In this document: positions 1 through 64,000 of the stretch, one piece after another
How positions within the stretch are numbered: the first letter of the stretch is position 1
How the letters are laid out: every line of letters starts with the position of its first letter
From: Candidatus Porifericomitales bacterium
GTDB taxonomy: Bacteria > Pseudomonadota > Gammaproteobacteria > CBDEFV01
Direction: 5' to 3'
Assembly: GCA_965237735.1 (NCBI GenBank)
Contig: CBDEFV010000007.1
Span: 399,305-463,304, forward strand
DNA: 64,000 bases
Notes under the pieces: generated by a model
Databases searched by the model: none
The model's input: the letters and a program-made list of their open reading frames with translations, nothing else
Told to the model about the DNA's origin: nothing
Position numbers and translations under genes: made by a program

Positions 1-393
1 TGCGCCGACAACGACTTCGGCCGCCAGGCCGTTGTCGGCAAAAAACTGTCGCGCCCCCTCCTCGACCAGCTCGACGCCAATGACTCTGTAGCCCTGTCGA
101 TGGAACCACAGCAGATCGAGGCTCTTGCCGCAGAGGGGAACCAGCACCGCCTGCCCCGCCTCCGGGGGGCCGAGCAGGGGCCAGACGTCGTCGAGCCGCG
201 GGTGGGTGAAGTCGAGATGAAAGCCGATGCGGCCTTCATGCCAGCGATCGGCCCAGAACCTTTTTTCGAGTGCGGCCGGGCCGCCCTCCCCGTCAGCCAC
301 CTGCAGCCGTTGCTTGGCCGAAACCGCTGTGGAAGTGGTCAGATCTCATTGCCCTGGACGCCTTCAACAACAGTCGATTTGCCGTTGCGGTAA
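1..393 (+). CDS. partial ORF of unknown function (5' end outside window); convergently overlaps leuA 3' end
   Basis: Frame 1 is open from base 1 to a stop at 391-393. No recognisable motifs. In a GC-rich genome this may be spurious. Confidence 0.2.
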   Translation, partial: CADNDFGRQAVVGKKLSRPLLDQLDANDSVALSMEPQQIEALAAEGNQHRLPRLRGAEQGPDVVEPRVGEVEMKADAAFMPAIGPEPFFECGRAALPVSHLQPLLGRNRCGSGQISLPWTPSTTVDLPLR

Positions 394-1895
394 AGGTGGT
401 TGAGGGCGTTGATATAGGACTTGGCTGAAGCAAAAACAATGTCGGTGTCGGTGCCGTGGCCATTGGCGACCCTCGTGCCCAGACTCAGGCGGGTGGTGAC
501 ATCGCCCTGGGCATCGGAGCCGCTGGTGATGGCGTTGACCGCGTAGTACTCCAGTTCGACACCGCTTCCGACGACCTTTTCAATGGCGGCAAAGACGGCG
601 TCGACGATGCCATTGCCCCCGCTGGTGCCCGTGCTGGTCTTGCCGTTGGCCGACAGGGTCACGGAGCTGAAGGGCGTCTTGCCGAACTCATTGCTGATCT
701 GCACATTAAGCAACTGGAAGGTATCGTCCCCCTCAGTGTCATCGTGCAGTTGCGTGATCAGCGCCTGCAGGTCCTCGTCAAAGATTTCATGCTTGCGGTC
801 GGCCAGCTCCTTGAAACGGGCAAAGGCCTCATTGAGTTCTTCCTGATCGGCAAACTCGAAGCCCAGATCCTTGAGGCGCGCTTTAAAAGCGGCCCGGCCT
901 GAGTGCTTTCCAAGGACCAGGTGGTTGCGGTGCCAGCCGACATCGGCAGCCTCCATGATCTCGTAGGTCTGGCGGTCCCTGAGTACTCCGGCCTGGTGAA
1001 TGCCGGCCTCATGGGCAAAGGCGTTGGCCCCGACGATGGCCTTGTTCGGCTGGACGGCAAAACCCGTGATGTTCGACACCAGCTTCGAAGTCGGCACCAG
1101 ATGCGGGGTTTCGATGGCGCTGTCGCAGGGAAAGTAGTCGCGGCGTGTGCGCACCGCCATGACAATCTCCTCGAGCGAGGCATTGCCGGCCCGCTCGCCG
1201 ATGCCGTTGATGGTGCACTCAACCTGCCGCGCCCCGGCCAGAACCGCGGCCAAGGAGTTGGCGACGGCGAGGCCGAGATCGTCGTGACAGTGCACCGAGA
1301 CGACGGCCCTGTCGATGTTGGGCACCCGCTCAAACAGCTGGCGCACCAACCCGGAGAACTGTTGCGGCACCGTGTAGCCAACGGTATCCGGCACATTGAT
1401 GGTGCCGGCGCCGGCGGCGATGGCGCGCTCAAAAACGCGGCAGAGAAAATCGGAGTCGGAGCGGCCGGCATCTTCGGCGGAAAACTCGACATCGTCGGTG
1501 TAGTTGCGGGCCCGCTTGACCGAACTTTCGACGCTTGCCAGCACCTCGTCCGGCGTCATGCGCAATTTCTTTTCCATGTGCAGCGCCGAGGTGGCGATGA
1601 AGGTGTGGATGCGCTTCCGCGCCGCCGGCTTCAAGGCCTCGGCCGAAGCGTCGATATCCTGGGGATTGGCCCGCGAAAGGGCGCAGACCGTGCTCTCCCT
1701 GATCTGCCCGGCAACGGCGGCAACGGCGGCGGCATCGCCGGGGCTGGCCGCGGGAAAGCCCGCCTCGATCACATCGACACGCATCAACTCGAGGGCGCGG
1801 GCGATGCGGAGCTTTTCCGCCTGAGTCATGGAGGCGCCTGGACTCTGCTCCCCGTCGCGCAAAGTGGTGTCAAAAATAATCAGCTTGGTGTTCAT
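339..1895 (-). CDS. leuA: 2-isopropylmalate synthase
   Basis: 518-aa product with hallmark LeuA sequence: MNTKLIIFDTTLRDGEQSPG, HCHDDLGLAVANSL, and a C-terminal LeuA dimerisation/regulatory domain. RBS GAGGAG sits 7 nt upstream of the ATG at 1895. The track ORF extends to 1910 through a TTG. Confidence 0.95.
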   Translation of the reverse strand: MNTKLIIFDTTLRDGEQSPGASMTQAEKLRIARALELMRVDVIEAGFPAASPGDAAAVAAVAGQIRESTVCALSRANPQDIDASAEALKPAARKRIHTFIATSALHMEKKLRMTPDEVLASVESSVKRARNYTDDVEFSAEDAGRSDSDFLCRVFERAIAAGAGTINVPDTVGYTVPQQFSGLVRQLFERVPNIDRAVVSVHCHDDLGLAVANSLAAVLAGARQVECTINGIGERAGNASLEEIVMAVRTRRDYFPCDSAIETPHLVPTSKLVSNITGFAVQPNKAIVGANAFAHEAGIHQAGVLRDRQTYEIMEAADVGWHRNHLVLGKHSGRAAFKARLKDLGFEFADQEELNEAFARFKELADRKHEIFDEDLQALITQLHDDTEGDDTFQLLNVQISNEFGKTPFSSVTLSANGKTSTGTSGGNGIVDAVFAAIEKVVGSGVELEYYAVNAITSGSDAQGDVTTRLSLGTRVANGHGTDTDIVFASAKSYINALNHLYRNGKSTVVEGVQGNEI

Positions 1896-2802
1896 TGAAG
1901 TGCTCCTCAATAGTAGCTCCCCGAAGGTTCCCGCCTCCGGTGGGCCGGTTGGTTGTCAAGTTTTTTGGTCTGTTGCGTATTCCCTCGCCAGGGCTTTATA
2001 TTCTCCCGCCTACGGCAGGAGGAGGAGCTCAGCCAGAAGGTTTCCGCCCGCGGAAAGCGGCAGTGCCAAGGTTTGGAGGAGCCGGCCTGCGGACCGTTCA
2101 GTTCTGTATGTGGTCAGGTTGAACATGTCCCTATCATAGCAGTTCATGCGCCTCTGTCAAGCAAAAAAGCAAAATAAAAGGGCAAAAACTGCACCAACGC
2201 GGCCATAACGGCCGACAACAGCCCCTGGTGGGAGGGGCGGGAAGAGGGCGAACCGGCCCCCGACTTGCAGGGCCGCCTCTGCGACAGCGACGCCGGTCAG
2301 CCGGCAGCCCATCTCAACTCACGCTTTACGGTCTCAATCGACCGCTGCCCGATCTGCCCGCCCGCCGGCATTCGACGAGCCCAGGGGCGTGCCGACCCCG
2401 GCCATCGTCTTCGGCGGCCGCCGCGCCTCCCGGGTGGCCTCTTGGTGCGCGAAGTCGAAGACTCTCGGCCAGGGCGTGCTCACAGGCGCCTCCATGGCCT
2501 CTGAAATTACGCCGCCGGCGAAGTCGGAGCAACGAATAGCTGGACAGCCAAACGGCGGCCATGGCCGCCAGCCGGCTCTCTCCCCCTTATAAGCCCCTCC
2601 ACGACCTCGAAACAGGGCACGGGAAAAGCAAAGGGCCTGAGGGGGCGGCCAGGGGGACACTGCCCTTGGATTCTCTCTCCGCTTCGCGGCGGCCCTTGGT
2701 CCCTGCCAGCCTGGCAGTGGCGGCGTTTCCCTGCTGAGAACTGCTCCGCCCCCGAGGGCGACTGTTCGCCCTGAGTCGGGCGAGCACCGGGCATGGGCGC
2801 CG

Positions 2803-2838
2803 GCCGATGCCGTTGATGGTGCACTCAACCTGCCGCGC
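2803..2838. repeat. 36-nt fragment identical to internal leuA sequence (window 1198-1236), abutting the left inverted repeat
   Basis: gccgatgccgttgatggtgcactcaacctgccgcgcc occurs both inside leuA and at 2803-2838. The inverted repeat begins exactly at the shared cctgccgcgccc. Confidence 0.7.
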
Positions 2839-2867
2839 CCTCGCCCTGACCGCTTCTTGAATTTGCG

Positions 2868-2898
2868 TCGCCGGCGCTCCCTGTGCTATAATTGACGG
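2868..2898 (+). promoter_or_regulatory. sigma70-like promoter inside IR-L (TTGCGT -35, 18-bp spacer, TATAAT -10)
   Basis: The -10 hexamer is a perfect TATAAT at 2893-2898 with an acceptable -35 upstream. A mirrored copy lies in IR-R. This would give a ~350-470-nt GC-rich leader before the signal-peptide codons. Confidence 0.4.
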
Positions 2899-3185
2899 CA
2901 AGGCAGGTTCCGCCTCTCTCCCGGTGTCAGCGTTTTGCGGCCGGGGAGCGCTTCTGCAGGCGGCGGGGCCTCTTTCAAGCTCTATCATTCAGCCACGATC
3001 GGGGAGTTTTCCAGATGTTCAGCAGCACCAGGACGAGCGGCAGCGCAACCGGGCAAGCCGGGCCATCGGCCGCTTCAGCGGCGGCGAGAAGGCGCGGGGG
3101 GCCTGCTGTCTGCGTTGATTGCAACCCTGGGGCCGTCTCTGCGGCCACTGCCGGTCGGCCGCCGCCGCATCGCGCCCTCCTTAAG

Positions 3186-3207
3186 GGGGGGGGGGGGGGG
3201 GGGGGCT
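3186..3207 (+). repeat. 22-nt homopolymeric G tract in the leader of giant gene A (candidate slipped-strand phase-variation site)
   Basis: g x22 at 3186-3207. The equivalent position in IR-R, upstream of gene B, has only 6-7 C/G. Confidence 0.9.
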
Positions 3208-3253
3208 TGCTTCGCAGGCCCTCTGTTCACCCGGCGCCGGCGGGATTCTGCAG

Positions 3254-6200
3254 ATGGGCGGCCCAGCAGCGGTTAGCGCTGCCGCCCGGTTTGAGCGGGC
3301 CGGGCGGGTCGGGCAGTCGCGGCCATCGGCGGCAACCGCAGCATGCAGGGATCTGCCATCTGCGGCCTTGGGGCCGCCGCTGGCAGCCCCGCTGACGAGC
3401 CCGCTGACGACGCTGACGACCTGGTCCCGGCGAATCGCCGCCGCCGCCGTTCTGCTGGCCGCCGCCCTCATCACCGTCCTCCCCGCCTCGGCCCAGGAGC
3501 AACAGCCGCCGACCCTCACCCTCAGGGTGCTGCCCCCCGAGACGATTTCAGTGAACGAAGGAGATACAGCTTCGGGGGCGGTGTGCTTCGAGGTCGTGGG
3601 TCAACCACCCGAGGAGATTGTATTCCCGTTCGATATAGTTCTTTTCCTGGAATCGAAAGTTTTCAGTCCAACTGAGCATGAACCAGGAGGCCTCGGCAGC
3701 GCCCGCGAAAACATCGATTATGTAGCTGTGATAGGGCCTGTGAGGATTCGATGGCCGGCACCAGGGGCGAGCTTTTGTCGAATCTTTCCGATACAAACAA
3801 TTGAGGACCAAGAAGTAGAACCTGATGAGAGGTTCAGAATTCTAATAGAGTTGCTACACGGTCCCTCCGGGGTGCCGGTAATCTTACTTGGCCACGTCAT
3901 CACCTACATCATCCTCGACGACGACGGGCCCGTCGTATTTGCTATCCAGGACGTCGAAAGCGGCGTGTTTGACGACACCATAGTTCCCCCCTTTGAGGAG
4001 GGCGACGAGGAGGATGCTGGATTCAGGGAGATCTGCGCCCTGGTTACGAGCCACTCCAGAGGATTCCCGCGGGAAGCAGGGGTGACGCTTTCTCTCAGTA
4101 TGTCGGATGGCAGCGCCGTCTCGCCCCAGGATTACAGCTTATCAGGGAGCAGTGAGCGGCCGCTGTTTTTTCAGCAGGGCGACCGATGGGTTTGCACTCG
4201 CTTCGCACTGGATGTGGTGGATGACGAAATCTATGAAGGGGACGAGGATCTGCTCATCTCCCTGAGTTTGGAGGCGGGGTCGCCGGCGGACCTGAGGGTG
4301 TCGACTCCCAAGGCCCGCCTGAGGATCCTCGACAACGAGGAACCACCCGGCATCGATCTGTTCGACACGGCTGCAGCCGAGCGGACAGTGGATCGGTTGA
4401 CCGTGAGTGAAGGGAGTAACATCACCTATTATGTGGCGCTGAATTCACCGCCGAGCGAAAATGTGAATCTCCAGATCTTTATCGATGACCCGGTCGGCGA
4501 CGGCAGCACTGCCGTTAACAATCGATCTCAGCTACTGGGAGCGCCCCTGACGTTCACGCCGGCCGACTGGCAGAGCACGCAGGGGGTTCCTGTCATCCTG
4601 AATCATAACAACTATTTTGGCCCGAACCGGGAAGTGGTTATCCGCTACGATGCCGTCTCGGGCGCACCGGATTACGGTGCGGCGACCCTGACGCTGACGG
4701 TTCGCGACACTGACAGGGTTCCCGCTGTGGACATAGAGTTTACTTTCACGGATGATGGGCAGACGGTCACTGCGGATGATATTGATCACGATCGTTTTAC
4801 TGAGGGCCGTGCCCCGATCAGCCTGACGATCAAGGTCTTTGCAAGGAGAATGCGCGACAGGGCGGGGGCATTTTCCGAACCTTTCGATTTGACGATGGAA
4901 TTCCGGCCGGTGGTCTGGAATGAGAGGCAGGCCGCTGATTATTTGCTCGATTACAGGGTGGCGCCGCAGGAATTCATGCTGACCCTTCCGGCATTCGGGA
5001 GCGAGGTAAGCACAGTTGTAGACCTGTTTCTGATTGACGATGACATTGCGGAGCCGGACGAGAGTTTTCAAATCAGAGGCTACAAAAGCATGGAGGAGCG
5101 TTTTTTTCCCAGTCTTCATCGCCTGGCTAACCCGGAGGCCAGCGTGGCAATCAAAAGCGACGACCGACGGGGTCTTCTCGTCTCGGCGACGTCAATCCGC
5201 TCCCGTGAAGGAGAGGTCGGCGACTTCACGGTCAGACTGCTTTCGCAGCCGCCGGCCGGCGAGTCGGTGCGTGTGGACGTGAATCTCGACGATGTCCCCG
5301 GTCTCAGCTACCTGGAAGTTGACGGCGTTTCCCATCAGCTTTCCGGCGACTTGAGGCTGATCTTCACGGAGAACGGCTGGAACCGTCCCAGGAGAGTGAT
5401 CTTCAGTGCAGACAACGAGCTTTTCGGCCCGAACCCGGAGGTGACCATCGCGCTCATTCCCGGGGGGGCCGGTTACAACGAGAGTCACAAGGCTGAACTG
5501 ACGATAATCCTTGAGGATGAGGATCCTTTTCCCAAGGTGGGGGCTCTGTCCCTTGCCTTGCTGAGTGCTCCAGAAAATTTCTTCCCGACGATAGAAAGTC
5601 AAGAGTCGGTCGGGACGGTGGCATACAAAATCGTGGCCATGCTGGACAGACCGAGCTCTGAGGATATCGAGTTGTCCCTGTCCTTCGAGGGGTCTGCCGA
5701 TGAAGACGACTACAGGGTGGAACCAGCGGCCCCCAGCCTGACCGTTCCGGCATTTGAGCGGGTTGGAAGCACAACCATCAGGGTGACCTTTACGGACGAC
5801 GACATCGCTGAAGGCGTGGAACGGATTGACATCAGAATCAGCGAGGTTCCGGGGAACACTCTAGATCCTTCGCTTTCGGACATAATAAATTCCATCTTCA
5901 TCGCCGACGCGCTCGAGGACATGCGAGGCGTCGAGGTGTCGCCGCAGCAGCTGATCGTGGTGGAGGGCGGCGAAGCGGCCACCTACACCCTCGAGTTGAC
6001 TTCGCAGCCGAGCGGCCCCCTGACGGTGACGCTGACTCTGCAGAGCGGCGGCGACGGCGGTGAGGCGTCTGCTGTTCTTCCCGCCGTCCTGATCGAGCCG
6101 ATGGAGTTGAGTTTCGAGCGCCCGAACGATGCGCCCTGGTCTGAGCCCCGGGAGATCCGTGTTTCCGTGGCGGACAACGGGGTCGAAGAGGATCCGAGGC

Positions 6201-9200
6201 AGGCGACCATCGTCCACGGCTTAACAGGTTCGGACTACCAGAGCAACGGGGTGCCGGTGCCCGATGTCCTGCTGAGGGTGGTGGAGCGCGGCCTCGTCCT
6301 GACGGAGACAGCTGCAGTAAACGAAGGCGAAGAGTACCGCTACGAAGTGGCGCTGAGGTCGCCGCCAGCCGGCGCCGTCGAGGTGGCGGTGCTGGTCAGT
6401 CAGGGCCGGGCCCTGAGGAGCCTGGAGACCGATAATGGCCGGTTTGAGATCGCGGATCGGGACTCGGTGGAGGTGCCGGGGGTGCTGAGCTTCACGCCTG
6501 AAAACTGGCATCGCACCCAGTCGGTGATCGTCCGTACGACAGACAACGACTATTCATCGCCGGATGGCCTGGAACAGGTGCTCATCACGCACATCGCCTT
6601 GGGCGCGGATTACGGCGGAGAGAAGGCGACCCTGACCCTGACGGTGCTGGACAACTATGAGCCCGCCCGCAGCATCACCCTGAGCCTGAGGCCATCGCAG
6701 CTGAGCGAGGCGGCCGGCCGGGTGGTGGTGACCGTAACGGCGGGCATCGACAGGCCGCGCCAGCAGGATACGATGGTGCAGCTTCGTGTTGTCGCCGAAC
6801 CCGTTGACGATGACCCCGCCACCGGGGGGTACGCAACGGCTGGACGGAATTCTGACTATGCGGTGGACAGCGCCTCATTCTTCTTGGTCATAGAGGCCTA
6901 TGACAGCGGTGGAAGTGGAAACTTCACCCTGCTTCTGATCGACGACGACATCGATGAGAACGGTGGCGAGGTCTTTCTCGTCGCTGCCGTTGCTGATCTT
7001 GACAATGTGCGCGCGCATGGCACGGCGACCTTGACCATCATCGACGACGACGAGCGCGGCCTCCGGATCTCGAGGGAGCGGCTGTTCCTGGTCGAGGGCG
7101 GCGAGGCCGAGGTCTATTCTGTCCGCCTGACTTCGCAGCCGACGGCGCTGGTGGGGGTGTTCATCCAAGTCGACTACGGCGCCGCCATGGAGGGCATGGC
7201 CATGGATGGCATGGCCGACAGCGTCCTTTTGAACGGCATTCCAGAGCTGCTGCTGACCTTTGGAGTCAGCGGCGAGAACGCTTGGGATCAGGAGCAGGAG
7301 GTCAGGGTCACCCTGGAGGAGAACACCGACAGCAACGAAAACAGGGAGGCGATTCTCCGCCACAGTGCCGAGGGCGGCGATTACCAGGGTTTGCCAGGGG
7401 CTGCCGTCGCCCTGAGGCTCGCTGACCGTGGCATTCGCATCTCGCCGACAGAGCTGTCGGTTTTGGAAGGAGGGACCGCCGAATACAGTCTGGTGCTGCT
7501 TTCGGCGCCGACCGCATCGGTGCAGGTGCAGCTGAGCCTCAGCGACGCCGATGCCATCGATCATTTGGAAATCGGCGGGCAGCGGACGGCTGTGGCCTCT
7601 GATCCTCTGCCGTCGCTGACATTCACGACGGACAACTGGGATACTCCGCAGACGGTGAGGGTCCAGGCGCAGGACAACCCCTATTCGGGGGAGAATGAGC
7701 CCGTGACGATCAGCCACAGCGCGAGCAGCGACGATGAAGGCTACGCCGGACTGGCCATCGATGCTGTGGAGCTGACCATCGACAACGAGGATCTGGAGTC
7801 CGACATGCTCCTGCTGGAGGTGCGCCTTGGTGATTCGGGCGACTTCGGTCCTTTTGTCCAGTTTAATGAAGAGAGACCCTTGGGCGGCGCCCTCGTCGAC
7901 AATGTTGTGGATGTGCAGCTGAGGGCCCACCTGAACGAGGCGCCCTTCAGGGACGACCGGGTTCTGCTGCTGTCCGTTGACGAGGAACTGAGCCTCGCAA
8001 CGCTCGGCCGGGACTTCTCGGCCACTCTCACAGCCACCCCTGACGATCCTGAGGGAACAGGGATTGGCCAGGGGTGGATCGCTCCGGGGGCAGCTGCCCT
8101 CAGGCTGACGCTGCCGAAAGAGAGGACGACAATCACGGTGGGACTCGAGTTTCAGGTGAAGGCCGACCGGAGCGACGAAGATGATGGGGAGGATATCCAG
8201 ATAGGCGGCACCCTCGAGGACCTGAGCGCTCGGACGGCGGCTCCTGTCTTTCTGGATATCATCGACAACGATGTCCGCGGCCTTGACATTCGGCCGCAGG
8301 CCCTGACATTGGTGGAGGGGGGCGAGACCCGGACCTACGAGGTGCGCCTGACTTCGGAGCCGGACCCGGACCCGAACCGGGACGGGGTCCTGGCGCCTGC
8401 TGAGGGAGAAGTGTCCGTACAGATAAGAATCGCGGGCACTGAGACCCCGCCGGGCGCGGCGCCTGACCGCATCAAACGGGTTCCGAACTCCCTGGTGTTC
8501 GGAGGTGATTCAGGCCCTCAGTGGAATGAATGGCAGACCGTGGACGTCTCGCTGGCAGAGAACGACAGCCGGCATGACACCCGGGAGGCTTTTCTCCGCC
8601 ACAGCACCGAGGGCACGGACTACAGTGCCGCCCCTGCTTCGCAGGTCTCCCTGACGCTGGTGGACCGCCGCATCCTCATCTCGACGGACCGCCTGACAGT
8701 CGTTGAAGGCGGGGCAGCCAGCTACACCGTGACGCTGATCTCGCCGCCGACGGGAGAGGTGACCGTGCGGGTGAGCATCGCCCGGGGCCGTCTGGGCGCG
8801 GACGGCTCCGCTGCCGTCGCCGATGCCGTGCTGGCGGAACGGCCGCTGATCTTCGACGGGGACGACTGGGATCAGCCGCAGGCGGTGACGGTGCGGCTGG
8901 CGGACAACGACTATTCGGGAGAGAATCGGCAGATCAGGATGGAGCATGTCGCCGTCGGCGGCGGCTACGACAGCGCCCAGGCGGCGACGGTGACGCTGAC
9001 CGTCGTCAACGAAGAGGAGGAGGAGACGACGAAGGTCAGGCTGAGCCTGTCGCATGCGGAGTTGCGGGAAGATCAGGGCCCCGTGCCGGTGAGGGTCCGC
9101 GCCACCCTCGATGTGCCGCGCCAGCAGGATACGGTATTGACCCTTGTATTTGACGACATCCCCGAAGATTCTCCGGATGCAGCTGAGCTGGGCCTTGACT

Positions 9201-12200
9201 TTACGAGCGATCGGCAGTTGCCCCGCTTCATCATCCCGGCATTCGGTCGATATGGGGAGCTGGAGCTGACGCTGACTCCGATCAACGACAACATCGACGA
9301 GGGCGACAGCGATCCCCTCTTTTTCAGCGTTTTTACAGAGGGGGGGTTGACGGTGGTGCCGGCCCGCCTCGATATCCTCGACGACGACAGCGCCGGCGTT
9401 ACCGTGACGCCGGCGTCCCGGAGAGTGCGTCCCGGGCAGCCGGTCGGCTACGCTCTGGTGCTGGACACGGTGCCGAACTTCGGGACGGTGACGGTGATTG
9501 CGCGCGTCCGGGCTGCGCCCGGCTCTGAGGCCCGGGCGGAGGATATCGAAGTTCCGGGGCCGCTGAGGTTCAACGATGCGAACTGGGATCGGCCGCAGCA
9601 GCTGCGGCTCGAAGCGGCAGAGGAGGTCGGGGGCTTCGGCGGGCTGATCATTGAATTCGACGCAAGCAGCGAGGATCCGCCCTACAACATCGTTGCCGTC
9701 GCCTCGGCCACCCTCGAGCTGACTGACGTCGACACGAGCCTGCAGAGCCTGGAGCTGAGGCTGAGCCGCGGCGGCGAGCGGCTGCCCCTGAGGCAGCAGC
9801 CCGACGGCGACGTCGGCTTCGCTCCCCGGGTGGCCGATTACGAGGCCGAAATTCCGTCCGGCGCCCGCAGTGCCGTTCTGACGGCGACGCCGACTGTTAC
9901 CCGGGACAATGCCGGGGAGAGTGAACAGAGCCCCGGCGAGGTCTATCTCTTCCTCGACGGCGAGCCCCAGGGGAACGGCGCTGACGTCGCCGGCGACGAG
10001 GTTCGCCTGGACCTGTCGACGGGCGGGGAGCTCTTTGTCTTCGACATCGAGGTTTCGGTGGCGCTGCCGCAGGAAAACGGAGAGACCCCGCCTGCCGTCC
10101 AGAACTACCGCCTGACGCTGAGAAGAGCCCTGCCGGAGGGCGCCGGGCTGCATATCCTGGTCGTTGATGAGGACGGAGGGCGGACGCCGCTGACGGCCGG
10201 GACGCCGCTGCGGTTCGGCCCCGACGAGGAGGGCATGAATCTGATTTTCGTCGTCCGCGCCGGCGGCAACCGCTACCCCATCAGCGAACTCAGGGTCAAC
10301 CACGGCGACGACTTCACTCTCCTCAGCGAAGACGACGGCAACCCGACCCGGGTTGAGGAGGGCCGGCTCGCCCTGTCGCGGGGGGAGGTGGTTGCAGACG
10401 GCAGCTTCGAGACGCCGGTGCGGCTGGTACGCAACGGACCCGCTCTGTCTGAGGACTTCGACTTCCGCCTGAGCTTCAGGGCGACGGCGCAGCGGCCGCG
10501 GGCCGCCGGCGCCGAGGAGCTGAGTGCCGAACTCGCCGGCACCCTGGAGGCGAACAGCGAGACGGAGACGGAGATCCGCGCGAACTACAGCGGCGAGGCT
10601 CAGGGCGAAGAATTGCTGCCGGTCTCGACGACCGTCCGCGTCTCGGCCAACGGGCCGCTGACCCTCGTCTGGAGCCTCGGGCGCTCGGGCGGCGGCGACC
10701 GCTCCTTCAAGCAGTCGGACTTCACTTCCACCCTCAGCGTCGGCGAAACGGCGACCCTGAGGATGGCGCAGGACGACGATGAAGAGCTGCGGCAAGTCCT
10801 CTCACTGGACGGGAGTGAGGGCGAGGTCGAGGTCCGCATAGCGGCGACGCACGGAGGCTCGCTGTCGAAGATCCGGGACCCGGAGCAACTGAGCTTCACC
10901 CTTGTGTTCGAAAGGCCGCGGGCGCTGCTTCGTCCGGTCGTCGATGCCGAGCCGCTGCGGGCCTTCCGCGACCCGCTCTTCGTCTTTGTCGAGGAGGGCG
11001 AGCGGCTGAACCGGCAGAACCGGCGGCACCCGCCGGAGCTGGACCTGCAGTTGCCGCTCGAACTGGTGCTGACAGCGGACAGCACGCCGCTGCAGGGCAG
11101 AGACGGGATTCTCCGCGGCCTCGATCTGAGCCCGACGATGACCATCGGCGGCGAGGCGACGGAGGGACTGAGCCTCGGCGGCGGCTCGGGCCGCGATCTG
11201 CTGTTCGCCGCTGCCGAGCCGAGGAACGGTGTCGCCGTCGCCGTGGGAATCAGAGTGCCGGACCCGCGGGTGCGCGTCGATGAGCTGCGCTTCGACGCCC
11301 ACTTCCTGTCGCTGGATCACCCCCTGGAAGTGCCCTTCGACAGGGTCAGCGGCAACGACTTCAAGGGCGACGAGAGGGTCTTCAGCATCTCCCTGAGGGG
11401 CGAGCAGCCGGCGGCCGAGACCTGGACGCTGAGCGTGGCCAACGTCCTCGAACTCGAGGACAACGGCTACAAGGCGGAGGAGGTCATCCAGGTGCCCGGG
11501 GAGCGGCTGCTGAACATCATCAGAAAGCCTGCCGGCGGCGGCGACAACTATAGCTCTGAGATCGTCTCGGTGCAGGTCTTCGACGACATCGTCCCCGGGA
11601 TTGAACCCGGCGCTCCCACTGAGGAGCTGACCGCCGAACAGCTGTCGGCGACCCTGGCCGTCGACGGGGCGGTGCCGCCCGAAGTGCGGCAGCTGCTCGA
11701 CGCCGAGGGGCCGGCGACCCTGACCCTGATCGTCGGCGTCACCCCGGCCCACGATCGCCCGGCGACCGGGGAGGAGCGGCAGGCGCGCACCCGTACGCGG
11801 ACTCTGAGGATCCGCCGCCTGCGGGCCGACGCCACGGACTCGAGGGTCGCGCTCCGCTTCGCCTACACCCCTCCCCCCGGCTTGGGGCGGGCGGGCGTCT
11901 TCAACCGCATCATCCCGCTGGCGACCGGCATCTCTGCGAGGCTGGAGGCGACGCTCAGCCCGGCGGCCCTGGTGCTGCCGAAGGGCGGGACAGCCGAGGT
12001 GCTGCTGGTGGTCAGCAACCTGCTGCTCGGCGAGGATCCCTGCAGCGTCCTCGTTTTCCGGCACTCCGCCGATCTGCAGGTGGCGCCCCGGGCCTGCGCC
12101 GGGGTGGACCGGACCAACCGCCGCTTCGAGCAGCGGCTCGAGGTGCGGGTGGACCAGGACGCGACCGCTCCCGACTACGTGATTCGGGTCGATGTGAACC

Positions 12201-15190
12201 TCGGCGGCAGGAGGAACCTCAGGGCCGAGTTCCGCATCGACATCAACGATGCGCCCCGCTACCAGGGCGAGACGACCCTGAGGGTCAATGAGAGCGGTGT
12301 GGAGACGACCGTCATCGAAGTGCAGCTCGGCTCGGCTTCGGATGGCGTTGCCGGCGTCGAGGAGTATCTGCTGCGGGTCGTCGACCCCGACGGCGGCCTC
12401 AGGTTCCTGGAGCCGTCACAGCTGCGCCTGGAAGTGATCGGCTTCGAGGACGAAGGTCGGCCGATTGGCGATTTGCGACACTCGAACAACTACTTTGACC
12501 TGGAAGCCAGCGTCGTCGAACAGAAGAAGACCGATGAGCAGGCCGGGCCCGAAGGCAACGGCAATGAGCTGTCCCTGACCCTGAGGATCAGCGGCAAGCT
12601 GGCGACGCCGTTCGGCAGCGTCGTCGAGCTGCGGCTGTCCGGCGTCGGCGACGGTTACGGCGAGGGTTTCGAGCAGCGGCTGCGGGTGCGGGTCGAGGAT
12701 GTGGCGCCGACCTTCAGGCTGAGGGCGGAACTGGACGACAAGGCCGTGCCCGTCTATCTCGAGCAGCAGCAGCCGCTCGCCCTGGAGCTGAGCTTCTCGG
12801 ACGGCAGCAGGGACGGCACTGGCGGGGCTCCGACGTTCGTCGTGGCGGAGGCGCCCGACGATCTGGCGGTCCGGGTCGACGCCGTCAACCGACGGGTCAC
12901 CCTGAGGCGGCTGAACGCCCCGGGGAGGGGGGGCCTGGTGCGGCTGGCGGTGCTCGACTCCCAGGGCGGCCGGACGGAGCTGCCGTTCACTGTCGAACGC
13001 CCCGCCCTGCTGCCGCAGATCAGGCCGCAGAACCCGCTGTTCATCGTCGTCGGCGGGACAGAGGAACGGGCTGTGGAGCTGGAGCAGGGAACGGGCATAG
13101 AAGACCTGGAGTGGACCGCCTCGGTCTCAGTCGGCTCCGGTCTCGGGATCGAGCTGAGTCGCCCCGACAGTCGTGGCCATGTCGACCTGGAAGTGACGGC
13201 GTCGCCCTCGGCGCCGCCCGGCCAGGCGCGGATCCTCCTCGAGGCGAGCGCTTACGACGGCATCCATCGGCGGCGGGTCGAGATGCCGGTGGTGGTGGTG
13301 CCGGCCGAGCCGAAGCCGCGGCTGCAGCTGAGCCTGAAGGCCGTTGTCGACGACAGAGAGCCAGCCGTGATTTCAAGCTTCCCGGCGAACGATACCCTCT
13401 TCGTCCAGGCGACCCTGGAGGGAGATGTGCCGGAAGAGCTGTTGGACAGGGTCGCCACCTTCTCGATCGCTATAGCCAAAGTGGGGGCAGCTGGCCCCGG
13501 CGCCGCCCGGACCACGACCTTGACGACTGTCGAGGTCGGGGCCGACGAGATTGACATTGAGGTGCTTGTGGAGACGGGGGCGCTGACGACGGCAGAGGGG
13601 GCCTTGCTCGGTCTTCAGCCGGGCGATGTCGTCGAAGTGTCGATTGAACACCTGTGGGCCGACGGCGAGATCATCGCCGGCGACCGCCTGCGCCTGCCGG
13701 TGACCACGACGATCAGTGCGTCGAGCCTCGACAGCGACAACGACGGCGTCGTCGACGCCTTCGACGACAACGAGGATCCGTCGACCCTGGGGTCGGCGGC
13801 GGCGCCGATCACGGCGGCCGTCGCCCGGGTGACGGAGGACCGCATCGATGTGCAGGGCGCCAGGCAGGTGTCGCTGGCGCTCGGCAATCTGGCGCGCTCC
13901 CTCGGCCTCGGTCAGTGCGGCGGCGTGACCATGGCGCTGACGGTGGGCATGGATGGAGCTCCGCCTGTGCTGAGCGGCTGCGGCGGCCTGTCGGAGAACT
14001 TCGCAGGCCTGGCCCTATCGCAGAGCCTGGCGCTGGCAGATCGCTTCGGACAGGGAGAATACCAGCTGATCGACCTCTCGGCCGGCTTCGACAGCAGCGC
14101 CGTCAACCACGACGAGCCCCTGGTCGTCAGCCTGCCGTTCGACCCGCAGACGACCCGCGTCTACCGCTACGACGACCAGCTCGAGGCCTGGGTGCCGGTC
14201 ATCGACGCCGGCCTGCCGGGTCAGGACGGCGGCCCGGGGGCGCTGAGCAATATCAACCGCGATTGCGACACCTGCTTCTACGGCGTCGACAGCGACCGCG
14301 ACGGCTCGGTCGAGATGCTGCTGCTGCTGCAGACGGTCGAGGATCTGAGCCTGGCCCTGGCCGCTGATGCCTCCGGCTACCAGAACAGGGTCATTGAGCT
14401 CGAGGTCGACCCCGAGGCCGAAGAGAACCCGCTCCTGATCATCCCGCTCGAGCTGGGCGCCGATCTGGAGAAGGTCCGGGTCATAACAGAAATGGACGGC
14501 GTTTTCGGCGTCTACAGCCAGACGGCGACCATAGTCCGCCGCAGGGACGTCAGCACCGGCCCGGCTGTGGTGCTGCGCGGCCTGAGGCGCACGGCGGACG
14601 GCCCCGAGGAGGTGCGGGTCGAGGCGCTGGACGCCGGCGGCGGCGCGGTCGCCACCCTGACCCTGCTGGTCGCGGTTGCCAATCGGCCGCCGGACATCCT
14701 CTTCATGCGGGACGGCGAGGCGACGACTTCGATTCGTATTGAAGCCGACGGCGACCCGGTGATCGTGATCGTGCAGGTCGAGGACCCCGTCGACGGCGAC
14801 AGCAGCTTCGAGCTGCAGCTGCTTGACGACCGGGGCATCGCCGAGCTGGTGCCGCGGCTCAACCGCGGCGGCAGCGTCACCAACGAGCTGAGGCTGACGC
14901 CGGACGCCGGCGGCAGGAATTTCGAGCTGAGACTGAAGGCGACGGATCTGACCGACGACAGCGAGACCTTCGCTTCGCTGAGCGTCTGCGTCCTCGACGG
15001 GGACGGCCGCTGCCGCCGCTCCACGACCGTTGCCGCCGGCGGCGGCGGCGGTGGCGGCAGCAGCGGCCCGCTGTGGCTGCTCCTCGCTGTTCCCGCGGCC
15101 CTGCTGCTCTGGCGGCGGCGGCCGGCCCTTCCCCGGCGCCGACAACAAGTCGGGTCTTTCCCGGCAGGCAGGGTCTCTGCCGTCCGGTAG
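3254..15190 (+). CDS. Giant secreted/surface Calx-beta repeat protein A (~3980 aa) with Sec signal peptide and GlyGly-CTERM-like C-terminal sorting tail
   Basis: Contiguous 11.9-kb ORF. Signal peptide WSRRIAAAAVLLAAALITVLPASA/QEQQ; the true start may be a TTG near 3371, since there is no ATG close to the signal peptide. Dozens of ~100-aa repeats carry DY..G..F..GE...I.DDD..E.DE.F (Calx-beta-like) signatures. C-terminus is GGGGGGGSSGPLWLLLAVPAALLLWRRRPALPRRRQQ. Confidence 0.85.
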   Translation: MGGPAAVSAAARFERAGRVGQSRPSAATAACRDLPSAALGPPLAAPLTSPLTTLTTWSRRIAAAAVLLAAALITVLPASAQEQQPPTLTLRVLPPETISVNEGDTASGAVCFEVVGQPPEEIVFPFDIVLFLESKVFSPTEHEPGGLGSARENIDYVAVIGPVRIRWPAPGASFCRIFPIQTIEDQEVEPDERFRILIELLHGPSGVPVILLGHVITYIILDDDGPVVFAIQDVESGVFDDTIVPPFEEGDEEDAGFREICALVTSHSRGFPREAGVTLSLSMSDGSAVSPQDYSLSGSSERPLFFQQGDRWVCTRFALDVVDDEIYEGDEDLLISLSLEAGSPADLRVSTPKARLRILDNEEPPGIDLFDTAAAERTVDRLTVSEGSNITYYVALNSPPSENVNLQIFIDDPVGDGSTAVNNRSQLLGAPLTFTPADWQSTQGVPVILNHNNYFGPNREVVIRYDAVSGAPDYGAATLTLTVRDTDRVPAVDIEFTFTDDGQTVTADDIDHDRFTEGRAPISLTIKVFARRMRDRAGAFSEPFDLTMEFRPVVWNERQAADYLLDYRVAPQEFMLTLPAFGSEVSTVVDLFLIDDDIAEPDESFQIRGYKSMEERFFPSLHRLANPEASVAIKSDDRRGLLVSATSIRSREGEVGDFTVRLLSQPPAGESVRVDVNLDDVPGLSYLEVDGVSHQLSGDLRLIFTENGWNRPRRVIFSADNELFGPNPEVTIALIPGGAGYNESHKAELTIILEDEDPFPKVGALSLALLSAPENFFPTIESQESVGTVAYKIVAMLDRPSSEDIELSLSFEGSADEDDYRVEPAAPSLTVPAFERVGSTTIRVTFTDDDIAEGVERIDIRISEVPGNTLDPSLSDIINSIFIADALEDMRGVEVSPQQLIVVEGGEAATYTLELTSQPSGPLTVTLTLQSGGDGGEASAVLPAVLIEPMELSFERPNDAPWSEPREIRVSVADNGVEEDPRQATIVHGLTGSDYQSNGVPVPDVLLRVVERGLVLTETAAVNEGEEYRYEVALRSPPAGAVEVAVLVSQGRALRSLETDNGRFEIADRDSVEVPGVLSFTPENWHRTQSVIVRTTDNDYSSPDGLEQVLITHIALGADYGGEKATLTLTVLDNYEPARSITLSLRPSQLSEAAGRVVVTVTAGIDRPRQQDTMVQLRVVAEPVDDDPATGGYATAGRNSDYAVDSASFFLVIEAYDSGGSGNFTLLLIDDDIDENGGEVFLVAAVADLDNVRAHGTATLTIIDDDERGLRISRERLFLVEGGEAEVYSVRLTSQPTALVGVFIQVDYGAAMEGMAMDGMADSVLLNGIPELLLTFGVSGENAWDQEQEVRVTLEENTDSNENREAILRHSAEGGDYQGLPGAAVALRLADRGIRISPTELSVLEGGTAEYSLVLLSAPTASVQVQLSLSDADAIDHLEIGGQRTAVASDPLPSLTFTTDNWDTPQTVRVQAQDNPYSGENEPVTISHSASSDDEGYAGLAIDAVELTIDNEDLESDMLLLEVRLGDSGDFGPFVQFNEERPLGGALVDNVVDVQLRAHLNEAPFRDDRVLLLSVDEELSLATLGRDFSATLTATPDDPEGTGIGQGWIAPGAAALRLTLPKERTTITVGLEFQVKADRSDEDDGEDIQIGGTLEDLSARTAAPVFLDIIDNDVRGLDIRPQALTLVEGGETRTYEVRLTSEPDPDPNRDGVLAPAEGEVSVQIRIAGTETPPGAAPDRIKRVPNSLVFGGDSGPQWNEWQTVDVSLAENDSRHDTREAFLRHSTEGTDYSAAPASQVSLTLVDRRILISTDRLTVVEGGAASYTVTLISPPTGEVTVRVSIARGRLGADGSAAVADAVLAERPLIFDGDDWDQPQAVTVRLADNDYSGENRQIRMEHVAVGGGYDSAQAATVTLTVVNEEEEETTKVRLSLSHAELREDQGPVPVRVRATLDVPRQQDTVLTLVFDDIPEDSPDAAELGLDFTSDRQLPRFIIPAFGRYGELELTLTPINDNIDEGDSDPLFFSVFTEGGLTVVPARLDILDDDSAGVTVTPASRRVRPGQPVGYALVLDTVPNFGTVTVIARVRAAPGSEARAEDIEVPGPLRFNDANWDRPQQLRLEAAEEVGGFGGLIIEFDASSEDPPYNIVAVASATLELTDVDTSLQSLELRLSRGGERLPLRQQPDGDVGFAPRVADYEAEIPSGARSAVLTATPTVTRDNAGESEQSPGEVYLFLDGEPQGNGADVAGDEVRLDLSTGGELFVFDIEVSVALPQENGETPPAVQNYRLTLRRALPEGAGLHILVVDEDGGRTPLTAGTPLRFGPDEEGMNLIFVVRAGGNRYPISELRVNHGDDFTLLSEDDGNPTRVEEGRLALSRGEVVADGSFETPVRLVRNGPALSEDFDFRLSFRATAQRPRAAGAEELSAELAGTLEANSETETEIRANYSGEAQGEELLPVSTTVRVSANGPLTLVWSLGRSGGGDRSFKQSDFTSTLSVGETATLRMAQDDDEELRQVLSLDGSEGEVEVRIAATHGGSLSKIRDPEQLSFTLVFERPRALLRPVVDAEPLRAFRDPLFVFVEEGERLNRQNRRHPPELDLQLPLELVLTADSTPLQGRDGILRGLDLSPTMTIGGEATEGLSLGGGSGRDLLFAAAEPRNGVAVAVGIRVPDPRVRVDELRFDAHFLSLDHPLEVPFDRVSGNDFKGDERVFSISLRGEQPAAETWTLSVANVLELEDNGYKAEEVIQVPGERLLNIIRKPAGGGDNYSSEIVSVQVFDDIVPGIEPGAPTEELTAEQLSATLAVDGAVPPEVRQLLDAEGPATLTLIVGVTPAHDRPATGEERQARTRTRTLRIRRLRADATDSRVALRFAYTPPPGLGRAGVFNRIIPLATGISARLEATLSPAALVLPKGGTAEVLLVVSNLLLGEDPCSVLVFRHSADLQVAPRACAGVDRTNRRFEQRLEVRVDQDATAPDYVIRVDVNLGGRRNLRAEFRIDINDAPRYQGETTLRVNESGVETTVIEVQLGSASDGVAGVEEYLLRVVDPDGGLRFLEPSQLRLEVIGFEDEGRPIGDLRHSNNYFDLEASVVEQKKTDEQAGPEGNGNELSLTLRISGKLATPFGSVVELRLSGVGDGYGEGFEQRLRVRVEDVAPTFRLRAELDDKAVPVYLEQQQPLALELSFSDGSRDGTGGAPTFVVAEAPDDLAVRVDAVNRRVTLRRLNAPGRGGLVRLAVLDSQGGRTELPFTVERPALLPQIRPQNPLFIVVGGTEERAVELEQGTGIEDLEWTASVSVGSGLGIELSRPDSRGHVDLEVTASPSAPPGQARILLEASAYDGIHRRRVEMPVVVVPAEPKPRLQLSLKAVVDDREPAVISSFPANDTLFVQATLEGDVPEELLDRVATFSIAIAKVGAAGPGAARTTTLTTVEVGADEIDIEVLVETGALTTAEGALLGLQPGDVVEVSIEHLWADGEIIAGDRLRLPVTTTISASSLDSDNDGVVDAFDDNEDPSTLGSAAAPITAAVARVTEDRIDVQGARQVSLALGNLARSLGLGQCGGVTMALTVGMDGAPPVLSGCGGLSENFAGLALSQSLALADRFGQGEYQLIDLSAGFDSSAVNHDEPLVVSLPFDPQTTRVYRYDDQLEAWVPVIDAGLPGQDGGPGALSNINRDCDTCFYGVDSDRDGSVEMLLLLQTVEDLSLALAADASGYQNRVIELEVDPEAEENPLLIIPLELGADLEKVRVITEMDGVFGVYSQTATIVRRRDVSTGPAVVLRGLRRTADGPEEVRVEALDAGGGAVATLTLLVAVANRPPDILFMRDGEATTSIRIEADGDPVIVIVQVEDPVDGDSSFELQLLDDRGIAELVPRLNRGGSVTNELRLTPDAGGRNFELRLKATDLTDDSETFASLSVCVLDGDGRCRRSTTVAAGGGGGGGSSGPLWLLLAVPAALLLWRRRPALPRRRQQVGSFPAGRVSAVR

Positions 15191-15865
15191 CCGGCTCGGG
15201 GCCCGGCTCCCCGCCCCCTCTTCAGGGTGTGGAATCAGCCCGATGTTCGCAGCAGCATCTTCGCCGAGCGGTGGCGGCGGCGGCGGCAGCAGCGGCCCGC
15301 TGTGGCTGCTCCTCGCTGTTCCCGCGGCCCTGCTGCTCTGGCGGCGGCGACCGGCCCTGCCCTGGCGCCGACAACTCTGGAGCCGGGTCTTTCCCGGCAG
15401 CGGGGTCTCCGCGGCCCGGTAGCCAGCTCAGGGCCCGGCCCCCCGCCCCCTCTTCAGGGTGTGGAATCAGCACGATTTTCGCAGCAGCATCCTCGCCGGA
15501 CAGCGGCGGCCCGTTGTGGCTGCTCCTCGCTGTTCCCGCAGCTCCGCTGCTCTGGCGGCGGCCGGCCCTCCCCCCGTCGCCGACAACAAGTCGGATCCTT
15601 CCCGGCAGGCAGGGCCTCTGCGGCCGGCAGCCGGCTTGGGGCCTGGCCCCCCGCCCCCTCTTCAGGGTGTGGAATCAGCGCGATTTTCGCAGCAGCATCC
15701 TCGCCGGACAGCGGCGGCCCGTTGTGGCTGCTCCTTGCTGTTCCCGCGGCCCTGCTGCTCTGGCGGCGGCGGCCGGCCCTTCCCCGGCGCCGACAACTCT
15801 GGAGCCGGGTCTTTCCCGGCAGGCGCCTGCCGCGGCGCCGGCTCTCCGATTACTGCTGCCGGAGA
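15191..15865 (+). repeat. Tandem array (~3 extra copies, ~230-bp period) of promoterless tail cassettes re-encoding the gene A C-terminal sorting signal
   Basis: Units begin gtgtggaatcagc... and each encodes ...SGCGIS(P/A/T)(M/I)FAAASSP(S/D)G(n)SSGPLWLLLAVPAALLLWRRRPALP...stop. Copies differ by SNPs and indels and sit in different frames. Confidence 0.8.
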
Positions 15866-15952
15866 AAGTCCTGTAGCGAGGCGAGCAGCGCCCGGTGGAA
15901 GGGCGCTCGGGCTGCTCGATCATCATCATGTGGCCCGTCGCCAGAGATCTCG
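15866..15952 (-). pseudogene. Displaced fragment of the alpha/beta-hydrolase gene 3' end (native copy 30464-30560)
   Basis: The sequence ctgctgccggagaaagtcctgtagcgaggcgagcagcgcccggtggaagggc...catcatcatgtggcccgtcgccagagat matches the hydrolase C-terminus (GHMMMIEQPE...LQDFLRQQ*). Confidence 0.65.
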
Positions 15953-16480
15953 TCGTCACCGCGGTGCCGCCGCTGACGGCCTCTGGACGCGCAAGGAAAA
16001 TCTGGTCCTGGCCATCGAGACCGCCGACTGCATACCGCTGCTGCTGGCCGCCGACGACGGCGCGATCGTCGCCGCCCTGCACGCCGGCTGGCGCGGATTG
16101 GCCGGCGGCATCATCGACGCCGCCCTCGAGGCCCTGCCCTGTCGCCCTCAAAAGCTGCGGGCCTGGATCGGCCCGGCCATCTCGCAGCAGCACTACGAGG
16201 TCGGCAGCGAGGTGCGTCAGACCTTCCTCGAGCAGGATGGGCGCCCTCGCGTCCTTTTTCCTCCCCTCGCCGCCCAGAACGGCCGAAGCCGACGCCTCCC
16301 CGGGTCTCCGCTGGCTCGCCGACCTGCCCGGCATGGCCGCACACCAGCTGCGCCAGTTCGGATTAACGCAAATTTACAACTGCGGCCTCTGCACCTTCGC
16401 CCGCCCCGAACTGTTTTTTTCCTACAGGCGCGGCGACCGTCACAAATTTATTGTCACCTTCATCTGGCGGCAGCCGGCGA
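15953..16480 (+). pseudogene. Partial frameshifted copy of pgeF (3' two-thirds) fused by microhomology to the hydrolase fragment
   Basis: Encodes DGLWTRKENLVLAIETADCIPLLLAADDGAIVAALHAGWRGLAGGIIDAALEALPCRPQKLRAWIGPAISQQHYEVGSEVRQTFLEQD, then continues after a frameshift to ...FSYRRGDRHKFIVTFIWRQP. The junction gccgccgctgacggcctc matches the native pgeF sequence gccgcagctgacggcctc. Confidence 0.75.
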
Positions 16481-16745
16481 CCTCCCGCCAGGCCCTCACG
16501 GGTCGGGACGGCTCCGTTTCCAGCCCGCAGGAGCAGGTTTTTAGCGGGCGCGCTCCCTGCGCCTCCTGAGCCACACCATAGCGGCCCCCAGAGCCAGGGC
16601 CAACAGCAACAGATCGCTCCAGCCGACGGCTCCGATGCCGCTGGAGCGGATACTCAAGGTGACCTCGTATTGGTCGACCTCCTCGCCGTTGTCATCGAAG
16701 ACAAGGAAGCGGACATCAATATCGGCCTCAGGCCGAGGGGAAGGC
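16481..16745 (-). repeat. Dispersed copy of the pgeF-downstream segment, encoding the C-terminal tail of the small secreted protein
   Basis: gagccacaccatagcggcccccagagccagggccaacagcaacag...ccgctggagcggatactcaaggtgacctcg matches 36255-36340 and 36505-36600. On the minus strand it encodes ...SSGIG.VGW..LLL.ALALGAAMLWLRRRRQ. Confidence 0.7.
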
Positions 16746-16794
16746 GGCGGCGCTGCAATCGCTGCGGCCGTCGGGCGCTTCGACGCCGATGATC

Positions 16795-17150
16795 AGCCTG
16801 TGCCCGGCCGGCCGGCCCTCGCCGGCGGGCCCGGGCGCCGGCGATGCGCAGGGCCTGGCGTTTCTTCGGCAGCAGGGCCTTGCCGCCGTAACCCGTCCCG
16901 GAGAAGGGCCCAGGAATCTGTAGCCTGTGAACAGGGGGCCAAGCCTCGAGCCGGCTGCAGAGCGGCAGAGGCCCCGCCTGCCGGAAAAGGCCTGGCAGCT
17001 ATTGTTGTCGGCAACCGCGGAGGGTCGGTTGGCGCCGCCGGAGCCCGTCCCGGAGAAGGGCCCAGGAAGCTGTAGCCTGTGAGCAGGGGGCCAAGCCCCG
17101 AGCCGGCTGCAGAGCGACAGAGACCCCGCCTGCCGGAAAAGGCCTGGAAG
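16795..17150 (-). repeat. Tandem array (2 extra copies, ~146-bp period) of the region immediately downstream of gene B's C-terminal tail
   Basis: ctattgttgtcggcaacc...gcctgccggaaaaggcctgg(a/c)ag is repeated at ~16850, ~16996 and in the native copy at 17151. Confidence 0.75.
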
Positions 17151-20100
17151 CTATTGTTGTCGGCAACCGTGGAGGGCCGGTCGCCGCCGCCGGAGGGTCA
17201 CCAACGCCGCCGGGGCGGCGAGGAACAGCCACAGCAGGCCGCTGCCGCCGCCGCCGCCGCCGCCGCCGGAGGAGCGAGAGGCCGCGGGGCATTTGCCGTC
17301 TTCATTGAGGACACAGACGGTCAGTCGCTCGGAGAGCGTCCCCCCGTCGTCGTCGGGATCGGTCAGATCGGTGGCCCTGACCCTCAGCCTGAAGGGCGAG
17401 CGGGCAGCGCCCGGGGTCAGTACCAGTCTGTGCTCAACCACAAAGACCGCGGGATCGTTGACAGAGGGCATCGCCCTTGACACCAGCCGGGCAATCTCAT
17501 CGTCGCCGGGCTTCGCCAGTTCCAGCCTGAAGCTGTCGTCGCCGTCGGGGTCGGTGATGATCACCCTGACGACCGTTTCCGTGTTCGGCTCCAGGCTGAT
17601 CGTCGTGGTTTCCTCGCCGTCCAACTCGAAGGTGATGACCGGAGGCTGATTGCGAACCCCGACCTGGAGGGTGAAGGAGGCGACGGCTGCTCCGCCGTCA
17701 TCGTCAAACAGCTCGACCAGCACCTCTTCGGGCCCGCCGAGGGTGCGCTTGCTACCGGTCAGAATCAGGGCGGGGCCGGCTGCAACGGTGTTGCTGAATT
17801 CGCCCTCGACATTGTCGCTTCCCGTGACGACCGGAGTCAGACCCGGGCGCAGGCCGGACAGGGGGATGACAGTTCCGTCCGCCCCGGCATCCAGCTCGAG
17901 GCGGCGGTCGCGGAACTCTTCGCCCACCTCAAGGTTCAGCGGCTCTTCCACGGACCGCAGCAGCAACAGCAACTCGACCGAGCCGTCGCGGTCGTCGTCG
18001 ACGCCGTAGAAGCAGGTGTCGCAGTCGGCGACGCCTTCCAGGGCTCCGGCGCCGCCGGCGCCACCGGGCAGACCGGCGTCAATCACCGGCACCCAGGTCG
18101 CTTCGACGAGGCGATAGACCTCGTAGGACAGGTGCTCCCCGGGATGGGGCGGCAGGTTGATCAGCACCAGCTCGTTGGCTTCGGTCTCAGAGCTGTCGAA
18201 GCGGATCGAGAGATCGACGATCAGGTAATCCCCCGCGCCGCCGCCGAAACCACCAGCAGACAAGGCCTGAGTCACGGCCTCTGCCGTGTCGAGGTTTTCA
18301 AAGTCGGTCAGCAGGGCGTCGCCGCAACCGCTCAAACCGGCGACGGTACCGTCCATGGCCACCATCAGCGCCAGGGTCACGCCGCCGCACTGGCCGAGAT
18401 TGAGGGAGCGCGCCAGGTTGCCGAGCGACAGCGACAGCTCGTCATCCTGCACCTCGACGCCGGCGTCCGTCACCGCGGCGACGGCGGCCTCGATCGGCCC
18501 CAGAATGGCGGGGTCGACTTCGTCGCCGGCGGCGTCAACCAGGCCGTCGTTGTCCGTGTCGATGAAGGCGTCCAGAGGCTCGGCTGAGTCGCGCAGGTCG
18601 ACGACCGGCAGGCGCAGGCGGTCGCCCTCTATGACTCCTGAGCCGAAGAAGTGACTGATCGAGATCTCCACCACCTGGCCGTCAGCAACATCCAGTCCCT
18701 GCAGTCCAGTAGCCGAGGCTGTCATCAACGCCAGCCCGACACGGAGGTCGGCATTGACCTCGACCGTCGTCGTCAGTTCCCACTCGACAGTGGCAGTGGC
18801 TATCGGCTCTCCGTCGGGGCCGAGCCGGGCGATGCTGAGCGTGAAGGTCGTGACGCTGCCGACCTCAATCTGCTGCGGCAGCTGGCCTGCCAGGGTCGCC
18901 TCGACGAAGAGGGTGTCGGTCAGCAGGAAGCTGGAGACCGTCGACCCTGCGGTCGTCGGATCGGCGGGGTCCGCGGCCTTCAGACTCAACTGCAGGCGCG
19001 GCCTGGGAGCGGGCGCCACCACCACCACGGGGAGCTCTGCCGTCCGCTGCATGCCGTCAGCGGAGGTCGCGGTCAACTCAAGCATGAAGGCCCGGCCGGC
19101 CACTGCCAGCAAAGCGCTCACGGCCACCCGGCCGCTGCCATCGTCCAGGGTCTCCACTACGGCGTTGAGATCCTCGTGCCCAGAGGCTGTCCAGATCACC
19201 TCCAGGTCGGTGGCCTCGGTGAAACTCAGCTCCCGCACGACCGGGTTGTCATCGCCGGCAACCACCAACAGCGGGCTCGGCGGCAGAATCTGCGGCAACA
19301 GCGACGGGCGCTCAATGTTGAGGGTCACCTCTGTCCGCCCGCCCTGGGAGTCGACCACCACCAGGGTTATTTGCTCATCCTCGTCGTCCTGAGAGTCGTT
19401 CAGGCGTATCAGGGTGACTTGTCGCTGCTCCCTGTCGAACCGGACCACCAGATCGTCCGGCGCATGCTGCACGACGACGACCGGAAGCTGGTCCCCAGGG
19501 GTTGCGCCTCTCCTGCCGTCCGAGAACTCATCCAGCTTCAGGACAACTTCCCGCTGGTCGGCGAAGACAGTGACCGTGGTCGTCGCCAACATAAAAGTCG
19601 GCGCCACATCCTCGACCTGGACGAGCAGGCGCTGGTTGAGCACATCGTAACCGTCGGTGGCGCCGGACAGGCGCAACTCGACGACACTGCCGAAGGGCGT
19701 CGCCAGCCGGCCGGTGAGGGTCAGGGTGACGAAGAGCTCATTGGCGCCCCCTGCCAGATCCCTCCGTTCGACGGAGCCGGACGCCAGACTGAAGTAGGGC
19801 ACCAACTCCTGTACTCCCGTGCCAAAGGTGAACGGCTCTGAGTTGTTGTCGCCTAGGACCGCCTCCAGCATCAAATCATCCGGGCTCAGCTCCATCAGGC
19901 CGCCGTCGGGGTCGTGGACGGTCAGGACATAGGCCTGGATGCCGCCGGCGGCCGCATCGCCGTCCTCTTTGACTGTCAGCCGGGTCTCGCCGACATATTC
20001 CGGAGCATCGTTGATGTCGATGCGGAACTCGGCCCGGGCGCTCCTGCCGCCGAGACGCACATCTATCGAAACCGGATACCCGGCCCTGTCCGCACTCTCC

Positions 20101-23100
20101 GACACCTCGACTGTCAGGCGCTGTTCAGACCTGCGGTTGTTCCTGTCAATTTCGGCGGCCTCCAGAGGGGCGACCCTCAGGTCTGTCTGGTCAAACCTGT
20201 AGGTAATGGCGCCGCGGACGTTCGGATCGTCGGTCTCGAGCAGGTTGCTGATCACGAGCGTCAACTCCGTCGAGCCGCCCCGGGGAAGCACGATATCCTC
20301 CACCGTCTCGTCGTTGTCGCCGCGAACCTCGGCGTTCAGCACGGGCTCCTCGCCGGTGAGCAGGGCAATGATGCGGCTGAAGCGGCCGGCAGCTCCTTCG
20401 TCGACGACGCCGGGCCTGTAATCAACGCCCAGCAGGATCCTGCTGTTCCTCGGATCATCGCTCGTGCTGGTGATTCGCAGGGTGCGCGTCACTGTCGCCG
20501 CCTGCCGCTCCTCCCCAGTTGCGGGGCGATAGGTAGCTGGAATTTCAGTCACGACGGTCGCGGTCCTGAGGCTATCATCGGCCGCGAACTGGGCAAGCGC
20601 ATCGACCGGCACATCCGCCTCGGCGACATCCTCGAAGGCGGTCGCCACCGTCGTATCGGGGCCGTCTCCGTCCAGGAGCCTGACGGTGACTGTCCTGCTG
20701 CTGTAGGTCGTAATCAAGGTCGTCGACCCCGGCTCAGCGGGCATGACCACTCTGCCGACAATCCGGGAGACCCGGGTCGCGCGCTCGACGACAACGACTT
20801 CTTCCACCTCGTAGCCGCCGTCGTCCAACTCCAGGGGGTTGCCGACGCTGAGCGTCCAGCTCTCCGCCGAACCGGCGCCCTTCAGCATCACTCTGGAGAT
20901 GACGACCGGCTGTTCCTCGTCGCTGTTAATCCCGATCTCATCATCATAGATGAACGACAGCAAGTGCGCAGTGAAGTCCAGAGAAGCGACGTCCACCAGG
21001 GCGGTCCGTTCGGCTGAGGCGTCATTCGCCAGCCCGACTGTGACACCGACATTCGCCCGCGGCGCCATCACCTCGAACAGCAGGTCGCGCCCGGGGGCCG
21101 CGGAACCGGCGGGGCCGCCGAGGCGGATGGCATTGCCGGCTCCCTCTCCGACAACAGTCAATGTCAGGCTGATACCCCCGAGGATCCTCCCGCTGTCGGC
21201 CAGCGGCGTGCTGTCCCCTGTCAGCGCCACTTCCAGCGGCAGGCGGTTGTCGTTGTCGTTGTCGTTGTCTTCGCCGTTGTCTTCGTTGACAAAAGCGAAG
21301 AACAGATTGCTGTCGAAGTCGAACAGGGCATCAGCGCTGGCGGCCGGGCGGATCTCCGCCGTCGGCCTGACGAAGCTGACGTTGAACTGCAGAGGCACCG
21401 GGTCATTGATTCTGTCCCCCAGGGTTGCACCGCCCGTGGCGTCGACCGTCACACCAATGTTATCGCCTGACTGGATCTCAAGGCGGTCGTCGGTCAAGTT
21501 CACCCTGTCCGAATCAGCCGGGGTGACGCTGAGAGTGAAGCTCGCCTGCTCAAAGTCGCGGAGACCGCCGCTGCGGCGCTCCACCCCCAGGTCAATGGTC
21601 AGGGTGCCGTTGCTGGAAACCCTGATCAGATCTCCCTGACTAACGGGGAGCGCCTGCTCTTGGTCATGGCCCCTGTAGCTCGCGCGAATCCCCGTCGCCG
21701 TATCGCTGTTGTCGTACAGGGTGCCGGCGACCCCGACCGTCAGCTGTTCGGCGCCGACCGCCAGCGGACGCTGCGGCGTCGCCGTGAAGGTCAAATTGAA
21801 GGTGAAGGTACCCGCCGTCAGGGCCTGGTCCCGCCTCAGGGTGACCGGAGTTTCGAAAGCGCCCTCCTCAGGCTCCGTCTGCGAACCCGTGTCCACACGG
21901 ACCCGGGCGCCCAACCCTGGGCCAGCGGCCTCGAGTTCGCTGATGCTGTAGCTGTTGCCGTCTTCGTCCCGCACGACAAAGATCAAATCCATCTCGTCGA
22001 CGTCCGGGCCGAAGTTCAGCGGCGCGTCCAGCGTCAGCGGCCTCTGCCGCTCTGCGTCGGCAGCGGGGAACACCAGCAGGGCCGCCGCCGCCGGCAGGGC
22101 CCGCCTCAGCCTCAGGGTGTAGGTCTCGAAGACGGTTTCATCATTCGACCCCTCCAGAGGATCCACAGAGACCTGGATACGGAACTCGAAGTCAACTCCA
22201 TCCCGCCTCAGCCTCTGCCGATCAACCACAACCTGTTGGCCGGCGACGTTGTCGCCGTCCTCCAGCGCCTCCGGAGCGCCGCTCCCAGTGACATGGAAGA
22301 TGCGCACTTCGGCCCGGTTCTGTACCTTGACCCCATCGACAACAATGTCCCCGGTGGCCGTCGGCACGGCCCTGATGAAGGCTCTGTCGGTGCCGAAAGG
22401 GATGTCGGCGCCGTACTCCAGCACATTGGCGTCAAAGACCGGCCTCAGCGTCGCCATCCGGCCCCCGTCCAGCGCCACCTCCAGAGAACTCAGGCGGGCG
22501 TCAGTGTCGCTGAGCTCGAGGGACAGGGTGCCGCTCTCGCCGTCGTAGTCGCCGCCGGTCGCGCGGTGAACGAGTTGCAGGACCCGGGGGCCGTTGGCCC
22601 CGGTGTCCTCGGCCGCCGAGACGATCACGGTCTGGGGCCGATGCCAGTTCTCCGTCGTGAACATCAGCCTGTCGCTCTGCTCTCCAGCGACACTGAAGCT
22701 CAGGCCCGCATTCTCCAGCGAACCCGGGTAGCCGTCAGGAGTGACGACGGCGATCTCCAGGTTCACGGTGAGCGTCGGCGAGGAAGCCAGCCGTACACTG
22801 TACTCGCTGCCCCTGCCCTCCAGCACTCTCAGCAACGCCGGCGCAAAGAGCAGGCCGCGCTCATCGTCGTCGAGGATGCCCAGGCTCAGCACCGGGGCCT
22901 CGGCATCGGCGCTGAGCGGCGTCTGGGCAATGACGTTGATGGCACCAACCTGCAGATGTTCGGTCCCCTCGGCGATCCGGTCCTGCAGCAGCTGCAACTC
23001 CACCGCCGTCTCCACCGCCGCCTGGCCCGCCGGGATCAACAGAGTCGGAGGCTCAAGGAGATAGTCCACCCCAGCCTCGGCGAGCGCATCGGTTCCCTCC

Positions 23101-26100
23101 CCGGCAATGACCAGCTCCACCACGACAGCCTCGAAGTAGGGCACGTCCAGTTCTGCCCGGATGCTCAGCCGCACCCGGCCTTCGCCTTCACCGACCTCGA
23201 GGGTGCTGGTGTATTCCGCCCCGTCTCTCGACAGGGTCAGCCTGTAGTGCTGCGGCGGCTCTTCGTCGTCGAGGACGCTCAGGACGACCGGCTCCAGCGG
23301 CTGTCGCTCGTGCAGCAGATGGTAGACGGGGTCTCCGCCGTCCGGGAACTCGCTGCTGACCCTGTGGTCGATGCGCACCACGCGGGTGCCTGAATAATAG
23401 TCGTTGCCGATCGCATTGACCCGCACCGTCTGCGTCTGATTCCAGTCGTCCTCCGCGAAGCTCAGGAAGGGCACATTTTCCCTGAGAAGCCCATTCCGGC
23501 CGCTCACCCGATCCAGGCGAATCGCCTGCCGACCCGCAGTGACTGCCAGCGTCACCGTCACTTCGGCCGTCGGCCGGGAAGTCAGCACCACTTCGTAGGT
23601 CGTGGAGGCGTTTTCCGGCACAGTCCTCTGCCCGGCCGCGGAGATGAGGATGCCGGCCTCGTCGTCGTCCACGACGGTCAGGCCGAATCCCAGGTTTTGC
23701 TCGCTGCCGTAACGATGGGCCCCTCCCTGATTGCTTCCCGCCTCGAGCAGCAGCCGGTAATTCCTGTTCCCTTCAGCCACGGAGTTGTCCGACGCCCCGA
23801 TCGACAGCTCCCGGGGCGACATCCAGTTGTCCGCGTCAAAGATCAGCGCCGGCGACACAAGAAGCTCCCCGGCGCCCTCGGGGACAGCGATGCCGACACT
23901 CACCTGCTCGCCCGGATGCGGCTCGGAATTGAGCCTCACCGTAAAGGAAACCCTTTCGCCTTCGGACACGGACCGAGCCGCGACCGCCCCCGGATAGACG
24001 CCGTCGATCCAGAGGCCGCGCTCGTCGTCGTCGAGGATGCTGATGCTGTGAGAAAGCGGCGACAGCTGAAGGCCGGAAGCGGTGCTGTAGACGAGACTGA
24101 AGTCCTCGTCTCCCCCGGCCACTTCATCGTCTGTCAGACTCAGGGTCAGGGTCAGAAGCCGCATCGCCGCCCCCGCCTCAATGGTCAGCCGCTGCGGCAG
24201 CGCCGGCACAAAGGAGTAGTCCTCACCCCCGGTCGCGCTGCCCTGCTGCAGTTCCAGATCGATCACCACCGCCGTATCCGTGACCGCCCCATTCAACCGC
24301 GCCTCGACCGTCCATTCCACAACCCCGCCTGCTTCGCCCAGCTGCAGATTATCCGGCAAGCCCCTGAGGATGATATCGACGCGGGTTGACGGCCGATCGT
24401 CGTCCTCAATCCTGAGCGCAAGGACGGCGCTCTCGACACTGTAGCCGCCGGCCGGCGCGGCCACGCTGTGGCGGATCTCCAGCTCGTGATTGTCCGGGTC
24501 GCTGTCGTCAAGGGCGGTGACGGTCACAACCCTGCCCTCAGTCGCAGACCAGCCGTCCTCGCTGAAGGTCAGCGAGGACGGCGAGACGGAGACGCGGCCG
24601 GCCAGAGCCCCGTCAAACTCCAGGGCAATCCCCACATCGCCGGTCGGCCGCGAACTCAGGTTGACCCTGTATTCATAGCTCCCGCCTTCCCTCAATCTCT
24701 GCGGCCTGCCCGGCTCCGGCTCCGGCTCAATGACCAGACCGCGCTGATCGTCGTCGATGATCGTCACCACCGGGGTCCGCACCTCAGCAATGCTGAAGCT
24801 GGACGCGCCAGCTAAGAACGACAAGGCTTCCGTCTCCTCGGCGTAATCATCGTCCACCACAGACAACAGGACGAGCGCCTCGGTCACGGCCTCGCCGGGG
24901 AGAAAATCCAGCTCCAGCGGCGGAACAGAGAAATCGACGCCGGCAGAAGCCGCGCCATGGTTTTCACTGAGCCCACGGCCATCCAAGGTCACCCGGAAGA
25001 CACCGAAATAGGCCACGTCCAGCTCCGCCCTGACTCCCAGCTGAACCTCGCCATCGTCCTCCCGAAGTTCGATGGAATCGGTGTACTCGGAGCCGTCCCG
25101 CGACAGGGTCACCACCAGCCGCTGCGGCGGACCCTCGTCGTCGGCAACGCTCAGCTCGACCGAGGGAAGTCCGCTCAAGGCCGCGTAGCTGCCGTCTTCG
25201 CTGCTGAGGCTGTGCTCGATGCGCACCACGCGGGTGCCTGAGTAATGGTTGTTGTCCAAGGCCTGGACCTGCACCGTCTGCGTCTGATTCCACCGACCCG
25301 GCGCGAACTCCAGCGCCGCCACCCCAGCGGTCAGAATACGGTTGCTCCCGTCCACCCTGTCCAGCCGGACAGCGCCCTGACCCTCAGCGATGAGCAGCGA
25401 CACCCTGACCGTGGACATCGGCTGCGAACTCAGGGCCACCCTGTAGCTGGTGGCGGCGGAGCCGGCCAGAGGGTCGCCGGAGGGGCTCTCAAGCAGCAGC
25501 CGGTTGCCCTCATCGGGCCCGACGATGAGGACCCCGGCCTCGTCGTCATCCTCCAGCTGCAGGCTGAAACAACAGTTCGCAAAATTATAATTACCGGCAC
25601 CCGCGCTGATGACATCGAGGCCGAGCAGGTAATTCCTGGTGCCCCGGTCGATGTCGTCGTCCGGCACCCGGATGGCCAGCACCTGGGCGATGTCCCAGTT
25701 CTCGGGCTTGAACCTGAGGGGGAGCACCGGCGACGTCTCCAGGCGGTCGGGCGGCCCTTCAGGCACAATACCATTCCGAAAGGTGTTCACATTCACAGTG
25801 TCCGTCGGCCGCGAACCCAGGCGCATCGTCAGGGTGATGACGTCGTCCTCCACCCCTTCTCTCAGCCTCAGGGCGCCCCCCTCGATCTCAAATTCAAAGG
25901 GCGGAATCCCGGCGTGCGGGCGGAGCAGAACCTCAGGCAGCAAACCCTCCCCCGGAGCCGTGCCGCTCACCCTGAGGCCGATCTCGTCGCTGCTGAGGAT
26001 AGCGATCTCTCTCTCAATCAGCCGTTGACCCTCCTCGGCTTCGGCAAACTTCAGGAGCAGGCCGGAATCGGTCTCGGCACGGAACAGGAAAGATTCCTGT

Positions 26101-29100
26101 TCTTCGATCAGGCCGTCCCTTAAGATATCCAGCTCCAGCTGCAGCGAAACCGTCAAAGAACCTGCCGCTATCGTCAGGGCTCCGATGTCGAGGACCCTGT
26201 AGTCCTGACCCGCCATTGCGCTGCCGCCTGCAAAGGACAGCCGCACCACCGTGTCCTCCAGCCGCGCCGCGTCGTTCAGCCGGGCCACTACCCCCAGGGT
26301 CAGCGTCCCGCCTTCAGGCACCGCCAGCCCCGGCTCTGCGGACAAGCTGAGAATCACGGCATCCGACGGCTGGTCGTTGTCCTCAATGATCAGGGTCGTG
26401 GAGCCCAGCATGAAGCCGTGGTAATCCGTGTTGACGAAGCGGTAGCCGATGATCACCTCCTCCGACAGGGCGTCGGCGTCCTCCGGCGCTGTCAGGGTCA
26501 GCCTGTGAGGCTTGCTGTAAAAGTCGGGTCTAAAGGTAACTTCCGAAAAGAGCAGCCGCTGCGGGCTCAGCAGGATGTCGGCGACGTCTGCATCGCGATC
26601 GTCCCCCCGGACCACCAGCATCAGACTTAGCTCCTCTCGGCGGCCGAACAAAAACGGCTGCGAATCCAGCCTGAGATCGTACGAGACGGCACCGCCTTCC
26701 GCCACCCTCAGGGTGGCGGTCGGGAGAATGCGGCGGCCGCCGCTGCTGAAGCTGAGCCCGCGGCGGTCCCTGTCTCTCTCTTCCATGGAGAAGGCCCGTA
26801 CGTAGTTGCCCAGGACGGGGACCGAGGCGGGGGCCAACCGATGGTAATCCGGATCAGTGCTGTCGGTGCGATAGTAAAAGTCGAAAATATTGTCGAATGC
26901 GTCCAAGTCAGAAAAGAGAAATATCGTCACCATGCCGCTCTGCCACTGAACCATACTGAAGGAATGAATGCCACCAGTGCCACCCAAAATTTGAATACCT
27001 TCGCCGGTGATAGGAGAGTGTAGAATAGCCTCTACCTCAGCAGCCGGTTGCGAGGCCAGCGCCATGAAAAGATGGAAACGTTCCATCTCCCCCGGCTCCG
27101 GCTCCGTCACCCACACAGTCGTGGTCGGGAACAGGGGGATGCGCTCGCCCGTGACCTGCCCGAGGCCCCCGATCTCCAGGGTGCCGCTGGCGTAGAACAG
27201 GACCCCGGGGCTGTCGTTCTCCCGATCCGTCACCCCGACGATCCCGTCGGCAAGAGCGAGACCCTCCAGGCTGTGGACAATCCTCGCCCGGCCCGACCGG
27301 GCGTCGTCGTCCTCGGCCGCGCTGACGACCAGGATCCGGGGCCGATTCCAGTTGCTTTGCGTGAACCTCAGCGTCAGGCTGGTGGCCGCCGCCGTCGGCT
27401 CTGCCGCCGTCGCCAGCCGGATGTCGTTGTTGCGGACGCCGTTGGCGGCCGTGGCCGCCTCCACCTGCAGCACGACCGTCAAGGAGTCGGTCGGCCGAGA
27501 AGCCAGTGCCAGTCCGTAGGAGACGCCCGGGCCGCCTTCCGCTACCTGCAACTCCTCCCGTGAAAAGACGAAGCCCTGGTCGTCGTTGTAATCAATCGTC
27601 ACCCGGGCCTGGGCTTTGCCCTGCCCGGGGACGCCCCCCGAAGCCTCCGCCAGGATGAAAAAGTCTGAGCTCCCCTTGACGATGCCATCGTCGATCACGG
27701 TCAACTCCACGGTTGCAGTGCCAGACAGCCGCAATGCCGGAATGCTCAGGCGCGGACTGGCCGGCACCACGAAGTAGTCGTACGGGTTGACCGGCGCCTC
27801 GGCATTACAGGCCCCGTTGGCGTCGCAGGGCCCGAACGACAGGGCCAACTCAAGAGGCTCAGCAAGCGGCCCGCTCAGCGTAGCTACGATTTCCAGATCA
27901 AAGCGGCCGCGATCGTCATCAATACGAAGATTGTTCACATGGGCCTCGCCCGAGGCCGACGAACCCGGGATGGTCAGAAGCAGAGGCAGAAAAACGGGAG
28001 CAGGCTCGTTATCGCCAATCGTCAGCGTCATGCTCGTCGCACCGTAACCGTAATTCGATGCATCGTACACGATAACCATTTCCGGGTTCGGGCCAAAATA
28101 GTCGTTATCATTCAGGCGGACCGTCACTGCCTGCCTGACATCCCAGTTGCCCGGCGTGAATGTCAGAGGCTCTGTCACTGCAGCTGCATTGGCAATGACA
28201 GCGCTGCCGTCGCCAACGACCAAGCCGCCGTCGGCCGGGATCCCGTAAAAAAGCACCTGGAGTTCCACATCTTCGCTTGGCTGTGAATTCAGCGCCACAA
28301 AATACTCGACAGTTCCCCCTTCATCCACTGTCAACGTCTCCGTTCTCCGCCCGGCTGCAGCCGTGTCGAACAGATTGATGCCGGGTCCTTCCTCGTTGTC
28401 GAGGATCCTCAGGCGGGCATCGGGAGTCGACACCCTCAGGTTCGCCGGCGACCCCTCCGCCAAACTCAGGAAGATGAGCAGATCCTCGTCCCCTTCGAAG
28501 ATTGCGTCGTTCACCACATCCAGAATGAATCTTGCGCAAACCACTCGGTCATTCTGCTGAAAGACCAGCACCCGCTCAGAGCTGTCTGACAACACATAAT
28601 CATCGGGCGAGACGGCGCTGTCATCCGACAAACTGATAAAAAGCGTCGCCCCGCCTTCCCTCGGGTATCCTCCGGGGTGGCTCACAACTGCGACGCATAT
28701 CTTTCTGAATCCAATATCCTCCTCATCGCCCTCCTCAAAGGGGGGAACTATGGTGTCGTCAAACGCGCCGCTTTCGACGCCTTGGATAGCAAATACGACG
28801 GGCTCGTCGTCGTCGAGGATCGTGTAGATTAATCTTTTGCCAAGAAGAATCACCGTCCTCCCGAAGGCGTTGTTGATGCTCACTAAAATCAGGAACAGCT
28901 CATCAGCTTCTTCTGTTCGGTCCTCAATTGTTCTCACCTGAAAGTTTTGACAGGGCCTCGCCGTAGGCATCCGCAATTCAAAAGTTAGGGACGGCTCGAT
29001 GTTTTCAATATAATCGTTGCCCGTGCTGGCAAAGGCTCTGCCGCTGCCGTCGTCGGCTGGCGCATCTAGATGAAACCTAGAGAGCTGTTCCGTCACCACA

Positions 29101-29366
29101 TCCAGATCTATCCTGACCGGGAATTCAATTCCCTCGGGTTGACCCACGACCTCGATGCACACCGGCACCTGAGCCGTCTCTCCTTCGCTCACCGAAGCCG
29201 TCTCGGGGGGCAGCACCCTGAGGGTGAGGGTCGGCTGCTGCTGCTCCTGAGCCGAGGCGGGGAGGACGGTGATGAGGGCGGCGGCCAGCAGAACGGCGGC
29301 GGCGGCGATTCGCCGGGACCAGATCGTCAGTGGGGGGTCCGTCAGCGGGGTCGTCAGCGGCGGCAT
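17151..29366 (-). CDS. Giant secreted/surface Calx-beta repeat protein B (~4070 aa), paralogue of A, with Sec signal peptide and GlyGly-CTERM-like tail
   Basis: 12.2-kb ORF. The in-frame extension to 29843 (MTARQ...) is probably untranslated leader. Likely start is MPPLTTPLTDPPLTIWSRRIAAAAVLLAAALITVLPASA/QEQQQ. Calx-beta-like repeats throughout. C-terminus is GGGGGGGGSGLLWLFLAAPAALVTLRRRRPALHGCRQQ. Patchy ~50-70% identity to A along the whole length. Confidence 0.85.
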   Translation of the reverse strand: MPPLTTPLTDPPLTIWSRRIAAAAVLLAAALITVLPASAQEQQQPTLTLRVLPPETASVSEGETAQVPVCIEVVGQPEGIEFPVRIDLDVVTEQLSRFHLDAPADDGSGRAFASTGNDYIENIEPSLTFELRMPTARPCQNFQVRTIEDRTEEADELFLILVSINNAFGRTVILLGKRLIYTILDDDEPVVFAIQGVESGAFDDTIVPPFEEGDEEDIGFRKICVAVVSHPGGYPREGGATLFISLSDDSAVSPDDYVLSDSSERVLVFQQNDRVVCARFILDVVNDAIFEGDEDLLIFLSLAEGSPANLRVSTPDARLRILDNEEGPGINLFDTAAAGRRTETLTVDEGGTVEYFVALNSQPSEDVELQVLFYGIPADGGLVVGDGSAVIANAAAVTEPLTFTPGNWDVRQAVTVRLNDNDYFGPNPEMVIVYDASNYGYGATSMTLTIGDNEPAPVFLPLLLTIPGSSASGEAHVNNLRIDDDRGRFDLEIVATLSGPLAEPLELALSFGPCDANGACNAEAPVNPYDYFVVPASPRLSIPALRLSGTATVELTVIDDGIVKGSSDFFILAEASGGVPGQGKAQARVTIDYNDDQGFVFSREELQVAEGGPGVSYGLALASRPTDSLTVVLQVEAATAANGVRNNDIRLATAAEPTAAATSLTLRFTQSNWNRPRILVVSAAEDDDARSGRARIVHSLEGLALADGIVGVTDRENDSPGVLFYASGTLEIGGLGQVTGERIPLFPTTTVWVTEPEPGEMERFHLFMALASQPAAEVEAILHSPITGEGIQILGGTGGIHSFSMVQWQSGMVTIFLFSDLDAFDNIFDFYYRTDSTDPDYHRLAPASVPVLGNYVRAFSMEERDRDRRGLSFSSGGRRILPTATLRVAEGGAVSYDLRLDSQPFLFGRREELSLMLVVRGDDRDADVADILLSPQRLLFSEVTFRPDFYSKPHRLTLTAPEDADALSEEVIIGYRFVNTDYHGFMLGSTTLIIEDNDQPSDAVILSLSAEPGLAVPEGGTLTLGVVARLNDAARLEDTVVRLSFAGGSAMAGQDYRVLDIGALTIAAGSLTVSLQLELDILRDGLIEEQESFLFRAETDSGLLLKFAEAEEGQRLIEREIAILSSDEIGLRVSGTAPGEGLLPEVLLRPHAGIPPFEFEIEGGALRLREGVEDDVITLTMRLGSRPTDTVNVNTFRNGIVPEGPPDRLETSPVLPLRFKPENWDIAQVLAIRVPDDDIDRGTRNYLLGLDVISAGAGNYNFANCCFSLQLEDDDEAGVLIVGPDEGNRLLLESPSGDPLAGSAATSYRVALSSQPMSTVRVSLLIAEGQGAVRLDRVDGSNRILTAGVAALEFAPGRWNQTQTVQVQALDNNHYSGTRVVRIEHSLSSEDGSYAALSGLPSVELSVADDEGPPQRLVVTLSRDGSEYTDSIELREDDGEVQLGVRAELDVAYFGVFRVTLDGRGLSENHGAASAGVDFSVPPLELDFLPGEAVTEALVLLSVVDDDYAEETEALSFLAGASSFSIAEVRTPVVTIIDDDQRGLVIEPEPEPGRPQRLREGGSYEYRVNLSSRPTGDVGIALEFDGALAGRVSVSPSSLTFSEDGWSATEGRVVTVTALDDSDPDNHELEIRHSVAAPAGGYSVESAVLALRIEDDDRPSTRVDIILRGLPDNLQLGEAGGVVEWTVEARLNGAVTDTAVVIDLELQQGSATGGEDYSFVPALPQRLTIEAGAAMRLLTLTLSLTDDEVAGGDEDFSLVYSTASGLQLSPLSHSISILDDDERGLWIDGVYPGAVAARSVSEGERVSFTVRLNSEPHPGEQVSVGIAVPEGAGELLVSPALIFDADNWMSPRELSIGASDNSVAEGNRNYRLLLEAGSNQGGAHRYGSEQNLGFGLTVVDDDEAGILISAAGQRTVPENASTTYEVVLTSRPTAEVTVTLAVTAGRQAIRLDRVSGRNGLLRENVPFLSFAEDDWNQTQTVRVNAIGNDYYSGTRVVRIDHRVSSEFPDGGDPVYHLLHERQPLEPVVLSVLDDEEPPQHYRLTLSRDGAEYTSTLEVGEGEGRVRLSIRAELDVPYFEAVVVELVIAGEGTDALAEAGVDYLLEPPTLLIPAGQAAVETAVELQLLQDRIAEGTEHLQVGAINVIAQTPLSADAEAPVLSLGILDDDERGLLFAPALLRVLEGRGSEYSVRLASSPTLTVNLEIAVVTPDGYPGSLENAGLSFSVAGEQSDRLMFTTENWHRPQTVIVSAAEDTGANGPRVLQLVHRATGGDYDGESGTLSLELSDTDARLSSLEVALDGGRMATLRPVFDANVLEYGADIPFGTDRAFIRAVPTATGDIVVDGVKVQNRAEVRIFHVTGSGAPEALEDGDNVAGQQVVVDRQRLRRDGVDFEFRIQVSVDPLEGSNDETVFETYTLRLRRALPAAAALLVFPAADAERQRPLTLDAPLNFGPDVDEMDLIFVVRDEDGNSYSISELEAAGPGLGARVRVDTGSQTEPEEGAFETPVTLRRDQALTAGTFTFNLTFTATPQRPLAVGAEQLTVGVAGTLYDNSDTATGIRASYRGHDQEQALPVSQGDLIRVSSNGTLTIDLGVERRSGGLRDFEQASFTLSVTPADSDRVNLTDDRLEIQSGDNIGVTVDATGGATLGDRINDPVPLQFNVSFVRPTAEIRPAASADALFDFDSNLFFAFVNEDNGEDNDNDNDNRLPLEVALTGDSTPLADSGRILGGISLTLTVVGEGAGNAIRLGGPAGSAAPGRDLLFEVMAPRANVGVTVGLANDASAERTALVDVASLDFTAHLLSFIYDDEIGINSDEEQPVVISRVMLKGAGSAESWTLSVGNPLELDDGGYEVEEVVVVERATRVSRIVGRVVMPAEPGSTTLITTYSSRTVTVRLLDGDGPDTTVATAFEDVAEADVPVDALAQFAADDSLRTATVVTEIPATYRPATGEERQAATVTRTLRITSTSDDPRNSRILLGVDYRPGVVDEGAAGRFSRIIALLTGEEPVLNAEVRGDNDETVEDIVLPRGGSTELTLVISNLLETDDPNVRGAITYRFDQTDLRVAPLEAAEIDRNNRRSEQRLTVEVSESADRAGYPVSIDVRLGGRSARAEFRIDINDAPEYVGETRLTVKEDGDAAAGGIQAYVLTVHDPDGGLMELSPDDLMLEAVLGDNNSEPFTFGTGVQELVPYFSLASGSVERRDLAGGANELFVTLTLTGRLATPFGSVVELRLSGATDGYDVLNQRLLVQVEDVAPTFMLATTTVTVFADQREVVLKLDEFSDGRRGATPGDQLPVVVVQHAPDDLVVRFDREQRQVTLIRLNDSQDDEDEQITLVVVDSQGGRTEVTLNIERPSLLPQILPPSPLLVVAGDDNPVVRELSFTEATDLEVIWTASGHEDLNAVVETLDDGSGRVAVSALLAVAGRAFMLELTATSADGMQRTAELPVVVVAPAPRPRLQLSLKAADPADPTTAGSTVSSFLLTDTLFVEATLAGQLPQQIEVGSVTTFTLSIARLGPDGEPIATATVEWELTTTVEVNADLRVGLALMTASATGLQGLDVADGQVVEISISHFFGSGVIEGDRLRLPVVDLRDSAEPLDAFIDTDNDGLVDAAGDEVDPAILGPIEAAVAAVTDAGVEVQDDELSLSLGNLARSLNLGQCGGVTLALMVAMDGTVAGLSGCGDALLTDFENLDTAEAVTQALSAGGFGGGAGDYLIVDLSIRFDSSETEANELVLINLPPHPGEHLSYEVYRLVEATWVPVIDAGLPGGAGGAGALEGVADCDTCFYGVDDDRDGSVELLLLLRSVEEPLNLEVGEEFRDRRLELDAGADGTVIPLSGLRPGLTPVVTGSDNVEGEFSNTVAAGPALILTGSKRTLGGPEEVLVELFDDDGGAAVASFTLQVGVRNQPPVITFELDGEETTTISLEPNTETVVRVIITDPDGDDSFRLELAKPGDDEIARLVSRAMPSVNDPAVFVVEHRLVLTPGAARSPFRLRVRATDLTDPDDDGGTLSERLTVCVLNEDGKCPAASRSSGGGGGGGGSGLLWLFLAAPAALVTLRRRRPALHGCRQQ

Positions 29367-29906
29367 CAGGGCCGGAATTGGGGCCGGAATCCGGCCCGAT
29401 GGCAGACCTCTGTACGCTGCGGGCTGCCGCCGATGGCCGCGACTGCCCGGCCCGCCCGGCCCGCTCAAACCGGGCGGCAGCGCTAACCGCCGGCTGGGCC
29501 GCCCATCTGTGCAGAATCCCGCCGGCGCCGGGTGAACAGGGGCCTGCGAGGCAAGCCCCCCTTTAAGGAGGGCGCGATGCGGCGGCTGCCGCCGCAGAGA
29601 CGGCCCCAGGGTTGCAATCAACGCAGACAACAGGCCCCCCCGCCTTCTCGCCGCCGCTGAGGCGGCCGATGGCCCGGCTTGCCCGGTTGCGCTGCCGCTC
29701 GTCCTGGTGCTGCTGAACATCTGGAAAACTCCCCGATCGTGGCTGAATGATAGAGCTTGAAAGAGGCCCCGCCGCCTGCAGAAGCGCTCCCCGGCCGCAA
29801 AACGCTGACACCGGGAGAGAGGCGGAACCTGCCTTGCCGTCAATTATAGCACAGGGAGCGCCGGCGACGCAAATTCAAGAAGCGGTCAGGGCGAGGGCGC
29901 GGCAGG
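29225..29906. repeat. Right arm of large inverted repeat (IR-R), mirror of 2829-3510
   Basis: Reverse complement of IR-L, including the promoter-like TATAAT (attata at 29846-29851) and the leader. Has C6-7 where IR-L has G22. Confidence 0.85.
29838..29868 (-). promoter_or_regulatory. Mirrored sigma70-like promoter for gene B inside IR-R
   Basis: Reverse complement of the TTGCGT-N18-TATAAT element. The MTARQ ATG at 29843 would lie upstream of the predicted transcription start, which argues for a later start for gene B. Confidence 0.35.
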
Positions 29907-30094
29907 CAGTTATCAGCAAGGAAACGCCGCCACTGCCAGGCTGACAGGGGACGCCACCTCGATCAATCCGCCGGCGGCGCCGACCCACAGACACAGCAGC
30001 AGAGCGAGAGCAAGGCCGACCAGCGGATAGAAGGGAAGGGACAGGCCGATCCCGGCCGGCGCCGCCGGCAACGGCAGCACCCTGAGAAATTTCG

Positions 30095-30145
30095 CCGCCG
30101 GATTGACTTCCACCGGGCGCTGTTCGCCTCGCTGCAGGACTTTCT
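30095..30145 (+). repeat. Inverted ~45-bp copy of the alpha/beta-hydrolase 3' end
   Basis: cttccaccgggcgctgttcgcctcgctgcaggactttctccggcagcagtaatc is the sense-strand 3' end of the hydrolase gene, read here on the + strand. The same segment lies on the - strand at 30464-30512. Confidence 0.75.
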
Positions 30146-30463
30146 CCGGCAGCAGTAATCAGGGAACCGGCGGCGCCGCAAGGCGCCTGCCGGGAAAGAC
30201 CCGGCTCCAGAGTTGTCGGCGCCGGGGAAGGGCCGGCCGCCGCCCGGCAGCCGGCTTGGGGCCTGGCCCTCTGCCCAGTCTTCAGGGTGTGGAATCAGCA
30301 CGATTTTCGCAGCAGCATCCTCGCCAGACAGCGGCGGCCCGTTGTGGCTGCTCCCGGCGATTGCCGCGGCCCTGCTGCTCTGGCGGCGGCCGGCCCTCCC
30401 CCCGTTGCCGACAACAAGTCGGCTCTTTCCCGGCAGGCGCCTGCCGCGGCGCCGGCTCCCTGA
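30146..30463 (+). repeat. Isolated tail cassette (GlyGly-CTERM-like) bracketed by inverted hydrolase-3' repeats
   Basis: Encodes SSGCGISTIFAAASSPDSGGPLWLLPAIAAALLLWRRPALP. Same unit as the array at 15191-15865. The cassette plus hydrolase fragment is also copied at 15690-15952. Confidence 0.75.
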
Positions 30464-31279
30464 TTACTGCTGCCGGAGAAAGTCCTGTAGCGAGGCGAAC
30501 AGCGCCCGGTGGAAGGGCTCGGGCTGCTCGATCATCATCATGTGGCCCGTCGCCAGAGATATCGTCGTCACCGCGGCGCCGCCGCTCCTCAGGGCGTCTT
30601 CCAGCGGCCGGGCCGCCGATCGCGGCACCAGGGCATCTTCATCGCCGAGAATTAAATGGGTCGGACACCGCACCTTACCGGCATGAGTCAGGCCCTCATC
30701 ATAGACGGCACAGGCCGCGAGATCGGCAGCGAGAACGGCCAGGGGGGCCCTCGTCAGCAGCCGCTGGCTGAGTTGTTCCATGCAGAGGCCGGCGCTGCGC
30801 CCGCCGCCGAGGCGATCCTGATAGGTCAGGCCGTAGCCGGCGAGAATCTCGATGGCTCTGCCGTCTCCATCACCGGCGAGCTGCAACAGTTCAAGGTGCA
30901 CTGCCATGGGGGCAGAGACGCCGGCCAGCACCGAGCAGCCAACCCGGTCGGGGAGAAGCGCCGCCACTGCCAGACTGACCAGCGCCCCCATACTGTGGCC
31001 GATCAGCGCACATCGATCAATCCCGAGGCCGTCGAGCAGGGCCGCCAGCCAGTCGGCCATGTCTTCGATGGAGGCAAGCGGTTCGCCCTGGCTGCGGCCA
31101 TGAGCCGGCAGATCCACAGCCAGGGACTGAAAGCCGCGGCCCATGTAAAAGCGGCGGTACAGTGCCCAGACGGAGTGATCCATGCCGGCGCCGTGGACAA
31201 AAAGCAGGGCCGGGCTCGATGCCGTCGCCTTGCGGCTGCTGGCGACGAAGGTCGGCTGCCCGAGAACCTCGAGGTACAA
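30464..31279 (-). CDS. alpha/beta-fold hydrolase (271 aa)
   Basis: LLFVHGAGMDHSVW, nucleophile elbow GHSMGA, and a C-terminal HMMMIEQPE typical of the alpha/beta hydrolase superfamily. Specific function not assignable. Confidence 0.8.
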   Translation of the reverse strand: MYLEVLGQPTFVASSRKATASSPALLFVHGAGMDHSVWALYRRFYMGRGFQSLAVDLPAHGRSQGEPLASIEDMADWLAALLDGLGIDRCALIGHSMGALVSLAVAALLPDRVGCSVLAGVSAPMAVHLELLQLAGDGDGRAIEILAGYGLTYQDRLGGGRSAGLCMEQLSQRLLTRAPLAVLAADLAACAVYDEGLTHAGKVRCPTHLILGDEDALVPRSAARPLEDALRSGGAAVTTISLATGHMMMIEQPEPFHRALFASLQDFLRQQ

Positions 31280-31288
31280 ATCGAGCCC

Positions 31289-32602
31289 TCAGGTCCTGTT
31301 GCGGCTCAGGCGACGAACGGCTGCCAGCCCCTGGCGGACGTCGGCGATCAGATCGTCGATGTCCTCAAGGCCGACTGAAAAGCGTACCAGACCCTCGGAG
31401 ATGCCGGCTCTGTCGAGGTCCTCGCGCGACATGCGGCTGTGGGTGGTGCTGGCTGGATGAATCACCAGCGACTTGGCGTCGCCGATGTTGGCCAAGTGTG
31501 AAAAGAGGCGCAGGGAGCGGACAAACTCGATGCCCGCCTCGCGCGCGCCCCTGAGCTCGAAGGAGAAGACGGCGCCGCAGCCCCGGGGCAACAGCTGCTG
31601 CGCCAGCTCATGATCAGGATGTTGCGCCATGCGCGGGTGCAGGATGCGCTCGACTTCATCCTGACTGCTGAGGAAATCGACGAGGGCGTCGGCGTTTTCG
31701 GTATGGCGGCGCATGCGCAGCGGCAGGGTCTCGATCCCCTGCAGCAGGTAGAAGGCGTTCTGCGGGCTGAGGCTGCCGCCAAAGTCGCGCAGCCCCTGCA
31801 TGCGGGCGACCACGAGAAAGGCGCTGGGGCCGAATTCCTCGGCCAGATCGAGTTCGTTGAAGCCGGGGAAATCCTCGCTCAGGGTCGGAAAGCGCCCGCA
31901 GCCCTCCCAATCGAAATTGCCGCTGTCGACGACGCAGCCGCCGAGGGCGATGCCGTGGCCGCCGACAAACTTCGTCAGCGAGTGGACGCTGAGATCGGCC
32001 CCCAGTTGCAGCGATTTCTGCAGCATGGGCGTGGTCATGGTGGCGTCGACCACCAGCGGCAGGCCGCGCTCGTGGGCAATGGCGGCGACCGCCGGCAGAT
32101 CGAGCACCTCGAGCAGGGGGTTGCTCAGGGTCTCGGCAAACACCATCCTGGTGCGCTCGTTGACGGCCTCGGCAAAAGCCCGGGGCGAGCGCGGGTCGAC
32201 AAAGGTGGTGTCGATGCCGAAGCGCGGCAGGGTGTAGGACATGAGGTTGTGGGTGCCGCCGTAGAGGGAGCGCGAAGAGACGATGTGATCGCCGGCGCTG
32301 AGCAGCGTCGCTATGGTCAGGTGAATCGCCGCCATGCCGGAGGCGGCGGCGACGCCGCCGACGCCGCAGTCGAGGGCCGCCATGCGCTCTTCGAGGACGG
32401 CGACTGTCGGGTTGGAGATGCGCGAGTAGACGTAGCCGGCGCGGGCGATGTTGAACAGTGAGGAGGCGTGCTCGCCGTCTTCAAAGACGTAGGACACCGT
32501 CTGGTAGATGGGGGCGGCCCGGGAGCCGGTCGTCGGGTCGGGCTTCTGGCCGCCGTGCAGCGCCAGGGTGCCGGCGGCGATGGGCTTGGGAACGATGCTC
32601 AT
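31289..32602 (-). CDS. metY: O-acetylhomoserine sulfhydrylase / aminocarboxypropyltransferase (PLP-dependent, Cys/Met metabolism family)
   Basis: 437 aa. MSIVPKPIAAGTLALHGGQKPDPTTGSRAAPIYQTVSYVFEDGEHASSLF...SLTKFVGGHG (PLP-lysine motif)...AKSLVIHPASTTHSRM. The metY versus metZ call is tentative. Confidence 0.85.
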   Translation of the reverse strand: MSIVPKPIAAGTLALHGGQKPDPTTGSRAAPIYQTVSYVFEDGEHASSLFNIARAGYVYSRISNPTVAVLEERMAALDCGVGGVAAASGMAAIHLTIATLLSAGDHIVSSRSLYGGTHNLMSYTLPRFGIDTTFVDPRSPRAFAEAVNERTRMVFAETLSNPLLEVLDLPAVAAIAHERGLPLVVDATMTTPMLQKSLQLGADLSVHSLTKFVGGHGIALGGCVVDSGNFDWEGCGRFPTLSEDFPGFNELDLAEEFGPSAFLVVARMQGLRDFGGSLSPQNAFYLLQGIETLPLRMRRHTENADALVDFLSSQDEVERILHPRMAQHPDHELAQQLLPRGCGAVFSFELRGAREAGIEFVRSLRLFSHLANIGDAKSLVIHPASTTHSRMSREDLDRAGISEGLVRFSVGLEDIDDLIADVRQGLAAVRRLSRNRT

Positions 32603-33441
32603 GAGGAGAAAAGGGGCAATTGCCGGCGCCGGTCGAGCCTGAGCCGCTCTTCCGCCCCGGCGGCGAGATCGGGCGGCCCCGGCTCGCGGTAGATCTCGGC
32701 CATGAGCTCGAGCGCCGCCGGCCCAGGGCGCAAGGACAGCGACGAGGCGTGCTCGCCGTCCTCGAAGACGCAGGACACCGTCTGGTAGGTGGGGGCGGCC
32801 CGGGAGCCGGTCGTCGGGTCGGGCTTCTGACCGCCGTGCAGCGCCAGGGTATCGGGGGCGATGGGCTGGGGGACGATGCTCATGAGGAGGAAAAGGGCAA
32901 TTGCCGGCGCCGGTTGAGCCTGAGCCGCTCTTCCGCCTCGGCGGCGAGATCGGGCGGCCCCGGCTCGCGGTAGATCTCGGCCCTGGGTTCGAGCGCCGCC
33001 GGCCCAGGGCGCGAGCACAGCGACGAGGCGTGCTCGCCGTCTTCAAAGACGCAGGACACCGTCTGGTAGATGGGGGCGGCCCGGGAGCCGGTCGTCGGGT
33101 CGGGCTTCTGACCGCCGTGCAGCGCCAGGCTGTCGGGCGCGATGAGCTGGGGGACGATGCTCATGAGGAGAAAAGGGGCAATTGCCGGCGCCGGTTGAGC
33201 CTGAGCCGCTCTTCCGCCCCGGCGGCGAGATCGGGCGGCCCCGGCTCGCGGTAGATCTCGGCCATGAGCTCGAGCGCCGCCGGCCCAGGGCGCGAGCACA
33301 GCGACGAGGCGTGCTCGCCGTCTTCGAAGACGCAGGACACCGTCCGGTAGATGGGGGCGGCCCGGGATCCGGTCGTCGGGTCGGGCTTCTGACCGCCGTG
33401 CAGCGCCAGGCTGTCGGGCGCGATGAGCTGGGGGACGATGC
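32603..33441. repeat. Three extra tandem copies (281-bp period) of the bamD-stop/metY-start junction
   Basis: Each unit is [bamD last ~130 nt][ATGA overlap][metY first ~150 nt], e.g. catgaggag(g)aaaagggcaattgccggcgccgg...gatgggctgggggacgatgct. Copies differ by SNPs. The breakpoint is at microhomology gcgccgccggc. Confidence 0.85.
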
Positions 33442-34239
33442 TCATGAGGAGGAAAAGGGCAATTGCCGGCGCCGGTTGAGCCTGAGCCGCTCTTCCGCCT
33501 CGGCGGCGAGATCGGGCTGCCCCAGTTCGCGGTAGATCTCGACCATGAGCTCAAGCGCCGCCGGCACATGGCGCGAGCGGACGTAGTGGCGCAACAGGTA
33601 ATTGACGCGGCCGAGAGCGCCGACATAGGCGGCGCGGTCGCGGTAAAAGCGGGCCGTGCGGAGCTCGTGCAGCGCCATCTGATCGACGAGGTAGAGCATG
33701 CGCTTGCGCGCGTCGGCGGCGTAGATGCTCTCGGGAAACTGCTGCAGCAGCTGGCGGAAGGCCTCGAAGGACTTGTGCAGCGGCTCCTGATCGGAATTCG
33801 CCAGGGAGCGCGGAAAGAAGCTGTCGAACAGGCCCTTGCCGAAGCTGTAGTGATTGAGCCCACGCAGGTAGAGGACGTAGTCGCTCTTGGGGTCGCGCGG
33901 ATAGACCTTGGCAAAGCGCTCCAGCACCTCGAGCGACTCCTCGTATTTGTCCCCTTTATAAAGCGAATAGGCGACCTGCAGCTGCGCCTGACGCGAGTAG
34001 TCGCCAAAGGGGGAACGGGCTTCGAGGTAGCCGAAGTACTCCTGGGCTCTTTCCGCGTTGCCCTGGTCGAGCTCCACGGCGCCCGCCCGATAGAGTTGCT
34101 CGGCCGTCCAGCCCTCGGTGCCGAGCTCGGGCGGCGGATAGCAGGAAGCCAGCAGCAACGACAGCAACGCGCACGACAGCAGGCGCGCTCCCCTGCCGGT
34201 GGCAGCCGGCACTGTTTCGTCAGGCATCGACTTGGACAT
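33442..34239 (-). CDS. bamD: outer-membrane protein assembly factor BamD (lipoprotein, TPR-like)
   Basis: Lipoprotein signal with lipobox LLLASC. Typical BamD/YfiO sequence (YRAGAVELDQGNAERAQEYF...YKGDKYEESL...YVLYLRGL). Divergent from rluD, as in E. coli. Confidence 0.85.
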   Translation of the reverse strand: MSKSMPDETVPAATGRGARLLSCALLSLLLASCYPPPELGTEGWTAEQLYRAGAVELDQGNAERAQEYFGYLEARSPFGDYSRQAQLQVAYSLYKGDKYEESLEVLERFAKVYPRDPKSDYVLYLRGLNHYSFGKGLFDSFFPRSLANSDQEPLHKSFEAFRQLLQQFPESIYAADARKRMLYLVDQMALHELRTARFYRDRAAYVGALGRVNYLLRHYVRSRHVPAALELMVEIYRELGQPDLAAEAEERLRLNRRRQLPFSSS

Positions 34240-34356
34240 TGGATGGGACGGAAGACTTGGGCGGGAGGAGAGTTTTTCGCTCAGGCGGGCCAGATTGAGC
34301 TTGCCCGCGGGCCGGAAGCGCGCTCCAGAGGCCGGAGAAACCCTATTATAGAGGAC

Positions 34357-35367
34357 ATGAACAGCGAAGTTGACGACAGTCAGCAGCAGGGCTGGCTCCA
34401 AGGTTCTTTCGGCGCCGTCCAGGACGGGCAGCGCTTCGACAAGGCCCTGGCGGCGGCCTGTCCCTCCTGCTCGCGCCAGAGTCTGCAGCGGCGGATCGAA
34501 CAGGGTCAGGCCTGGCTCAACGGCGCCCCGGCCGCCAAAAAATCTCTGGTGCGCGCCGGCGACAGTTACAGGGTGCGGGCGACGCCGCCCGACCGGCTCT
34601 CGATCGCCGAAGCCGAGGGCATTCCGCTCAATCTGGTCTACGAGGACGACCAGCTGCTGGTCGTCGACAAGCCCGCCGGTCTCGTCATGCACCGAGCGCC
34701 GGGCAATTGGGGCGGCACCGTCGAAAACGCCCTCCTCGCCCTCGACGAAAGGCTTGCCGCCCTGCCACGGGCCGGCATCGTCCACCGCCTCGACAAGGAC
34801 ACCAGCGGGCTCTTTGTCGTCGCCCGCGACGAGCAGACGAGGCTGAAACTCATCGAGGAGATCGCCCGGCGCCGGATGCGCCGCCGCTACTGGGCCCTGG
34901 TCGAGGGCCTGCCGATCTCCGGCGGCACCATCGACGGCGACATCGGCCGCCACCCGCGCAATCGCCTGAAAATGGCCGTGCGCCCGACCGGCGGCAAGCC
35001 GGCCCTGACGCGCTACAGCATCGCCTGCCGCTACCGCGCCCACACCTTGGTCAATGTCGAAATCGAAAGCGGGCGCACCCACCAGATCCGCGTCCATATG
35101 CAGCACCTCGGCTTTCCCGTTGTCGGCGACCCCCTCTACGGCAGGCTGCGGCTGCCTGCGGGAGCTGCGCCGGCGACCGTTGCCGCCCTCCAGACCTTTC
35201 GCCGCCAGGCCCTTCACGCCAGGAGCCTGGAGCTGTTTCACCCCCGACTGCAGCGGCCGCTTTGCTGGGAGAGCCCGCTGCCGGCCGACTTCGCCGGCCT
35301 GTGCCGCGTCCTCGACAGCGAGGCGACAGCGGCGACAGAGAGCGGCAATCCGCGGAATCAGCCGTGA
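34357..35367 (+). CDS. rluD: 23S rRNA pseudouridine synthase D
   Basis: N-terminal S4 domain; VVDKPAGLVMH, HRLDKDTSGL (catalytic Asp), RTHQIRVHM; 336 aa. Confidence 0.9.
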   Translation: MNSEVDDSQQQGWLQGSFGAVQDGQRFDKALAAACPSCSRQSLQRRIEQGQAWLNGAPAAKKSLVRAGDSYRVRATPPDRLSIAEAEGIPLNLVYEDDQLLVVDKPAGLVMHRAPGNWGGTVENALLALDERLAALPRAGIVHRLDKDTSGLFVVARDEQTRLKLIEEIARRRMRRRYWALVEGLPISGGTIDGDIGRHPRNRLKMAVRPTGGKPALTRYSIACRYRAHTLVNVEIESGRTHQIRVHMQHLGFPVVGDPLYGRLRLPAGAAPATVAALQTFRRQALHARSLELFHPRLQRPLCWESPLPADFAGLCRVLDSEATAATESGNPRNQP

Positions 35368-36521
35368 GCGCCGGCGACCCGTCGCCCGCCGCCGCCAGCT
35401 CGGGCGGGGCTTTCATCGCCGCCGGCTGGCCGGCCCCGGCGGGAGTCGAGGCCGGCTCCACCCTCAGGTCGGCTGTCGTCGGCGGCCGGCTGCAACAGGA
35501 CTTCTCGGCGAGCCTTCGCCATGCCGGCGACAGACCCGAGGCGGCTGCCCGAAGCGAACTGCTGCAACAGTTTGCCGGCCTGCCGGGTCGCCCTCTGGGG
35601 CTCAAACAGGTGCACGGCAGTCGGGTTGTCGAGGCCAGCGAGGACAGGCGGGGCGCCGCAGCTGACGGCCTCTGGACGCGCGAGGAAAATCTGGTACTGG
35701 CCATCGAAACCGCCGACTGCATGCCGCTGCTGCTGGCCGACGACGACGGCACGGTCATCGCCGCCCTGCACGCCGGCTGGCGCGGACTGGCCAGCGGCAT
35801 CGTCGACGCCGCCCTCGAGGCCCTGCCCTGCCGCCCTCAAAAGCTGCGAGCCTGGATCGGCCCGGCCATCTCGCAGCAGCACTACGAGGTCGGCAGCGAA
35901 GTGCGTCAGGCCTTCCTCGAACGGGATGCGCGCCTCGAATCCTTTTTCCTCCCCTCGCCGCCCAAGACGGCTGAAGCCGATGCCTCTCCGGGCCCCCGCT
36001 GGCTCGCCGACCTGCCCGGCATGGCCGCACACCAGCTGCGCCAGCTCGGATTAACGCAAATCTACAACTGCGGCCTCTGCACCTTCGCCCACCCCGAACT
36101 GTTTTTTTCCTACAGGCGCGGCGACCGCCACAAATTCATTGTCACTCTCATCTGGCGGCAGCCGGCCCCCCGACCTCGAGGCAGGCCCTCCCCAATCGAG
36201 CCGGCTCCGCTTCCGGCTCTACGGAAGCAGTTCCTGGCGGGCGCGCTGCCTGCGCCTCCGGAGCCACAACATAGCGGCCCCCAAGACCAGGGCCAACAGC
36301 AGCAGTTCGGTCCAGCCGACGGTCCCGATGCCGCTGGAGCGGATTCCTACTGTTTTTTCCTACAGGCGCGGCGACCGCCACAAATTCATTGTCGCTCTCA
36401 TCTGGCGGCAGCCGGCCCCGACCTCGAGCCAGGCCCTCCCAATCGAGCCGGCTCCGCTTCCGGCTCTACGGAAGCAGTTCCTGGCGGGCGCGCTGCCTGC
36501 GCCTCCGGAGCCACAACATAG
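35364..36521 (+). CDS. pgeF: PgeF/YfiH family (DUF152, laccase-domain) protein; reading frame artificially extended by downstream junction repeats
   Basis: GTG start overlaps the rluD stop. LKQVHGSRVV...DGLWTRE...ALHAGWRGL...ISQQHYEVG...NCGLCTF...FSYRRGDRHKFIV. The conserved domain ends near 36160, but no in-frame stop occurs until 36521 because the 3' end and downstream segment are duplicated. Confidence 0.8.
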   Translation: MSAGDPSPAAASSGGAFIAAGWPAPAGVEAGSTLRSAVVGGRLQQDFSASLRHAGDRPEAAARSELLQQFAGLPGRPLGLKQVHGSRVVEASEDRRGAAADGLWTREENLVLAIETADCMPLLLADDDGTVIAALHAGWRGLASGIVDAALEALPCRPQKLRAWIGPAISQQHYEVGSEVRQAFLERDARLESFFLPSPPKTAEADASPGPRWLADLPGMAAHQLRQLGLTQIYNCGLCTFAHPELFFSYRRGDRHKFIVTLIWRQPAPRPRGRPSPIEPAPLPALRKQFLAGALPAPPEPQHSGPQDQGQQQQFGPADGPDAAGADSYCFFLQARRPPQIHCRSHLAAAGPDLEPGPPNRAGSASGSTEAVPGGRAACASGATT

Positions 36522-36595
36522 CGGCCCCCAAGGCCAGGGCCAACAGCAGCAGTTCGGTCCAGCCGACGGCCCCGATGCCGCTGGAGCGGATTCTC
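36100..36595. repeat. Tandem duplication (2 x ~250 bp) of the convergent junction between the pgeF 3' end and the small secreted protein's 3' end
   Basis: ttttttcctacaggcgcggcgaccgccacaaattcattgtc...gagccacaacatagcggcccccaag(a/g)ccagggccaacagcagcagttcggtccagccgacgg(t/c)cccgatgccgctggagcgg is present at 36100-36345 and again at 36350-36595. A third, dispersed copy lies at 16400-16745. Confidence 0.85.
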
Positions 36596-37058
36596 AGGGT
36601 GACCTCGTGTCGGTCCGCCTCCTCGCCGTCGTCATCGAGGACAAGGAAGCGGACATCGATATCGGCCTCGCTGTCGCCGATAAAATCGTTGGATCTGAAG
36701 ACGAGGGTCCAGATCCAGTCGCGGCCATTGTCCTCGTCTTCATCATGACCGCAGCCGTCTGTCGCGCGGGGGCCGAGGCGCCTCCAGCTGAGCCAACTGC
36801 GGCTGCGAATACTGTTTCATCGACAAGCTCCACCTTCAGATTTCTGGCCTCGACCGTTGCGGTGTCGATGTCGAGGCACAGATCCCGCCTTGAACCATCC
36901 GAGCCGGGGAGAGTCAGACTCAGTCTTATCGGACTCGAATTATAAAAGACCTCTTCTATCTCCTGGGCCTCGGCGGCAAAGTCCGGCGCTGCCGACAAAA
37001 CGGCAGAAACCAAGCCGTATGCCGCCGCCGCAAGAGGCCGGAACCATGTCTGTTTCAT
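36466..37058 (-). CDS. Small secreted protein with Sec signal peptide and GlyGly-CTERM-like tail; apparent frameshift at a G5/C5 run near 36769-36773
   Basis: N-terminus MKQTWFRPLAAAAYGLVSAVLSAAPDFAA (RBS AGAGGTGG). The track ORF 36594-37082 degenerates into a junk frame after ~aa 110. The +1 frame reads ...DWIWTLVFRSNDFIGDSEADIDVRFLVLDDDGEEADRHEVTLRIRSSGIGTVGWTELLLLALALGAAMLWLRRRRQRARQELLP*. Confidence 0.45.
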
Positions 37059-37288
37059 CAACAAAAACCACCTCTGGGGCATGATGGAATCTTCATTTGA
37101 GGGAGCAGGCGGCAGAGCGCCCGGACAGATAAATGGACAGAAGACAACAGCCGCAGCGGCAAATGTTTCCTCTCCTCAGTATAACAGGGCGGCGGGGAAA
37201 TTCGGCTTGATTGCCGGCAAAACCCGGCCCCGTGCGAACTGCGGCGGAAAACTGCCGAATCAGGGGCCGCCCTTCTGCCGTCCGCCTG

Positions 37289-40039
37289 TCAATCCCCGTC
37301 CGGCCGGGGCGGCGGCATCTGGCCGCGCGGGTCGCCCTTGGGGTGGCTGCCGATCAGGGCCTCGCCCTGCTTTTCCGTCCCGGCCAGGGACTGCTGCAAC
37401 TGTTCGCGGCCGCCTTCCAGGACGGAACGGACTTCGCTCGCCGAAGATTCTGCCGCCGCGGCGGAAAAGCCGGCCCCGGCGCCCAAGGCCGGCGGCTGGG
37501 TTGGCGACAGCTGGCTCGAGGGCTCGGCGATGGACAGCTCCGGTTTGGCAAATCCAGCCCCGTTCGCGCTGAGCCAGTCCTCGGCCAGCCCCCTGACAGC
37601 GGCGATCGATTGGAGGTTGCCGCTGGCTACGCCGCTGAGCAGGCCGCCGAGTCCGCGGCTGCGCAGATCGGCGGCAAAGGCATTGCCGAGATCGACCTGA
37701 AGGCCGGTGCCCCAAGCTTGAGTCTGCTGCAACAGCTTGCCCAGAGCCTCTTTTTCTGCCGTCAGTGATTCCTGGGCGCGGCTCAGCGACTGGACGCTGG
37801 CCAGCACCTGGGCATCTTCGCTGCTGCTGTCGCTGCGGGAGCTCCAGCTCTGGCGCGAGGCGATCTCGGCCAGGGCGCTCTGGCCGCGCTCGTAAGTCTG
37901 GCGAAAATCGCTGCCGCGACTGTGCTCGCGGCCCTCGTAGAAACGCTCGCCGGCGCGGCTGCCCTCCTCCGACGTCGACCGCGCCTCGACGCCGACCCTT
38001 CCGCCGAGGCCGGCGCCGAGGCCGCCGGCGCCCGTGCCGAAGCGGGCGCCGGCCTCGGCCGAGCTATAGCTGCTGTAAAGACTTTTCAGGGCCTGCTCCA
38101 TGCCGCTCGACCCCTCGGCGCCGAGGCGGCTCTGCTCCGCCTGCACCAGGCCGTAAAAATCACCGAGGGCCTGGCGCTGCTGCGAGCTCAGGCCCTCGGC
38201 AAAGGAGCTGTCGCTGCTGTAGGCCTCGAGCATGCGCTGGGATGAGGACGAGGAGCGGTTCAGCGCCTGGCCCAGCTGATTGGTGACGCGATTGAGCTCT
38301 TCGCTGGTTGTCTGCAGCTGGCTCTGCACTGAGGAGCTCGCCAGTTGCCGCCAGTCGAGCGAGATGCCGGCGTCGCCGCGCTCGGCCCGCTCGATCGAGC
38401 CGCCCCGGGTTCCCCCCGCCCCCCAGGCCTCGGGGCGGAAACCTTGGGTGAAGCCCCTGCCCGTGTCGAGGTCATAGCCGCCGCCGACATGGCTCGGCCG
38501 CACCATTTCCTGCATCCAGCGCCTGTTGCCGAGTTCGACGTTGCCGGCCCGCACATTGCCGCCCGCCGCTTCCTGGCTGGCCGAACTGCCGCTCGACTGG
38601 GCGACGGCGCCGAGGGAGCCGGCCAGACTCGTCAGGGCGAACTGGCCGCCGGAGACGACCGACCAGGCGATCAGGGGCGCGGAAAACAGCAGATAGCCAG
38701 CCAGATCGTTGACCGAAATCGCCTCCCGCCCCATGGCCTCGATCGCCCTCAGGCTCAACTGGTGGCTGTCGCCGATGCCGTTGAGGGTCAGGTTTTGCAG
38801 GCTCAGGGCCGCCGCCTGGTTGCCGATGTAGCTGATCACGGCGAAGACCGGCGGCCACAGCATGACCCAGGCGACGTACTTGATGTAGTAGAACAGAGTC
38901 CTCGAGGGGTAAAAACTCAGCATGACGACGCCGATGAACAGCGGGAACAGCAGATAGACGAGGCCTTCAAGGGTGGTGTGAATGATCGGCAGGGTGCGCG
39001 CCGCCAGCCGCCCCAGGGTCTGGTAGGTGCGCTTCTGCTGCACCTCGGCCCTGGCGACGGCGAAGGAAGTCAGGGCCCTGCTGCTGCCGCCCCGCTCCAG
39101 CATGCCGTCCTCGAGGGCGCGGGCGACCACCGAGGTCTGCAGTATCTGCGTCGCCGTTGACGACAGCCTCCCCATGTAGGCATAGGAGGCTGCGATCAGG
39201 GGCGGCATGCGGATGATGGCCTCGGCGGCGACAGCCGTCTCCGCCCCTCCCGAGAGGAACAGCAGCAGCCGGTTCTGCGAGCCGGGCCAGTCGCCCTCCA
39301 GTCGCTGGCGCGCATCGCGGCAGCCGACGACCTCGCGCCCGCCGCCGAGCGCGGCCGGATGCTGCCAGAACATGGTCAGGGCGTTGCCGAAATTCGCCGG
39401 GTTCAGCGCCCGCTCCCAGGGGTGTGCTCCCTCGACGAGCTGCTCCAGCTGAATCCAGCCGACGCGGATGCCGCGCAGCACGCAATAGGAGGCGAATTCG
39501 GCGAGATTGGCGCGGAAGACCGGATCCAGGTGGCCGGCGGCGTAGCGCACCCGCTCTATGGCGCGGCTCGGGTACATGGCGCCGCTGTTGGAGTAGCGCA
39601 CGGCGGCCGGCGGATCCGAACGGACGCCGAGGATGGCGGTGCCGCCGACAGGCATGAGCGCTCTCTCAAGGGCCTGGGTCATGCCGTCCATGAGCTGCGA
39701 CAGCAGGGCCGCCGGCAGCGCCAGCCCCAGGGGCATATTCTCGACCGGGCCGCCGCGGGCGGTGTCCGTGCGGTCGACGATCTGCACGTCTACACGCGGA
39801 AACAGCATGAGCCAGACCACCAGCACCATGGAGGCGATGCGGCCAAAATGACCCAGCCTGCCGCTGAAGGCCGCCGACAGCACGGCGATCAGGGCGCCGA
39901 TCGACAGCAGTATGGAGAACACCGGTCTGAGCTCCCCCTGGGCCCCCGTGAGCAGGGCGATGACGGAGAAAAACTGCTGAATCAACAGGCCGTCGGTGTA
40001 GGTGATGACGACGAGGGCGCCGGTGCCGGAATCAAACAT
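37289..40039 (-). CDS. traG: Conjugal-transfer mating-pair stabilisation protein TraG (F-like / ICE MPF-G type), polytopic N-domain plus Ser/Gln-rich C-terminal region
   Basis: 916 aa. Multiple TM segments in the first ~450 aa, with the typical TraG_N layout, then a low-complexity periplasmic region. Position at the end of the tra operon matches PFGI-1/ICEclc-type elements. Confidence 0.75.
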   Translation of the reverse strand: MFDSGTGALVVITYTDGLLIQQFFSVIALLTGAQGELRPVFSILLSIGALIAVLSAAFSGRLGHFGRIASMVLVVWLMLFPRVDVQIVDRTDTARGGPVENMPLGLALPAALLSQLMDGMTQALERALMPVGGTAILGVRSDPPAAVRYSNSGAMYPSRAIERVRYAAGHLDPVFRANLAEFASYCVLRGIRVGWIQLEQLVEGAHPWERALNPANFGNALTMFWQHPAALGGGREVVGCRDARQRLEGDWPGSQNRLLLFLSGGAETAVAAEAIIRMPPLIAASYAYMGRLSSTATQILQTSVVARALEDGMLERGGSSRALTSFAVARAEVQQKRTYQTLGRLAARTLPIIHTTLEGLVYLLFPLFIGVVMLSFYPSRTLFYYIKYVAWVMLWPPVFAVISYIGNQAAALSLQNLTLNGIGDSHQLSLRAIEAMGREAISVNDLAGYLLFSAPLIAWSVVSGGQFALTSLAGSLGAVAQSSGSSASQEAAGGNVRAGNVELGNRRWMQEMVRPSHVGGGYDLDTGRGFTQGFRPEAWGAGGTRGGSIERAERGDAGISLDWRQLASSSVQSQLQTTSEELNRVTNQLGQALNRSSSSSQRMLEAYSSDSSFAEGLSSQQRQALGDFYGLVQAEQSRLGAEGSSGMEQALKSLYSSYSSAEAGARFGTGAGGLGAGLGGRVGVEARSTSEEGSRAGERFYEGREHSRGSDFRQTYERGQSALAEIASRQSWSSRSDSSSEDAQVLASVQSLSRAQESLTAEKEALGKLLQQTQAWGTGLQVDLGNAFAADLRSRGLGGLLSGVASGNLQSIAAVRGLAEDWLSANGAGFAKPELSIAEPSSQLSPTQPPALGAGAGFSAAAAESSASEVRSVLEGGREQLQQSLAGTEKQGEALIGSHPKGDPRGQMPPPRPDGD

Positions 40040-40089
40040 GCCGCTGAACCGGCAGGGGAGAACGGCAGCTGCGTCGGCAGGCCGGGCCG

Positions 40090-40586
40090 GGCCCCGGCTT
40101 CAGCCGCTGGACGACTGCCAACCAGAACTCCCAGGCATTGCGCAGGCTCGTCGGCGGCTTGACGAAGAGGTCCCGCTCGCAGGCCCGCTGTTGCAGCCGC
40201 TGGACGACTGCCAACCAGAACTCCCAGGCATTGCGCAGGCTCGTCGGCGGCTTGACGAAGAGGTCCCGCTCGCAGGCCCGCCGTTGCAGCCGCCGGACGA
40301 CTGCCAACCAGAACTCCCAGGCATTGCGCAGGCTCGTCGGCAGCTTGACGAAGAGGTCCCGCTCGCAGGCCCGCCGTTGCAGCCGCTGGACGACTGCCAA
40401 CCAGAACTCCCAGGCATTGCGCAGGCTCGTCGGCGGCTTGACGAAGAGGTTCCGCTCGCAGGCCCGCCGTTGCAGCCGCTGGACGACTGCCAACCAGAAC
40501 TCCCAGGCATTGCGCAGGCTCGTCGGCGGCTTGACGAAGAGGTTCCGCTCGCAGGCCCGCCGTTGCAGCCGCTGGACGACTGCCAA
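40090..40586 (-). repeat. Five extra tandem copies (93-nt period, frame-preserving) of the traH 3' end, forming an open 184-codon repeat ORF directly after the traH stop
   Basis: The unit cagccgctggacgactgccaaccagaactcccaggcattgcgcaggctcgtcggcggcttgacgaagaggtcccgctcgcaggcccgc(t/c)gttg encodes QQRACERDLFVKPPTSLRNAWEFWLAVVQRL. The native traH end is ...QQRALDQDLFVNLPTSLRNAYEF-TAG. In the copies TAG is replaced by TGG. Confidence 0.85.
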
Positions 40587-42064
40587 CTAGAATTCGTAGG
40601 CATTGCGCAGGCTCGTCGGCAGGTTGACGAAGAGGTCCTGGTCGAGGGCCCGCTGTTGCATGTCGAACTCGCGCAGCGTCCGCAGGCGTTCGTTGGCCCG
40701 GGCCTCGAGCGACTGAATGCGCTGGCCGACGGCGATGAGGTTGTCGGCCAGCGCCTGGACCGCCTTGTCGCTGAGCCAGTCGGGCTTGGAACGAATGTAC
40801 TCCTCGACCCTGGCAACGACGTTTTCGAGCCATTCGACCAGCACCCAGTTGGTCATGACGTCGCGGTAGCGGCCGATGAAGACGGACGAACTGCCGCCGT
40901 GCGCCACCGCCAGGATGGCCGTGCGCTGCAGCGGCACGGGCCAGCGGTTGACTATGCGGAAATTCTCCTCGGACGGATCCTGGCGGTTGCGGATGGCGTC
41001 CATGAGCTCGCCGATCATGTCGCTGATGCGCTCGCTCAGGGAGTCCTGGGGGCGCACGGTGACGATGCGCCGACCGATGTCGAGGCAGGTCGGCTGGCCC
41101 TCGCTGCGGTAGCGCGTATGCAGGCCGGCAAAGGCGCGGCACTGATAGACCTCGGCCGAGCCGCCGAAGCGCAGGGCGTCGAGCAGGGAGTCCTCGTTGG
41201 TGATCAGTTTGGATTCATAGAAATCGACATTCTTGCCGCTACCGGCGTCGTCATCGGCCGCGGCGGCGTCCAGGGGCGTGCCGCCGGCGTCTTCGTAGCG
41301 TTTGACGACGGTGCCGAGAATCGACATCATGATCTCCTTGAAATCGTCGTCGTCGGCGAAGAGCCCGACCTCCTCGATGGCGTTCCACGTCAGGTTGCCC
41401 TCGACGAAGGCCGTTGTCTCCTCCCCTTCGAGGGCCGAGCCGCGCCCGCTTTTGCAGGCCTCCCCGGCGTCGGCATAGGACAGGCCGAGCCGATTCGGGT
41501 GGGCCGGGTGCGGCTGCAGCTGCTTGATGCGGATGCACTCGGTCTCCATGGACGCCTCTTCCTGCTGCGGGTAGAGGGCATTGGCCAGGGCGCGCCCGGC
41601 CTGGCAGCTGTCGATCGAGATCTCGTTGAGTTTCTCGAGCCAGCCGTAGACCTTTTCCATGGTGTTGGCGATCTGCGGCGAGATCGTGCGCAGGGCGAGA
41701 TCGATGAAGAAGACCTCGGCGTTCTGCACCGTCTCCTCGAGGACCGTGATGAACTGGTCGGCTTCGATCAGGTTGAAGGAGCCGCCGTAGATGTCGATGC
41801 CGCCGCAGCCGACGGAAAAGTGGGGGGCGCGGAAGCCGGCCAGGGAGTGCGATCCCGAGGGCACCCGGTAGAGCATGGAGCCGCCGGAGGCATAGGAGCG
41901 CCCCTGGGCCCGGTAGGAAGAGGGATCGTTGAGATGGATGGCGCCGCCGCCCTGGACCCACTCGCGCATCTTCGATTCGAGATCGGCCCGGGCAGCGACA
42001 GCGACGGCCAGCAGCGGCAGGAGCGCGGCCAGCGCCCAGCCGGCCCGGCCCGGCCTAAAGCCCA
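40587..42064 (-). CDS. traH: Conjugal-transfer pilus-assembly protein TraH-like
   Basis: GTG start overlapping the upstream gene's stop. Signal peptide ALAALLPLLAVAVAARA. Sequence and position match F-type/ICE TraH. The longer track ORF (to 42734) is an out-of-frame GC artefact over the upstream gene. Confidence 0.75.
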
Positions 42065-42950
42065 CGGTCGACCTCCTGAAACAGCGGATTGGCCGGGGGC
42101 CGGCCGCCGCCGAGATCGAACAGGGGCTCTCCCGGAACCCGCACGAACAGCCGGTAGAGGCGGCGCTCGATCTCCTCCATACTGGCGACGCCGTAGAGCA
42201 CGGGCGTGGCCGCGCCCGTGCCCGCCTCGACGAGGAACACCGCCGGCACCGTGGCCACCGCCAGTTCGCGCCCCAGCTCGGGCCCGTAGTCAACATTGGA
42301 AAGTTGCGCCGGCGCCCCTCCGTCGAGCGACACCGACACCAGGACAAAACCGTGGCGCCGGGCGAAGCTGATAACGGCCGGCGCCATGACCTCGCAGTAG
42401 GGACAGGAACCGGAGACGAAGAAGTAGAGGCCGTGATTGCCGGCCAGCTTGCCGAGGCTTCGATCCATGTCCTCCCTGAGTTCGCGCTTCCAGGCCAGGG
42501 CTCCGAGGGGGCTGGTCGAGGGGCGCTTGACGGCCCGGTCGAAGCGCGGGTGCCGCCACAGGACGCGCTTGTGGTAGTCGGCGGCGAGACGGGCGCGGCC
42601 GAGCACCTCCTCCATGGTCTCGATATAGGCGAGAAGATTCTCCTCGTTCGGCTGCAGCACGGCCCGGGCCAGCGTCTCGGCCACCTGCCGCCGCACCCGC
42701 TCGAGTTCGACCGGGGCGTCGATCGCCGCTTCAAGCGGTGGATAGAGAGCGGCAGCGCTCTCTTCGACGGGCTCTGCCTCCGGCGCCGGCTCCGTCCTGT
42801 ACCAGAACCAGCCCTCCCGCTGCCGCCGGTGCCAACTGTCGCCGTCCTCAGCGACAGCAGACAGGGCCGAAGCCAAGGCGCCAGCCAGCAACAGGGACGC
42901 GACAGGGCCCGGACGCGGCCGGGCCGCCACTTCCCTCACGGGCTCTCCTC
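42055..42950 (-). CDS. Thioredoxin-fold conjugal-transfer protein (TraF/TrbB-like) with CPYC active-site motif
   Basis: GTG start with RBS GGAGGAG. Signal peptide VASLLLAGALASALSA. ...LYFFVSGSCPYCEVMAPAV... The upstream extension of the track ORF is artefactual. Confidence 0.65.
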
Positions 42951-43910
42951 CCCGGGGTCGGCGGAGCGCAGATGGGCGCGGACGCTCTCTTTCAGCGTCT
43001 GCAGATCGACCGATGGCTCCTTGATCTCGGAAAAAAAGTCGGAGAAATCGATGGCGTCCAGATCCAGGCTCTGCAACTGCCCGAGGGTGAAGCCGCCGCA
43101 GTGCGGCCGGCCGGCGCTGCCGAAGCCCAGGCCGAGCTGGCCCCGGCCGCCGCGCTGGATAATGCGGGCGATGCGCGACGGGAAGACGCAGGAAGTGTAG
43201 ACCCTGCCTCCCGTGCAGGAGCCGAAGATGGAGAATCCGCGGCACCTGCTGCCTACCGCGACGGCGCGGCCGTTGCGGTAGGCGGAGCCGAGGTCGCGCT
43301 CGCCCTGGGAGCAGGTATCGCCGACGAGTCTGTTCAACCAGCCCGTCTCGGTTCCCGAACAGCAGTTGCCGGCATTGATGAAGCTCTTGGTGCAGGAGAG
43401 CGCCCTGCCTCTGAAAATGAAGTCGTCCCCGCTCGACAGATCCTCGCAGGGCCCGCCGTCACAGAGCTCCGAGGCGGCGCCGCCGACGGCCGAGGCCTGG
43501 GATGCGACCCGATGGAAGTCGGTACTGGCGCCGCCGTCGGTGGGAACGGCGCCGAGGGCGGGCAGTTCCATGGAGCGGGTGCGGCAGTCGAGGACAGTCT
43601 CGACCGAGCGCGGACAGTCGTAGTTCCAGACGCATTCTGCCTCCTCGCACGGCTGCTCCGGCGGCCTTCTGCGACAGCCGCGCCGCTGCAGAATGCCGCA
43701 GTTGGCCTCGGGTTGGTAGACGTCTTCGAGGCAGCGGTAGCTTCTCCGCCGGCGCCAGCAGTCAAGAGTGATCGGCTGGCCGTCGATCAGGCGCCTCTCG
43801 CGCGGCTCCAGGCAGACCTCGCCGACCAGTTGACAGCGGCGGGGGGCAGCCGGCGCCTCCGCCGCCCACAAGGCCAGGGCGCCGAGGACCAGGGCCGCGG
43901 TAACGACCAT
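42936..43910 (-). CDS. Cys-rich conjugal-transfer protein, TraN-like (C-terminal part)
   Basis: Signal peptide MVVTAALVLGALALWAAEA; >25 Cys (CQLVGEVC, FINAGNCCSG...). ATG overlaps the upstream stop (ATGA-type coupling). Confidence 0.55.
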   Translation of the reverse strand: MVVTAALVLGALALWAAEAPAAPRRCQLVGEVCLEPRERRLIDGQPITLDCWRRRRSYRCLEDVYQPEANCGILQRRGCRRRPPEQPCEEAECVWNYDCPRSVETVLDCRTRSMELPALGAVPTDGGASTDFHRVASQASAVGGAASELCDGGPCEDLSSGDDFIFRGRALSCTKSFINAGNCCSGTETGWLNRLVGDTCSQGERDLGSAYRNGRAVAVGSRCRGFSIFGSCTGGRVYTSCVFPSRIARIIQRGGRGQLGLGFGSAGRPHCGGFTLGQLQSLDLDAIDFSDFFSEIKEPSVDLQTLKESVRAHLRSADPGEESP

Positions 43911-45106
43911 CAGGAATCCTCGCTGAGGCCGTCAAAGAGGGCGCAGCTCGATTCATCCCAGGATGACGAGACGGCGGGTAGCGCCCGGGGGCGATAAAAG
44001 TTGAGGGCAATAGAGGCGATGACGCGCAGCTCAAAAGTCGTCGGCTGATTTTGCCAGGAGGGCGCGGGCACCTCGACGAAGCGGGAGAAGGATGCCTGAA
44101 TGCGGCAGCGGCCGCTGTCGCCGCCGAGACCGCACTCGAGACGCGCCCCGACCCGGACGGTCTGGCAGCTCCTGGGGCCGAAGCTGGCCCGAATCGAATA
44201 CTGCGCCGTCGCACCGACTCCGAGCTGCCGCCGCTGGTAGAGCGTCAGAGAACCACAGCGCCGTCCGGCCTCGGTCGCAGCCAGATCGACAGTCAACTGA
44301 CCCTCTTCGGAAAATTCACAGGGCACCCTCAGGCCGACCCTGTCCTGAAGCCCTCCCTCGTCGTAGGAGGCGGCAGTCCAGCTGGAGGGATCAGCTTCCG
44401 GACAGCTGAGAGCGCCGTTCTGCCAGTCGAGGCGGACGGTTCTGTGAAGATCGCAGTCATAATCGCGGATCTCGGCCTGCGCCAGGCAGCTCTGCGGCTC
44501 CGGGCTCTCCTCCTGCAGAGGCAACTGCCGACAGGATTCATGTCGCAGCACTCCGTCGTCCGAGGCCCGGGCACTGGCCCGGCGCTCGACCTCCCTGAGC
44601 CGCTCCGGCCCGCCGGCCAGGGCCCGGGCGTCCCCGTCCCCCCGCTCAAGTACCCTGTTCAACTGACGCCCGGCGGCCGTCTCCTGCTGAACCCGGCGCC
44701 CCCGCGCCTGAAGCGCCCCGACATCCCCGTCGCGATAGAGCTGCTGCAGGTCGTTGACCAGGGCCGGCGAGCGCTCCGACCCGACCGCTGTCGCCCCGCT
44801 CGCCAGGCCCTGTCCCGAGCGGGCGGCCCGCGCCGCATCCAGCGACAGCGAAGCCGAGGCGCAATGGCGCTCCTCTTCGCTCAGGCCTGCAGCATCTGTC
44901 TCGGGAGGCCCTCTCCCCGCCAGGGCCGCCATGAGCTTGCGAATGTTGCGGGCGCCGCAGCGGCCGACAAAGCGGCCGCGCTCGCCGGCTTCGGCCGCGG
45001 AGGCCGGGGGCTCGCGGGCGTCCCGGTCAGCCGCCGCCACCGGCGCCGTGGAGACCGCCGCCAGCAACCCGGCCGCGGCTAGGGCCTGAGATAGGCGCGC
45101 AGCCAT
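43910..45106 (-). CDS. Cys-rich conjugal-transfer protein, TraN-like (N-terminal part or separate paralogue)
   Basis: Signal peptide LSQALAAAGLLAAVSTAPVAAA; conserved Cys pairs (CRQLPLQEESPEPQSC, DYDCDL, CPEADP). Translationally coupled to the next gene. Confidence 0.55.
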   Translation of the reverse strand: MAARLSQALAAAGLLAAVSTAPVAAADRDAREPPASAAEAGERGRFVGRCGARNIRKLMAALAGRGPPETDAAGLSEEERHCASASLSLDAARAARSGQGLASGATAVGSERSPALVNDLQQLYRDGDVGALQARGRRVQQETAAGRQLNRVLERGDGDARALAGGPERLREVERRASARASDDGVLRHESCRQLPLQEESPEPQSCLAQAEIRDYDCDLHRTVRLDWQNGALSCPEADPSSWTAASYDEGGLQDRVGLRVPCEFSEEGQLTVDLAATEAGRRCGSLTLYQRRQLGVGATAQYSIRASFGPRSCQTVRVGARLECGLGGDSGRCRIQASFSRFVEVPAPSWQNQPTTFELRVIASIALNFYRPRALPAVSSSWDESSCALFDGLSEDS

Positions 45107-46185
45107 GGCTCATGCTGGGGTTGGCCGCGAATCATGGCGCCGAGGGCGTATTCGAGGCTCAGGGCGCCGGATACCTTCAGGTGGGGCGGCGTCGCGCAAC
45201 CCTGCGGCGAGCAGGGGCTGAGCGGTTCGGTCGACCAGACGAAGGTCGGCGCCGCCTCGACGGCGAAGCGCTCAAACAGGAAGGGGTCGATCCACAGGCG
45301 GACGTCCCTGCCCAGATCGGCGTTCCATTGCAGGGTGGCGGGAAAGGAATCCCCGACCAGGCCGCGGACGGCGAGGACGGCATCGCTCTCTTTCGCCTGG
45401 CGCGCCAGCGAGCGGGCGAGGGAGCGCGGCAGGGAGGACGACAGCAGCACAAAGAGGCGGCGTCCGCCGTAGAGGCTGCCGACTGAGGCCGAGGCTGTGG
45501 CGGCCAGGGAGACTCCGGCGAAAACGGGTGGCAGGAACGCCTCGGCGGCATCGGCCCTCTGCTGCACCCGCTGGCGCTGGCGCTGGGCCCGCTGCAACAT
45601 CTGCGGTTGGAGTTGGGCCGCAGGAGGCAGCGCCGAGGCCACTGGCAAGGGCCCGTCCGCTGCTGCCGCCGGCAGCAGGGGGGGGCCGACGGCATCGGCC
45701 CTCTGCTGCACCCGCTGGCGCTGGCGCTGGGCCCGCTGCAACATCTGCGGTTGGAGTTGGGCCGCAGGAGGCAGCGCCGAAGCCACTGGCAAGGGCCCGT
45801 CCGCTGCTGCCGCCGGCGGCAGAGAGGCCCCGGCGGCATCGGCCCTCTGCTGCACCTGCTGGCGCTGGCGCCGCTGCAGCGTCTGTGGCCGGAGTTGGGC
45901 CGCAGAAGGCAGCGCCGAAGCCACTGGCAAGGGCCCGTCCGCTGCTGCCGCCGGCGGCAGAGAGGCCCCGGCGGCATCGGCCCTCTGCTGCACCTGCTGG
46001 CGCTGGCGCCGCTGCAGCGTCTGTGGCCGGAGTTGGGCCGCAGAAGGCAGCGCCGAAGCCACTGGCAAGGGCCCGTCCGCTGCTGCCGCCGGCGGGGGAA
46101 CCCCGGCGGCGGCAAGCGGCCAGACCGCGACGAGGACGGCCGCCAACCGCACCGTCAGAACAGGCAGCATGAGCGTTTTCTCCAC
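45079..46185 (-). CDS. TrbC-like conjugal-transfer pilus-assembly protein with four in-frame 42-aa tandem repeats near the N-terminus
   Basis: Signal peptide, then 4 x [LPPAAAADGPLPVASALPSAAQLRPQTLQRRQRQQVQQRADAAGAS] (126-nt period). C-terminal thioredoxin-like TrbC region ...DAVLAVRGLVGDSF..TLQ...IDPFLFERFAVEAAPTFVW. Confidence 0.65.
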   Translation of the reverse strand: MEKTLMLPVLTVRLAAVLVAVWPLAAAGVPPPAAAADGPLPVASALPSAAQLRPQTLQRRQRQQVQQRADAAGASLPPAAAADGPLPVASALPSAAQLRPQTLQRRQRQQVQQRADAAGASLPPAAAADGPLPVASALPPAAQLQPQMLQRAQRQRQRVQQRADAVGPPLLPAAAADGPLPVASALPPAAQLQPQMLQRAQRQRQRVQQRADAAEAFLPPVFAGVSLAATASASVGSLYGGRRLFVLLSSSLPRSLARSLARQAKESDAVLAVRGLVGDSFPATLQWNADLGRDVRLWIDPFLFERFAVEAAPTFVWSTEPLSPCSPQGCATPPHLKVSGALSLEYALGAMIRGQPQHEPWLRAYLRP

Positions 46186-47096
46186 ATCAGAAACCCCCAG
46201 TCCTCGCCGGCCACAGGAAACTGGCGGCCGATTCCCCAGAGCGACACCTGCTTGCCGTAGGCGTGGTTGAAGAGGGCGTCGGCAAAGGGGGCGAGCATCT
46301 GATGGCGGTAATTGCTCTTGCGCATGATCGGCTGAAAGTTGAGGCCGCAGAGATCGCCGGCGGAGTCGCGGGCGACGCCGCTGCGGTGGAGTTTGGCGTG
46401 CAGCCGCATGACGCTGAGCACCCCGGCCTCGAGTCCTGATTCATGGCCGCTGTGGTTGCCGCTGAACGGGTACAGGGATCCTTGGCAGCCGGCGCACCAG
46501 AAGAGGGCGTCGAGCGGGCGGTTGAAACTCGCGGCCAGGCAGTCGGCGGCGCAGGCTGCCTGGGCCACCGGGTTCGCCAGCAGCAGCGCCTCGGGATTGA
46601 ACAGCGCCGCCAGGGAATCGTTGTGCCAGGTCGGGTCGAGTTCTGACATGTAGGCGACATCGAAGGTTTCCGGCTCGATGCAGGCGAAGCTCGCCAGCAG
46701 GCCGAGCCAGGAAGCCAGCGGATAGACCAGCCAGTGAAGGTGGTAGCTGGCGCTCTGGTCGCGGCCCTGGCGGTGGTTGTCGCCCCCTGCGACCGAGCCG
46801 AGGGTGCCGAAATCGACGCCTCCGAGGAGCGGGCTGCAGAAGGGCTCCCGCACGACTTCGGCGGCCCGGGCCGGCTCCCAGAAGCTGATGCCGAGGCCGG
46901 GGCGCAGGCCGCAGAGACAGAACCCCTGAATCTCGAAGGGCAGCACACAGCTCCAGCAGACGTCGGTCAGGGGATTGGGGATGCGCCCGACACAGGCGGC
47001 GGCCGCCGGGCCGGAAAAAGCCGCGGCCAGGAGTCCGACAAGCGGACCCGCCGTCGCTCCCGCCAGTCGGGAGCCGAACGACCTCACAGCGGCCAC
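46155..47096 (-). CDS. traU: Conjugal-transfer pilus-assembly protein TraU
   Basis: 313 aa, 18 Cys. DVCWSCVLP, CGLRPGLG, WLVYPL, LFWCAGCQGSLYPF — characteristic TraU motifs. GTG start. Confidence 0.85.
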   Translation of the reverse strand: MAAVRSFGSRLAGATAGPLVGLLAAAFSGPAAAACVGRIPNPLTDVCWSCVLPFEIQGFCLCGLRPGLGISFWEPARAAEVVREPFCSPLLGGVDFGTLGSVAGGDNHRQGRDQSASYHLHWLVYPLASWLGLLASFACIEPETFDVAYMSELDPTWHNDSLAALFNPEALLLANPVAQAACAADCLAASFNRPLDALFWCAGCQGSLYPFSGNHSGHESGLEAGVLSVMRLHAKLHRSGVARDSAGDLCGLNFQPIMRKSNYRHQMLAPFADALFNHAYGKQVSLWGIGRQFPVAGEDWGFLMWRKRSCCLF

Positions 47097-47346
47097 TCTT
47101 CAAGCACCAGCCTCGATCCCTGCTGGCGCACGGTCGCCGGCAGGGCCTCGATGCCGAGTCTGCGCAGCGGCCCCCCGCCCTGATCGAGGCAGAGACGCCG
47201 CCGCCACTCCTTTGGACCTTACAGCGGCCACTCTTCAAGCACCAGCCTCGATTCCTGCTGGCGCACGGTCGCCGGCAGGGCCTCGATGCCGAGTCTGCGC
47301 AGCAGCTCCCCGCCCTGATCGAGGCAGAGGTGCCGCCGCCACTCCT
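47097..47346. repeat. Two extra tandem copies (~125-bp period) of the traW-3'/traU-5' junction
   Basis: (a)cagcggccactcttcaagcaccagcctcgatccctgctggcgcacggtcgccggcagggcctcgatgccgagtctgcgcagc...cactcctt repeats at ~47092 and ~47218, with the native copy at ~47343. Confidence 0.8.
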
Positions 47347-47353
47347 TGGGACC

Positions 47354-47983
47354 TCACAGCGGCCACTCTTCAAGCACCAGCCTTGATCCCTGCTGGCGCA
47401 CGGTCGCCGGCAGGGCCTCGATGCCGAGTCTGCGCAGCAGCTCCCCGCCCTGATCGAAGTAGAGGCGCCGCCGCCACTCCTTCAGCAGGCGCATGTAAGG
47501 GCCGCTCGTCAGAATCCAGGTCTCGCCCCCGCTGTCAGCGCGGCTGCGCACCCAGGAGCGCTGCCGCGGCTCATCGCCGGCAAAGAACACCAGCGTCTGC
47601 GACAGGGAGACCTGATCGAGCGGGTTGATGCGCTCGCCGGCCAACACCAGCGCCCGGCCCCTGTGATCGACGACCGTGCGTGGCGCCACATAGGTCGGGT
47701 CGTGCAGCCACCGGCGGTAGGCCGGCGCCGCCGGCAGCCTCGTCGGCGGCGGCCGCTCGACGCGGTCGCGGTATCTCCGGCGGGCGTCGCCCATGAGTTG
47801 CTTCCATCTGGGCAGCAGCGCCTCGGCCCGCTGCTCCATCCACTCGAGAAAGGAGCGCTCAGCCAAGGGCCAGACTCGGCCATAGGCGCCGAGGTCGAGG
47901 GCGGAGGCGGCCCCGGGAGCGGCGAGGCAGCCCAGAGAGAGCAGCGCCACCAGGGCCCTACCAGAGACGAAAGGCCCGCCCAT
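47354..47983 (-). CDS. traW: Conjugal-transfer pilus-assembly protein TraW-like
   Basis: 209 aa. Signal peptide ALVALLSLGCLAAPGAASA. TraW-like sequence (YGRVWPLAE...NPLDQVSL..TLVFF.GDEPRQ). Confidence 0.75.
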   Translation of the reverse strand: MGGPFVSGRALVALLSLGCLAAPGAASALDLGAYGRVWPLAERSFLEWMEQRAEALLPRWKQLMGDARRRYRDRVERPPPTRLPAAPAYRRWLHDPTYVAPRTVVDHRGRALVLAGERINPLDQVSLSQTLVFFAGDEPRQRSWVRSRADSGGETWILTSGPYMRLLKEWRRRLYFDQGGELLRRLGIEALPATVRQQGSRLVLEEWPL

Positions 47984-48485
47984 CGATCCAGTCCGCTTCG
48001 ATGACGCCTATGTAGCGGTAGCGCGAGTCGAGGCTCGAGGCATGAGGCGCCCAGCCGAACAGCTGTCCGGGCTGGAGCAGGGTCCGGCTGACGGGCTCGA
48101 GCGCACGGCCGCCGGCCGTCTGCCGCTGCAACTGCCCGACCCGGGCGCCGTCGATCCAGACAGCTCCATCGGCCGCCTCGATGAGGCTGCCGCCGCAGCC
48201 AAGGGCGATTTTCAGCATGCGCACCCCTGCGAGACGGCTCTGGCCAGGCGGCAGGGAAAAAGAAAAGAGATCGCCACAGCGTGGCTCGCTGCCGCGCACC
48301 ACGAGGAACCAGGTTCCGGGAAGGCTGTCGGATACATTGCGCAGCAGCAGGTAGCGCGAGGCCAGGGCCGGCGCCCCCAGAGCGATGGCGGCGGCCAGGG
48401 CCGCAGCCGCCAGGCGGCCCCGGGGCAGGGTCTGCAGTCGGCGGCGCAGAACAGGGGCCGGGAAGCGCCGAAACAGCGGTCTCAT
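47958..48485 (-). CDS. TraF-type conjugative signal peptidase-like protein (S26 family)
   Basis: ~175 aa. N-terminal TM (LAAAALAAAIALGAPALA); VSDSLPGTWFLV resembles the S26 Ser box. Start overlaps the upstream stop (ATGA). Confidence 0.5.
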   Translation of the reverse strand: MRPLFRRFPAPVLRRRLQTLPRGRLAAAALAAAIALGAPALASRYLLLRNVSDSLPGTWFLVVRGSEPRCGDLFSFSLPPGQSRLAGVRMLKIALGCGGSLIEAADGAVWIDGARVGQLQRQTAGGRALEPVSRTLLQPGQLFGWAPHASSLDSRYRYIGVIEADWIDGRAFRLW

Positions 48486-48886
48486 CACCAGGCCCCCTCT
48501 TCCGACAACAGCCGCATGACCTCGGCGCTGATGTCCTCGGCGCCGTAGATGACGGCGCCGGCAGTGAAGACTCTGAGGCCGCGCTCCTCGGCCAGGCGGC
48601 GGATGATGCCCTCCAGGGCCCGGCCGAGGTTGGCGCTGCGCGCCTTCAACTCGGCGGCGCCGAGCTCCTCCGCGGTCCACTTCTCCTTCGCCTTGTGCAG
48701 GATCATGCGCACATCGGCAACTGCCGGCTGCGCCGGTCGCTGCTGCAGGGAGAGCGCCAGCAGCAGGGCCAGGGTCGCCGCCGTCGAACAGAGCGACAGC
48801 GGCAGCAGCACGGGGACGCGGCCGCCCGGGCGCGCCGGGCGGCAACCGGACCACAGGGAGCCGCTGTTCAGAAGTCGCCGCTTCAT
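48485..48886 (-). CDS. Small exported ICE-type T4SS protein of unknown function
   Basis: MKRRLLNSGSLWSGCRPARPGGRVPVLLPLSLCSTAA... (signal/lipoprotein-like). Its start is copied three times in tandem. Confidence 0.45.
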   Translation of the reverse strand: MKRRLLNSGSLWSGCRPARPGGRVPVLLPLSLCSTAATLALLLALSLQQRPAQPAVADVRMILHKAKEKWTAEELGAAELKARSANLGRALEGIIRRLAEERGLRVFTAGAVIYGAEDISAEVMRLLSEEGAW

Positions 48887-49222
48887 GTCCGCTCCCGCGC
48901 CAGCCGCTCCTGAGCTACAGCCTGATCCAGAGCTTTGGCCAGGGCCGCCGCCGTCGAACAGAGCGACAGCGGCAGCAGTACGGGGACGCGGCCGCCCGGG
49001 CGCGCCGGGCGGCAACCGGACCACAGGGAACCGCTGTTCAGAAGCCGCCGCTTCATGTCTGCTCCCGCGCCAGCCGCTCCTGAGCTACAGCCTGATCCAG
49101 AGCTTTGGCCAGGGCCGCCGCCGTCGAACAGAGCGACAGCGGCAGCAGCACGGGGACGCGGCCGCCCGGGCGCGCCGGGCGGCAACCGGACCACAGGGAG
49201 CCGCTGTTCAGAAGCCGCCGCT
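48887..49222. repeat. Two extra tandem copies (170-bp period) of the traC-stop/next-gene-start ATGA junction
   Basis: The unit gtc(c/t)gctcccgcgccagccgctcctgagctacagcctgatccagagctttggccagggccgccgccgtcgaacagagcgacagcggcagcag(c/t)acggggacgcggccgcccgggcgcgccgggcggcaaccggaccacaggga(g/a)ccgctgttcagaag(t/c)cgccgcttcatg occurs with start codons at 48886, 49056 and 49226. Confidence 0.85.
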
Positions 49223-51733
49223 TCATGTCCGCTCCCGCGCCAGCCGCTCCTGAGCTACAGCCTGATCCAGGGCTTCGGCCAGAGTCGCCCCCTTCCTGCG
49301 CAGCTCTTCGATGCCGGCGACCTCTTCGCTGCGGGTCGTGTAGAGCTTCTGGCTCCAGGGGTCGAGCAGCAGGCGGCCGAGGGCGCAGCCGTTGCTGCCG
49401 AGGATGCCGATCTCCGAGTACAGGCCCGGCACCGAACGGATGGTCTCCAGCAGCGGCAGCAGCTTTTCGGGGATGGGCGCCGAGTGCTTTCTGACGCACT
49501 CGCGCAACTGGCCGGGCGAGTGCTGCATCAGCAGCTTCCAGGCGCTGTTCGACAGGCAGGCCGTCACCGCCTCGCTGCGATAGTAGTCCTCGAGGCCCTG
49601 AGTGATGGTGCAGAAAGAGCCGCCGTACTTGCGGGCCGTGCGGTAGCCCGAGACGATGAACTCGCCGGAGCTGCCGCCGGCCAGCAGATCCCAGGCCTCG
49701 TCGATGACGCAGAGCTGCTGGCGCGAACCACGGCTGCCGAGGAACATCTCCTGCACGATCCGCAGAATCAGCAGGTTCGTCACCACCGACTTGAAGGCCT
49801 TGTCAAGCTGGGCGATGTCGCCGAGTTCGAGGACGACGAAATCGCGTCCCAGGTCGATCCCCGCCGGTCCGCGGAAGTAGGGGGCTACCGAACCCTCGCG
49901 GCCGAAGCGCCAGAGGGCGTCGGCGAGGTCGCGGCAGCGCGGGTCCGGGTGCAGCCGCAGGCGCTCGTAGACATGGCTGACTTCGGCCCCGCGGCCATGG
50001 TCGCGCCAGACCTCGTTCAGCGCCTGCTCGAGCCAGCCGCTCTCCTGGGGGCTGAGCGAGCCCTCGGGACGCGCCATCTGCTCGAACAGCAGCCGCACCA
50101 TGGCCTGCTCCGGGGCCCGGTCGCTGTCGAGGGCGTCCCAGTTGCGCACATGGCTGAAGGGGTTGAGGCTGACGGCCTGCTTCAGGTCGATGAAGGAGCC
50201 GCCGAGCAGGCGGCACAGGCGCTCGTAGGAGCGACCCTTGTCGAACACCCAGACGCGGCCGCCGCCGCGCAGCACGTTGAAGATCAGCTCCTGAATCAGT
50301 ACGCTCTTGCCGGCGCCGGAGACCGCTGCCACGGAAATGTTGTAGTTCGTTGAATCGCTGGCCCAGGGCGACCAGTGAAACAGCTGGCCGCGGCGGCCGG
50401 CGAACAGCATGAGCGGCTCGCGTGTGCCCTTCCACTCGCCGGCAAAGGGCGTGAAGTTGGCGGCCGTCTGATTGAGCATGGTCCGCGTTCTCCTGTAGCT
50501 TTCGGCGGTCGCCATGGAGGCCGGCGTCGCCCCTCCCGGCAGGGCGTGGAGCCAGGCATGAGGGGCGATGAAACGCTCGCGCGCCAAGCGCCAGCCGTTG
50601 GCGCCGTAGATGCCGTCGGCCCGCGATTCGGCGTCGTTGCCGGCCGTGGCCCTGTCGCTGTCGCCGATCCGCGTCGGCGCGAACAGCACCAGCTGATAGA
50701 CGCCGCGGACGAGGCGGCCGCCGCGCTTCAGCTCCTCGCTGACGCGGCGCCAGTCGGCGGCGCGCTCGCCCCAGAAAGGCACATAGCGGCCGACCGAACT
50801 GTGCATCCTCTCGGCGTAGAGGGCCTTGGTCTCGGACGAGTTCTGGGCGCCGAACGAGTCGGGGAAGGACAGCGACAGCGAGATCAGGAAGGGGCAGTCG
50901 TAGCGCAGGTTGTCGTCCTGCATGGAGCCGAGCAGCTCGGTGTTCTGCCAGCCCTCCCAATGGGTCGGCAGCAGGGCCGGCACAAAGGAGCGCAGATCGA
51001 CGACCATGGAGGCCGTGTGCAGGCCGAGGCCGTTGTATTTCACCGTCAGCCCGGTTTCGGCCCGCGGCAGGGCGTCGCGGAAGAGCCTCAGGGGATCGTG
51101 GCGGATTCGCTCCTGCTTGAAGGGGCGCGGGTTGATGAGGGTGTCGAGCAGGTCGGCGTGATCGTCCGCTCCCCAGACTCTGCCGGGTACGCCGGCGGCC
51201 TCGAAACGCTTGAGAATCTTTTCGCGCAGCTGCACCAGGCCCTCGTTTGTGCCCCTTGCCAGCGGCCGCTGGAGGATGCCGACGAGGCGAAAGTCGCGCA
51301 GGATCAGGGAGCCCTCCGACGACTGGCGCCAGAGCCTGCGACTGTAGAACTCTTCGCGGCGGCGCACCAGTCCCAGCGGATCCGGGCCGACCGAACTCCA
51401 CTTGCGCAGGATGGCGGCGATGTCGGGAGAGGCGTAAAGGCACCACTGCAGGCTGTCGCCCTCTTCGGGTTCGAGCAGCAGCGACGACAGGGCCTCGGCC
51501 AGGCGCTCATCCATGGCCAGGGGCGGCGCCAACTCGAAAATGAAGCCGCAGCTGGCGGCCGTGAAAAACAGATTCAGCCCGCTGTCCCATGCCTCCCATG
51601 GCAGCAGCGACGCCAGGCTGTGGCGCGGCAGCATGCGGCGCCAGTCGGCGGCGCTCGGCGGCAGCGACGACAGCAGTTGGGACGCCGGCATCTCGGCTCG
51701 GGCGCGGCCGAGTGCCCGCAGCAGCGACTTCAC
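49223..51733 (-). CDS. traC: Conjugative-transfer ATPase TraC/VirB4 (ICE PFGI-1 class)
   Basis: 836 aa. Walker A AVSGAGKSV; Walker B/DEAW region VIDEAWDLL. Typical VirB4/TraC length and position. Confidence 0.9.
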   Translation of the reverse strand: MKSLLRALGRARAEMPASQLLSSLPPSAADWRRMLPRHSLASLLPWEAWDSGLNLFFTAASCGFIFELAPPLAMDERLAEALSSLLLEPEEGDSLQWCLYASPDIAAILRKWSSVGPDPLGLVRRREEFYSRRLWRQSSEGSLILRDFRLVGILQRPLARGTNEGLVQLREKILKRFEAAGVPGRVWGADDHADLLDTLINPRPFKQERIRHDPLRLFRDALPRAETGLTVKYNGLGLHTASMVVDLRSFVPALLPTHWEGWQNTELLGSMQDDNLRYDCPFLISLSLSFPDSFGAQNSSETKALYAERMHSSVGRYVPFWGERAADWRRVSEELKRGGRLVRGVYQLVLFAPTRIGDSDRATAGNDAESRADGIYGANGWRLARERFIAPHAWLHALPGGATPASMATAESYRRTRTMLNQTAANFTPFAGEWKGTREPLMLFAGRRGQLFHWSPWASDSTNYNISVAAVSGAGKSVLIQELIFNVLRGGGRVWVFDKGRSYERLCRLLGGSFIDLKQAVSLNPFSHVRNWDALDSDRAPEQAMVRLLFEQMARPEGSLSPQESGWLEQALNEVWRDHGRGAEVSHVYERLRLHPDPRCRDLADALWRFGREGSVAPYFRGPAGIDLGRDFVVLELGDIAQLDKAFKSVVTNLLILRIVQEMFLGSRGSRQQLCVIDEAWDLLAGGSSGEFIVSGYRTARKYGGSFCTITQGLEDYYRSEAVTACLSNSAWKLLMQHSPGQLRECVRKHSAPIPEKLLPLLETIRSVPGLYSEIGILGSNGCALGRLLLDPWSQKLYTTRSEEVAGIEELRRKGATLAEALDQAVAQERLARERT

Positions 51734-52179
51734 GGCCGCACCCCCGGCCGCGGCACCAGATGGCCGGGGTCTATATACCAGTGGCCCCGGTCGAGCACGA
51801 TCTGAATATACTGCTCGCCGCGCAGGTCGCCGCTGCCGTCGACCCAGGAGTTGACCCAGATGCGCAGCCGTTCCGGCGACAGATAGCGCCCTTCGCCCGC
51901 CGCCTCGGCCGCCCGCTGAGGTCGCCGCGAGCTGCGGTCAACGGCCGCGGTCGCGCCCCCGGCCAGTCGGGTCGCGGCTGCCGCCGCCCCGGCCGAAAGG
52001 GAGCGGCGGCTTTCCGGTTCCTCGATGCGGCCGGCCGTCAACTGCAGGTACGACTGCTTGACGGTCGGGCACTCCTCGCTGTTCCGCCCGCGGCACTCGG
52101 GCTGAAAATGGCCGAGGCTGTAGCAGCCGGCCTGCAGCAGCGAGCAGGCGGCGATCAGGGGCAAGCGGAATCCTCTCAT
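51730..52179 (-). CDS. ICE T4SS lipoprotein (TraV-like position)
   Basis: MRGFRLPLIAACSLLQAGC (lipobox LQAGC), 149 aa. ATG overlaps the preceding stop. The N-terminus is duplicated twice further upstream. Confidence 0.55.
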   Translation of the reverse strand: MRGFRLPLIAACSLLQAGCYSLGHFQPECRGRNSEECPTVKQSYLQLTAGRIEEPESRRSLSAGAAAAATRLAGGATAAVDRSSRRPQRAAEAAGEGRYLSPERLRIWVNSWVDGSGDLRGEQYIQIVLDRGHWYIDPGHLVPRPGVRP

Positions 52180-52595
52180 GGGCTGTGCTCGGTGATGAGG
52201 TCCCTGCTGAGGGAGACATCTTCGCTGAACACCACATCGACGACGGCCCCGCCCGGCACCTCTATGACCGGATAGAGCTCGTCGGCGCGCTCCAGATACC
52301 ATTCGGCCAGGTTTTCGCCGGACGAGGCTGTAGCAGCCGGCCTGCAGCAGCGAGCAGGCAGTGATCAGGGGCAGACGGAGTCCTCTCATGGGCTGTGCTC
52401 GGTGATGAGGTCCCTGCTGAGGGAGACATCTTCGCTGAACACCACATCGACGACGGCCCCGCCCGGCACCTCTATGACCGGATAGAGCTCGTCGGCGCGC
52501 TCCAGATACCATTCGGCCAGGTTTTCGCCGGACGAGGCTGTAGCAGCCGGCCTGCAGCAGCGAGCAGGCGGCGATCAGGGGCAAGCGGAGTCCTC
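52180..52595. repeat. Two extra tandem copies (~199-bp period) of the traB-3'/lipoprotein-5' ATGA junction
   Basis: The unit tcctctcatgggctgtgctcggtgatgaggtccctgctgagggagacatcttcgctgaacaccacatcgacgacggccccgcccggcacctctatgaccggatagagctcgtcggcgcgctccagataccattcggccaggttttcgccggacgaggctgtagcagccggcctgcagcagcgagcaggc... starts at ~52171, ~52371 and ~52591. Confidence 0.85.
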
Positions 52596-53762
52596 TCATG
52601 GGCTGTGCTCGGTAATGAGGTCCCTGTTGAGGGAGATATCTTCGCTGAACACCACATCGACGATGGCCCCGCCCGGCACCTCTATGACCGGATAGAGCTC
52701 GTCGGCGCGCTCCAGATACCATTCGGCCAAGTTTTCGCCGGCCTTGCCGAGACCCTGGCCGAGGGCGTATTCGTAGACCTGGCTGTCTCCGATCGTCCGC
52801 AGGGAGCCGCTGGTGGAAACCAGTTGCGACGAGTTGCCGGCGGAAAAGGCGCTGCCGAGACCGCCGATGAGGCCGGCGCTGAAACTGTTGGCGAGTAAGG
52901 CTCCCTGGCGCGTGACGAGGCGGCCGAGAATGCCGGCCTTGCCGTCTTCGCCGACGACCCACCCCTTGGCGGCGACGCTGATGACGCCCCCGTGCCGCAG
53001 CAGGCAGGAGAGGCGTTCGAGGCGCATTTCGGCGCGTTCGCTCGAGGCGTTGCCCCAGGCGGCGGCGACAAGGCGGCAGGAGCGGACGCGGTGCGAGTAG
53101 TTGTTCGGCAGGCTCCCCTGGTCGTAGAGCTGCAGCAGCACCGGCAGCGGGTTGCTGCGGCCATTGGTGCCCGTGGGGGCATCGAGGCCGCTGAGCATGA
53201 CCGCCCGGGCAAAAGTGCCCGCCGGAATCAGCTGGCGGACGCTCTGGCCCCTGTCGTTGTCGGCGACCTTGAAGGAGACCTTCTGAATGGTGCGTTTGGC
53301 GCCGAGAAAGCTCGACAGCTCCCTCTTGCCTTCAAGGGCCTCGCCGACCGCCTCCCTGTCCTGCTGCTGGGCGTCCGCCCTGCCGGCTGCCTGGGCCAGG
53401 CCCCGTTGCAGGCGGCCGACCTCGGACTGGAGCTTGCGGTTCTCGGTCAGCAGCTGGCTGTGTTTGTCCCGCATGGAGCGGAGATCGCCCTTCAGCGACC
53501 GCTGCCCCTCCTCCATGGACATCAGGGCCGAGCCGATGTCTTCCAGCTGTCGCTCCCGCGCGGCGATCCAGTCCTCTTCCGGACTGATGATGTCGCGCGG
53601 CATGCGGAAGCTCTGCTCGGCGACCGGCGGCGGCTTCTGGCTGCGCTGCCTGTCGTAGATCCAGACGGCGGCAATCAACAGCAGCACCAGCAGGGCCAGG
53701 GCCGCGACCATGAGCCACTGTCGCCGGCGCGGGTCGATCCCCTGATAGAGATCAGCGCTCAT
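52596..53762 (-). CDS. TraB/VirB10-like T4SS protein
   Basis: 388 aa. N-terminal TM (WLMVAALALLVLLLIAAVWIY), coiled-coil, then a C-terminal VirB10-like beta domain (...GSLPNNYSHRV...GALLANSFSAGLIGGLGSAF...IEVPGGAIVDVVFSED). Confidence 0.7.
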   Translation of the reverse strand: MSADLYQGIDPRRRQWLMVAALALLVLLLIAAVWIYDRQRSQKPPPVAEQSFRMPRDIISPEEDWIAARERQLEDIGSALMSMEEGQRSLKGDLRSMRDKHSQLLTENRKLQSEVGRLQRGLAQAAGRADAQQQDREAVGEALEGKRELSSFLGAKRTIQKVSFKVADNDRGQSVRQLIPAGTFARAVMLSGLDAPTGTNGRSNPLPVLLQLYDQGSLPNNYSHRVRSCRLVAAAWGNASSERAEMRLERLSCLLRHGGVISVAAKGWVVGEDGKAGILGRLVTRQGALLANSFSAGLIGGLGSAFSAGNSSQLVSTSGSLRTIGDSQVYEYALGQGLGKAGENLAEWYLERADELYPVIEVPGGAIVDVVFSEDISLNRDLITEHSP

Positions 53763-54508
53763 CGCCGGGGACTGAGGACGTAGAGGTGGGTGCGCTGGCC
53801 GCGCTCAAGCCGCCAGCGGTGGGCGGCGATGGCCGCGATCGGGGCGCCGCTGCTGCGCGCCAGGGCGCGCCTGAGGGCGCGGGGTTTGATCTGCCCCGGG
53901 CCGCCGCCGACGATCTCGGCCTGCCAGAGGCTGGAGCGGAAAAGAGAGCTGCTCGAGGACTCGAGGCGCCGCAACCCGACGGCCCCGACCCTGAGGTCGT
54001 AGTCGCCGCGGGCAGGGCTCGGCAGGACGCTTCTCGCTTCGCCGACCAGCTGCCGCACGACCGATTTAATCGAGGCGATGTGCATTTCATCCGCCGAACC
54101 CGGGTTGGAGCGCAGCTCTCCGAGCCATGAATCGTGGCTCTCCACCTCGGGGCGCAGCAGCAGGGTGCGGCCGCTCCCCGTGACCGGCGTCACCTCGAGC
54201 GAGTAGACATTGCCGTCGCCGTCCTGCAGGTACAGCGAAAAAGGCCGCTCCCTGTCAACCGTCAGCAACAGCTGGCCGAGGCTTTCACTTTTTTCGAGGG
54301 TGACGGCATCGTCCGCCGCCCAGGCCCCGGCGAGAACGGCCTCGCCGACAAAGCCGATGCGGTTGATGTCCTCGACCGACAGCGACACCGGCAGCGGGCG
54401 CTCGGGAGATACCGACCGCAGTGCCGGGGAGGCTTCGGCTGCTGTGGCCCCGAGCCAGATGCAGGCCGCGGCGCTCAGCGCCACAGCCATGGTCCGCTGC
54501 GCCCTCAC
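53759..54508 (-). CDS. VirB9/TraK-like T4SS outer-membrane/periplasmic protein
   Basis: 249 aa with signal peptide. Position between the VirB8-like and VirB10-like genes. Weak beta-rich sequence similarity only. Confidence 0.5.
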   Translation of the reverse strand: MRAQRTMAVALSAAACIWLGATAAEASPALRSVSPERPLPVSLSVEDINRIGFVGEAVLAGAWAADDAVTLEKSESLGQLLLTVDRERPFSLYLQDGDGNVYSLEVTPVTGSGRTLLLRPEVESHDSWLGELRSNPGSADEMHIASIKSVVRQLVGEARSVLPSPARGDYDLRVGAVGLRRLESSSSSLFRSSLWQAEIVGGGPGQIKPRALRRALARSSGAPIAAIAAHRWRLERGQRTHLYVLSPRR

Positions 54509-55059
54509 GCCTTCTCCTGATCGACCGAGCGCACCCGGATGAGGCCGTCCTGGCGGAAAGAGAACAGAAACCTCACCGACCAGGGGCCGCTGTAGCTGAT
54601 GTTGTTGCCCTGCCAGCGCGTCAGCTGACCGAGGATTTCGACGCTTCTGTCCTCGACTCTGATGTCGCTGACATGAAAGACGCTGCTCTCACCGAAGCGT
54701 TTGACTTCGCGATAATCGCTGTCGAAGCGTTTGCGCAGCTGGGCGCGCGCCTCGCCGTCGACATAGCGCAGAAAATTCAGGGCCCGGGCGCGGTAGGTCT
54801 CGGGGGTGTAGGTCAACAGTTGGGCCGCCAGCCAGGAGGAGAGCTGCTGGTAGTACTCGACGCTGTACTCTCCGCCGGTCAGGGTGAAGGGGCGATCGAT
54901 GCGCGGCGGCAGGAGCACGACGCGGCTGTCGGCGAACCGCTGCACCAGCGACCAGGTGAGAAAGGCATTGACGAGGAGCGACAGCAGCAGACAGATGGCG
55001 AAGCCGCGGCGGGCGACGCCGATTTCGATCAGCCGCGAGCGGTAGATTCTCGCGTCCAT
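54505..55059 (-). CDS. TraE/VirB8-like bitopic T4SS protein
   Basis: ATG at 55059 overlaps the upstream stop. Single N-terminal TM (FAICLLLSLLVNAFLTWSL) followed by a periplasmic domain. Confidence 0.5.
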   Translation of the reverse strand: MDARIYRSRLIEIGVARRGFAICLLLSLLVNAFLTWSLVQRFADSRVVLLPPRIDRPFTLTGGEYSVEYYQQLSSWLAAQLLTYTPETYRARALNFLRYVDGEARAQLRKRFDSDYREVKRFGESSVFHVSDIRVEDRSVEILGQLTRWQGNNISYSGPWSVRFLFSFRQDGLIRVRSVDQEKA

Positions 55060-55334
55060 CAGCCGCACCACTCCCTGACATAGAGCGGCGGGTCGCTCTT
55101 CAGCGGCAGCGACCAATAGGCCAGCTGCACGAGAAGGCCCATGCCGCCGAGGCTTCCCCGCAACCGCGCATAGAACCAGGCGACGATCACGCCGATCAGG
55201 GTGAAGCTGAACAGCATCTCAAACACCAGCCCGAGGATGAAGAAAAAGCAGCAGACGGCCGCGGTGTCGGCGGTGAAGATGAGAAACAGCGGCGGCGCAT
55301 CCAGCGTCTGGGGCACGGCGGCCTGAACGCGCAT
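55059..55334 (-). CDS. Small two-TM T4SS membrane protein (TraL/VirB3-like position)
   Basis: 91 aa, very hydrophobic (LFLIFTADTAAVCCFFFILGLVFEMLFSFTLIGVIVAWFY). Confidence 0.45.
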   Translation of the reverse strand: MRVQAAVPQTLDAPPLFLIFTADTAAVCCFFFILGLVFEMLFSFTLIGVIVAWFYARLRGSLGGMGLLVQLAYWSLPLKSDPPLYVREWCG

Positions 55335-55370
55335 GAGGGCGCTCCTCCCGGGGCCGGCGGACAGCGGGCC

Positions 55371-55826
55371 TCAGCCAGCCGTCAGATGGACGAGGTCGAG
55401 CAGATCGAGGGTCGCGCTGAACGCCGGCGAGTTGACGATCTGATCGGTGAAATAGAGACCGCCGCCGCCGGCAACTCCCATGAAACCGTAGAGAAACTTG
55501 CCGAGCATCATGAAAACGAGGCCGGCCAGGCCGCAAAGGGCGATGCCGACGCGGGCCAGGGGGCCGAAGACATTGGCGTCGACTTCGCTCTGCAGGCCTT
55601 CGAAAATGGCGACGTCGCCGCCGGTGGCGGCCCCGGCTGTGAAACTCAGGGCGAAGAGCAGAATCAGGGCAACGGCCTGGACCCCTGTTGAAGAGCGAAA
55701 CGACAAGGGAGCCGGGGCGGCGGCGGGCCTGGCTGGCGGCGCCGCCGCCGCAGCCGGGGGCAGGGACCCCGGGGCGGGTACGGGGGCCTGTCCGGCCCGA
55801 CTGAGAGGCGGAGTGGGGAAATGCAT
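55371..55826 (-). CDS. Putative T4SS pilin-like protein
   Basis: 151 aa. Pro/Ala-rich leader, then two hydrophobic helices (VALILLFALSFTAGAATGG...GIALCGLAGLVFMMLGKFLYGFMGVAGGGG), as in ICE-type pilin subunits. Confidence 0.45.
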   Translation of the reverse strand: MHFPTPPLSRAGQAPVPAPGSLPPAAAAAPPARPAAAPAPLSFRSSTGVQAVALILLFALSFTAGAATGGDVAIFEGLQSEVDANVFGPLARVGIALCGLAGLVFMMLGKFLYGFMGVAGGGGLYFTDQIVNSPAFSATLDLLDLVHLTAG

Positions 55827-55957
55827 AGTCGATAACCTCTGTGATTAATTGGCAATTAGGGCTTGGCCCCGGGGACAGGATGCGTATGGGAGGGGGGCGG
55901 CCGAAGCCACCTCCCCTCCGGAGAATGCGAAATGCCTTCTCGGGCGTTGTCGACTGT

Positions 55958-56139
55958 TTAGTTCCACTTATTGGAACGCAGTCGGCGACCGACCTCGGTA
56001 AGCACTTCAGCACCGTACCCGGCAATTTGCGACATCAAGACGCGTTTTGCCGGGCTGATACGCCGCACACGCGCAGAGAAATCGAACTTGTCGAGGATTC
56101 TCGGTACGACGATGGACAAAAGTCTGGTCCACATGGTGA
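55958..56139 (-). CDS. Small ORF (60 aa) with strong RBS in a lower-GC intergenic patch
   Basis: AGGAGG lies 9 nt upstream of ATG. Product is MWTRLLSIVVPRILDKFDFSARVRRISPAKRVLMSQIAGYGAEVLTEVGRRLRSNKWN. Local GC is lower than the surroundings. Confidence 0.3.
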
Positions 56140-56340
56140 AAGACCTCCTGAAGTTGAGGAACTTCCGTCTCCACAGGGAAACTCGAGCTCCGTGAGTGAA
56201 TAGATGACCCCTGAAGGCCATCCGGCTGACAGACGCCAGAGGCGTCCTGATCGCGAGAAGCGATATTTCGTCAAGGGCCCCGCCAGCTCGACAGGACGGC
56301 GTGGGCGAAGCCGAGAGAGGTGGAAAGGCGGAAATCCACC

Positions 56341-57012
56341 TCAGATCCTCTGGCCGAGGTAGCGGCTCACGCCCTCGCACTTTTCCACCTGGGTCCCCTG
56401 CCCGCCGGCCCTGGTGTTGAATTCGAGCGGCAGGGCAAAGATCGTCAACAGGGAGGCGCGCAGGTTCTGCCGCGCCCGGTTGCCTTTTTCGCGGTCGATG
56501 CGGCCGACCCAGGTGACCGGCAGGATCATGCCGCAGGCGTCGTCGGTGGCGCGGGTCACCCGCACCAGATCCTCGGCGGCTACCGCCGCAATCGGAAAAA
56601 AGCTCAGCTTCACCAACCTCGGAGACCGGGTCTTCCTGAGGCGCACCTCGCCGACGAAGTTCTCTTCCAGGGCCTCGCCCCAGGAATCGGCCAGGGCCAG
56701 TTGCTGATCGACGAGCTTTTCATAGCGCAGCAGCAGATTGAAGGCTTGGATGTCCCCCCGTTCCGCCGCCGCCAGGACGGTGGCAATCTTCGTCAGGCAC
56801 CAGTCGGCTCCGATGAGAAAATCCCGTCCCTCGCCGCGCCGACTCGCCATGGTCGTGAAAATGTCGCGGGTGTGAACTTCAAATTCGACATCGATCTGCC
56901 TGCTCCAGTCACTGTTTTTCGGCGGGCTCTCTGCGGCCGCCAGGGGGGCCGGGTGAGGCGACGGGGACGCCTGATCGAGGGCGGCGGCAGTCGAGGGAAG
57001 CAGATTGGACAC
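56341..57012 (-). CDS. ICE T4SS-associated protein of unknown function
   Basis: GTG start 12 nt after the upstream gene, with RBS aggaggtacc. Product is ...MASRRGEGRDFLIGADWCLTKIATVLAAAERGDIQAFNLLLRYEKLVDQQ... The longer track ORF (to 57453) is artefactual. Confidence 0.45.
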   Translation of the reverse strand: MSNLLPSTAAALDQASPSPHPAPLAAAESPPKNSDWSRQIDVEFEVHTRDIFTTMASRRGEGRDFLIGADWCLTKIATVLAAAERGDIQAFNLLLRYEKLVDQQLALADSWGEALEENFVGEVRLRKTRSPRLVKLSFFPIAAVAAEDLVRVTRATDDACGMILPVTWVGRIDREKGNRARQNLRASLLTIFALPLEFNTRAGGQGTQVEKCEGVSRYLGQRI

Positions 57013-57023
57013 GGGGGTACCTC

Positions 57024-57578
57024 CTAAAGTTTTTGCTTGAAAGTGGCTGTCCACTGGCGAACGGAAAACGCCAGCAACAGGGCGGCGGACAGGACCGCCG
57101 TCGAGCTCCAGATCACGGGCGCGAACAGCCACAGCCCGGCAGCGGCGACGGCGGCAAAGCGCAGCATGAATTGGAAAAATCCGTGAACCGAACTCGAATC
57201 TCTCCTCTGGTCGCGGCGGAAGGCCCGCGCACAGCGGCCATCGATGAGGGCAATGGCAAAGAGCAGGCCGATCACCGGCATGGACAGCAGCAACTCGATT
57301 CGCAGCAGGCACAGAATCAGGAATCCCCTGAAAACCGCGCTCAGCACTTCGGCCACGGGAATCAGGACCGGGGCGACGAGGGCGTTTCTCAAGTCGGAGC
57401 CGAGCCACAGGGGCCAGGACCAGAGGCCGGCAAAGCGGGCGCCGCTGCTCCAACCCAGAAACAGCAGGCGCTCATAGTACCCCGGGCGCGTGAACTCGAG
57501 CGTGAAGGCGAGCATCAGGGACAGCCCCGCCATGAGCAGGAACAGGCGGGGGCAGAAACCGCTGTCAGGCGTGGGCAT
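57024..57578 (-). CDS. Integral membrane protein of ICE T4SS cluster
   Basis: 184 aa with 4-5 predicted TM helices, immediately downstream of traD. Confidence 0.5.
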   Translation of the reverse strand: MPTPDSGFCPRLFLLMAGLSLMLAFTLEFTRPGYYERLLFLGWSSGARFAGLWSWPLWLGSDLRNALVAPVLIPVAEVLSAVFRGFLILCLLRIELLLSMPVIGLLFAIALIDGRCARAFRRDQRRDSSSVHGFFQFMLRFAAVAAAGLWLFAPVIWSSTAVLSAALLLAFSVRQWTATFKQKL

Positions 57579-59292
57579 AGCTGTTTCTCAGGTGGCGGCG
57601 CAGATCGTCGAAGGACTCCTGCAGGGGTGCGAGGAGGGGAAAGCGCAGCTTGCGCAGGCTGGCGCCGCTCCACCAGAAGCCCTCTCCCTGGGGCAGCGAC
57701 ATCAGATACTGTGGCGGCAACAGCGGCCGCCACAGCTCGCCCTGCTGCTCCTGATCGGAAGTGAAAAAGGCGGCTCCGCGGCTGACCGTCGAACTGCCGG
57801 AAGAGCGGGTTTCCACCGGCGCCTCCTGCAGACGGGAACAGAAGGCGTCGGCCGTGTCCCCGTCGCGCAGGCGCAGGGAGATGAGGTTGTTGAAGTTGCC
57901 CAACATCTGCAGGCCGCGGTCGCGTGAGCCCGAGCCCACATGCAGATCCCACAGCGTCTGGCTGTAGGCAAAGACGTCGACCCCGGCCCCGGCCCCCTTG
58001 TTGACGAGCTGCATGACTTCTTCGCTGAGGGCCTCGCCGAACTCGTCTATATGCATGCGAATCGGCGGCGCCGCCTGCCTGCCGCGACCGGCGGCCGGGA
58101 AGCCGCGCTCGGGGCCGAAGAGATAGAGCTCGGAGACGACCGAAGTGACGGCCGCCAGGATGGCCGAACCGACGATGCGGGCAATATCGGCATTGCCGAG
58201 GGCGTCCGTGCCTATATAGACGACGGCTCCCTGGCGAACGGCGGCGCGCCAGTTCAACAGGGGCCGCCTGTCGCCGCCGTCGCTGTAGCCCGGCGACAGG
58301 ATGCCCTCCAGTCCGGGGGCGTTCAGCTGGGCCAGCAGAGACAGCAGAGACGGCAGCAGCCTGGTGCGGATCTCCTCGTGGCGATTGCAGAACAGACGCA
58401 GCTCCTCGGCCTCCCTGCTCTTTTCCGCTTCGGCGGCGAGAAAATCGCGCGGCCGCGCCAGCACCTCGGCGATGAGCCTGTAGGTCGGTTGCCGGCCCAG
58501 GCGCAACAGCGCCCGCACAGCCAGATCGACATAGCCCCAGGCAATGCCGGCAAAGGCCTCGCTGTCGCCTCCCCGCGGCAGGCCGGCGACGACGCGGGTG
58601 GCGATGTCGGCCGATGTCTGCGCCTGCTCCAGAGGGTTGTGGCGGGCGCTCTCGCCCCAGTGCCGCAGGTGGAGAAACATGAAATCGCTCCTGCGGTCGG
58701 CGCGGCGGCACTCATGCAACATGCGCAGGGCCAGGCCCTCGTCGCCCTTGGGATCGAGGTAGATCACCGTGTCTCCACTGTGGATCTGCTGGCCGATGAG
58801 GATTTCAGCGAGGCGGGACTTGCCCGAGCGGGTTGAGCCGAGCACGAGGGCATGGCCGAGAAAGTCCAGGGGTCTGGCGCGGATCTGCCGCTCCTCAAAC
58901 AGGCCGAGGCCGTGCAGCATGGGGTCTCCGGCGCCGAGCTCCACCGATCTGATCAGGCCGGTGCTGCGGGCGCGCTCGATCTCAAGGGCCCGCCGGCTGT
59001 GCTCGCCGCTCCAGGTGAAGCCGCGCCCGAGATAGAGCGAGCTGCGGCTGCGGGGACAGGAGCTCAGGGACAGGGAGCGCCTGTGGCAGAGGGCGCGCCT
59101 GTAGCACCAGGCGCGGATCAGGCCGGCCGCCCGCGCCAGCAGCAGGACGGCAAAGAGCGCCAGCACGGCGCCGGCCTCGGTGCTGCTCAGCGGCCAGGGC
59201 TTCACCCAGCCGCTGTACAGGCACAGGATGGCAATCAGGAGCGCCGCCAGAACGGGCACTTCATGCAGCGGCCTCAGACTCGGTCTGAACAT
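57565..59292 (-). CDS. traD: Conjugative coupling protein TraD/TraG-family (ICE PFGI-1 class)
   Basis: Start MFRPSLRPLHEVPVLAALLIAILCLYSGW (two TM helices). Walker A LVLGSTRSGKSRLAE; HIDEFGE. ~575 aa. Confidence 0.85.
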   Translation of the reverse strand: MFRPSLRPLHEVPVLAALLIAILCLYSGWVKPWPLSSTEAGAVLALFAVLLLARAAGLIRAWCYRRALCHRRSLSLSSCPRSRSSLYLGRGFTWSGEHSRRALEIERARSTGLIRSVELGAGDPMLHGLGLFEERQIRARPLDFLGHALVLGSTRSGKSRLAEILIGQQIHSGDTVIYLDPKGDEGLALRMLHECRRADRRSDFMFLHLRHWGESARHNPLEQAQTSADIATRVVAGLPRGGDSEAFAGIAWGYVDLAVRALLRLGRQPTYRLIAEVLARPRDFLAAEAEKSREAEELRLFCNRHEEIRTRLLPSLLSLLAQLNAPGLEGILSPGYSDGGDRRPLLNWRAAVRQGAVVYIGTDALGNADIARIVGSAILAAVTSVVSELYLFGPERGFPAAGRGRQAAPPIRMHIDEFGEALSEEVMQLVNKGAGAGVDVFAYSQTLWDLHVGSGSRDRGLQMLGNFNNLISLRLRDGDTADAFCSRLQEAPVETRSSGSSTVSRGAAFFTSDQEQQGELWRPLLPPQYLMSLPQGEGFWWSGASLRKLRFPLLAPLQESFDDLRRHLRNSYAHA

Positions 59293-59293
59293 C

Positions 59294-60124
59294 TCAGAGC
59301 TCCGCGGCAGAGGCGTCCCGGCGGCGGGGACTGCGCTGACCGAACCCCGGCCCTGTGTCGATCTGGCCCGGCTCCCAGGCAGCCGCCCTGCCCTGCCGGC
59401 GAATCTCTCTCCTCGCCGGCTCGGCGACAGCCAGGAGCTCGCCGGGGGCCGGCGATCCGTGGCGGGGGAACTGGGATCCGGCGGCCTCCGCTGCCCCGGG
59501 GACGCCGGCGGAAACCGCCGTCGGGGAGTCGGCAGGGCCCGACAGAAAACCGCCGCGGCCGCAGACAAAGGAGAGCAGCGCCCGCCACATAGACTGCTCC
59601 TCAAGCAGCCAGGAGAGGCCGCAGGCGGGAACCAGGTAGGGCAGTAAAACAAAGGCCTCCTCCGGCCAGTCGCGCTCCTCCCTGTCGAGCACCCGCGCCT
59701 TCTTGATGCCGAGGCGCGAGGGCGTGCCGCAGAAGAGGCTCCAGAACTCGCCGCCGGGACCGCGCAGCCGACAGGGACCCTGCTGTTGCCAGAGGCGGCG
59801 GGTGATGATTGCCACTGTCAGGGCGTAGGTGCGGCGCTCCTCGGCCTCCGCCGCCAGGCTGTCGTAGCGCGCCTGGCCGCGGCAGGCCGCCAGCTCAGCC
59901 AGCAGCGGCTGGACGAAGTTGCGCCAGCTGCCGGGCGCCGCCGGTATCAGGAGGGAGCGGGTGTTCCTGACCAGAGGGCGGTAGAGCCGCTGCCACTGCC
60001 ACAGGGACACGCCCGTCGCGCGGTAGAGGGCGATATCCAGCGGAGCCAGCTGGGAAAAGCTCTCGTTGACGCTGAGCGCCCGCCGGTCAAGGCGTCGATT
60101 GGAGGGGATGTGCGAAGGCATAGC
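59294..60124 (-). CDS. ICE-associated protein of unknown function, upstream of traD
   Basis: ~276 aa. No motifs recognised. A lower-GC, AT-rich patch at 60125-60215 upstream may hold the operon promoter. Confidence 0.4.
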   Translation of the reverse strand, partial: AMPSHIPSNRRLDRRALSVNESFSQLAPLDIALYRATGVSLWQWQRLYRPLVRNTRSLLIPAAPGSWRNFVQPLLAELAACRGQARYDSLAAEAEERRTYALTVAIITRRLWQQQGPCRLRGPGGEFWSLFCGTPSRLGIKKARVLDREERDWPEEAFVLLPYLVPACGLSWLLEEQSMWRALLSFVCGRGGFLSGPADSPTAVSAGVPGAAEAAGSQFPRHGSPAPGELLAVAEPARREIRRQGRAAAWEPGQIDTGPGFGQRSPRRRDASAAEL

Positions 60125-60384
60125 CAATATCTTGGCGCTGGCTCTATATTTAATGGTGGTAGTTTTTCTCACTTTGATTTTTCCGTCATGTTCAACGCCG
60201 ATTTTTTTTGTCCGCCGGCTTTTTTCAGGCCGCCCCCGCCCTCCCTTAAATCGCTCTCGGCCCCTGCTCTGACTGGCCCTCTGCTGATTTTCAACGGCGG
60301 GCTGCCGGCTGCGCCTGAAGGGTGCCTCCGGGTCCCCCGGGCGATGCCCCGGCAGTGGAACTGTAAAAACTAGCGGCCGGGGCC

Positions 60385-61725
60385 ATGGCTGAAAAAAACC
60401 GATCGAGGCCGCTTGCCGGCATGGATCTCTCGGCCGGCGCCCAGCCGTTGGCCGACCGCATGCGGCCGCGCAATATCGAGGACATGGTCGGCCAGGAGGA
60501 GCTGCTGGCCGAGGGGGCGGCGCTGCGCCGCGCCCTTGTCGAGGGGCACCTGCACTCGATGATTTTCTGGGGGCCGCCCGGCAGCGGCAAAACCACCCTG
60601 GCGCGTCTCGTGGCCCAGTACTGGCAGGCCGAGATCCGCCTGCTGTCGGCCGTCTCGAGCGGCGTCCAGCAACTGCGCAAAGTGGCTGAAGAGGCCGCAG
60701 CCCTGGTCAGCGCCGAGGGGCGGCGCACGGTCCTCTTCATCGACGAGGTGCACCGCTTCAACAAGGTGCAGCAGGATGTGCTCCTGCCCCATGTCGAGAA
60801 CGGCGTTCTGATCTTTGTCGGCGCGACCACCGAGAATCCCTCTTTCGAGGTGCGGCCGGCCCTGCTCTCGCGGGCCCGCGTCTATGTGCTGAAACCTCTG
60901 GCCGAAGAGGAGCTGGCGACGCTGTTGCAGAAAGCCGTCGGGGACTCCGAGCGCGGCCTCGGCGGCAGCGGCGTCGCCCTGCAGGACAGGGCCGCCCGGT
61001 TGATCGCCGCCGCCGCCCACGGCGATGCCCGGCGCGCGCTCAACATCCTGGCGGCCGCGGCGGCCCTGGCCGAAGGGGAGATCGGCGAGGACATCGCCGC
61101 CCAGGCCGTCGGCGACTACATACCGGTGCAGTTCGACAAGGGCGGCGAGTCTTTTTACGATCTCATCTCGGCCCTGCACAAGTCGGTGCGGGGCTCGGAC
61201 CCGGACGCCTCCCTCTTGTGGATGGCGCGCATGCTCGCCGGCGGCTGCGATCCCCTCTATGTCGCCCGCCGGGTGCTGCGCATCGCCAGCGAAGACATCG
61301 GCAACGCCGATCCGCGGGCGCTGACGGTGGCCCTGGCTGCCTGGGATAGCTATCTTCGCTTGGGCAGCCCCGAGGGCGAGCTGGCGATTGCCCAAGCCGT
61401 GATCTATCTGGCCTGCGCCCCCAAGAGCAACGCCAGTTACCGCGCCTTTGGCGAGGCCATGGAGTGCGCCCGCGAACTCGGCGACAAGCCGCCGCCCAAG
61501 TATCTGCGCAACGCCCCGACCCAATTAATGAAGGCCCTCGACTACGGCAAAGGCTACCGCTGCGCCCACGACGAGCCCGACGGCTACGCCGCCGGCGTCC
61601 ATTATTTTCCCGAGGGGGTCGAGCCGCGGGAGTTTTATCAGCCGGTCGAGCGGGGTCTTGAGATCCGCATCAGGGAGCGCCTGCTCGGCCTGCACGAGCT
61701 GGCGAAAAAGGCGGCGAAAAAATAG
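60385..61725 (+). CDS. rarA: Replication-associated recombination protein A (AAA+ ATPase MgsA/RarA)
   Basis: GPPGSGKTTLA Walker A, DEVHRFNK Walker B, and a C-terminal MgsA domain (PKSNASY...KYLRNAPTQLMKALDYGKGYRCAHDEPDGY). Confidence 0.9.
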   Translation: MAEKNRSRPLAGMDLSAGAQPLADRMRPRNIEDMVGQEELLAEGAALRRALVEGHLHSMIFWGPPGSGKTTLARLVAQYWQAEIRLLSAVSSGVQQLRKVAEEAAALVSAEGRRTVLFIDEVHRFNKVQQDVLLPHVENGVLIFVGATTENPSFEVRPALLSRARVYVLKPLAEEELATLLQKAVGDSERGLGGSGVALQDRAARLIAAAAHGDARRALNILAAAAALAEGEIGEDIAAQAVGDYIPVQFDKGGESFYDLISALHKSVRGSDPDASLLWMARMLAGGCDPLYVARRVLRIASEDIGNADPRALTVALAAWDSYLRLGSPEGELAIAQAVIYLACAPKSNASYRAFGEAMECARELGDKPPPKYLRNAPTQLMKALDYGKGYRCAHDEPDGYAAGVHYFPEGVEPREFYQPVERGLEIRIRERLLGLHELAKKAAKK

Positions 61726-61737
61726 CCCGAGCCGGCC

Positions 61738-63261
61738 TCAGGGCATCTCGCCGACGTCGACCGCCTCGTGCTGGGGGCGGTCGACATAGTTGCCGCCGAA
61801 GTCGGCCGGATGGTCGCCTGCGGGCGACTCGAAGAGGGTGTACTCCTGGTGGTAGTTGAGCTTAATCGTTCCCGTCGGGCCGTTGCGGTGCTTGCCGATG
61901 ATAAGCTCGGCCACGCCCTTCTCTTCGCTGTCCTCCCTGTAGTATTCGTCACGATAGATGAAGACGATCAGGTCGGCGTCCTGCTCAATGGCCCCTGAAT
62001 CGCGCAGGTCCGACAGGCGCGGCCGCTTCGCTTCGCGCTTTTCCAGATCGCGGTTGAGCTGCGCCAGGACGATGACCGGCAGGCCGAATTCCCGCGCCAG
62101 CGATTTCAGCTCGCGCGATATCTCGGTGATCTCCTGAAAACGCTCCTGCCGCCTCTTGCTGCCGTCACCGGTCAGCATCTGCAGATAGTCGAGAATGACG
62201 AGATCGAGACCGTCGGCCCGGCGCATGATCTGGCGCAGCCGCCGGCGCACGTCGAGGACGCTCAGGGTCGGGCTCTCATCGACATAGATCGAGGCCCCGC
62301 CGAGCAGGCTGACGGCTGAGTTGATCGAAGCCCATTGCTTGTCCCTGAGCCTGCCTTTGGACAAGTGGCTCAGGTCGACGCGGCCCAGGGAGGCCAGCAT
62401 GCGCATGACCAGCTGTTCGGCCGACATTTCAAGGCTGAAGATCGCCACCTTGCCTTTGTTCGACCCGAGGGCGACATTCTGGGCGATGTTGAGGGCCAGG
62501 CTCGTCTTGCCCATGGAGGGCCGGGCGGCGATGACGACCATGTCGGATTTCTGCAGCCCCGAGGTCAGGTGGTCGAGCTGGCTGAAACCCGTGGCCAGGC
62601 CGCTGATGTCGCTGCCGGCGTCGCAGAGTTCCTGAATCCGCTGCAGCACATCCTCGCGCACATCGCTGACCAGGCGAAAACCCTTGCCGACCTCGAGGCG
62701 ACCGCCTAGCTGAAAGATACGCCCTTCGGCTTCGTCGAGCAGCTCCTTGGCCGACTTCCCGCCCCTGTTTAAGCTCTGACTGACGAAGTCCCTGCCGGCA
62801 CGAATCAGCTGGCGGCAGATGGCGCTCTCGCGAATCAGATGGGCATAGACCTCGATCTCGCCGAGGTTCAGGGGGCTCTCGGCCAGCTGCAGCAGATAGT
62901 CGACTCCGCCGACCGACGGGGCCAGCCCGCGGCTGTCGAGCTGGTCGTGCACCGTCAGCGGATCAACAAGTTTGTGCTGCCTGGCCGCGGCCTCCATGGC
63001 GGCGAAAATATGGCGGTGGGCCGGAGAGTAAAACTCCTCGGCGAGCACCAGGCCCTCGATCTTGTCCCAGGAGGATCTGTCGCTCAGCAGAGAACCGAGC
63101 AACCCCTTTTCGGCGTCTGGGGAATGGGGAACCGCAGTCGTCAGCTCCGCTGCCGTCCCCCCGGCTTCCTCCTCCGCCAGGCGCCCGGGGTCGGCGTCGA
63201 GGCCCGGGTCGTCCCGCACCTCGACATCGGCAGCGGCAGCCTTAGCCCTTTTGGCGTTCAC
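61738..63261 (-). CDS. dnaB: Replicative DNA helicase DnaB
   Basis: EKGLLGSLL (DnaB N-domain); Walker A ARPSMGKTSLALNIA; ILDYLQM; LAQLNRDLEKR. GTG start overlaps the rplI stop (GTGA). Confidence 0.9.
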   Translation of the reverse strand: MNAKRAKAAAADVEVRDDPGLDADPGRLAEEEAGGTAAELTTAVPHSPDAEKGLLGSLLSDRSSWDKIEGLVLAEEFYSPAHRHIFAAMEAAARQHKLVDPLTVHDQLDSRGLAPSVGGVDYLLQLAESPLNLGEIEVYAHLIRESAICRQLIRAGRDFVSQSLNRGGKSAKELLDEAEGRIFQLGGRLEVGKGFRLVSDVREDVLQRIQELCDAGSDISGLATGFSQLDHLTSGLQKSDMVVIAARPSMGKTSLALNIAQNVALGSNKGKVAIFSLEMSAEQLVMRMLASLGRVDLSHLSKGRLRDKQWASINSAVSLLGGASIYVDESPTLSVLDVRRRLRQIMRRADGLDLVILDYLQMLTGDGSKRRQERFQEITEISRELKSLAREFGLPVIVLAQLNRDLEKREAKRPRLSDLRDSGAIEQDADLIVFIYRDEYYREDSEEKGVAELIIGKHRNGPTGTIKLNYHQEYTLFESPAGDHPADFGGNYVDRPQHEAVDVGEMP

Positions 63262-63713
63262 GCCTCCTCACTGGCCTCGACTTCGACGGTGAGGGCGATC
63301 TTCCGCTCGCCGACCTGCAGGTTGACTTCGTGTACGCCGAGGGTGTTGATCCTGCCGCCCGGCAGCTCGACATGGCGCTCTTCGATCTCCATTTTGTGCT
63401 GTTCGCCGAGCTCCCGGACGATTGTCCTGCTGTTGACCGAGCCGTAGAGGGTGCCGGCTTCGCTGACTCTGGCCGCGATCTTCAGACGAAGCTTCTCGAG
63501 GGTGGCGGCGTATTCGACGAGTTCTTTTTCCTTCTGTTTACGCTCTTTCTCGGCGTTCTTCTGCAGCATGCGGTACTCTTCGATCAGTTCTGGCGTCGGC
63601 CTCAATGCCAGCTTTTTCGGCAGCAGCCAGTTGCGGGCATAGCCGTCGCGGACCTCGACGATATCGCCGATGTGGCCGAGGTTGGCGACGCTCTCAGTCA
63701 AAAGAATCTTCAT
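63258..63713 (-). CDS. rplI: 50S ribosomal protein L9
   Basis: MKILLTESVANLGHIGDIVEVRDGYARNWLLPKKLA..., 151 aa, in the canonical position upstream of dnaB. Confidence 0.9.
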   Translation of the reverse strand: MKILLTESVANLGHIGDIVEVRDGYARNWLLPKKLALRPTPELIEEYRMLQKNAEKERKQKEKELVEYAATLEKLRLKIAARVSEAGTLYGSVNSRTIVRELGEQHKMEIEERHVELPGGRINTLGVHEVNLQVGERKIALTVEVEASEEA

Positions 63714-63811
63714 AAATACAGCTTCCTTGAGAAAAGATTAACATCAGAAAAATAGAGCCCCCCTGAAGGCGGTGAAATTCGCGGGGCCTTAAACAGTATA
63801 ATGACACAACT

Positions 63812-64000
63812 AGTCCGCTTGCCGCCCAAAGCGATTGCGAAAATCGAACCAGTTGTCGACAAGTCCCGCCAGGGCATAGCCCCAGAGGATCAGGGGCAGA
63901 AAAATCGCCGCCAGCAGGAGGGCGTAGACGAACAGAATCAGACCGCCGCCGAGGCCGCGGGAGGCCGCGAGGGCATGGAAGAGCGCCACCCCCTGAACTG
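63812..64000 (-). CDS. 3' end of a membrane-protein gene (5' part outside window)
   Basis: Minus-strand frame reads ...FHALAASRGLGGGLILFVYALLLAAIFLPLILWGYALAGLVDNWFDFRNRFGRQAD*. The stop is at ~63812. Confidence 0.35.

Follow-up and report, generated by a model that had tools for sequence, protein, structure and literature searches.

Two paralogous giant genes with putative GlyGly-CTERM-class tails and nearly identical 5' ends in a mirrored gammaproteobacterial locus

The window analysed here, a 64,000-nt stretch of a Candidatus Porifericomitales genome, contains two giant genes that face each other between inverted repeats. The locus raises two questions: what kind of proteins combine a secretion signal at one end with a sorting-signal-like tail at the other, and whether the mirrored layout is a device in itself. 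As originally predicted, the ORF list of the window contains two convergent giant ORFs, A (3254..15190, plus strand) and B (listed as 17151..29843, minus strand). Gene A comprises 3978 aa as an ORF, and a 3978-aa gene is called on an ENA contig too. Its start is uncertain, the candidates being ATG 3254, TTG 3368 or, if the G tract of its leader were 22 nt long, ATG 3015. The listed B ORF of 4230 aa begins with TTG 29843, which was rejected as the true start since it overlaps the -10 box; gene B is read from the leader ATG at 29720 (17151..29720, 4189 aa) or from an internal ATG at 29366 (about 4071 aa). Neither 12-kb ORF is interrupted, and codon-position GC gives a strong signal along the whole length of each. 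The bamD-rluD-pgeF arrangement, typically gammaproteobacterial, and the best LeuA matches, in Gamma- and Betaproteobacteria, place the host outside Myxococcota and Synergistota, and the BamD gene in the window indicates an outer membrane.

Both proteins start with the same signal peptide, WSRRIAAAAVLLAAALITVLPASA followed by QEQQ (3422..3493, plus strand, in A; 29250-29321, minus strand, in B), which is the strongest hydrophobic segment of A; besides it, the chains lack strong internal hydrophobic segments. Pfam Calx-beta scores are 67.8 bits for A and 124.6 bits, with four stretches, for B. Iterated HMM searches place 6-7 Calx-beta domains between aa 124 and 2031 of A and 7 between aa 239 and 2300 of B, and beta-sandwich domains of other kinds stand between them. 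The two proteins are thus not the plain Calx-beta chains of the original prediction: the C-terminal ~1,900 aa of A and B form a separate, conserved and unannotated region, whose final domain is cadherin-like and closes with C-x7-C. In a structure model, the final 715 aa are nearly all beta strand (mean pLDDT 64.5), with fold matches to chains of Ig-like domains. The size and the chains of Ca-binding beta-sandwich domains are common to the giant adhesins of type I secretion systems, such as LapA, SiiE and MpIBP (PMC6272769), and A and B carry Calx-beta domains, cadherin-like DxDxDG motifs and a weak LapA-domain match. These adhesins, however, have a C-terminal RTX/T1SS signal and no Sec signal peptide (PMC6272769), whereas A and B combine a signal peptide with a membrane helix at the C-terminus and have no T1SS genes beside them.

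The tail of A, GGGGGGGSSG-PLWLLLAVPAALLLW-RRRP (15038..15124, plus strand), contains a 15-residue hydrophobic segment with a Pro; that of B, GGGGGGGGSG-LLWLFLAAPAALVTL-RRRRP (17178..17267, minus strand), consists of G8-SG, a hydrophobic segment and an Arg cluster. The predicted composition of Gly7-8, S(S)G, hydrophobic helix and RRR(R)P is found exactly in both genes, as is the tripartite architecture of a sorting signal. Neither protein ends with its tail: 21 residues follow the Arg cluster in A and 8 in B. An exhaustive profile search yielded 73 representatives. All intact-ended ones carry either a G-run followed by [ST]G, LLWL[FL]LAAPAxL and RLRRRR, or GGGGSLG[PL]WAL..LPLLLG.RRRR, and the tail is kept in at least 20 metagenomic relatives. 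Mean pairwise identity is 0.63 in the tail columns vs 0.48 in the neighbouring folded domain upstream. The Gly run, [ST]G-LLW, the helix Pro and the Arg cluster persist among relatives that are 35-45% identical elsewhere, and a Trp in the helix is near-invariant. Two invariant Cys, C-x7-C(P), lie just before the linker, 17-25 residues upstream of the helix, and look like a disulfide that closes the final domain; CPAA is common at this site in relatives, while A has CRRS. Within the window, only the paralogues A and B bear the tail, with no unrelated protein among the carriers. The combination of a Sec signal with such a tail, at first considered unusual, is instead the rule for signals of this type (Haft and Varghese, 2011; PMC3237569).

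Searched against TIGR03501 (GlyGly-CTERM), the tails of A and B gave no match, and they fall below every cutoff among the NCBIfam sorting-signal models; their best scores are 17.4-18.1 bits with MYXO-CTERM (cutoff 20) and, the best for A, 18.6 with Synerg-CTERM (cutoff 22.5). Two homologous tails do exceed the TIGR03501 cutoff of 15.5 bits, those of P0018 (18.4) and P0009 (16.3), and 11 of 23 tails match it at E<=1, so the predicted rhombosortase/GlyGly-CTERM class finds support in the family and not in A and B themselves. MYXO-CTERM matches more tails (17/23). The signature motif lacks Cys in all 23 tails, whereas MYXO-type signals require one; the no-Cys motif is the rule that parts GlyGly-CTERM from MYXO-CTERM (Haft and Varghese, 2011; PMC3237569). 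These comparisons support a place for the tail family in GlyGly-CTERM/MYXO-CTERM sequence space.

We are moderately confident that A and B are old paralogues coding for giant fibre- or adhesin-like proteins with a GlyGly-CTERM-class tail, rhombosortase-type processing and recently converted 5' ends. The tail-bearing locus is of a kind already known and not a new system. From the N-terminus on, the proteins would consist of a signal peptide, Calx-beta and other beta-sandwich domains in alternation over some 2,000 aa, the ~1,900-aa conserved region, a linker with the Gly run and a GlyGly-CTERM-class tripartite sorting signal. By analogy with the VesB pathway of Vibrio cholerae (PMC6219818, PMC13393428; summarised in bioRxiv 10.1101/2023.06.07.544157), the signal peptide would lead to export across the inner membrane and the C-terminal helix would anchor the protein there, the Arg cluster lying on the cytoplasmic side. 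An intramembrane protease of the rhombosortase type, encoded at another locus of the genome, would then cut at the Gly/Ser motif, a lipid-like moiety would be attached, and the protein would reach the cell surface, probably by a type II secretion system. From this analogy we infer both the sortase-like processing and the surface location. The known GlyGly-CTERM/rhombosortase systems (RrtA/RssP; VesB; PMC3237569, PMC6219818, PMC13393428) share with A and B the signal peptide, an unstructured linker, a single hydrophobic helix, a Cys-free Gly/Ser-rich motif, an Arg cluster and a proteobacterial host with an outer membrane, and homologous tails of the A/B family pass TIGR03501. In contrast to them, the tails of A and B score under the cutoff, their run of Gly is far longer, at 7-8 or more, they have a Pro and the Trp in the helix and residues after the Arg cluster, and the clients are of ~4,000 aa, whereas the known ones are enzymes of ordinary size. 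The regions scanned here also lack a rhombosortase: a gene for a rhomboid, an exosortase or a CPBP protease was found neither among the window ORFs up to 54.5 kb, nor in the 9.6 kb to the left of the window, nor beside the genes of relatives. Where a genome encodes just one GlyGly-CTERM client, the protease gene usually lies next to it (PMC3237569).

The sub-cutoff scores and the lack of a candidate protease nearby would also fit a tail that serves simply as an uncleaved C-terminal anchor of the inner membrane, its Arg cluster inside, without any sortase-like enzyme; so would the short hydrophobic core and the residues beyond the Arg cluster. The crossing of the outer membrane by a 4,000-aa chain would likewise count against a sorting signal. 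We consider such an anchor unlikely: the tail motifs are better kept than a folded domain, homologous tails exceed the TIGR03501 cutoff, and a chain of at least 35 beta-sandwich domains would not be expected to fit in the periplasm.

The relationship between the two genes is revealed by their 5' regions. The left inverted-repeat arm (2829..3606, plus strand) comprises the upstream region, a ~470-nt leader and the codons for the signal peptide of A; the right arm (29137..29949, minus strand) comprises the same elements of B together with an outer arm (29906-29949). The partner of the latter, a 44-nt segment at 2701..2744 with 93% complementarity, is parted from the main left arm by an 84-nt insertion (2745-2828) containing a 31-nt leuA-like fragment, which indicates that the repeat formerly extended further outward. 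From an abrupt edge at 2829/29906, identity is 99% over 2829-3145 (~316 nt) and ~93% to 3340; the copies diverge over 3342-3420, are 100% identical over 3421-3470 (signal-peptide codons) and then show 80-94% per 50-nt block to 3606. The predicted coverage of leaders and signal-peptide regions by the repeats is therefore real. Beyond a divergent stretch (3607-3863) lies an older conversion tract (3864..4707, plus strand, vs 28012-28867) spanning the second Calx-beta domain, with 82% identity over 3864-4474 and 79% onward. BLASTN joins both tracts into a single alignment of 1,939 columns (2829-4707 vs 29906-28012, 79.6% identity). The two proteins are only 35-38% identical overall, and B is closer to the metagenomic protein P0002 (63% over 2,700 aa) than to A. 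Recent gene conversion therefore best explains why the 5' ends are almost identical. The sequences support A and B as old, divergent paralogues, and the conversion between them proposed earlier agrees with the mosaic identity profile. Recent conversion would have made the upstream region, leader and signal-peptide codons, 0.8 kb in all, almost the same in both genes, and the older tract would extend this to ~1.9 kb. If so, two very different fibres share a single regulatory and export front end, and A and B may be co-regulated.

As for the promoters placed in the repeats by the original prediction, a sigma-70 scan found no match in the upstream region; a promoter is suggested by an extended -10 element, TGCTATAAT (2884-2892), read by eye and the only promoter element common to both copies. 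The leader contains an ORF (MFSSTRTSGS..., 3015..3395, plus strand) with a good Shine-Dalgarno sequence, GGGGAG, at 3001-3006. In B this ORF shares the reading frame of the giant ORF; in A the two frames differ by one G. The leader of A carries a tract of G21 (3185..3205, plus strand), the only homopolymer of at least 10 nt in the window, where B has A+G6; with G22, the leader ORF would read open into gene A. For comparison, two contigs of ENA assembly ERZ26167216 (ctg493031 and ctg486694) match the window at 99.99% and 100% over the parts compared, 1-11896 and 35289-42039, and the sole difference over the 11,896 nt is G20 in ctg493031, from the same organism, against G21 in the window. These features could make up a switch, in which RecA-dependent inversion or conversion moves the G21 leader from A to B, with 100%-identity stretches flanking the tract to permit exchange, or in which G slippage toggles A, so that the cell would vary which giant fibre is displayed. 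We regard this as quite unlikely. Codon-position GC gives no coding signal over the leader ORF, long reads err most often in homopolymer length, shuffled sequences fold at least as well as the leader RNA (z = +1.1) and Rfam gave no match. The possible inversion of the 26 kb, raised earlier, is not borne out either: the compared contigs contain no inverted isomer, and the junction of the left arm with the 5' end of gene A matches the window, the right side being only extrapolated. Inversion by itself would, moreover, only swap the leaders between the two gene bodies.

The babA/babB genes of Helicobacter pylori exemplify surface-protein paralogues with homogenised ends, and the sap system of Campylobacter fetus exemplifies inversion with a single movable promoter. 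The A/B pair resembles these in its divergent bodies, in 5' ends that recombination keeps nearly identical (the 3' ends less so), and in a slippage-prone repeat in one 5' region. It differs in that A and B are convergent, each with its own promoter copy and no single movable one, and the window and the compared parts of ERZ26167216 gave no evidence of A/B chimeras, inversion or on/off variation.

A further reading assigns the tail to another, perhaps undescribed, sorting system, either one like that of the CPBP myxosortases acting through C-x7-C(P) or a Synerg-CTERM-like one. The tripartite design is common to MYXO-CTERM/myxosortase and Synerg-CTERM signals (bioRxiv 10.1101/2023.06.07.544157; PMC11980579), and the near-threshold scores (17-18 vs 20; 18.6 vs 22.5), the excess of MYXO-CTERM matches, the Cys pair directly before the linker with its common CPAA, and the Pro within a Leu-rich helix, invariant in Synerg-CTERM (bioRxiv 10.1101/2023.06.07.544157), speak for such a relationship. 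We consider this reading very unlikely. Defined Cys-type signals have the Cys within the signature motif, adjoining the helix, whereas here the nearest invariant Cys is far upstream, resembles part of a domain-closing disulfide and lies in A within CRRS. Most HMM alignments begin at model position 9-10, bypassing the Cys positions; the sole full-length alignment (P0003) contains no Cys, and all Cys-type scores but one are under cutoff. The host, finally, belongs to neither phylum.

Duplication scars occur in the stretch separating A from B and outside the right arm. Downstream of the stop of A, three orphan tail cassettes, two of them in other reading frames, belong to a tandem array of the tail-coding segment and 3' flank (15058..15824, plus strand; period ~208-232, 3.5 copies, 84% matches). 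It is followed by a mosaic of three duplicated fragments (15803..16729, plus strand), which copy the 3' end and flank of an alpha/beta-hydrolase gene (30417-30586, 95-97%), the 3' part of pgeF (35649-36166, 93%) and sequence downstream of pgeF (36443-36669, 85%); Pfam identification was made on the full copies. At the end of B, a 152-bp tandem repeat of two copies (16882..17195, minus strand) covers the last ~15 codons and 3' flank, with the hydrophobic segment outside it. Degenerate copies of the A tail cassette and 3' flank, in both orientations (30107..30515), sit between the right arm and the hydrolase gene and look like the scar of an earlier layout, with a giant gene ending beside the hydrolase. 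With such scars, the mirrored layout would be a product of segmental duplication and rearrangement and no device in itself. That the locus is decaying or partly mis-assembled, with pair, arrays and mosaic as junk and one or both genes non-functional, is highly improbable: the scars are many, the start codons uncertain, the related ENA contigs of only 3-7x coverage and ERZ26167216 broken inside B at about window positions 22,943 and 28,431 (extrapolated coordinates), but both ORFs are intact with coding signal throughout, the ERZ26167216 contigs match at 99.99% and 100%, arrays included, and at 35% identity A and B are too unlike for a collapsed or duplicated artefact. A tandem array of the tail-coding segment also occurs in a distant relative.

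Two convergent giant genes are present in the window: A (3254..15190, plus strand, 3978 aa) and B (17151..29843, minus strand, 4230 aa as listed). The codon-position GC signal is strong and unbroken in both of them (GC3 of ~0.8, GC2 of ~0.46). A and B form a real and intact pair of giant surface-protein genes and are old paralogues of each other. The TTG listed as the start codon of B overlaps a TATAAT box, and ATG 29366 is a plausible candidate instead; for A the plausible candidates are TTG 3368 and ATG 3254. Exact-sequence look-up returned no record for A, for the alpha/beta-hydrolase encoded to the right of the module, or for the homologous metagenomic protein P0002. The giant proteins were not found in a word index of 5.8 billion proteins, although ENA and NCBI contain leuA and traG from this organism (assembly ERZ26167216).

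The module is not a mis-assembled collapsed repeat, since A and B are too different from each other. Two contigs of ERZ26167216, ctg493031 and ctg486694, match the window at positions 1-11896 and 35289-42039 with 99.99-100% identity, including its 93-bp and 247-bp tandem arrays. Extrapolation of the coordinates indicates that these contigs would span both inverted-repeat arms, each with its own gene body, to ~22,943 and ~28,431. By the same extrapolation both seem to stop inside B, leaving ~5.5 kb of this gene bare, which may reflect low coverage (5-7x) or heterogeneity.

Calx-beta (PF03160) is the sole Pfam family matched above threshold; both A (67.8 bits) and B (124.6 bits) pass its gathering threshold of 27 bits. 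A hidden Markov model iterated on both proteins located six to seven Calx-beta-like domains in A (aa 124-2031) and seven in B (aa 239-2300), separated by other beta-sandwich-like units. The proposed description of both products as long Calx-beta chains applies to these parts of the proteins, but the last ~1,900 aa consist of other sequence, collinear in A and B with ~35% identity overall and ~50% over the last 780 aa. No Pfam family matches this C-terminal region and PDB sequence searches gave no solved relative, so that the family it defines is unannotated. The 715 aa preceding the tail were modelled as almost entirely beta strand (mean pLDDT of 64.5), and a fold search with this medium-confidence model found only generic chains of Ig-like domains. 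Distant profile matches are cadherin-like repeat proteins, aligning to the last domain before the tail. This domain closes with an invariant C-x7-C motif and is followed by a short linker and then by the glycine run.

The N-terminal hydrophobic segment WSRRIAAAAVLLAAALITVLPASA, followed by QEQQ, is the same in A and B and is the strongest hydrophobic stretch of each protein (2.31), the remaining ones being few and marginal (1.66-1.84). Hydrophobicity thus predicts a signal peptide without other transmembrane segments, as expected for GlyGly-CTERM proteins. Secretion as a giant LapA/RTX adhesin of the T1SS type was rejected given the presence of a signal peptide and the absence of an RTX match; the LapA domain scores 26.6 bits against a threshold of 27, and no single stretch passes. 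Export by the Tat system, suggested by an SRR motif, is unlikely for calcium-dependent beta-sandwich chains, and no Tat signal was matched in a whole-protein NCBIfam scan.

The C-terminal tails of A and B read exactly as originally written: seven to eight glycines with S or SG, a 15-residue hydrophobic segment and an RRR(R) cluster, with no cysteine from the glycine run on. This is the tripartite architecture of GlyGly-CTERM with its cysteine-less glycine motif, 21 (A) or 8 (B) residues trailing the arginine cluster. Within the window the tail is carried only by A, by B and by orphan copies of A's tail. Neither protein matches the GlyGly-CTERM model TIGR03501 (curated cutoff of 15.5 bits), whether the whole sequence or only its tail (25-67 aa) is searched, and the profile search suggested in the original prediction is in this respect negative. 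It is positive for homologous proteins: P0018 (18.4 bits) and P0009 (16.3 bits) have tails that exceed the cutoff by small margins, and the alignment of both proteins with A and B continues over the whole tail. Sub-threshold tails are promoted where extended homology spans a trusted GlyGly-CTERM example (Haft & Varghese, PMC3237569), and A and B qualify under this rule via P0018 and P0009, by the same small margins. The tail end of SVAGG, a GlyGly-CTERM protein family, is also among the best sub-cutoff matches of A and B. On the sequence evidence, the tails are best filed as GlyGly-CTERM-like, with membership by score reached by the homologues and not by A and B themselves.

Among other sorting-signal classes, MYXO-CTERM (TIGR03901) at E ≤ 1 matches 17 of the 23 family tails, compared with 11 of 23 for TIGR03501. 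A and B score 17.4-18.1 bits, below the curated cutoff of 20, in alignments beginning at model position 9-10, and their motif lacks the invariant cysteine. This residue separates the signals, being always present in MYXO-CTERM and never in GlyGly-CTERM (Haft & Varghese, PMC3237569). Synerg-CTERM (TIGR04564) was rejected in a similar way: the tail of A reaches 18.6 bits against a cutoff of 22.5, and the proline is present but the cysteine is missing. The tail could also be a generic membrane anchor, but mean pairwise identity is higher in the tail columns (0.63) than in the upstream domain (0.48), which speaks against this. The PEP-CTERM/exosortase class is dismissed, as the PEP motif is missing, in agreement with the original prediction, and TIGR02595 gives no match at E ≤ 10.

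The combination of a signal peptide with a sorting tail had been considered unusual; it is instead the norm, because proteins bearing such sorting signals carry signal peptides (PMC3237569). A GlyGly-CTERM assignment would predict a rhombosortase (TIGR03902) encoded in this genome, often beside its clients where these are few, and the tail on several otherwise unrelated proteins. The scanned ORFs of the window (342-54,508) include no rhomboid-family gene, and neither do the genes called in 9.6 kb to its left; no rhomboid, exosortase or CPBP gene was found among the scanned neighbours of the module or adjoining the genes of relatives. Were the tail a genuine rhombosortase-type signal, A and B would rank as very large clients of the pathway, raising the question of how a chain of 4,000 residues gets across the outer membrane once exported by Sec. 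A and B leave the current view of sorting signals unchanged and extend the range of these signals.

Since a word-indexed protein search yielded only one and then four relatives, an exhaustive search was required; using a profile of the C-terminal 780 aa, it retrieved 73 cluster representatives, including 29 at E < 1e-30. Family members were found in metagenome-derived protein sets only, and the C-terminal alignment had no relatives in genome_contigs or metagenome_contigs. All intact-ended relatives carry the tail, in one of two forms: a G-run, [ST]G, LLWL[FL]LAAPAxL and RLRRRR, or GGGGSLG[PL]WAL..LPLLLG.RRRR. In the relatives' contigs L082 and L083 the same C-terminal region and tail are joined to Glug/PKD repeats rather than Calx-beta, and two other homologues, P0004 and P0012, likewise lack Calx-beta; the conserved unit is thus the C-terminal stalk with its tail, and the N-terminal array is variable. 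At least three such giant genes follow one another on one strand of L083 (1-22832), while the copy in L082 is located at 4504-12755. A 241-aa "gene" downstream of the latter, tried as a candidate sortase, is an antisense artefact of the glycine-run codons.

The inverted repeat starts abruptly at 2829/29906. Its identity is 99% over 2829-3145 and ~93% to 3340; the segment 3342-3420 is diverged with many indels, 3421-3470, comprising signal-peptide codons, is 100% identical, and 50-nt blocks to 3606 are 80-94% identical. Similarity is poor over 3607-3863 and resumes further inward, with 82% over 3864-4474 and 79% to 4707. A 44-nt outer arm (2701-2744/29906-29949) shows that the repeat formerly extended further out; 84 nt, among them a small leuA-like fragment, are inserted in the left copy.

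Over their full length, A and B are only 35-38% identical. B shares 63% identity over 2,700 aa with P0002, a metagenomic protein of 5,466 aa, and the split of A and B thus predates that of B from its counterpart in another organism; the closest relatives of A are ~35% identical to it. For paralogues of this age a 99%-identical non-coding leader is too similar, which shows that the 5' ends underwent recent homogenisation; the 82% inner tract represents an older event. Gene conversion between A and B, one of the two possibilities originally raised, is therefore borne out by the contrast between the 5' ends and the whole proteins, and the mirrored repeat is its product. The other possibility, inversion of the 26-kb module, would merely swap the pairing of leaders and gene bodies. 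The 3' ends, comprising the tail and 3' flank, are 81% alike, compared with 66-69% in the adjacent coding sequence. The locus offers a clean natural case in which gene conversion between two old paralogues is limited to their regulatory and export front end.

The leader of A contains a G21 tract (3185-3205), the sole homopolymer of at least 10 nt in the 64 kb, where B has A followed by G6. An ORF in the leader (ATG 3015, Shine-Dalgarno sequence GGGGAG) is continuous in frame with the giant ORF of B and would join the frame of A with G22 or G19. Over window positions 1-11896, ctg493031 is 99.992% identical, the one difference being G20 for G21, which reflects slippage or else a miscalled homopolymer. 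The same G-tract site also occurs in sequence L085 (reverse complement). Codon-position GC reveals no coding signal in the leader, and its RNA fold is no better than that of shuffled sequences (z = +1.1). An Rfam search of the whole window and the leader found nothing credible, a sigma-70 scan no promoters, and a terminator scan only sites at chance level; an exact 23-mer of the leader has no match in metagenome_contigs.

The stop codon of A is followed by a tandem array of its tail segment and 3' flank (15058-15824; period of ~208-232, 3.5 copies). Of three orphan cassettes beyond the stop, all still reading GPLWLLLAVPAALLLWRRRPALP, two are in other reading frames. B has a 152-bp repeat of its final codons and flank in two copies, which excludes the helix. 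A similar array of tail and 3' flank is found in P0001 (L001 3856-4743; 44-48% identical), with a period of 195, 4.5 copies and 98% identity. The flanks look unrelated by eye, so the arrays of L001 and the window probably arose independently. The left boundary of both lies at glycine-run codons, and the (GGN)n run may be a hot spot for array formation. The giant gene of L083 is followed by a different, 135-bp array, and that of L082 by none.

Long-period arrays also appear to lie at the 5' end of the metB-like gene (32455-33578), at the 3' end of pgeF (36098-36593) and, within the tra operon, at five gene junctions (40101-40660, 45539-46095, 47080-47482, 48767-49289 and 52113-52741); in L001 they occur at 9366-9925 (surA/recA) and 11190-12330 (recX x3). 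These junction arrays comprise 2-6 copies with periods of 93-376 bp, several of which are not multiples of 3, and with 94-97% identity. None was found in 10 kb of housekeeping genes left of the window. Since the window arrays lie at gene junctions, according to visual comparison with ORF and Pfam coordinates, frequent local tandem duplication combined with a selection filter is favoured over a function specific to the tail. It is quite improbable that the tail arrays, instead of being neutral debris, are the trace of a process making or spreading sorting-signal "suffix" cassettes, or of a lineage-specific duplication of gene ends; such a cassette process, if real, would explain how sorting tails come to be appended to unrelated genes.

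The spacer between A and B is a mosaic (15803-16729) of copies 85-97% identical to 30417-30586 and 35649-36669. Its pieces are copied from the 3' end of the alpha/beta-hydrolase gene (30464-31279), from the 3' portion of pgeF (93%; source at ~35.6-36.2 kb) and from sequence downstream of pgeF, and represent segmental-duplication scars. The right arm and the hydrolase gene are separated by a stretch (30107-30515) with degenerate copies of the tail cassette in both orientations. In the simplest scenario, a giant gene formerly ended beside the hydrolase gene, and the present pair resulted from segmental duplication and rearrangement.

The module is flanked on the left by leuA and, past the window edge, by genes for TPMT, an acyltransferase/AMP-binding protein, dnaJ, dnaK, grpE, a methyltransferase, fpg and GST. 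On the right, genes for the alpha/beta-hydrolase and a Cys/Met PLP enzyme, bamD, rluD and pgeF precede an F-type conjugative region (37289-55100) encoding TraG, H, F, N, TrbC, TraU, an S26 peptidase, TraC, TrbI and TraK. This transfer region, which directly follows bamD-rluD-pgeF, is probably an integrated conjugative element. Among the matches listed for LeuA in GTDB species representatives, the best are 66-67% identical and belong to Gamma- and Betaproteobacteria.

Follow-up and report, generated by a model that had tools for sequence, protein, structure and literature searches.

A 21-nt poly-G tract in the predicted leader of one of two paralogous giant genes, a candidate contingency repeat in a high-GC gammaproteobacterium

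The giant gene pair and its surroundings

The window, that is, the whole 64-kb stretch of DNA that was analysed (66.7% GC), carries a convergent pair of paralogous giant genes:

3368-15190, + strand: giant gene A, 3940 aa from TTG, with coding periodicity; encodes a signal peptide, Calx-beta repeats and a C-terminal tail
17151-29366, - strand: giant gene B, 4071 aa from ATG 29366; paralogue of gene A and convergent with it

Both products contain Calx-beta repeats and end in a Gly run, a hydrophobic helix and an RRR tail, and they share an identical signal sequence (...WSRRIAAAAVLLAAALITVLPASA, followed by QEQ). In gene A this hydrophobic sequence is encoded from ~3425, and the signal peptide ends at ASA, directly before QEQ. 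The sorting-like C-terminal tail corresponds to no NCBIfam class, the one MYXO-CTERM match, for B, being below threshold. Over the first ~500 residues the two proteins share 58% amino-acid identity, and the greater part of their coding DNA fails to align. With its signal peptide, Calx-beta repeats and membrane-anchor-like tail, the product of gene A belongs to a class whose genes are usually the ones tied to contingency repeats.

The open reading frames are longer than the genes as given above (3254-15190 on the + strand for A, 17151-29843 on the - strand for B), and the ENA gene call for A starts at ATG 3254 and yields a product of 3978 aa. In the body of gene A, the GC fraction at codon positions 1, 2 and 3 is 0.70, 0.45 and 0.82, and this periodicity is found only from ~3370 onward; between 3100 and 3370 all three phases lie at 0.70-0.82. 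At the gene B counterpart of ATG 3254, a stop follows after seven codons. TTG 3368 in A and ATG 29366 in B, which are one alignment codon apart, thus appear to be the translation starts most consistent with the sequence. Upstream of them lie the following promoter and leader features:

2863-2892, + strand: predicted sigma-70-type promoter of gene A, with a -35-like TTGCGT (2863-2868), an 18-nt spacer and an extended -10
2884-2892, + strand: extended -10 of gene A, TGCTATAAT, identical in sequence in A and B
29843-29851, - strand: extended -10 of gene B, TGCTATAAT, located by motif count
2829-3148, + strand: promoter and first part of the leader, ~99% identical to the B copy (29906 to ~29592, - strand)
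2899-3367, + strand: predicted untranslated leader of gene A, ~469 nt, without codon periodicity and with the poly-G tract inside it

Just two copies of the extended -10 motif TGNTATAAT exist in the window, one in each leader (A and B), against 0.03 expected. A generic promoter scan made no call at the gene A site, because the -35 element matches at just 3 of 6 positions. From the position of the extended -10, transcription of gene A would start near 2899. The A/B alignment over 2829-3148 contains 313 matches, 2 mismatches and 5 gap columns, and the ~99% identity of this block between the paralogues suggests functional constraint or homogenisation. Over 3206-3367 the alignment has 152 matches against 9 mismatches, with 14 gap columns from 4 indels, so that an earlier description of the two leaders as otherwise near-identical, made from the sequence alone, is apt upstream of the tract and less so downstream of it. 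Between the conserved block and the signal peptide, A and B are separated by six indels, none of them a multiple of 3. Together with a codon periodicity that begins only at ~3370, these indels place the tract in a non-coding leader.

The locus around the pair is rich in duplications and gene fragments. Nine long-period tandem arrays (units of 93-281 nt, 2-6 copies, 84-96% identical) are found in the window:

15058-15824
16882-17195
32455-33578
36098-36593
40101-40660
45539-46095
47080-47482
48767-49289
52113-52741

Several of them lie inside or between genes, conjugation genes included, and such a density of tandem arrays is unusual for a bacterial genome. An independent ENA contig (L084) contains the seven arrays that fall within 28429-50039 as well, so that an error confined to a single assembly does not account for them. 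Just past its stop codon, gene A is followed by ~3.5 tandem copies of its own sorting-like C-terminal cassette (GG..GPLWLLLAVPAALLLWRRRPALP; 15058-15974), and further copies related to it, some in each orientation, are found at 30107-30586, upstream of the promoter of gene B; these copies could be spare 3' ends for recombination, or duplication debris.

Just upstream of the gene A promoter lies a ~50-nt fragment of leuA (2802-2853, - strand, with the QVECTINGIG motif), within an 83-nt insert found only in A (2746-2828); it is 90% identical to the intact leuA ~1 kb away. The fragment suggests that the giant-gene block was inserted or rearranged beside leuA. A partial Cu-oxidase_4 gene (pgeF/yfiH-like) at 15960-16651, between A and B, is 89.6% identical to a full copy downstream of rluD (~35400-36520). 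F-type conjugative transfer genes (TraC, signal peptidase, TraU, TraN, TraF, TraH, TraG) occupy ~37289-50039, ~7 kb from gene B, and an integrative conjugative element or plasmid-derived segment thus adjoins the giant-gene pair.

The lineage appears to be poorly sampled, since the best LeuA identities to GTDB representatives are 64-67%, all of them in Gammaproteobacteria in the GTDB sense. Two congener ENA contigs (L082, which is ERZ25072076 ctg245873, 2.29 Mb, and L083) encode LeuA proteins that are 91-92% identical. Both keep the leuA-TPMT-acyltransferase-dnaJ-dnaK-grpE synteny and both have tsaD upstream of leuA, in place of the giant genes, which makes the A/B pair lineage-specific at this site. 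The N-terminus of the giant genes has no relatives among GTDB species representatives; in the JGI metagenomes, a protein-pattern search returned no relatives, and the sequence made up of the left flank and the G run has no exact match. As neither the gene nor its leader has relatives in these searches, comparison is limited to paralogue B.

The poly-G tract, its origin and its length in two assemblies

Two homologous G runs of very different length occupy the leaders of the pair:

3185-3205, + strand: poly-G tract in the gene A leader, 21 nt, while no other homopolymer in the window exceeds 8 nt; an independent ENA contig from the same strain has G20 at this site
29556-29561, - strand: run of six Gs in the leader of gene B, homologous by the A/B alignment to the G21 tract

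The sequence of 3170-3215 reads TCGCGCCCTCCTTAA-G21-CTTGCTTCGC. The sequence-only reading had reported a 22-nt poly-G run at 3186-3207; the run is real, and its length and coordinates are corrected here to 21 nt and 3185-3205. That reading was right about its rarity. After the tract, the longest homopolymers in the 64 kb are 8 nt long, the counts of G runs of 5, 6, 7 and 8 nt are 60, 13, 3 and 1, followed by the one run of 21, and about 8e-6 runs of at least 21 G or C are expected in the window from base composition, so that the tract is not a chance feature. No other homopolymer of 10 nt or more was found in a further 31 kb of DNA from the same strain, or in 36 kb from two congeners. The rate of slippage climbs steeply with homopolymer length, and a run of at least 20 G is unlikely to have a single inherited length, whatever its function. 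More than 7 mononucleotide units was applied as the slippage threshold for contingency repeats (PMC7302503), and the tract, with 21 G here and 20 in the ENA contig, exceeds it; in line with the sequence-only reading, it is much longer than the runs at which slipped-strand mispairing starts to be frequent.

The tract starts 293 nt downstream of the extended -10, ~286 nt from the presumptive transcription start, and lies 163 nt upstream of TTG 3368. Its placement between the predicted promoter (extended -10 at 2884-2892) and the signal-peptide codons (from ~3425), in the leader of a gene for a secreted giant protein of surface type, agrees with what had first been read from the sequence. In contingency loci the repeat lies in a promoter, a 5'UTR or the 5' part of a coding region, typically where the gene specifies a surface structure, and the position of the tract is of this kind. 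The only strong -10 in the promoter region is at 2887-2892, and the tract begins at 3185; no promoter-like -35/-10 pair was found around it, which sets it apart from promoter-spacer switches of the fim, porA or opc type.

At the homologous sites, gene B has TTAAA-G6-CTTGC and gene A has TTAA-G21-CTTGC, with the flanks conserved on both sides. The earlier expectation of 6-7 residues at this point of the gene B leader is thereby made precise (G6), as is the claim that the long tract belongs to A and not to B (G21 versus G6). Because the flanks are colinear and conserved, the tract in A is an in-place expansion of a short run plus an A-to-G change. An insertion or an assembly mis-join was considered as its source and is ruled out by flanks that are perfectly colinear with B. 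The tract thus exists, lies in the leader of gene A alone and originates from a short run that both paralogues have at this site.

A second assembly of the locus was located via the LeuA gene next to A (ENA ERZ26167216 ctg493031, 6.96x). Over 11,896 aligned bases, the sole difference between this contig and the window is G20 instead of G21. By coordinate arithmetic the contig ends inside gene B, near 22.9 kb of the window, and ctg486694 (4.94x), from the same sample, covers the window from 28429 onward; since the ENA contigs are broken there, the window derives from another assembly of this strain, one of greater contiguity. Over 21.6 kb, ctg486694 differs from the window by four indels and zero substitutions (G7/G6, G5/G6, +A and a 3-nt indel, at 28739, 29205, 30530 and 31203-31205), and the ENA copy of B contains homopolymer indels and is interrupted by contig ends. 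Differences confined to small indels are typical of a low-coverage (5-7x) long-read consensus. As the differences between the assemblies are all of this type, two of them in short G runs, the 20 versus 21 may be consensus noise; it is compatible with true heterogeneity and does not demonstrate it. That both assemblies have ~20 G is nevertheless a strong argument against the tract being an artefact.

Predicted folding and reading frames of the leader

Two further features of the gene A leader include the tract:

3175-3190, + strand: small hairpin CCCTCC-TTAA-GGGGGG, conserved, with a 3' arm made up of the first Gs of the tract
3015-3395, + strand: upstream ORF from ATG 3015 through the tract to TGA 3393-3395, with a Shine-Dalgarno (SD) sequence GGGGAG 8 nt upstream

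In predicted folds of the gene B leader, G6 either supplies the 3' arm for an 8-bp hairpin (GCCCUCCU/AGGGGGGC) or pairs with the downstream GCAGGCCCC (~10 bp), the two pairings being mutually exclusive. In A, by contrast, the 21 Gs would permit the upstream-arm and GCAGGCCCC pairings simultaneously. The ViennaRNA G-quadruplex model predicts a quadruplex at 15 G or more, with four tiers at 19-22 G and five at 23 G or more. The predicted local MFE with the quadruplex is -99.8 versus -71.8 kcal/mol, a gain of 28 kcal/mol, and no quadruplex is possible in the B leader in this model. With room for at least four G-runs of at least three G, as an intramolecular G-quadruplex requires, the G21 tract is a putative quadruplex former. 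Neither leader as a whole folds more stably than shuffled sequence (z = -0.5 and -0.1), and Rfam searches of the whole window at the gathering threshold and of 2700-3500 at a permissive E-value gave chance-level matches only, with no riboswitch or known leader among them.

When the tract was varied from 6 to 24 G within the full leader, the predicted unpaired probability stayed at 0.24-0.34 near TTG 3368 and at 0.37-0.47 near ATG 3015. The structural difference between A and B is thus predicted to be large; near a length of 21, by contrast, a step of a single G should have no structural effect. Since folding and accessibility are unaltered by one G more or less, an ON/OFF effect of single units is left without a visible mechanism, and the proposal that length variation switches gene A on or off finds no support in the predicted folding or start accessibility.

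Among the mechanisms considered, only a frame-based one is sensitive to a single G. ATG 3015 has the strongest SD duplex of the candidate starts (-7.6 kcal/mol; the others -5.5 and -4.9), and the TGA of its ORF lies 25 nt past TTG 3368. For tract lengths n of 6 to 25, the arithmetic of the frame is simple: n = 1 mod 3 (19, 22) leads to a fusion to gene A, n = 0 mod 3 (21) to the stop at 3395 and n = 2 mod 3 (20) to a stop at 3276. The gene A frame itself contains a TAA (3182-3184) immediately before the tract. A homopolymer that acts by frameshift is expected to lie in a translated frame, and the sequence around the tract has no coding periodicity. An upstream in-frame leader peptide, as suggested by the sequence-only reading, accordingly fares unevenly. 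Frame arithmetic from an SD-bearing ATG speaks for it; the reading frame has no coding signature and no homologue, and it is broken by indels. The possibility that the tract lies within a real N-terminal coding extension of gene A is ruled out by codon-position GC, the substitution pattern and the absence of homologues. The lack of SD sequences at the other starts was also considered as proof that translation begins at ATG 3015, an argument weakened by the many housekeeping genes here that lack an SD.

Possible roles of the tract

G/C homopolymers subject to slipped-strand mispairing are known from genes for surface structures in several bacteria, as intragenic poly-G/C frameshift switches in Campylobacter, Neisseria and Haemophilus and as a poly-C promoter-spacer switch in Bordetella fim. 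In those systems the tract lies in the coding sequence or in the -35/-10 spacer, and here it lies in neither. The hmw1A and hmw2A genes of Haemophilus influenzae are two paralogous loci with repeats of independent length. They resemble the present pair in that they are paralogues and in having a repeat in the long leader of giant adhesin genes, with a hairpin that has a complementary arm. The hmw1A transcript includes the repeat in its 5'UTR, where it acts via a hairpin processed by RNase III (PMC12721329). The hmw repeat is a heptanucleotide, (ATCTTTC)n, unlike the homopolymer here, and RNase III processing is demonstrated there, whereas the hairpin here has just 6-8 bp plus imperfect extensions.

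Closer in sequence are two G repeats that act from outside the coding region. The G(n) tract upstream of the Moraxella catarrhalis uspA1 ORF changes the mRNA level ~21-fold (PMC7302503), and of the tract lengths of 8-13 G, 8-10 G give low and 11-12 G high mRNA (PMC7302503). As in gene A, the repeat stands upstream of a large surface adhesin ORF; in Moraxella its length alters the mRNA level in a graded high/low manner and not by frameshift. In uspA1, however, single-unit changes matter, and both the variation and its effect have been shown experimentally, whereas the tract described here has 20-21 G, lies 163 nt from the start codon and belongs to an uncultured organism. The Helicobacter pylori tlpB leader (tlpB-hp0102) contains a repeat of 6-16 G that exerts graded control and is bound by the C/U-rich loop of RepG (PMC8295292). 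Here too a homopolymeric G repeat lies in an mRNA 5'UTR, and 6 G versus a long run resembles B versus A; a defined small RNA partner, RepG, exists there and no partner RNA was found here, and H. pylori is AT-rich, compared with 67% GC here. With 21 G, the tract is longer than either of these characterised switches (8-13 G in uspA1, 6-16 G in tlpB). By its sequence, and by analogy with these systems, it is a candidate further case of the known leader and contingency G repeats.

The reading that we tentatively favour, as the leading candidate rather than a settled one, is that the tract is an unstable expansion of the leader that changes the amount of gene A transcript relative to B via RNA or DNA structure, and thus a graded contingency repeat. 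A G6-7 hairpin arm, conserved in a leader of ~470 nt common to the paralogues, would have expanded in gene A only, thereby uncoupling A from B. The G run would act on structure, in the leader RNA or in the non-template DNA strand: a G-quadruplex (at 15 G or more), longer pairing with the adjacent upstream C-rich segment, or the two combined could form, and full-length gene A transcript would become more or less abundant as a result. Replication slippage would let the length of the tract drift within the population, and the effect expected is graded or threshold-like, not a strict ON/OFF per G. Our inferences here are that the leader is transcribed across the tract, that the tract is hypermutable in this organism and that it acts on expression at all.

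The same expansion may be a neutral accident, a run lengthened by slippage in a non-coding leader that is unstable and has no regulatory role. We consider this somewhat unlikely, even though the region of the tract has no coding signal and contains several other A/B indels, the predicted accessibility of the start codons is independent of tract length, and the locus is plastic, with nine long-period tandem arrays and the leuA and pgeF fragments around both genes; relatives with 91-92% identical LeuA, moreover, do without giant genes beside leuA. Against drift stand the G-run counts, which drop ~4-fold per added G and reach a maximum of 8 elsewhere in ~95 kb of same-strain DNA, so that a lone 21-run in the promoter-proximal leader of a surface-protein gene is unlike the drift seen elsewhere in the genome. 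The upstream leader block is ~99% identical between the paralogues, and 15 G or more are predicted to form a very stable quadruplex; Guo and Bartel reportedly found in 2016 that RNA quadruplexes are rarely neutral in bacterial transcripts. A further alternative is a three-state translational switch, where ribosomes start at ATG 3015 and the length of the tract modulo 3 sets their frame. At n = 1 mod 3 they would enter the giant ORF with the signal peptide buried, at n = 0 mod 3 they would terminate 25 nt past the SD-less TTG, leading to coupling or occlusion, and at n = 2 mod 3 they would stop early at 3276. One paralogous giant adhesin would in this way be set independently of its twin, possibly in combination with a G-quadruplex lock at 15 G or more. 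The arithmetic is compatible for all tract lengths of 6-25, ATG 3015 combines the best SD complementarity with a location inside the 99% conserved block, gene B is open and in frame from the homologous ATG 29720 into its giant ORF, and the A/B indels fall into frame-restoring pairs (1+11, 14+1, 2+1). Such pairwise restoration has a chance of ~1/8 by our own arithmetic, however, and in a leader this rich in GC, stretches of more than 60 codons without a stop occur in each of the three frames. GC in the frame of ATG 3015 is reversed relative to coding sequence (second position 0.78-0.85, against 0.45 in gene A; third position 0.65-0.72, against 0.82), and third-position substitutions are not enriched (6/12, p ~0.18). 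Residues 1-170 of the extended B N-terminus align with nothing among 1.84 billion representative proteins, an extension of 118-155 aa would probably bury the Sec signal peptide, and the SD is weak evidence where many genuine genes have none. Taken together, these points make a frame-setting role improbable.

Instead, a C/U-rich small RNA acting in trans, or a poly-G-binding protein, could dock at the G run, whose length would decide between repression and activation. RepG and tlpB in H. pylori are a precedent, the tract has a leader position, and some of the structures in the predicted ensemble leave it unpaired; with no candidate small RNA identified, and no Rfam match in the window, we regard docking as a very improbable explanation. 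Equally far-fetched is an error of base-calling or polishing that conceals a true run as short as that of B, an artefact which the sequence-only reading had itself named as able to undo its proposal. The contig names (ctg..._6.96x_l) resemble the output of a long-read metagenome assembler, probably metaMDBG, whose polishing step fixes mostly homopolymer errors (PMC11392814); coverage is just 5-7x, and the assemblies differ solely by indels, two of them in short homopolymers. Yet the site has 20 G in one assembly of the strain and 21 G in the other, the errors elsewhere amount to 1 to 3 nt and not to the +14-15 nt needed to turn G6-7 into G21, and flanks perfectly colinear with B speak against a mis-join.

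Should the tract prove to work as a contingency repeat, it would be a case of a giant adhesin tuned by a repeat in an environmental, high-GC gammaproteobacterium that has not been cultured, from a lineage distant from the host-adapted pathogens that account for nearly all known switches of this type. The pair would also be a natural experiment, in which paralogues with a common promoter and leader have G6 and ~G21, respectively, and would allow a test of the effect of a long G run or G-quadruplex in a bacterial 5'UTR. In practical terms, the assembly consensus at the tract is unreliable by at least 1 nt, and gene callers may pick different starts. The 3978-aa product of gene A has no exact match in the collection searched, and the version in the collection therefore differs from that of the window; gene B products from two candidate starts likewise had no exact match, and two of the ctg486694 indels would frameshift gene B in the ENA version.

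Two smaller features of the leaders also differ between the paralogues. A second G run is G6 in A (3097-3102, GCGCG6) and G7 in B (29634-29640, GCG7), a difference of one G, and the G7 run of B is the sole C7 on the plus strand of the window. The palindrome CTGCCAGcCTGGCAG is present upstream of both promoters, at ~2704-2718 and 29931-29945, with one mismatch in B and at unequal distances from the two promoters because of the insert found only in A, and could be an operator or a terminator remnant.

Follow-up and report, generated by a model that had tools for sequence, protein, structure and literature searches.

A chimeric segment between two convergent giant genes as the probable remnant of a single segmental duplication in an uncultured high-GC proteobacterium

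The segment that separates the two convergent giant genes is probably (an estimated three chances in four, judged from sequence comparison) a non-functional remnant of one segmental duplication. In the proposed history, a second copy of a native block of at least 6.4 kb (native positions 30241-36669) would have been placed 3' of giant gene 1, carrying a tail unit, the hydrolase gene, a CysMet-family gene, the genes for BamD, RluD and PgeF, and the 3' third of the gene for a small protein. The left border of this copy lies inside homologous tail units and its right border is an illegitimate joint at 16729/16730, while an interior 5.08 kb is missing between the copies of GGCGCCGCNGCT in the hydrolase gene and pgeF, leaving the two ends of the block. 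That these remnants are gene 3' ends merely follows from the convergent gene pairs at both borders of the block and the loss of its middle.

The window (i.e., the whole stretch of 64,000 nt that was analyzed) has a G+C content of 66.7%. It contains, from left to right, leuA, giant gene 1, a gap of 1.96 kb, giant gene 2 and the genes for a hydrolase, a Cys/Met-metabolism enzyme, BamD, RluD, PgeF and a small tail-bearing protein, to the right of which are found an F-type type IV secretion operon, RarA and DnaB. The native PgeF was matched to PF02578 in Pfam with an E-value of 1.2e-53. Each of the giant proteins carries Calx-beta domains, a signal peptide, a C-terminal Gly-run, a hydrophobic helix and an Arg cluster, and the two share 37-47% amino acid identity. 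The principal native features are as follows.

339-1895, minus strand: leuA
3254-15190, plus strand: giant gene 1, 3978 aa (from the ORF list; Calx-beta and LapA-like hit in Pfam)
17151-29366, minus strand: giant gene 2, 4071 aa counted from MPPLTT (the longest ORF extends to 29843)
30464-31279, minus strand: native alpha/beta hydrolase gene (Pfam; 81% amino acid identity to the orthologue on L015)
35364-36521, plus strand: native pgeF (Cu-oxidase_4), an ORF of 385 aa that is read on through the tandem duplication
36098-36593: native tandem duplication of 247 bp (two copies, 36098-36346 and 36349-36593, 96.8% identical) at the junction of the pgeF end and the small-protein tail
36466-37082, minus strand: native gene of the small protein, which has a signal peptide and a sorting-like tail; frameshift near 36.8 kb

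When the whole window was searched by BLAST with its central region, the pieces of the mosaic were located in three matches: 15621-15974 to 30241-30586 (355 bp, 90.7% identity, E 7e-138), 15960-16651 to 35649-36344 (698 bp, 89.4%, E 0) and 16410-16729 to 36349-36669 (85.8%, E 2e-101). The second and third matches overlap because the native pgeF/small-protein junction is tandemly duplicated (247 bp). A sequence-only reading had described this segment as a chimera of the 3' ends of the hydrolase, pgeF and small-protein genes, in that order, and breakpoint alignment found the three components as described, far beyond chance (BLAST E <=2e-101). The pgeF piece does comprise the 3' two-thirds of the gene (matching 35649-36344, with the N-terminal third missing) and it forms one uninterrupted piece with the small-protein end, so that the native convergent junction is repeated here as had been claimed. 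The three genes are not distant from each other, as that reading held; the source of all pieces is a single native 6.4-kb block (30241-36669), in which the gene order is hydrolase-CysMet-BamD-RluD-PgeF-small protein, and the pieces are collinear with this block in the same relative orientation. Two borders also had to be revised. The hydrolase piece, taken to be 87 bp long and to start at 15866, is really 125 nt long, reaching from its stop codon (15850-15852) to position 15974, so that 15866 falls inside it; the small-protein tail segment is present, with its homology stopping at 16729 instead of 16745. The region between the giant genes and its partner elements are thus laid out as follows.

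About 15020-15248, plus strand: tail unit T1, the C-terminus of giant gene 1 (Gly-run, hydrophobic helix, RRR)
15249-15849, plus strand: extra tandem tail units T2, T3 and T4 (periods across T1-T4 of 229, 214 and 208 bp)
15621-15974: left arm of the duplicated block (a tail unit followed by the hydrolase 3' end), with its homologue at 30241-30586
15765-15901, plus strand: inverted-repeat arm M (basic cluster, CCGACAAC motif and last 52 nt of the hydrolase gene)
15850-15974, minus strand: hydrolase 3' pseudogene fragment (last 41 codons including the stop; a 2-nt insertion shifts the frame)
15963-15974: hydrolase/pgeF junction at the imperfect 12-nt microhomology GGCGCCGCNGCT, equal to a deletion of native 30587-35663 (5077 bp)
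15975-16478, plus strand: pgeF 3' pseudogene fragment (about residues 98-269 of the L015 PgeF; tblastn, two frames)
16541-16729, minus strand: copy of the C-terminal 62 codons and stop of the small protein (Gly/Ser motif, helix, RRRR)
16730-16881: 152-bp filler that matches nothing in the window or the compared loci
16882-17195, minus strand: two tandem 152-bp copies (92.6% identical) of the giant gene 2 3' end and flank, resembling the distal part of the tail unit
30005-30113, minus strand: CobS 5' fragment, about residues 12-48
30107-30254, minus strand: inverted-repeat arm I, partner of M, forming a local palindrome with 30371-30515 (87.3%)
30241-30463, plus strand: tail unit T5, which is joined to the 3' flank of the native hydrolase gene

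To the left of the hydrolase piece, homology extends for about 229 bp through the tail unit (T4 = T5), as it does at the native locus. Ungapped identity between mosaic and source was 91.0% for the tail unit and its flank, 97.6% for the hydrolase piece (3/123 mismatches), 93.2% for the pgeF piece (34/503 mismatches) and 90-92% for the small-protein tail; across the native loci, 2-10% of aligned bases differ and there are several indels besides. The pieces are similarly diverged and therefore compatible with one event; the hydrolase piece looks younger (2.4% divergent, compared to 6.8% for the pgeF piece), although these counts are small. Moreover, the mosaic is more diverged and holds a single copy of the native 247-bp unit, so that it predates the native duplication of this unit. 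The small-protein-type tail copy has no start codon upstream and an in-frame stop lies at about 16795. For the filler at 16730-16881, no source emerged when the window and all loci were searched with blastn and tblastx, which returned noise only; the idea that it represents a degenerate third copy of the 152-bp repeat was rejected by eye.

At the hydrolase/pgeF joint, the microhomology GGCGCCGC(C/A)GCT (11/12 identical) is found at 30575-30586 in the hydrolase gene, at 35652-35663 in pgeF and at 15963-15974 in the mosaic. Across the junction the mosaic reads ...CACCGCGGTGCCGCCGCT/GACGGCCTCTGG, the hydrolase parent ...CACCGCGGCGCCGCCGCT/CCTCAG and the pgeF parent ...GGCGGGGCGCCGCAGCT/GACGGCCTCTGG. 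Counted over both strands, this 12-mer, as GGCGCCGCNGCT or GGCGCCGC(C/A)GCT, has four occurrences in the window where 0.64 would be expected, and the parental breakpoints account for two of them. The microhomology that had been noted at this point is thus present, with its length corrected from 9 bp to 12 nt with one mismatch. There is good evidence in these alignments that the joint is microhomology-mediated, arising through either a deletion or a template switch. Similarly, the loss of the 5.08 kb could have been a later deletion or a template jump during copying, as both would fit equally well.

The copy appears to be dead, given its truncations, its frameshifts and a pattern of changes that is even across codon positions, which is clear although it rests on small counts. 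The hydrolase piece is truncated and has a 2-nt insertion, and the pgeF piece is truncated and has a 1-nt insertion near 16245 that splits the match into two frames; a full-length PgeF domain match is thus not reached by the mosaic copy, which covers about residues 98-269 of the L015 PgeF in those two frames. When substitutions in pgeF were polarized with three outgroups (L015-L017), the mosaic branch showed 18, distributed over codon positions as 7/6/5, and the native branch 13, distributed as 3/1/9, both being small counts. No promoter-like sites were found in the mosaic region, scans of the window found no Rfam families or tRNAs there, and terminator-like hits numbered 3 where 1.5 were expected. 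When homologues of the frame-corrected mosaic PgeF were sought in the public protein collection, no product of the pgeF-like frames came up. Six mosaic ORFs and ten guessed partial giant-2 products were likewise absent from this collection as exact sequences, and in JGI metagenomes neither the exact junction nor the 3' end of this clade's pgeF was matched. Spurious long ORFs, such as 15459-16544, run across the mosaic.

A scan of GTDB representatives for PgeF found distant relatives only, with a best identity of 39%. Three closer relatives were found in ENA long-read metagenomes (L015, L016 and L017), with PgeF identities of 78%, 72% and 69%. All three show the order CobS-TyrS-EamA-hydrolase-CysMet-BamD-RluD-PgeF, followed by the same secretion operon, and the giant genes and the mosaic are absent at this block in each of them. 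With the native pgeF of the window, the mosaic pgeF shares 89% identity, compared to 77-81% with those of the three relatives, and the mosaic therefore arose within this lineage.

The tail units T2-T4 repeat the last approximately 230 bp of giant gene 1; their tail peptides lie in three different frames and have no start codon. T4 is cut at the motif TTTCCCGGCAGGC and runs on into the hydrolase 3' flank, exactly like T5 at the native locus. The units are 84-92% identical to each other, encode a tail only and contain no further ORFs with family hits. The 152-bp copies at 16882-17195 lack the Gly-run and the membrane helix. The sequence-only reading had counted a third copy of the sorting tail here, which is too few, as T2-T4, one small-protein-type tail and two 152-bp giant-2 copies all lie between the giant genes. 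Translations show a C-terminal Gly/Ser motif, helix and basic cluster (e.g., GGGGGGGSSGPLWLLLAVPAALLLWRRRPA). The GlyGly-CTERM sorting signal is processed by rhombosortase (PMC3237569, PMC6219818); in its layout, a Gly/Ser-rich motif is followed by a hydrophobic helix and, at the extreme C-terminus, by a basic cluster (PMC6219818). The tails in the window share this tripartite layout, but differ in that all of them fall below the cut-offs of TIGR03501 (best 8.6 bits, for the small protein, against a cut-off of 15.5; the giant tails gave no hit) and of the other CTERM models, and that no rhombosortase was found among the window ORFs scanned. As no curated sorting-signal model passes, the tails are called sorting-like only. 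A hairpin or terminator role of the palindromic motif in the tail units was considered and rejected, as the folds are no more stable than those of shuffled sequences (z-scores of -0.3 to -1.8), and the idea that this motif is a dispersed REP-like element was not borne out either.

Tail units are found in tandem behind giant genes at three loci, i.e., in the window, at L018 (195 bp, 4.5 copies) and at L021 (about six units). The window contains nine tandem arrays with units of 93-281 bp, seven of which lie within 32-53 kb, at or beside gene ends; these seven are single-copy in L015 and identical in L014, and the relatives have other arrays. Elsewhere in this genome, too, gene ends often carry short tandem duplications. 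The tail arrays thus call for no explanation of their own and appear to be an instance of a wider tendency of this clade to duplicate sequence in tandem at gene ends.

The giant genes themselves have close counterparts elsewhere, and giant paralogues are recognized at four loci at least (leuA, hydrolase, GT/AI-2E and TyrS-EamA). The region of giant gene 2 at 17172-29885 is 99.6% identical to a gene of 4066 aa at locus L019, which has glycosyltransferases on one side and an AI-2E transporter, DjlA, SmpB and SurA on the other; the more distant giant homologue at L018 has the same downstream neighbors. The 49 differences between giant gene 2 and the L019 gene are distributed unevenly, with 28 in 28441-29881, 20 in 17174-17461 and one in the 11 kb between (a difference of about 0.01% over this core). 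The near-identical 11-kb core at two loci could reflect either recent gene conversion or a collapsed consensus. Homology to the L019 gene stops inside the tail-coding sequence, which indicates that the giant 2 tail is a hybrid, with the Gly-run and helix as in the L019 copy and with the RRRR and 3' flank of the tail-unit type. Three independent contigs, all from the same sample, were also compared. L014 is 99.97% identical to window positions 28429-46521, agrees at 37/39 variable sites and breaks off right where the identical core begins. L020 is 99.99% identical to positions 1-11896, encodes an identical 3978-aa giant 1 and runs for 7,754 nt past its stop, which would correspond to 15191-22944 of the window if collinear; the exact giant 1 protein is found on 2 contigs in the public collection. 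L021 carries a 5'-truncated giant 1 twin (98.9%) behind TyrS and a truncated EamA, followed by its array of tail units, and the mosaic core is absent from it. Giant gene 1 and this twin differ by 1.1% and the mosaic and its source by 2-10%. Had a giant gene been copied along with its flank, one would have to assume that gene conversion homogenized the giant genes afterwards, as their divergence is far below that of the mosaic.

The surroundings of the mosaic are also rearranged. Arm M matches the reverse complement of arm I (30244-30107) over 138 bp with 94.2% identity, and the two flank 14.2 kb (15902-30106) that contain the mosaic core, the filler, giant gene 2 and the CobS 5' fragment and that have been seen in a single orientation, in one assembly. 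The basic cluster, the CCGACAAC motif and the last 52 nt of the hydrolase gene are found in three copies, M, N (30371-30515) and I (inverted). Flipping the M-I segment yields a clean palindrome of the hydrolase-to-small-protein block, with its center near 30241-30254, and places the giant genes in tandem. The CobS fragment is read, from the gene order of the relatives, as a relic of the ancestral CobS-TyrS-EamA-hydrolase synteny. A copy of element I that is 82% similar is found upstream of the L019 giant gene, and the joint between tail and hydrolase is therefore old and has travelled with the giant genes. Tail-unit fragments occur at the tail/hydrolase joint (M, N, I and L019), beside the CobS fragment and, in L021, beside TyrS. 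Stray fragments are also present, including a 51-bp piece of leuA at 2803-2853 and an inverted hydrolase end at 30107-30157. The copying would probably have started by recombination or break-induced copying in the repeated tail units, which, like the giant paralogues, sit at several rearrangement breakpoints of this lineage. The present order may stem from an inversion at M and I, the two 138-bp repeats. Either a direct duplication or an inverted duplication followed by this inversion could be envisaged, the latter being a self-consistent alternative history. A single duplication-inversion-duplication event that made both giant gene 2 and the mosaic was considered and rejected, since the giants are only 37-47% identical at the amino acid level.

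Several other explanations were weighed against a single duplication. The sequence-only reading took the segment to record at least two illegitimate template switches that moved gene 3' ends; on such a model, the ends of the hydrolase, pgeF and small-protein genes would have been copied one by one into the gap between the giant genes. That there are two non-homologous joints (hydrolase/pgeF and 16729/16730), one of them with microhomology, agrees with its count of at least two illegitimate events, and the smaller divergence of the hydrolase piece as well as the further stray fragments in the region (the CobS 5', leuA and inverted hydrolase pieces) would also fit. However, the left border is homologous, lying in tail units, with the hydrolase piece joined to its tail unit as at the native locus, and the difference in identity rests on 3/123 versus 34/503 mismatches. 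The collinear order and orientation of one 6.4-kb block and the uninterrupted pgeF/small-protein piece would call for only one duplication and one 5.08-kb deletion, or for a single 5.08-kb jump on the same template, and separate movements of the gene ends are thus unlikely. It would be very unlikely that the position of the mosaic is unreal, with reads of different loci or strains having been joined across giant cores or tail units, even though the DNA was assembled from a long-read metagenome of low coverage (5-7x in related contigs), the 11-kb core of giant gene 2 is virtually identical to another locus, at the border of which L014 breaks, and the mosaic itself is known from one assembly. 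A joining of native-locus reads, the misassembly that the earlier reading had named, is excluded by the 2-10% divergence and the indels, and the mosaic is nearer to genes of its own genome than to those of any relative. The hydrolase/pgeF joint is similar over 12 nt only, too short for a mis-join in the assembly graph. Furthermore, L020, with its identical 3978-aa giant 1, extends 7,754 nt beyond the stop codon, and L014 supports the entry into giant gene 2 from the hydrolase side (37/39 variable sites). L019 pairs the other entry with the other exit and shares its downstream synteny with L018, so that entries and exits are consistent by elimination.

A function of the segment was also considered, either as a store of 3' cassettes for swapping the C-termini of the giants or as a source of antisense or 3'-UTR RNA acting on the convergent giant genes. 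The tandem arrays of tail units behind giants at three loci and the hybrid tail of giant 2, with its crossover inside the tail-coding sequence, are in line with the former, and the latter draws on the placement of the mosaic where read-through from either giant gene is predicted to give antisense RNA. Yet the units are near-identical instead of diversified and encode only the tail, no associated ORF passes a Pfam or NCBIfam cut-off, the gene fragments are frameshifted and evolve neutrally, and the region has no promoter-like site, RNA family or unusually stable structure (z -0.3 to -1.8); tandem duplications at gene ends are, moreover, common elsewhere in the genome. A functional element is therefore considered very unlikely. 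It also seems very unlikely that the tail units act as portable homology that exchanges giant genes and their flanks between loci, in a cassette-like shuffling of adhesins of which the mosaic would be a by-product. Other traces of this process, if that reading were true, would be the hybrid tail of giant 2 and the tail fragments that lie at several rearrangement breakpoints.

Segmental duplication followed by microhomology-mediated deletion that leaves pseudogene remnants is a general part of bacterial genome evolution, and the mosaic would be best filed as a new instance of such a decayed segmental duplicate trimmed at microhomology. It resembles such cases in its collinear paralogous segments, its joint at a short imperfect repeat, its disabling indels and its neutral pattern of change. 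It differs from them in that the remnant lies between two convergent genes of about 12 kb, that its left border falls in a sorting-tail unit and that the duplication intermediate itself is absent from the observed sequences. Replication-based mechanisms such as FoSTeS/MMBIR give rise to complex rearrangements, including duplication-inversion-duplication structures. The microhomology at the joint, the duplicated segments around an inverted segment, the local palindrome at 30107-30515 and the possible 5-kb templated jump, an equally good reading of the hydrolase/pgeF joint, are similar to these; in contrast, the giant paralogues (37-47% amino acid identity) are far older than the duplicated flanks, so that a single event would be insufficient, and from one sequence such a mechanism is at most a candidate. 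Orphan 3' cassettes downstream of giant toxin genes are also known from the cdiA-CT/cdiI and rhs orphan modules. Here too, fragments of the 3' end of a giant gene stand in an array right behind that gene (T2-T4 behind giant gene 1), but they include no divergent toxin domains and no immunity genes, and the other fragments are debris of housekeeping genes.

Taken alone, the segment would be debris that documents the duplication of a block and its trimming at microhomology in an uncultured high-GC proteobacterium. As a marker, the mosaic points to the giant-gene region as a zone of rearrangement in which the ancestral CobS-TyrS-EamA-hydrolase synteny has been broken and giant paralogues have been homogenized between loci. 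This is relevant for binning, assembly and annotation, as spurious long ORFs lie over the mosaic and contigs are broken at giant-gene repeats. If it were true that tail units drive exchange between giant adhesin loci, this would represent a modestly interesting route of surface-protein evolution.

The ancestral gene order CobS-TyrS-EamA-hydrolase is interrupted upstream of giant gene 2, where the following remnant was found.

30005-30113, minus strand: fragment of 37 codons encoding the CobS N-terminus, located between the giant 2 upstream region and the inverted copy of the hydrolase end

Neither TyrS nor EamA is present in the window, and the ancestral CobS-TyrS-EamA-hydrolase block was therefore split at this fragment. 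The remaining half of the disrupted EamA/hydrolase adjacency is found on another contig from the same sample (L021, 5248-17188), which carries TyrS and a 3'-truncated EamA. Behind these two genes lie a twin of giant gene 1 that lacks its 5' part (98.9% identity to window 5914-15212) and about six copies of the giant-gene tail unit, which are 92-94% identical to T5, the tail unit abutting the native hydrolase.

Ahead of the signal-peptide start, the two giant genes share approximately 540 nt (2829-3368 and 29906-29366) at about 80% identity, even though the encoded proteins are only 37-47% identical. This shared region could represent a conserved long leader, a regulatory region or a conversion tract. 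Its start coincides with a repeat (2803-2853) of a 51-bp piece internal to leuA (1197-1247; 90% identity), which is a further stray gene fragment at a junction.

Comparison of giant gene 2 with its twin, which is located among glycosyltransferase and AI-2E transporter genes at a distinct locus (L019, 9476-22198), showed a single differing position across an 11-kb core (17462-28440), while both ends were 2-7% divergent. Judged from these sequences, the near-identity of the core indicates either very recent gene conversion between the paralogues or a collapsed consensus; the independent contig L014 ends exactly at the border of this core. Moreover, the C-terminal tail of giant gene 2 is a hybrid (window 17151-17260 compared to L019 22110-22201), in which a Gly-run and helix of the L019 type are joined to an Arg cluster and 3' flank of the giant 1 tail-unit type, with the crossover point within the tail-coding sequence. 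Giant gene 2 and the core of the mosaic are also enclosed, as a 14.2-kb segment, by inverted repeats of 138 bp (15765-15901 and 30107-30244; 94.2% identity). This segment may be invertible; a single orientation was observed.

Seven tandem arrays, with periods of 93-281 bp, 2-6 copies and 94-96% identity between copies, were found in the window, located at gene ends or adjoining them:

32455-33578
36098-36593
40101-40660
45539-46095
47080-47482
48767-49289
52113-52741

Their sites include CysMet 5'/BamD 3', pgeF 3'/small-protein 3', the TraH 3' end and the TrbC/TraU junctions. All four arrays covered by L014 are identical to those in the window, and the five covered by the relative L015 are single-copy there. 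Arrays in other relatives differ from those of the window; L018 carries RecX in three copies and the SurA end in two. The window arrays could be explained by frequent short tandem duplications, with selection restricting the survivors to gene boundaries; a mechanism of unknown kind is a possible alternative. L018 also encodes P0121, a giant-gene homologue that is more distantly related (48% identity to the giant 1 C-terminus); its own tail unit is likewise repeated in tandem behind it (L018 3848-4743; 195 bp, 4.5 copies, 98%).

The native pgeF (35364-36521) has lost the stop codon position of its relatives (273-290 aa) and is extended to 385 aa, reading through the antisense of the small protein tail and a 247-bp duplication. 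The gene for this small signal-peptide/tail protein is broken at different sites in two genomes:

36466-37082, minus strand: window copy, with a frameshift near 36.8 kb
10780-11500, minus strand: L015 copy, broken at sites other than those in the window

Either the gene is a pseudogene in both genomes, or these breaks are assembly indels.

Directly adjoining pgeF is a secretion operon.

37289-59652: F-type type IV secretion operon (TraG_N, TraH, TraF, TraN, TrbC, TraU, TraC, TrbI-like, TraK, TraD-like)

The visible parts of this operon occupy the same position in three relatives (L015-L017), and to judge by this conserved placement the operon is apparently a stable part of the chromosome in this clade.

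Follow-up and report, generated by a model that had tools for sequence, protein, structure and literature searches.

Nine long-unit tandem arrays lie in a 64-kb stretch of DNA (hereafter the window) from an uncultured, deep-branching Gram-negative bacterium, with units of 93-281 bp, 2-6 copies and 84-97% matches by Tandem Repeats Finder (TRF). Eight of the nine include a gene end, and the ninth is an in-frame 46-codon repeat in trbC. Each locus probably gained its array separately within the lineage of this species, through short tandem duplication at a high rate that purifying selection then filtered, and later decay of the spare copies may lock the arrays in place. A first-pass annotation of this DNA had described dense, multi-copy arrays at gene boundaries, and the TRF result bears this out; seven of the nine fall inside the interval that it had flagged (32603-52595), with arrays A and B outside.

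Tandem arrays were detected by TRF together with a repeat search, and genes were identified with Pfam. Sequence covered amounted to ~84 kb of the host and ~80 kb of its relatives. The arrays were read from assembled contigs, the source contigs having ~5-7x long-read coverage, and both array-carrying assemblies belong to a single ENA sample record (ERZ26167216) and are thus non-independent evidence. Homopolymer indel differences separate these two assemblies close to a contig end. The genome is ~68% G+C (65-72% in this region) and ~95% coding, with overlapping stop and start codons. Among GTDB species representatives the host clade has no close relative; a BamD alignment search of genome contigs found no relative, a DnaB search of genome contigs gave best matches of at most 41% identity from mixed phyla, and the small cluster mates of TraB were unrelated proteins of 51-53 aa. 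The flanking genes and arrays are as follows.

Array A, 15058-15824, plus strand: ~3.5 copies of 208-229 bp, comprising the final 133 nt of giant ORF A and sequence beyond it
Dispersed chimeric copy, 15803-16729, plus strand: abhydrolase tail (matching 30417-30586) fused to the 3' part of pgeF and the small-gene tail
Array B, 16882-17195, minus strand: 2 (2.07) copies of 152 bp, comprising the final 45 nt of giant ORF B with its stop, and sequence beyond it
metY, 31289-32602, minus strand: O-acetylhomoserine sulfhydrylase family, 437 aa (Pfam PF01053, E = 3.5e-120)
Array C, 32455-33578, minus strand: 4 copies of 281 bp, 94% matches, bamD tail and metY head
bamD, 33442-34239, minus strand: YfiO lipoprotein (Pfam PF13525), the intact upstream gene of array C
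Array D, 36098-36593, plus strand: 2 copies of 247 bp, pgeF tail (plus strand) and tail of a convergent small gene (minus strand)
F-type type IV secretion operon, 37289-55334, minus strand: identified from Pfam and gene tables
Array E, 40101-40660, minus strand: 6 copies of 93 bp (31 codons), traH tail plus 19 nt per unit
Array F, 45538-46095, minus strand: 4 copies of 138 (144) bp, in frame, a 46-aa repeat in the N-terminal linker of trbC
Array G, 47080-47484, minus strand: 3 copies of 135 bp, traW tail through its TGA plus 4 nt, with a GTGA overlap with traU
Array H, 48767-49289, minus strand: 3 (3.1) copies of 170 bp, traC tail (67 nt), ATGA overlap and head of the next gene
Array I, 52113-52742, minus strand: 3 copies of 210 bp, traB tail (147 nt), ATGA and traV head (63 nt)

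Some of the unit lengths and copy numbers first reported need correction: the trbC unit measures 138 nt rather than 126, the traB/traV unit 210 rather than 199, and the tail of gene B is present in 2 copies, not 3. The length of each array is very nearly a whole-number multiple of its unit, and copies within an array differ from one another at 0-27 positions. Just beyond the window, the same organism has a tenth array (207 bp, two copies, leuS tail and head of the next gene), and the density of fixed arrays is ~1 per 7-8 kb. The arrays are clumped, with none in the 10 kb to the left of the window or in its 53-64 kb portion.

The genes that flank these arrays are intact. In array C each unit runs from the last 137 nt of bamD, TGA included, across the ATGA overlap into the first 144 nt of metY; the working bamD tail is in copy 1 and the working head of metY, the intact downstream gene, in copy 4. 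The intervening copies make up three ATGA-linked chimeric ORFs of 94 aa each. BamD itself is longer than its relatives by 10 aa at the C-terminus, and in the alignment this extension reaches the metY ATG. Array H is built in the same way: the gene after traC has a weak match to F-type TrbI, and the spare copies hold two ATGA-linked ORFs of 57 aa each. Several junctions had first been described as exact ATGA overlaps, and an ATGA stop/start overlap occurs in every copy of the arrays with 281-, 170- and 210-bp units (C, H and I). Linked ORF chains are seen in arrays C and H and not in G and I. In array G the traW tail of copy 1 and the traU start of copy 3 are the working ones, and in copy 2 the overlap has changed from GTGA to GTAA, with loss of the duplicated start. 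The traV head portion of array I carries a signal peptide and lipobox, and the traV frame is open through all three copies with a lipobox in each. Array E retains the TAG stop of traH in copy 1; in copies 2-6 this has become TGG, which leaves an open 184-aa repeat ORF reaching the traG start. Array F is the only one of the nine wholly within a gene. The units of array A resemble single-copy sequence at 30228-30455, and array D has a third, dispersed copy at 16410-16729. Near array D, an apparent frameshift at a C run affects pgeF and the small gene at 36466-37082.

The F-type operon comprises traL, E, K, B, V, C, a trbI-like gene, an S26 peptidase gene, traW, U, trbC, a gene for a hypothetical protein, and traN, F, H and G. 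Every gene is intact despite five arrays at or within operon genes. Its products share 88-94% amino acid identity with those of a sister genome, with divergence mostly at third positions, and the secretion system is inherited with the chromosome. Rfam searches at the gathering score returned no riboswitch or other RNA in the window or in a relative's 194-nt bamD-metY spacer, and searches of the giant-gene and small-gene tails for C-terminal sorting-signal families gave only sub-threshold hints (MYXO-CTERM, E = 0.046).

The sister genome, a long-read metagenome assembly at 20x (ENA ERZ25072076, ctg245873), is fully syntenic with the window at 80-87% DNA identity. Every array junction is compact and single-copy there, and every large insertion in the window relative to it is one of the arrays, which are therefore derived insertions. 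Locus by locus, relative L004 has one contiguous equivalent of the 281-bp unit of array C, also single-copy in L003, and lacks arrays C, D and E; the array D junction is single-copy in a relative; the traH-traG spacer, where array E is found, is 82-90 nt in relatives; the TrbC of a relative (241 aa) carries only once the linker that is repeated in array F; traW-GTGA-traU is single-copy in a relative (array G); and traB-ATGA-traV-ATGA-traC is single-copy in L024-L027 (array I). The relatives have arrays of their own elsewhere. L004 carries three copies of a 242-bp unit across the metY stop and abhydrolase start, and L003 an intergenic array of two 122-bp copies. Two related species thus have arrays at other sites, so that the tendency belongs to the lineage, in agreement with the first-pass suggestion of a lineage-specific process; the orthologous junctions of two related genomes are free of arrays. 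A further locus, L028, has a 78-nt repeat in ten copies, its length divisible by three. Arrays with a period of at least 60 number nine in this 64 kb against two in ~80 kb of relatives, and ~130 kb of unrelated bacterial loci contain none. The array density is far above chance.

What determines where the arrays lie? Under random placement 65-85% of units would fall wholly inside genes, yet only one of seven is internal, and that one is in frame (P(<=1) ~1e-3). The preference for junctions that had been proposed is thus real. When a duplicated unit takes in a gene end, each flanking gene still has an intact copy, while an internal duplication usually shifts the frame, and the enrichment is therefore explained more simply as survivorship. 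Among the earlier proposals, template switching at translation-coupled terminators finds no support at the junctions, which are overlapping stop and start codons without terminator-like sites. Neither is there a shared junction motif or recombinase site beyond a weak enrichment of GCCGC(C) (GCCGC at 7/9 junctions, p ~0.02). Breakpoints at short microhomologies had also been reported, and these are present at three arrays: H (12/13 nt, at the array end), B (10 nt) and F (6 nt). At arrays A, C, D, E, G and I the match is 0-2 nt, although divergence could have erased short matches, and slippage between direct repeats is accordingly only a candidate route there.

The extra copies have not been maintained as coding sequence in their parental frames. 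Variable columns in spare copies are distributed 20:35:20 over parental codon positions 1, 2 and 3, against 113:53:324 in functional orthologues, with an excess of position-2 changes and many replacements by proline or glycine, for instance H>P, V>G, L>P and Q>P in the BamD tail. When polarised on the sister genome, 58 derived events fall in non-functional copies and 14 are private to the functional copy. Transitions make up 78% of the 58, and the AT-to-GC rate per site in spare copies is ~2.8x the GC-to-AT rate (A>G 15, T>C 8, C>T 12, G>A 10, plus others). Spare copies decay without constraint and with a bias towards G/C. They are also closer to one another than to the functional copy, which is the outlier: functional and spare tails differ by 8.5% and spare tails among themselves by 2.7%, and copies 2-6 of array E have 10 derived changes in common followed by 0-3 differences. 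This fits a two-phase history in which a single old duplication was followed by later expansion. Divergence between copies is about 3-15% across the arrays, which argues that they are long-lived, and the earlier view that no single recent event produced them is upheld by arrays that are multi-step, old and made of diverged copies.

These observations can be assembled into a scheme of four steps. A stretch of 93-281 bp would first be duplicated head to tail, an event evident in every array, and replication slippage or a switch of template would be the likely route, in some cases between short direct repeats rich in G+C. Purifying selection would then retain only harmless kinds, namely duplications that contain a gene end, intergenic ones and in-frame ones in a tolerant linker, a filter that the placement statistics support; copy 1 would keep the tail of the upstream gene and the last copy the head of the downstream gene. 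Only these three kinds are observed. Thirdly, the redundant tails and heads would decay unconstrained under the pressure of this genome towards G/C, as the substitution pattern documents. Finally, recombination that collapsed the array from its first to its last copy would produce a hybrid gene end with damaging changes, so that full reversion would be selected against and the array locked at two or more copies, while the inner spare copies would go on expanding, contracting and homogenising. Decay of the spare copies may thus render collapse harmful. We infer this lock-in from the divergence pattern, and expansion simply from copy 2 would yield the same pattern. Candidates for the high rate of origin or retention are a peculiarity of replication or repair, where the very divergent DnaB comes into question, and the plentiful (GCC)n-type microhomology at 68% G+C.

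A different reading holds that the arrays are adaptive, serving as relays of coupled ORFs or (re)initiation sites, as spacers that uncouple neighbouring genes, or as new repeat proteins; we regard this as improbable for the arrays as a whole. The arrays with 281- and 170-bp units do retain perfect chains of ATGA-linked ORFs that connect the upstream gene to the downstream one, the TAG to TGG change opens a 184-aa frame over array E, and the traV frame stays open in all three copies of array I, each with its lipobox. Repeat-borne coupled ORFs can moreover be tolerated or exploited, as MIRUs show (PMC12548453). However, the 135- and 210-bp arrays lack linked chimeric chains and one duplicated start has been lost, open frames are expected by chance at 68% G+C, and the substitutions in spare copies, with their excess at position 2 and frequent proline or glycine replacements, are those of unconstrained sequence. 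The 11 non-internal arrays have periods in the three classes modulo 3 in the proportion 4:2:5, as spread as chance predicts, and the class that preserves ATGA chains is not favoured. In sister genomes these genes are likewise intact and under purifying selection, and the arrays are absent. The proposal of selection for extra restart sites is unsupported on the same grounds, as the spare copies are unconstrained in the parental frames, GTGA has become GTAA and the periods divide 4:2:5. Persistence to 4-15% divergence in a compact genome is nevertheless hard to fit to pure neutrality, and selection may maintain some of the arrays.

It is very unlikely that the assembler, polishing or library chimeras created the copies and that the true junctions are single-copy. 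Contig coverages of ~5x and ~7x, the homopolymer indels between the assemblies and the apparent frameshift of pgeF and the small gene at a C run would suit such an artefact. Errors of this kind would be blind to gene ends, yet eight of nine arrays include one, the flanking genes are intact and the ninth array is in frame. Long-read errors are chiefly indels, whereas the differences between copies are mostly transitions, are common to subsets of copies and are derived in redundant copies only. The arrays span at most 1.1 kb, much shorter than long reads, so that each would fit within a single read. In the sister genome, whose contigs are named in the same style and have 20x coverage, these junctions carry no arrays, and a relative from another sample has an array of this kind at a different junction.

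Scarcely any more credible is a mosaic of strain alleles, with the extra copies being diverged alleles brought in by homology-facilitated illegitimate recombination. Differences of 3-10% between copies would be unexpected in fresh slippage products, and the locus adjoins conjugation genes. Working alleles should differ mainly at third positions, however, and the observed 20:35:20, the many disruptive replacements and a lost stop codon do not have this character. By the sister outgroup it is the functional copy that is ancestral-like, derived states being found in the spare copies, which are closest to one another.

Insertion of a dispersed or mobile repeat family (a MIRU-like minisatellite or similar) at operon junctions would explain why the arrays, much like MIRUs, sit at stop/start overlaps with a -4 coupling geometry, but the units are local gene tails and heads, alignable base for base to the sister's single-copy junctions, and the arrays are mutually dissimilar with no common terminal motif beyond the weak GCCGC enrichment, which makes this origin extremely unlikely. 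A diversity-generating retroelement was also considered and rejected; the changes are not adenine-specific, and no reverse transcriptase is among the Pfam hits of the region.

Duplication followed by filtering and decay has partial parallels in known systems. Bacterial tandem duplications are usually regarded as frequent but short-lived. MIRUs are one dispersed repeat family. The microhomology-mediated tandem duplications (MTDs) of Dan et al. (2021, PMC8639346) form far more readily at GC-rich microhomology pairs, are subclonal and revert ~100x faster than they form; their detection in E. coli is 20-60x lower than in yeasts. Within essential genes they are under-represented, and survivors tend to keep frame or lie near 3' ends (PMC8639346). 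The present arrays resemble them in being local head-to-tail duplications of tens to hundreds of bp, with units collinear with single-copy sister sequence and with 6-13 nt of microhomology at arrays H, B and F and at the chimeric junction (15960-15974). They differ in being fixed, very dense, 3-15% diverged and present in 2-6 copies, and microhomology is undetectable at most of them.

MIRUs are short, apparently mobile tandem minisatellites at co-directional gene junctions, and -4 nt (ATGA-type) overlaps couple their repeat ORFs to the flanks, which leaves expression little affected by insertion (PMC12548453). Arrays C and H, but not G and I, are similarly placed at start codons with repeat-borne ORFs in -4 nt overlap, although the units here are longer (93-281 bp), consist of local tail plus head and are unrelated between arrays. 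The repeats of Methanoperedens Borgs are perfect, hence recent, and A-rich, with examples of 18-21 nt units in three or more copies; inside ORFs their unit lengths are divisible by three and yield repeat or disordered protein segments (Schoelmerich et al., 2023, PMC9879509). Array F (138 nt, 46 codons, in frame in TrbC) and the ten 78-nt copies at L028 are comparable, and the present arrays are likewise locus-unique and absent from close relatives. In contrast, their copies are old and diverged (84-97% matching), their 93-281 bp units are G+C-rich coding sequence without A enrichment, and most straddle two genes instead of lying in one ORF or spacer.

A conceptual parallel is found in duplication-degeneration, as in constructive neutral evolution and mitochondrial tandem duplication-random loss, in which neutral duplication and complementary decay of redundant parts leave an expanded state that is hard to reverse. 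Such logic is usually applied to whole genes or gene orders, whereas here it would act on the last or first 20-50 codons of adjacent bacterial genes. It is possible, and we put it forward tentatively, that the arrays exemplify an unrecognised mode of genome evolution in this deep-branching lineage, in which high-rate short duplication, driven by replication or repair, is made permanent by a ratchet of junction degeneration and feeds raw material for new genes into an otherwise streamlined genome. A literature search for junction-spanning tandem duplications in bacteria returned no prior description, and its incomplete coverage makes this weak evidence of novelty.

If this is correct, the arrays lengthen operons, break overlapping stop/start couplings and steadily supply expressed chimeric micro-ORFs and repeat extensions from which new genes could be made, for example the 94-aa ORFs that join a MetY head to a BamD tail, the 184-aa repeat protein of the TraH tail and a TraV with three lipoboxes. 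Some ten fixed duplications in ~84 kb, 3-15% diverged, are found almost only where both neighbours are spared. Should the pattern extend genome-wide, it would offer a natural read-out of the raw duplication spectrum after selective filtering, a testable neutral ratchet that turns small duplications irreversible, and an observable supply of new translationally coupled ORFs and of repeat extensions to proteins. There is a practical warning for annotation as well: gene calls are inflated by chains of 57- and 94-aa "genes" and by over-extended ORFs, and short-read assemblies would probably collapse such arrays.

Outside the giant genes, a sensitive self-BLAST detected no additional local duplications. 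In the dispersed chimeric copy at 15803-16729, the 3' part of pgeF and the small-gene tail match 35649-36669 and are joined to the abhydrolase tail at a 12-nt G+C-rich microhomology (15960-15974). The whole resembles what a 6.4-kb segmental copy would leave after an internal deletion of 5.07 kb.

Across the 64 kb of the window, Tandem Repeats Finder detects nine long-unit tandem arrays; the same families emerge from an independent seed-and-extend search. These arrays demonstrate local head-to-tail duplication, a derived state, a selection filter, unconstrained G/C-biased decay and a two-phase history. Arrays at many loci had been listed in the first-pass annotation, and both searches confirm that list with three corrections: 138 nt instead of 126 for the trbC unit, 210 nt instead of 199 for that of the traB/traV array, and two copies instead of three in the “gene B tail” array. 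The gene names metY, bamD, rluD and pgeF and the F-type type IV secretion operon from traL to traG were confirmed with Pfam. The lengths of the arrays come very close to whole numbers of units, and sensitive self-BLAST of the window revealed no further local duplications beyond the arrays, bar internal repeats of two giant genes.

Tandem arrays found by both searches, and the giant ORFs (window positions)
15058-15824: array A, unit 208-229 nt, 3.5 copies, contains the stop of a giant ORF
16882-17195: array B, unit 152 nt, 2 copies, contains the stop of a giant ORF
32455-33578: array C, unit 281 nt, 4 copies, contains an ATGA stop/start overlap
36098-36593: array D, unit 247 nt, 2 copies, contains both tails of a convergent gene pair
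40101-40660: array E, unit 93 nt, 6 copies, contains the traH stop plus 19 nt
45538-46095: array F, unit 138 nt, 4 copies, wholly inside trbC
47080-47484: array G, unit 135 nt, 3 copies, contains a GTGA overlap
48767-49289: array H, unit 170 nt, 3 copies, contains an ATGA stop/start overlap
52113-52742: array I, unit 210 nt, 3 copies, contains an ATGA stop/start overlap
3254-15190, plus strand: giant ORF, about 3980 aa, Calx-beta and LapA-like matches
17151-29843, minus strand: its convergent paralogue, about 4230 aa, Calx-beta and LapA-like matches

When the copies are written out along the coding strand, a gene end falls within the unit in eight of the nine arrays. Copy 1 of every boundary array runs into the upstream gene body and the last copy into the downstream gene body, so both flanking genes are complete. 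The unit of array F amounts to 46 codons and is in frame within trbC. The spare copies of arrays C and H, which are redundant gene tails and heads, form chains of ATGA-linked chimeric ORFs, and these account for 94-aa and 57-aa “genes” in the public annotation. A TAG-to-TGG change common to copies 2-6 of array E opens a 184-aa repeat ORF, and the traV frame and lipobox are open through all three copies of array I. Initiation of this traV frame (51730-52962, minus strand) at the first ATGA would yield a predicted TraV precursor bearing three signal-peptide and lipobox segments in a row.

A sister genome, 80-87% identical to the window in nucleotides, matches it perfectly in gene order across the coupling-protein gene, the secretion operon, pgeF, rluD, bamD, metY and an abhydrolase gene. 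The large insertions of the window relative to this sister are, without exception, the arrays. Its junctions are single-copy (traB-ATGA-traV-ATGA-traC and traW-GTGA-traU), as are its TrbC linker and its bamD and metY ends, and 90 nt separate traH from traG. A second, about equally distant relative (L004) lacks arrays C, D and E and has the array C unit (281 bp) just once, uninterrupted. Judged from these alignments, the arrays are derived in the window lineage. The bamD-metY spacer measures 194 nt in another relative, L003 (10768-10962), and 27 nt in L004 (10594-10622). Its length in the window (33442-33480) is -4 nt (ATGA); BamD there no longer has the former stop codon and extends 10 aa further (RRRQLPFSSS). 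Compaction of the junction thus preceded its amplification. No Rfam family matched the 194-nt spacer.

Do so many gene ends call for a mechanism that targets junctions? The sister sequence is compact and about 95% coding, and random placement of units of the observed lengths on it would leave 65-85% of them entirely within a gene. Of the seven arrays of the syntenic region just one is internal, and it is in frame (P for at most one internal about 1e-3); five further arrays (A, B and those at L004, L003 and L028, the last being the organism's own DNA beyond the window) are all non-internal. The periods of these boundary or non-internal arrays fall in all three classes modulo 3, as expected if frame is irrelevant to units containing a boundary. 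Junction enrichment therefore matches the expectation for purifying selection on duplications that arise at random, and a junction-targeting mechanism is not needed. Earlier proposals fared less well: template switching driven by terminators is not supported, since no terminator-like sites coincide with arrays in the window, and selection for extra restart sites likewise finds no support.

The copies have decayed in a manner distinct from functional genes. Variable columns among copies are distributed 20:35:20 over parental codon positions; the corresponding figures for the functional orthologues traB, traC and traE, window against sister, are 113:53:324. Polarising changes with the sister as outgroup gives 58 derived substitution events in non-functional copies (78% of them transitions) against 14 private to the functional copy, and a per-site AT-to-GC rate about 2.8 times that of GC-to-AT. 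The excess at position 2 fits this bias because most of the A/T remaining in a genome of high G+C is found there. Spare BamD tails carry many disruptive changes, among them H>P, V>G, L>P and Q>P; the functional tail differs from them by 8.5%, whereas they differ from one another by 2.7%. Copies 2-6 of array E have ten derived changes in common, followed by 0-3 differences. Third-position divergence between window and sister is about 24%, and the oldest first duplications have diverged by about 12-15% (array E) and 8% (array C), so that their age amounts to much of the period since the two species diverged; later expansions are recent. Strain alleles are ruled out as a source of the differences, which would then fall mostly at third positions, as are sequencing error, which would yield mainly indels and unshared changes, and a DGR-like process, whose changes would be adenine-specific.

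The arrays probably originated by slippage or template switching. Microhomology reaches 12/13 nt at array H, 10 nt at B and 6 nt at F but only 0-2 nt at the others, and GCCGC(C) is weakly enriched at array junctions. Duplication is reported to arise about 1000-fold more readily at long G+C-rich microhomology pairs than at short A+T-rich ones (PMC8639346). A dispersed chimeric copy (15803-16729) joins the abhydrolase tail (30417-30586) to the 3′ part of pgeF (35649-36669), two segments separated by 5 kb in the genome; a G+C-rich microhomology of 12 nt (15960-15974) marks the join. It looks as if a 6.4-kb segment was copied and then lost 5.07 kb internally, so segmental duplication operates at the kilobase scale as well. 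Reversion of newly formed duplications is reported to outpace their formation about 100-fold (PMC8639346). Once copies have decayed, recombination of copy 1 with the last copy at any point other than the exact stop/start would produce a hybrid tail or head containing decayed sequence; full collapse would then be counter-selected, with inner copies free to expand, contract and homogenise. Such a lock-in step would explain both long persistence and the functional copy being the outlier.

A lineage-specific mutational process, as first suggested, is supported by arrays at other sites. L004 has its own array (242 nt, three copies) across the metY stop and abhydrolase start, L003 an intergenic one (122 nt, two copies), and a tenth array of the window organism (L028 733-1160; 207 nt, two copies) lies about 9 kb past the window at the leuS tail and next gene head; about 130 kb of unrelated bacterial loci contained no array of period at least 60. 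The arrays are clumped, with none in the 10 kb left of the window or at 53-64 kb, about 84 kb of genome being covered. G+C content is 0.53 in L025, 0.63 in L024, L026 and L003, 0.66 in L004 and 0.68 in the window, and the stretches examined hold 0, 1 (L003), 1 and 9 long-unit arrays in the same order, although the genomes are too few for a correlation. The window species thus has the highest G+C and most arrays among its relatives; G+C content and an unusually divergent DnaB are leads, not evidence, on the cause of the high rate. L028 also encodes, between gyrA and rpsR, a 472-aa hypothetical protein with ten in-frame 78-nt repeats (7390-8184), and the equivalent gene of L024 and L025 has 18-nt repeats.

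In how they work, the arrays resemble microhomology-mediated or slipped-strand tandem duplications but are fixed, old, multi-copy and very dense. They share position and -4 coupling geometry with MIRUs (PMC12548453) but do not form a dispersed family. Like Borg tandem repeats, they are genome-specific, locus-unique, absent from relatives and divisible by three inside ORFs (PMC9879509); unlike these, they are imperfect, G+C-rich, long-unit and mostly straddle two genes. The literature searched gave no account of junction-spanning tandem duplications this dense in a bacterium. The kind of mutation is already known, and the interest lies mainly in density, age and a possible ratchet.

BamD and DnaB each have three or four relatives at 69-84% identity, all in ENA long-read metagenome contigs; outside this clade identity falls to at most 42% and 48%, respectively, across mixed phyla, and two scans of GTDB r232 species representatives did not find the clade. 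By these protein comparisons, the host is an uncultured, deep-branching Gram-negative bacterium of a small clade, and the bamD<>rluD-pgeF and rplI-dnaB arrangements suggest Pseudomonadota. A 2.29-Mb contig (20x coverage) carries the locus of one relative; the contig's name ends in “rc”, perhaps the mark of a circular genome. Parts of two contigs of ENA ERZ26167216 (coverage about 5x and 7x, names typical of a long-read metagenome assembler) match the window exactly or at 99.97% identity; the 656-kb contig holding the window joins both, and neither source is independent confirmation of the arrays. pgeF reads about 110 codons beyond the relative's stop, after a C run (about 36160-36170) 2 bases longer in copy 1 of array D than in copy 2, and the convergent small gene (36466-37082) is split across two frames; each of these may reflect a consensus error in a homopolymer, with coverage at about 5x, and not biology.

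Within the stretch 37289-59817, the secretion operon is complete; it lies between dnaB-rarA and pgeF-rluD-bamD. Its order is the same in all six relatives' loci found (L003, L004 and L024-L027), its proteins are 88-94% identical with divergence mostly at third positions, and the gene tables of the region list no integrase. It appears to have descended vertically with the chromosome, not to belong to a plasmid or ICE gained recently.

The sister lacks the giant ORFs at their position, metY-abhydrolase being followed by EamA and tyrS, and the ERZ26167216 assembly breaks within them. The two ORFs share about 80% identity in their N-terminal parts and 66-70% in their C-terminal parts. Both giant proteins and the product of the small convergent gene have tails (14291-15190, 17151-18050 and 36466-36560) that end in a hydrophobic helix and then an Arg-rich stretch, resembling a C-terminal sorting signal. 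The sole match to sorting-signal families is a sub-threshold MYXO-CTERM hit in the tail of giant ORF B (E = 0.046). These signal-like tails are what arrays A, B and D duplicate.
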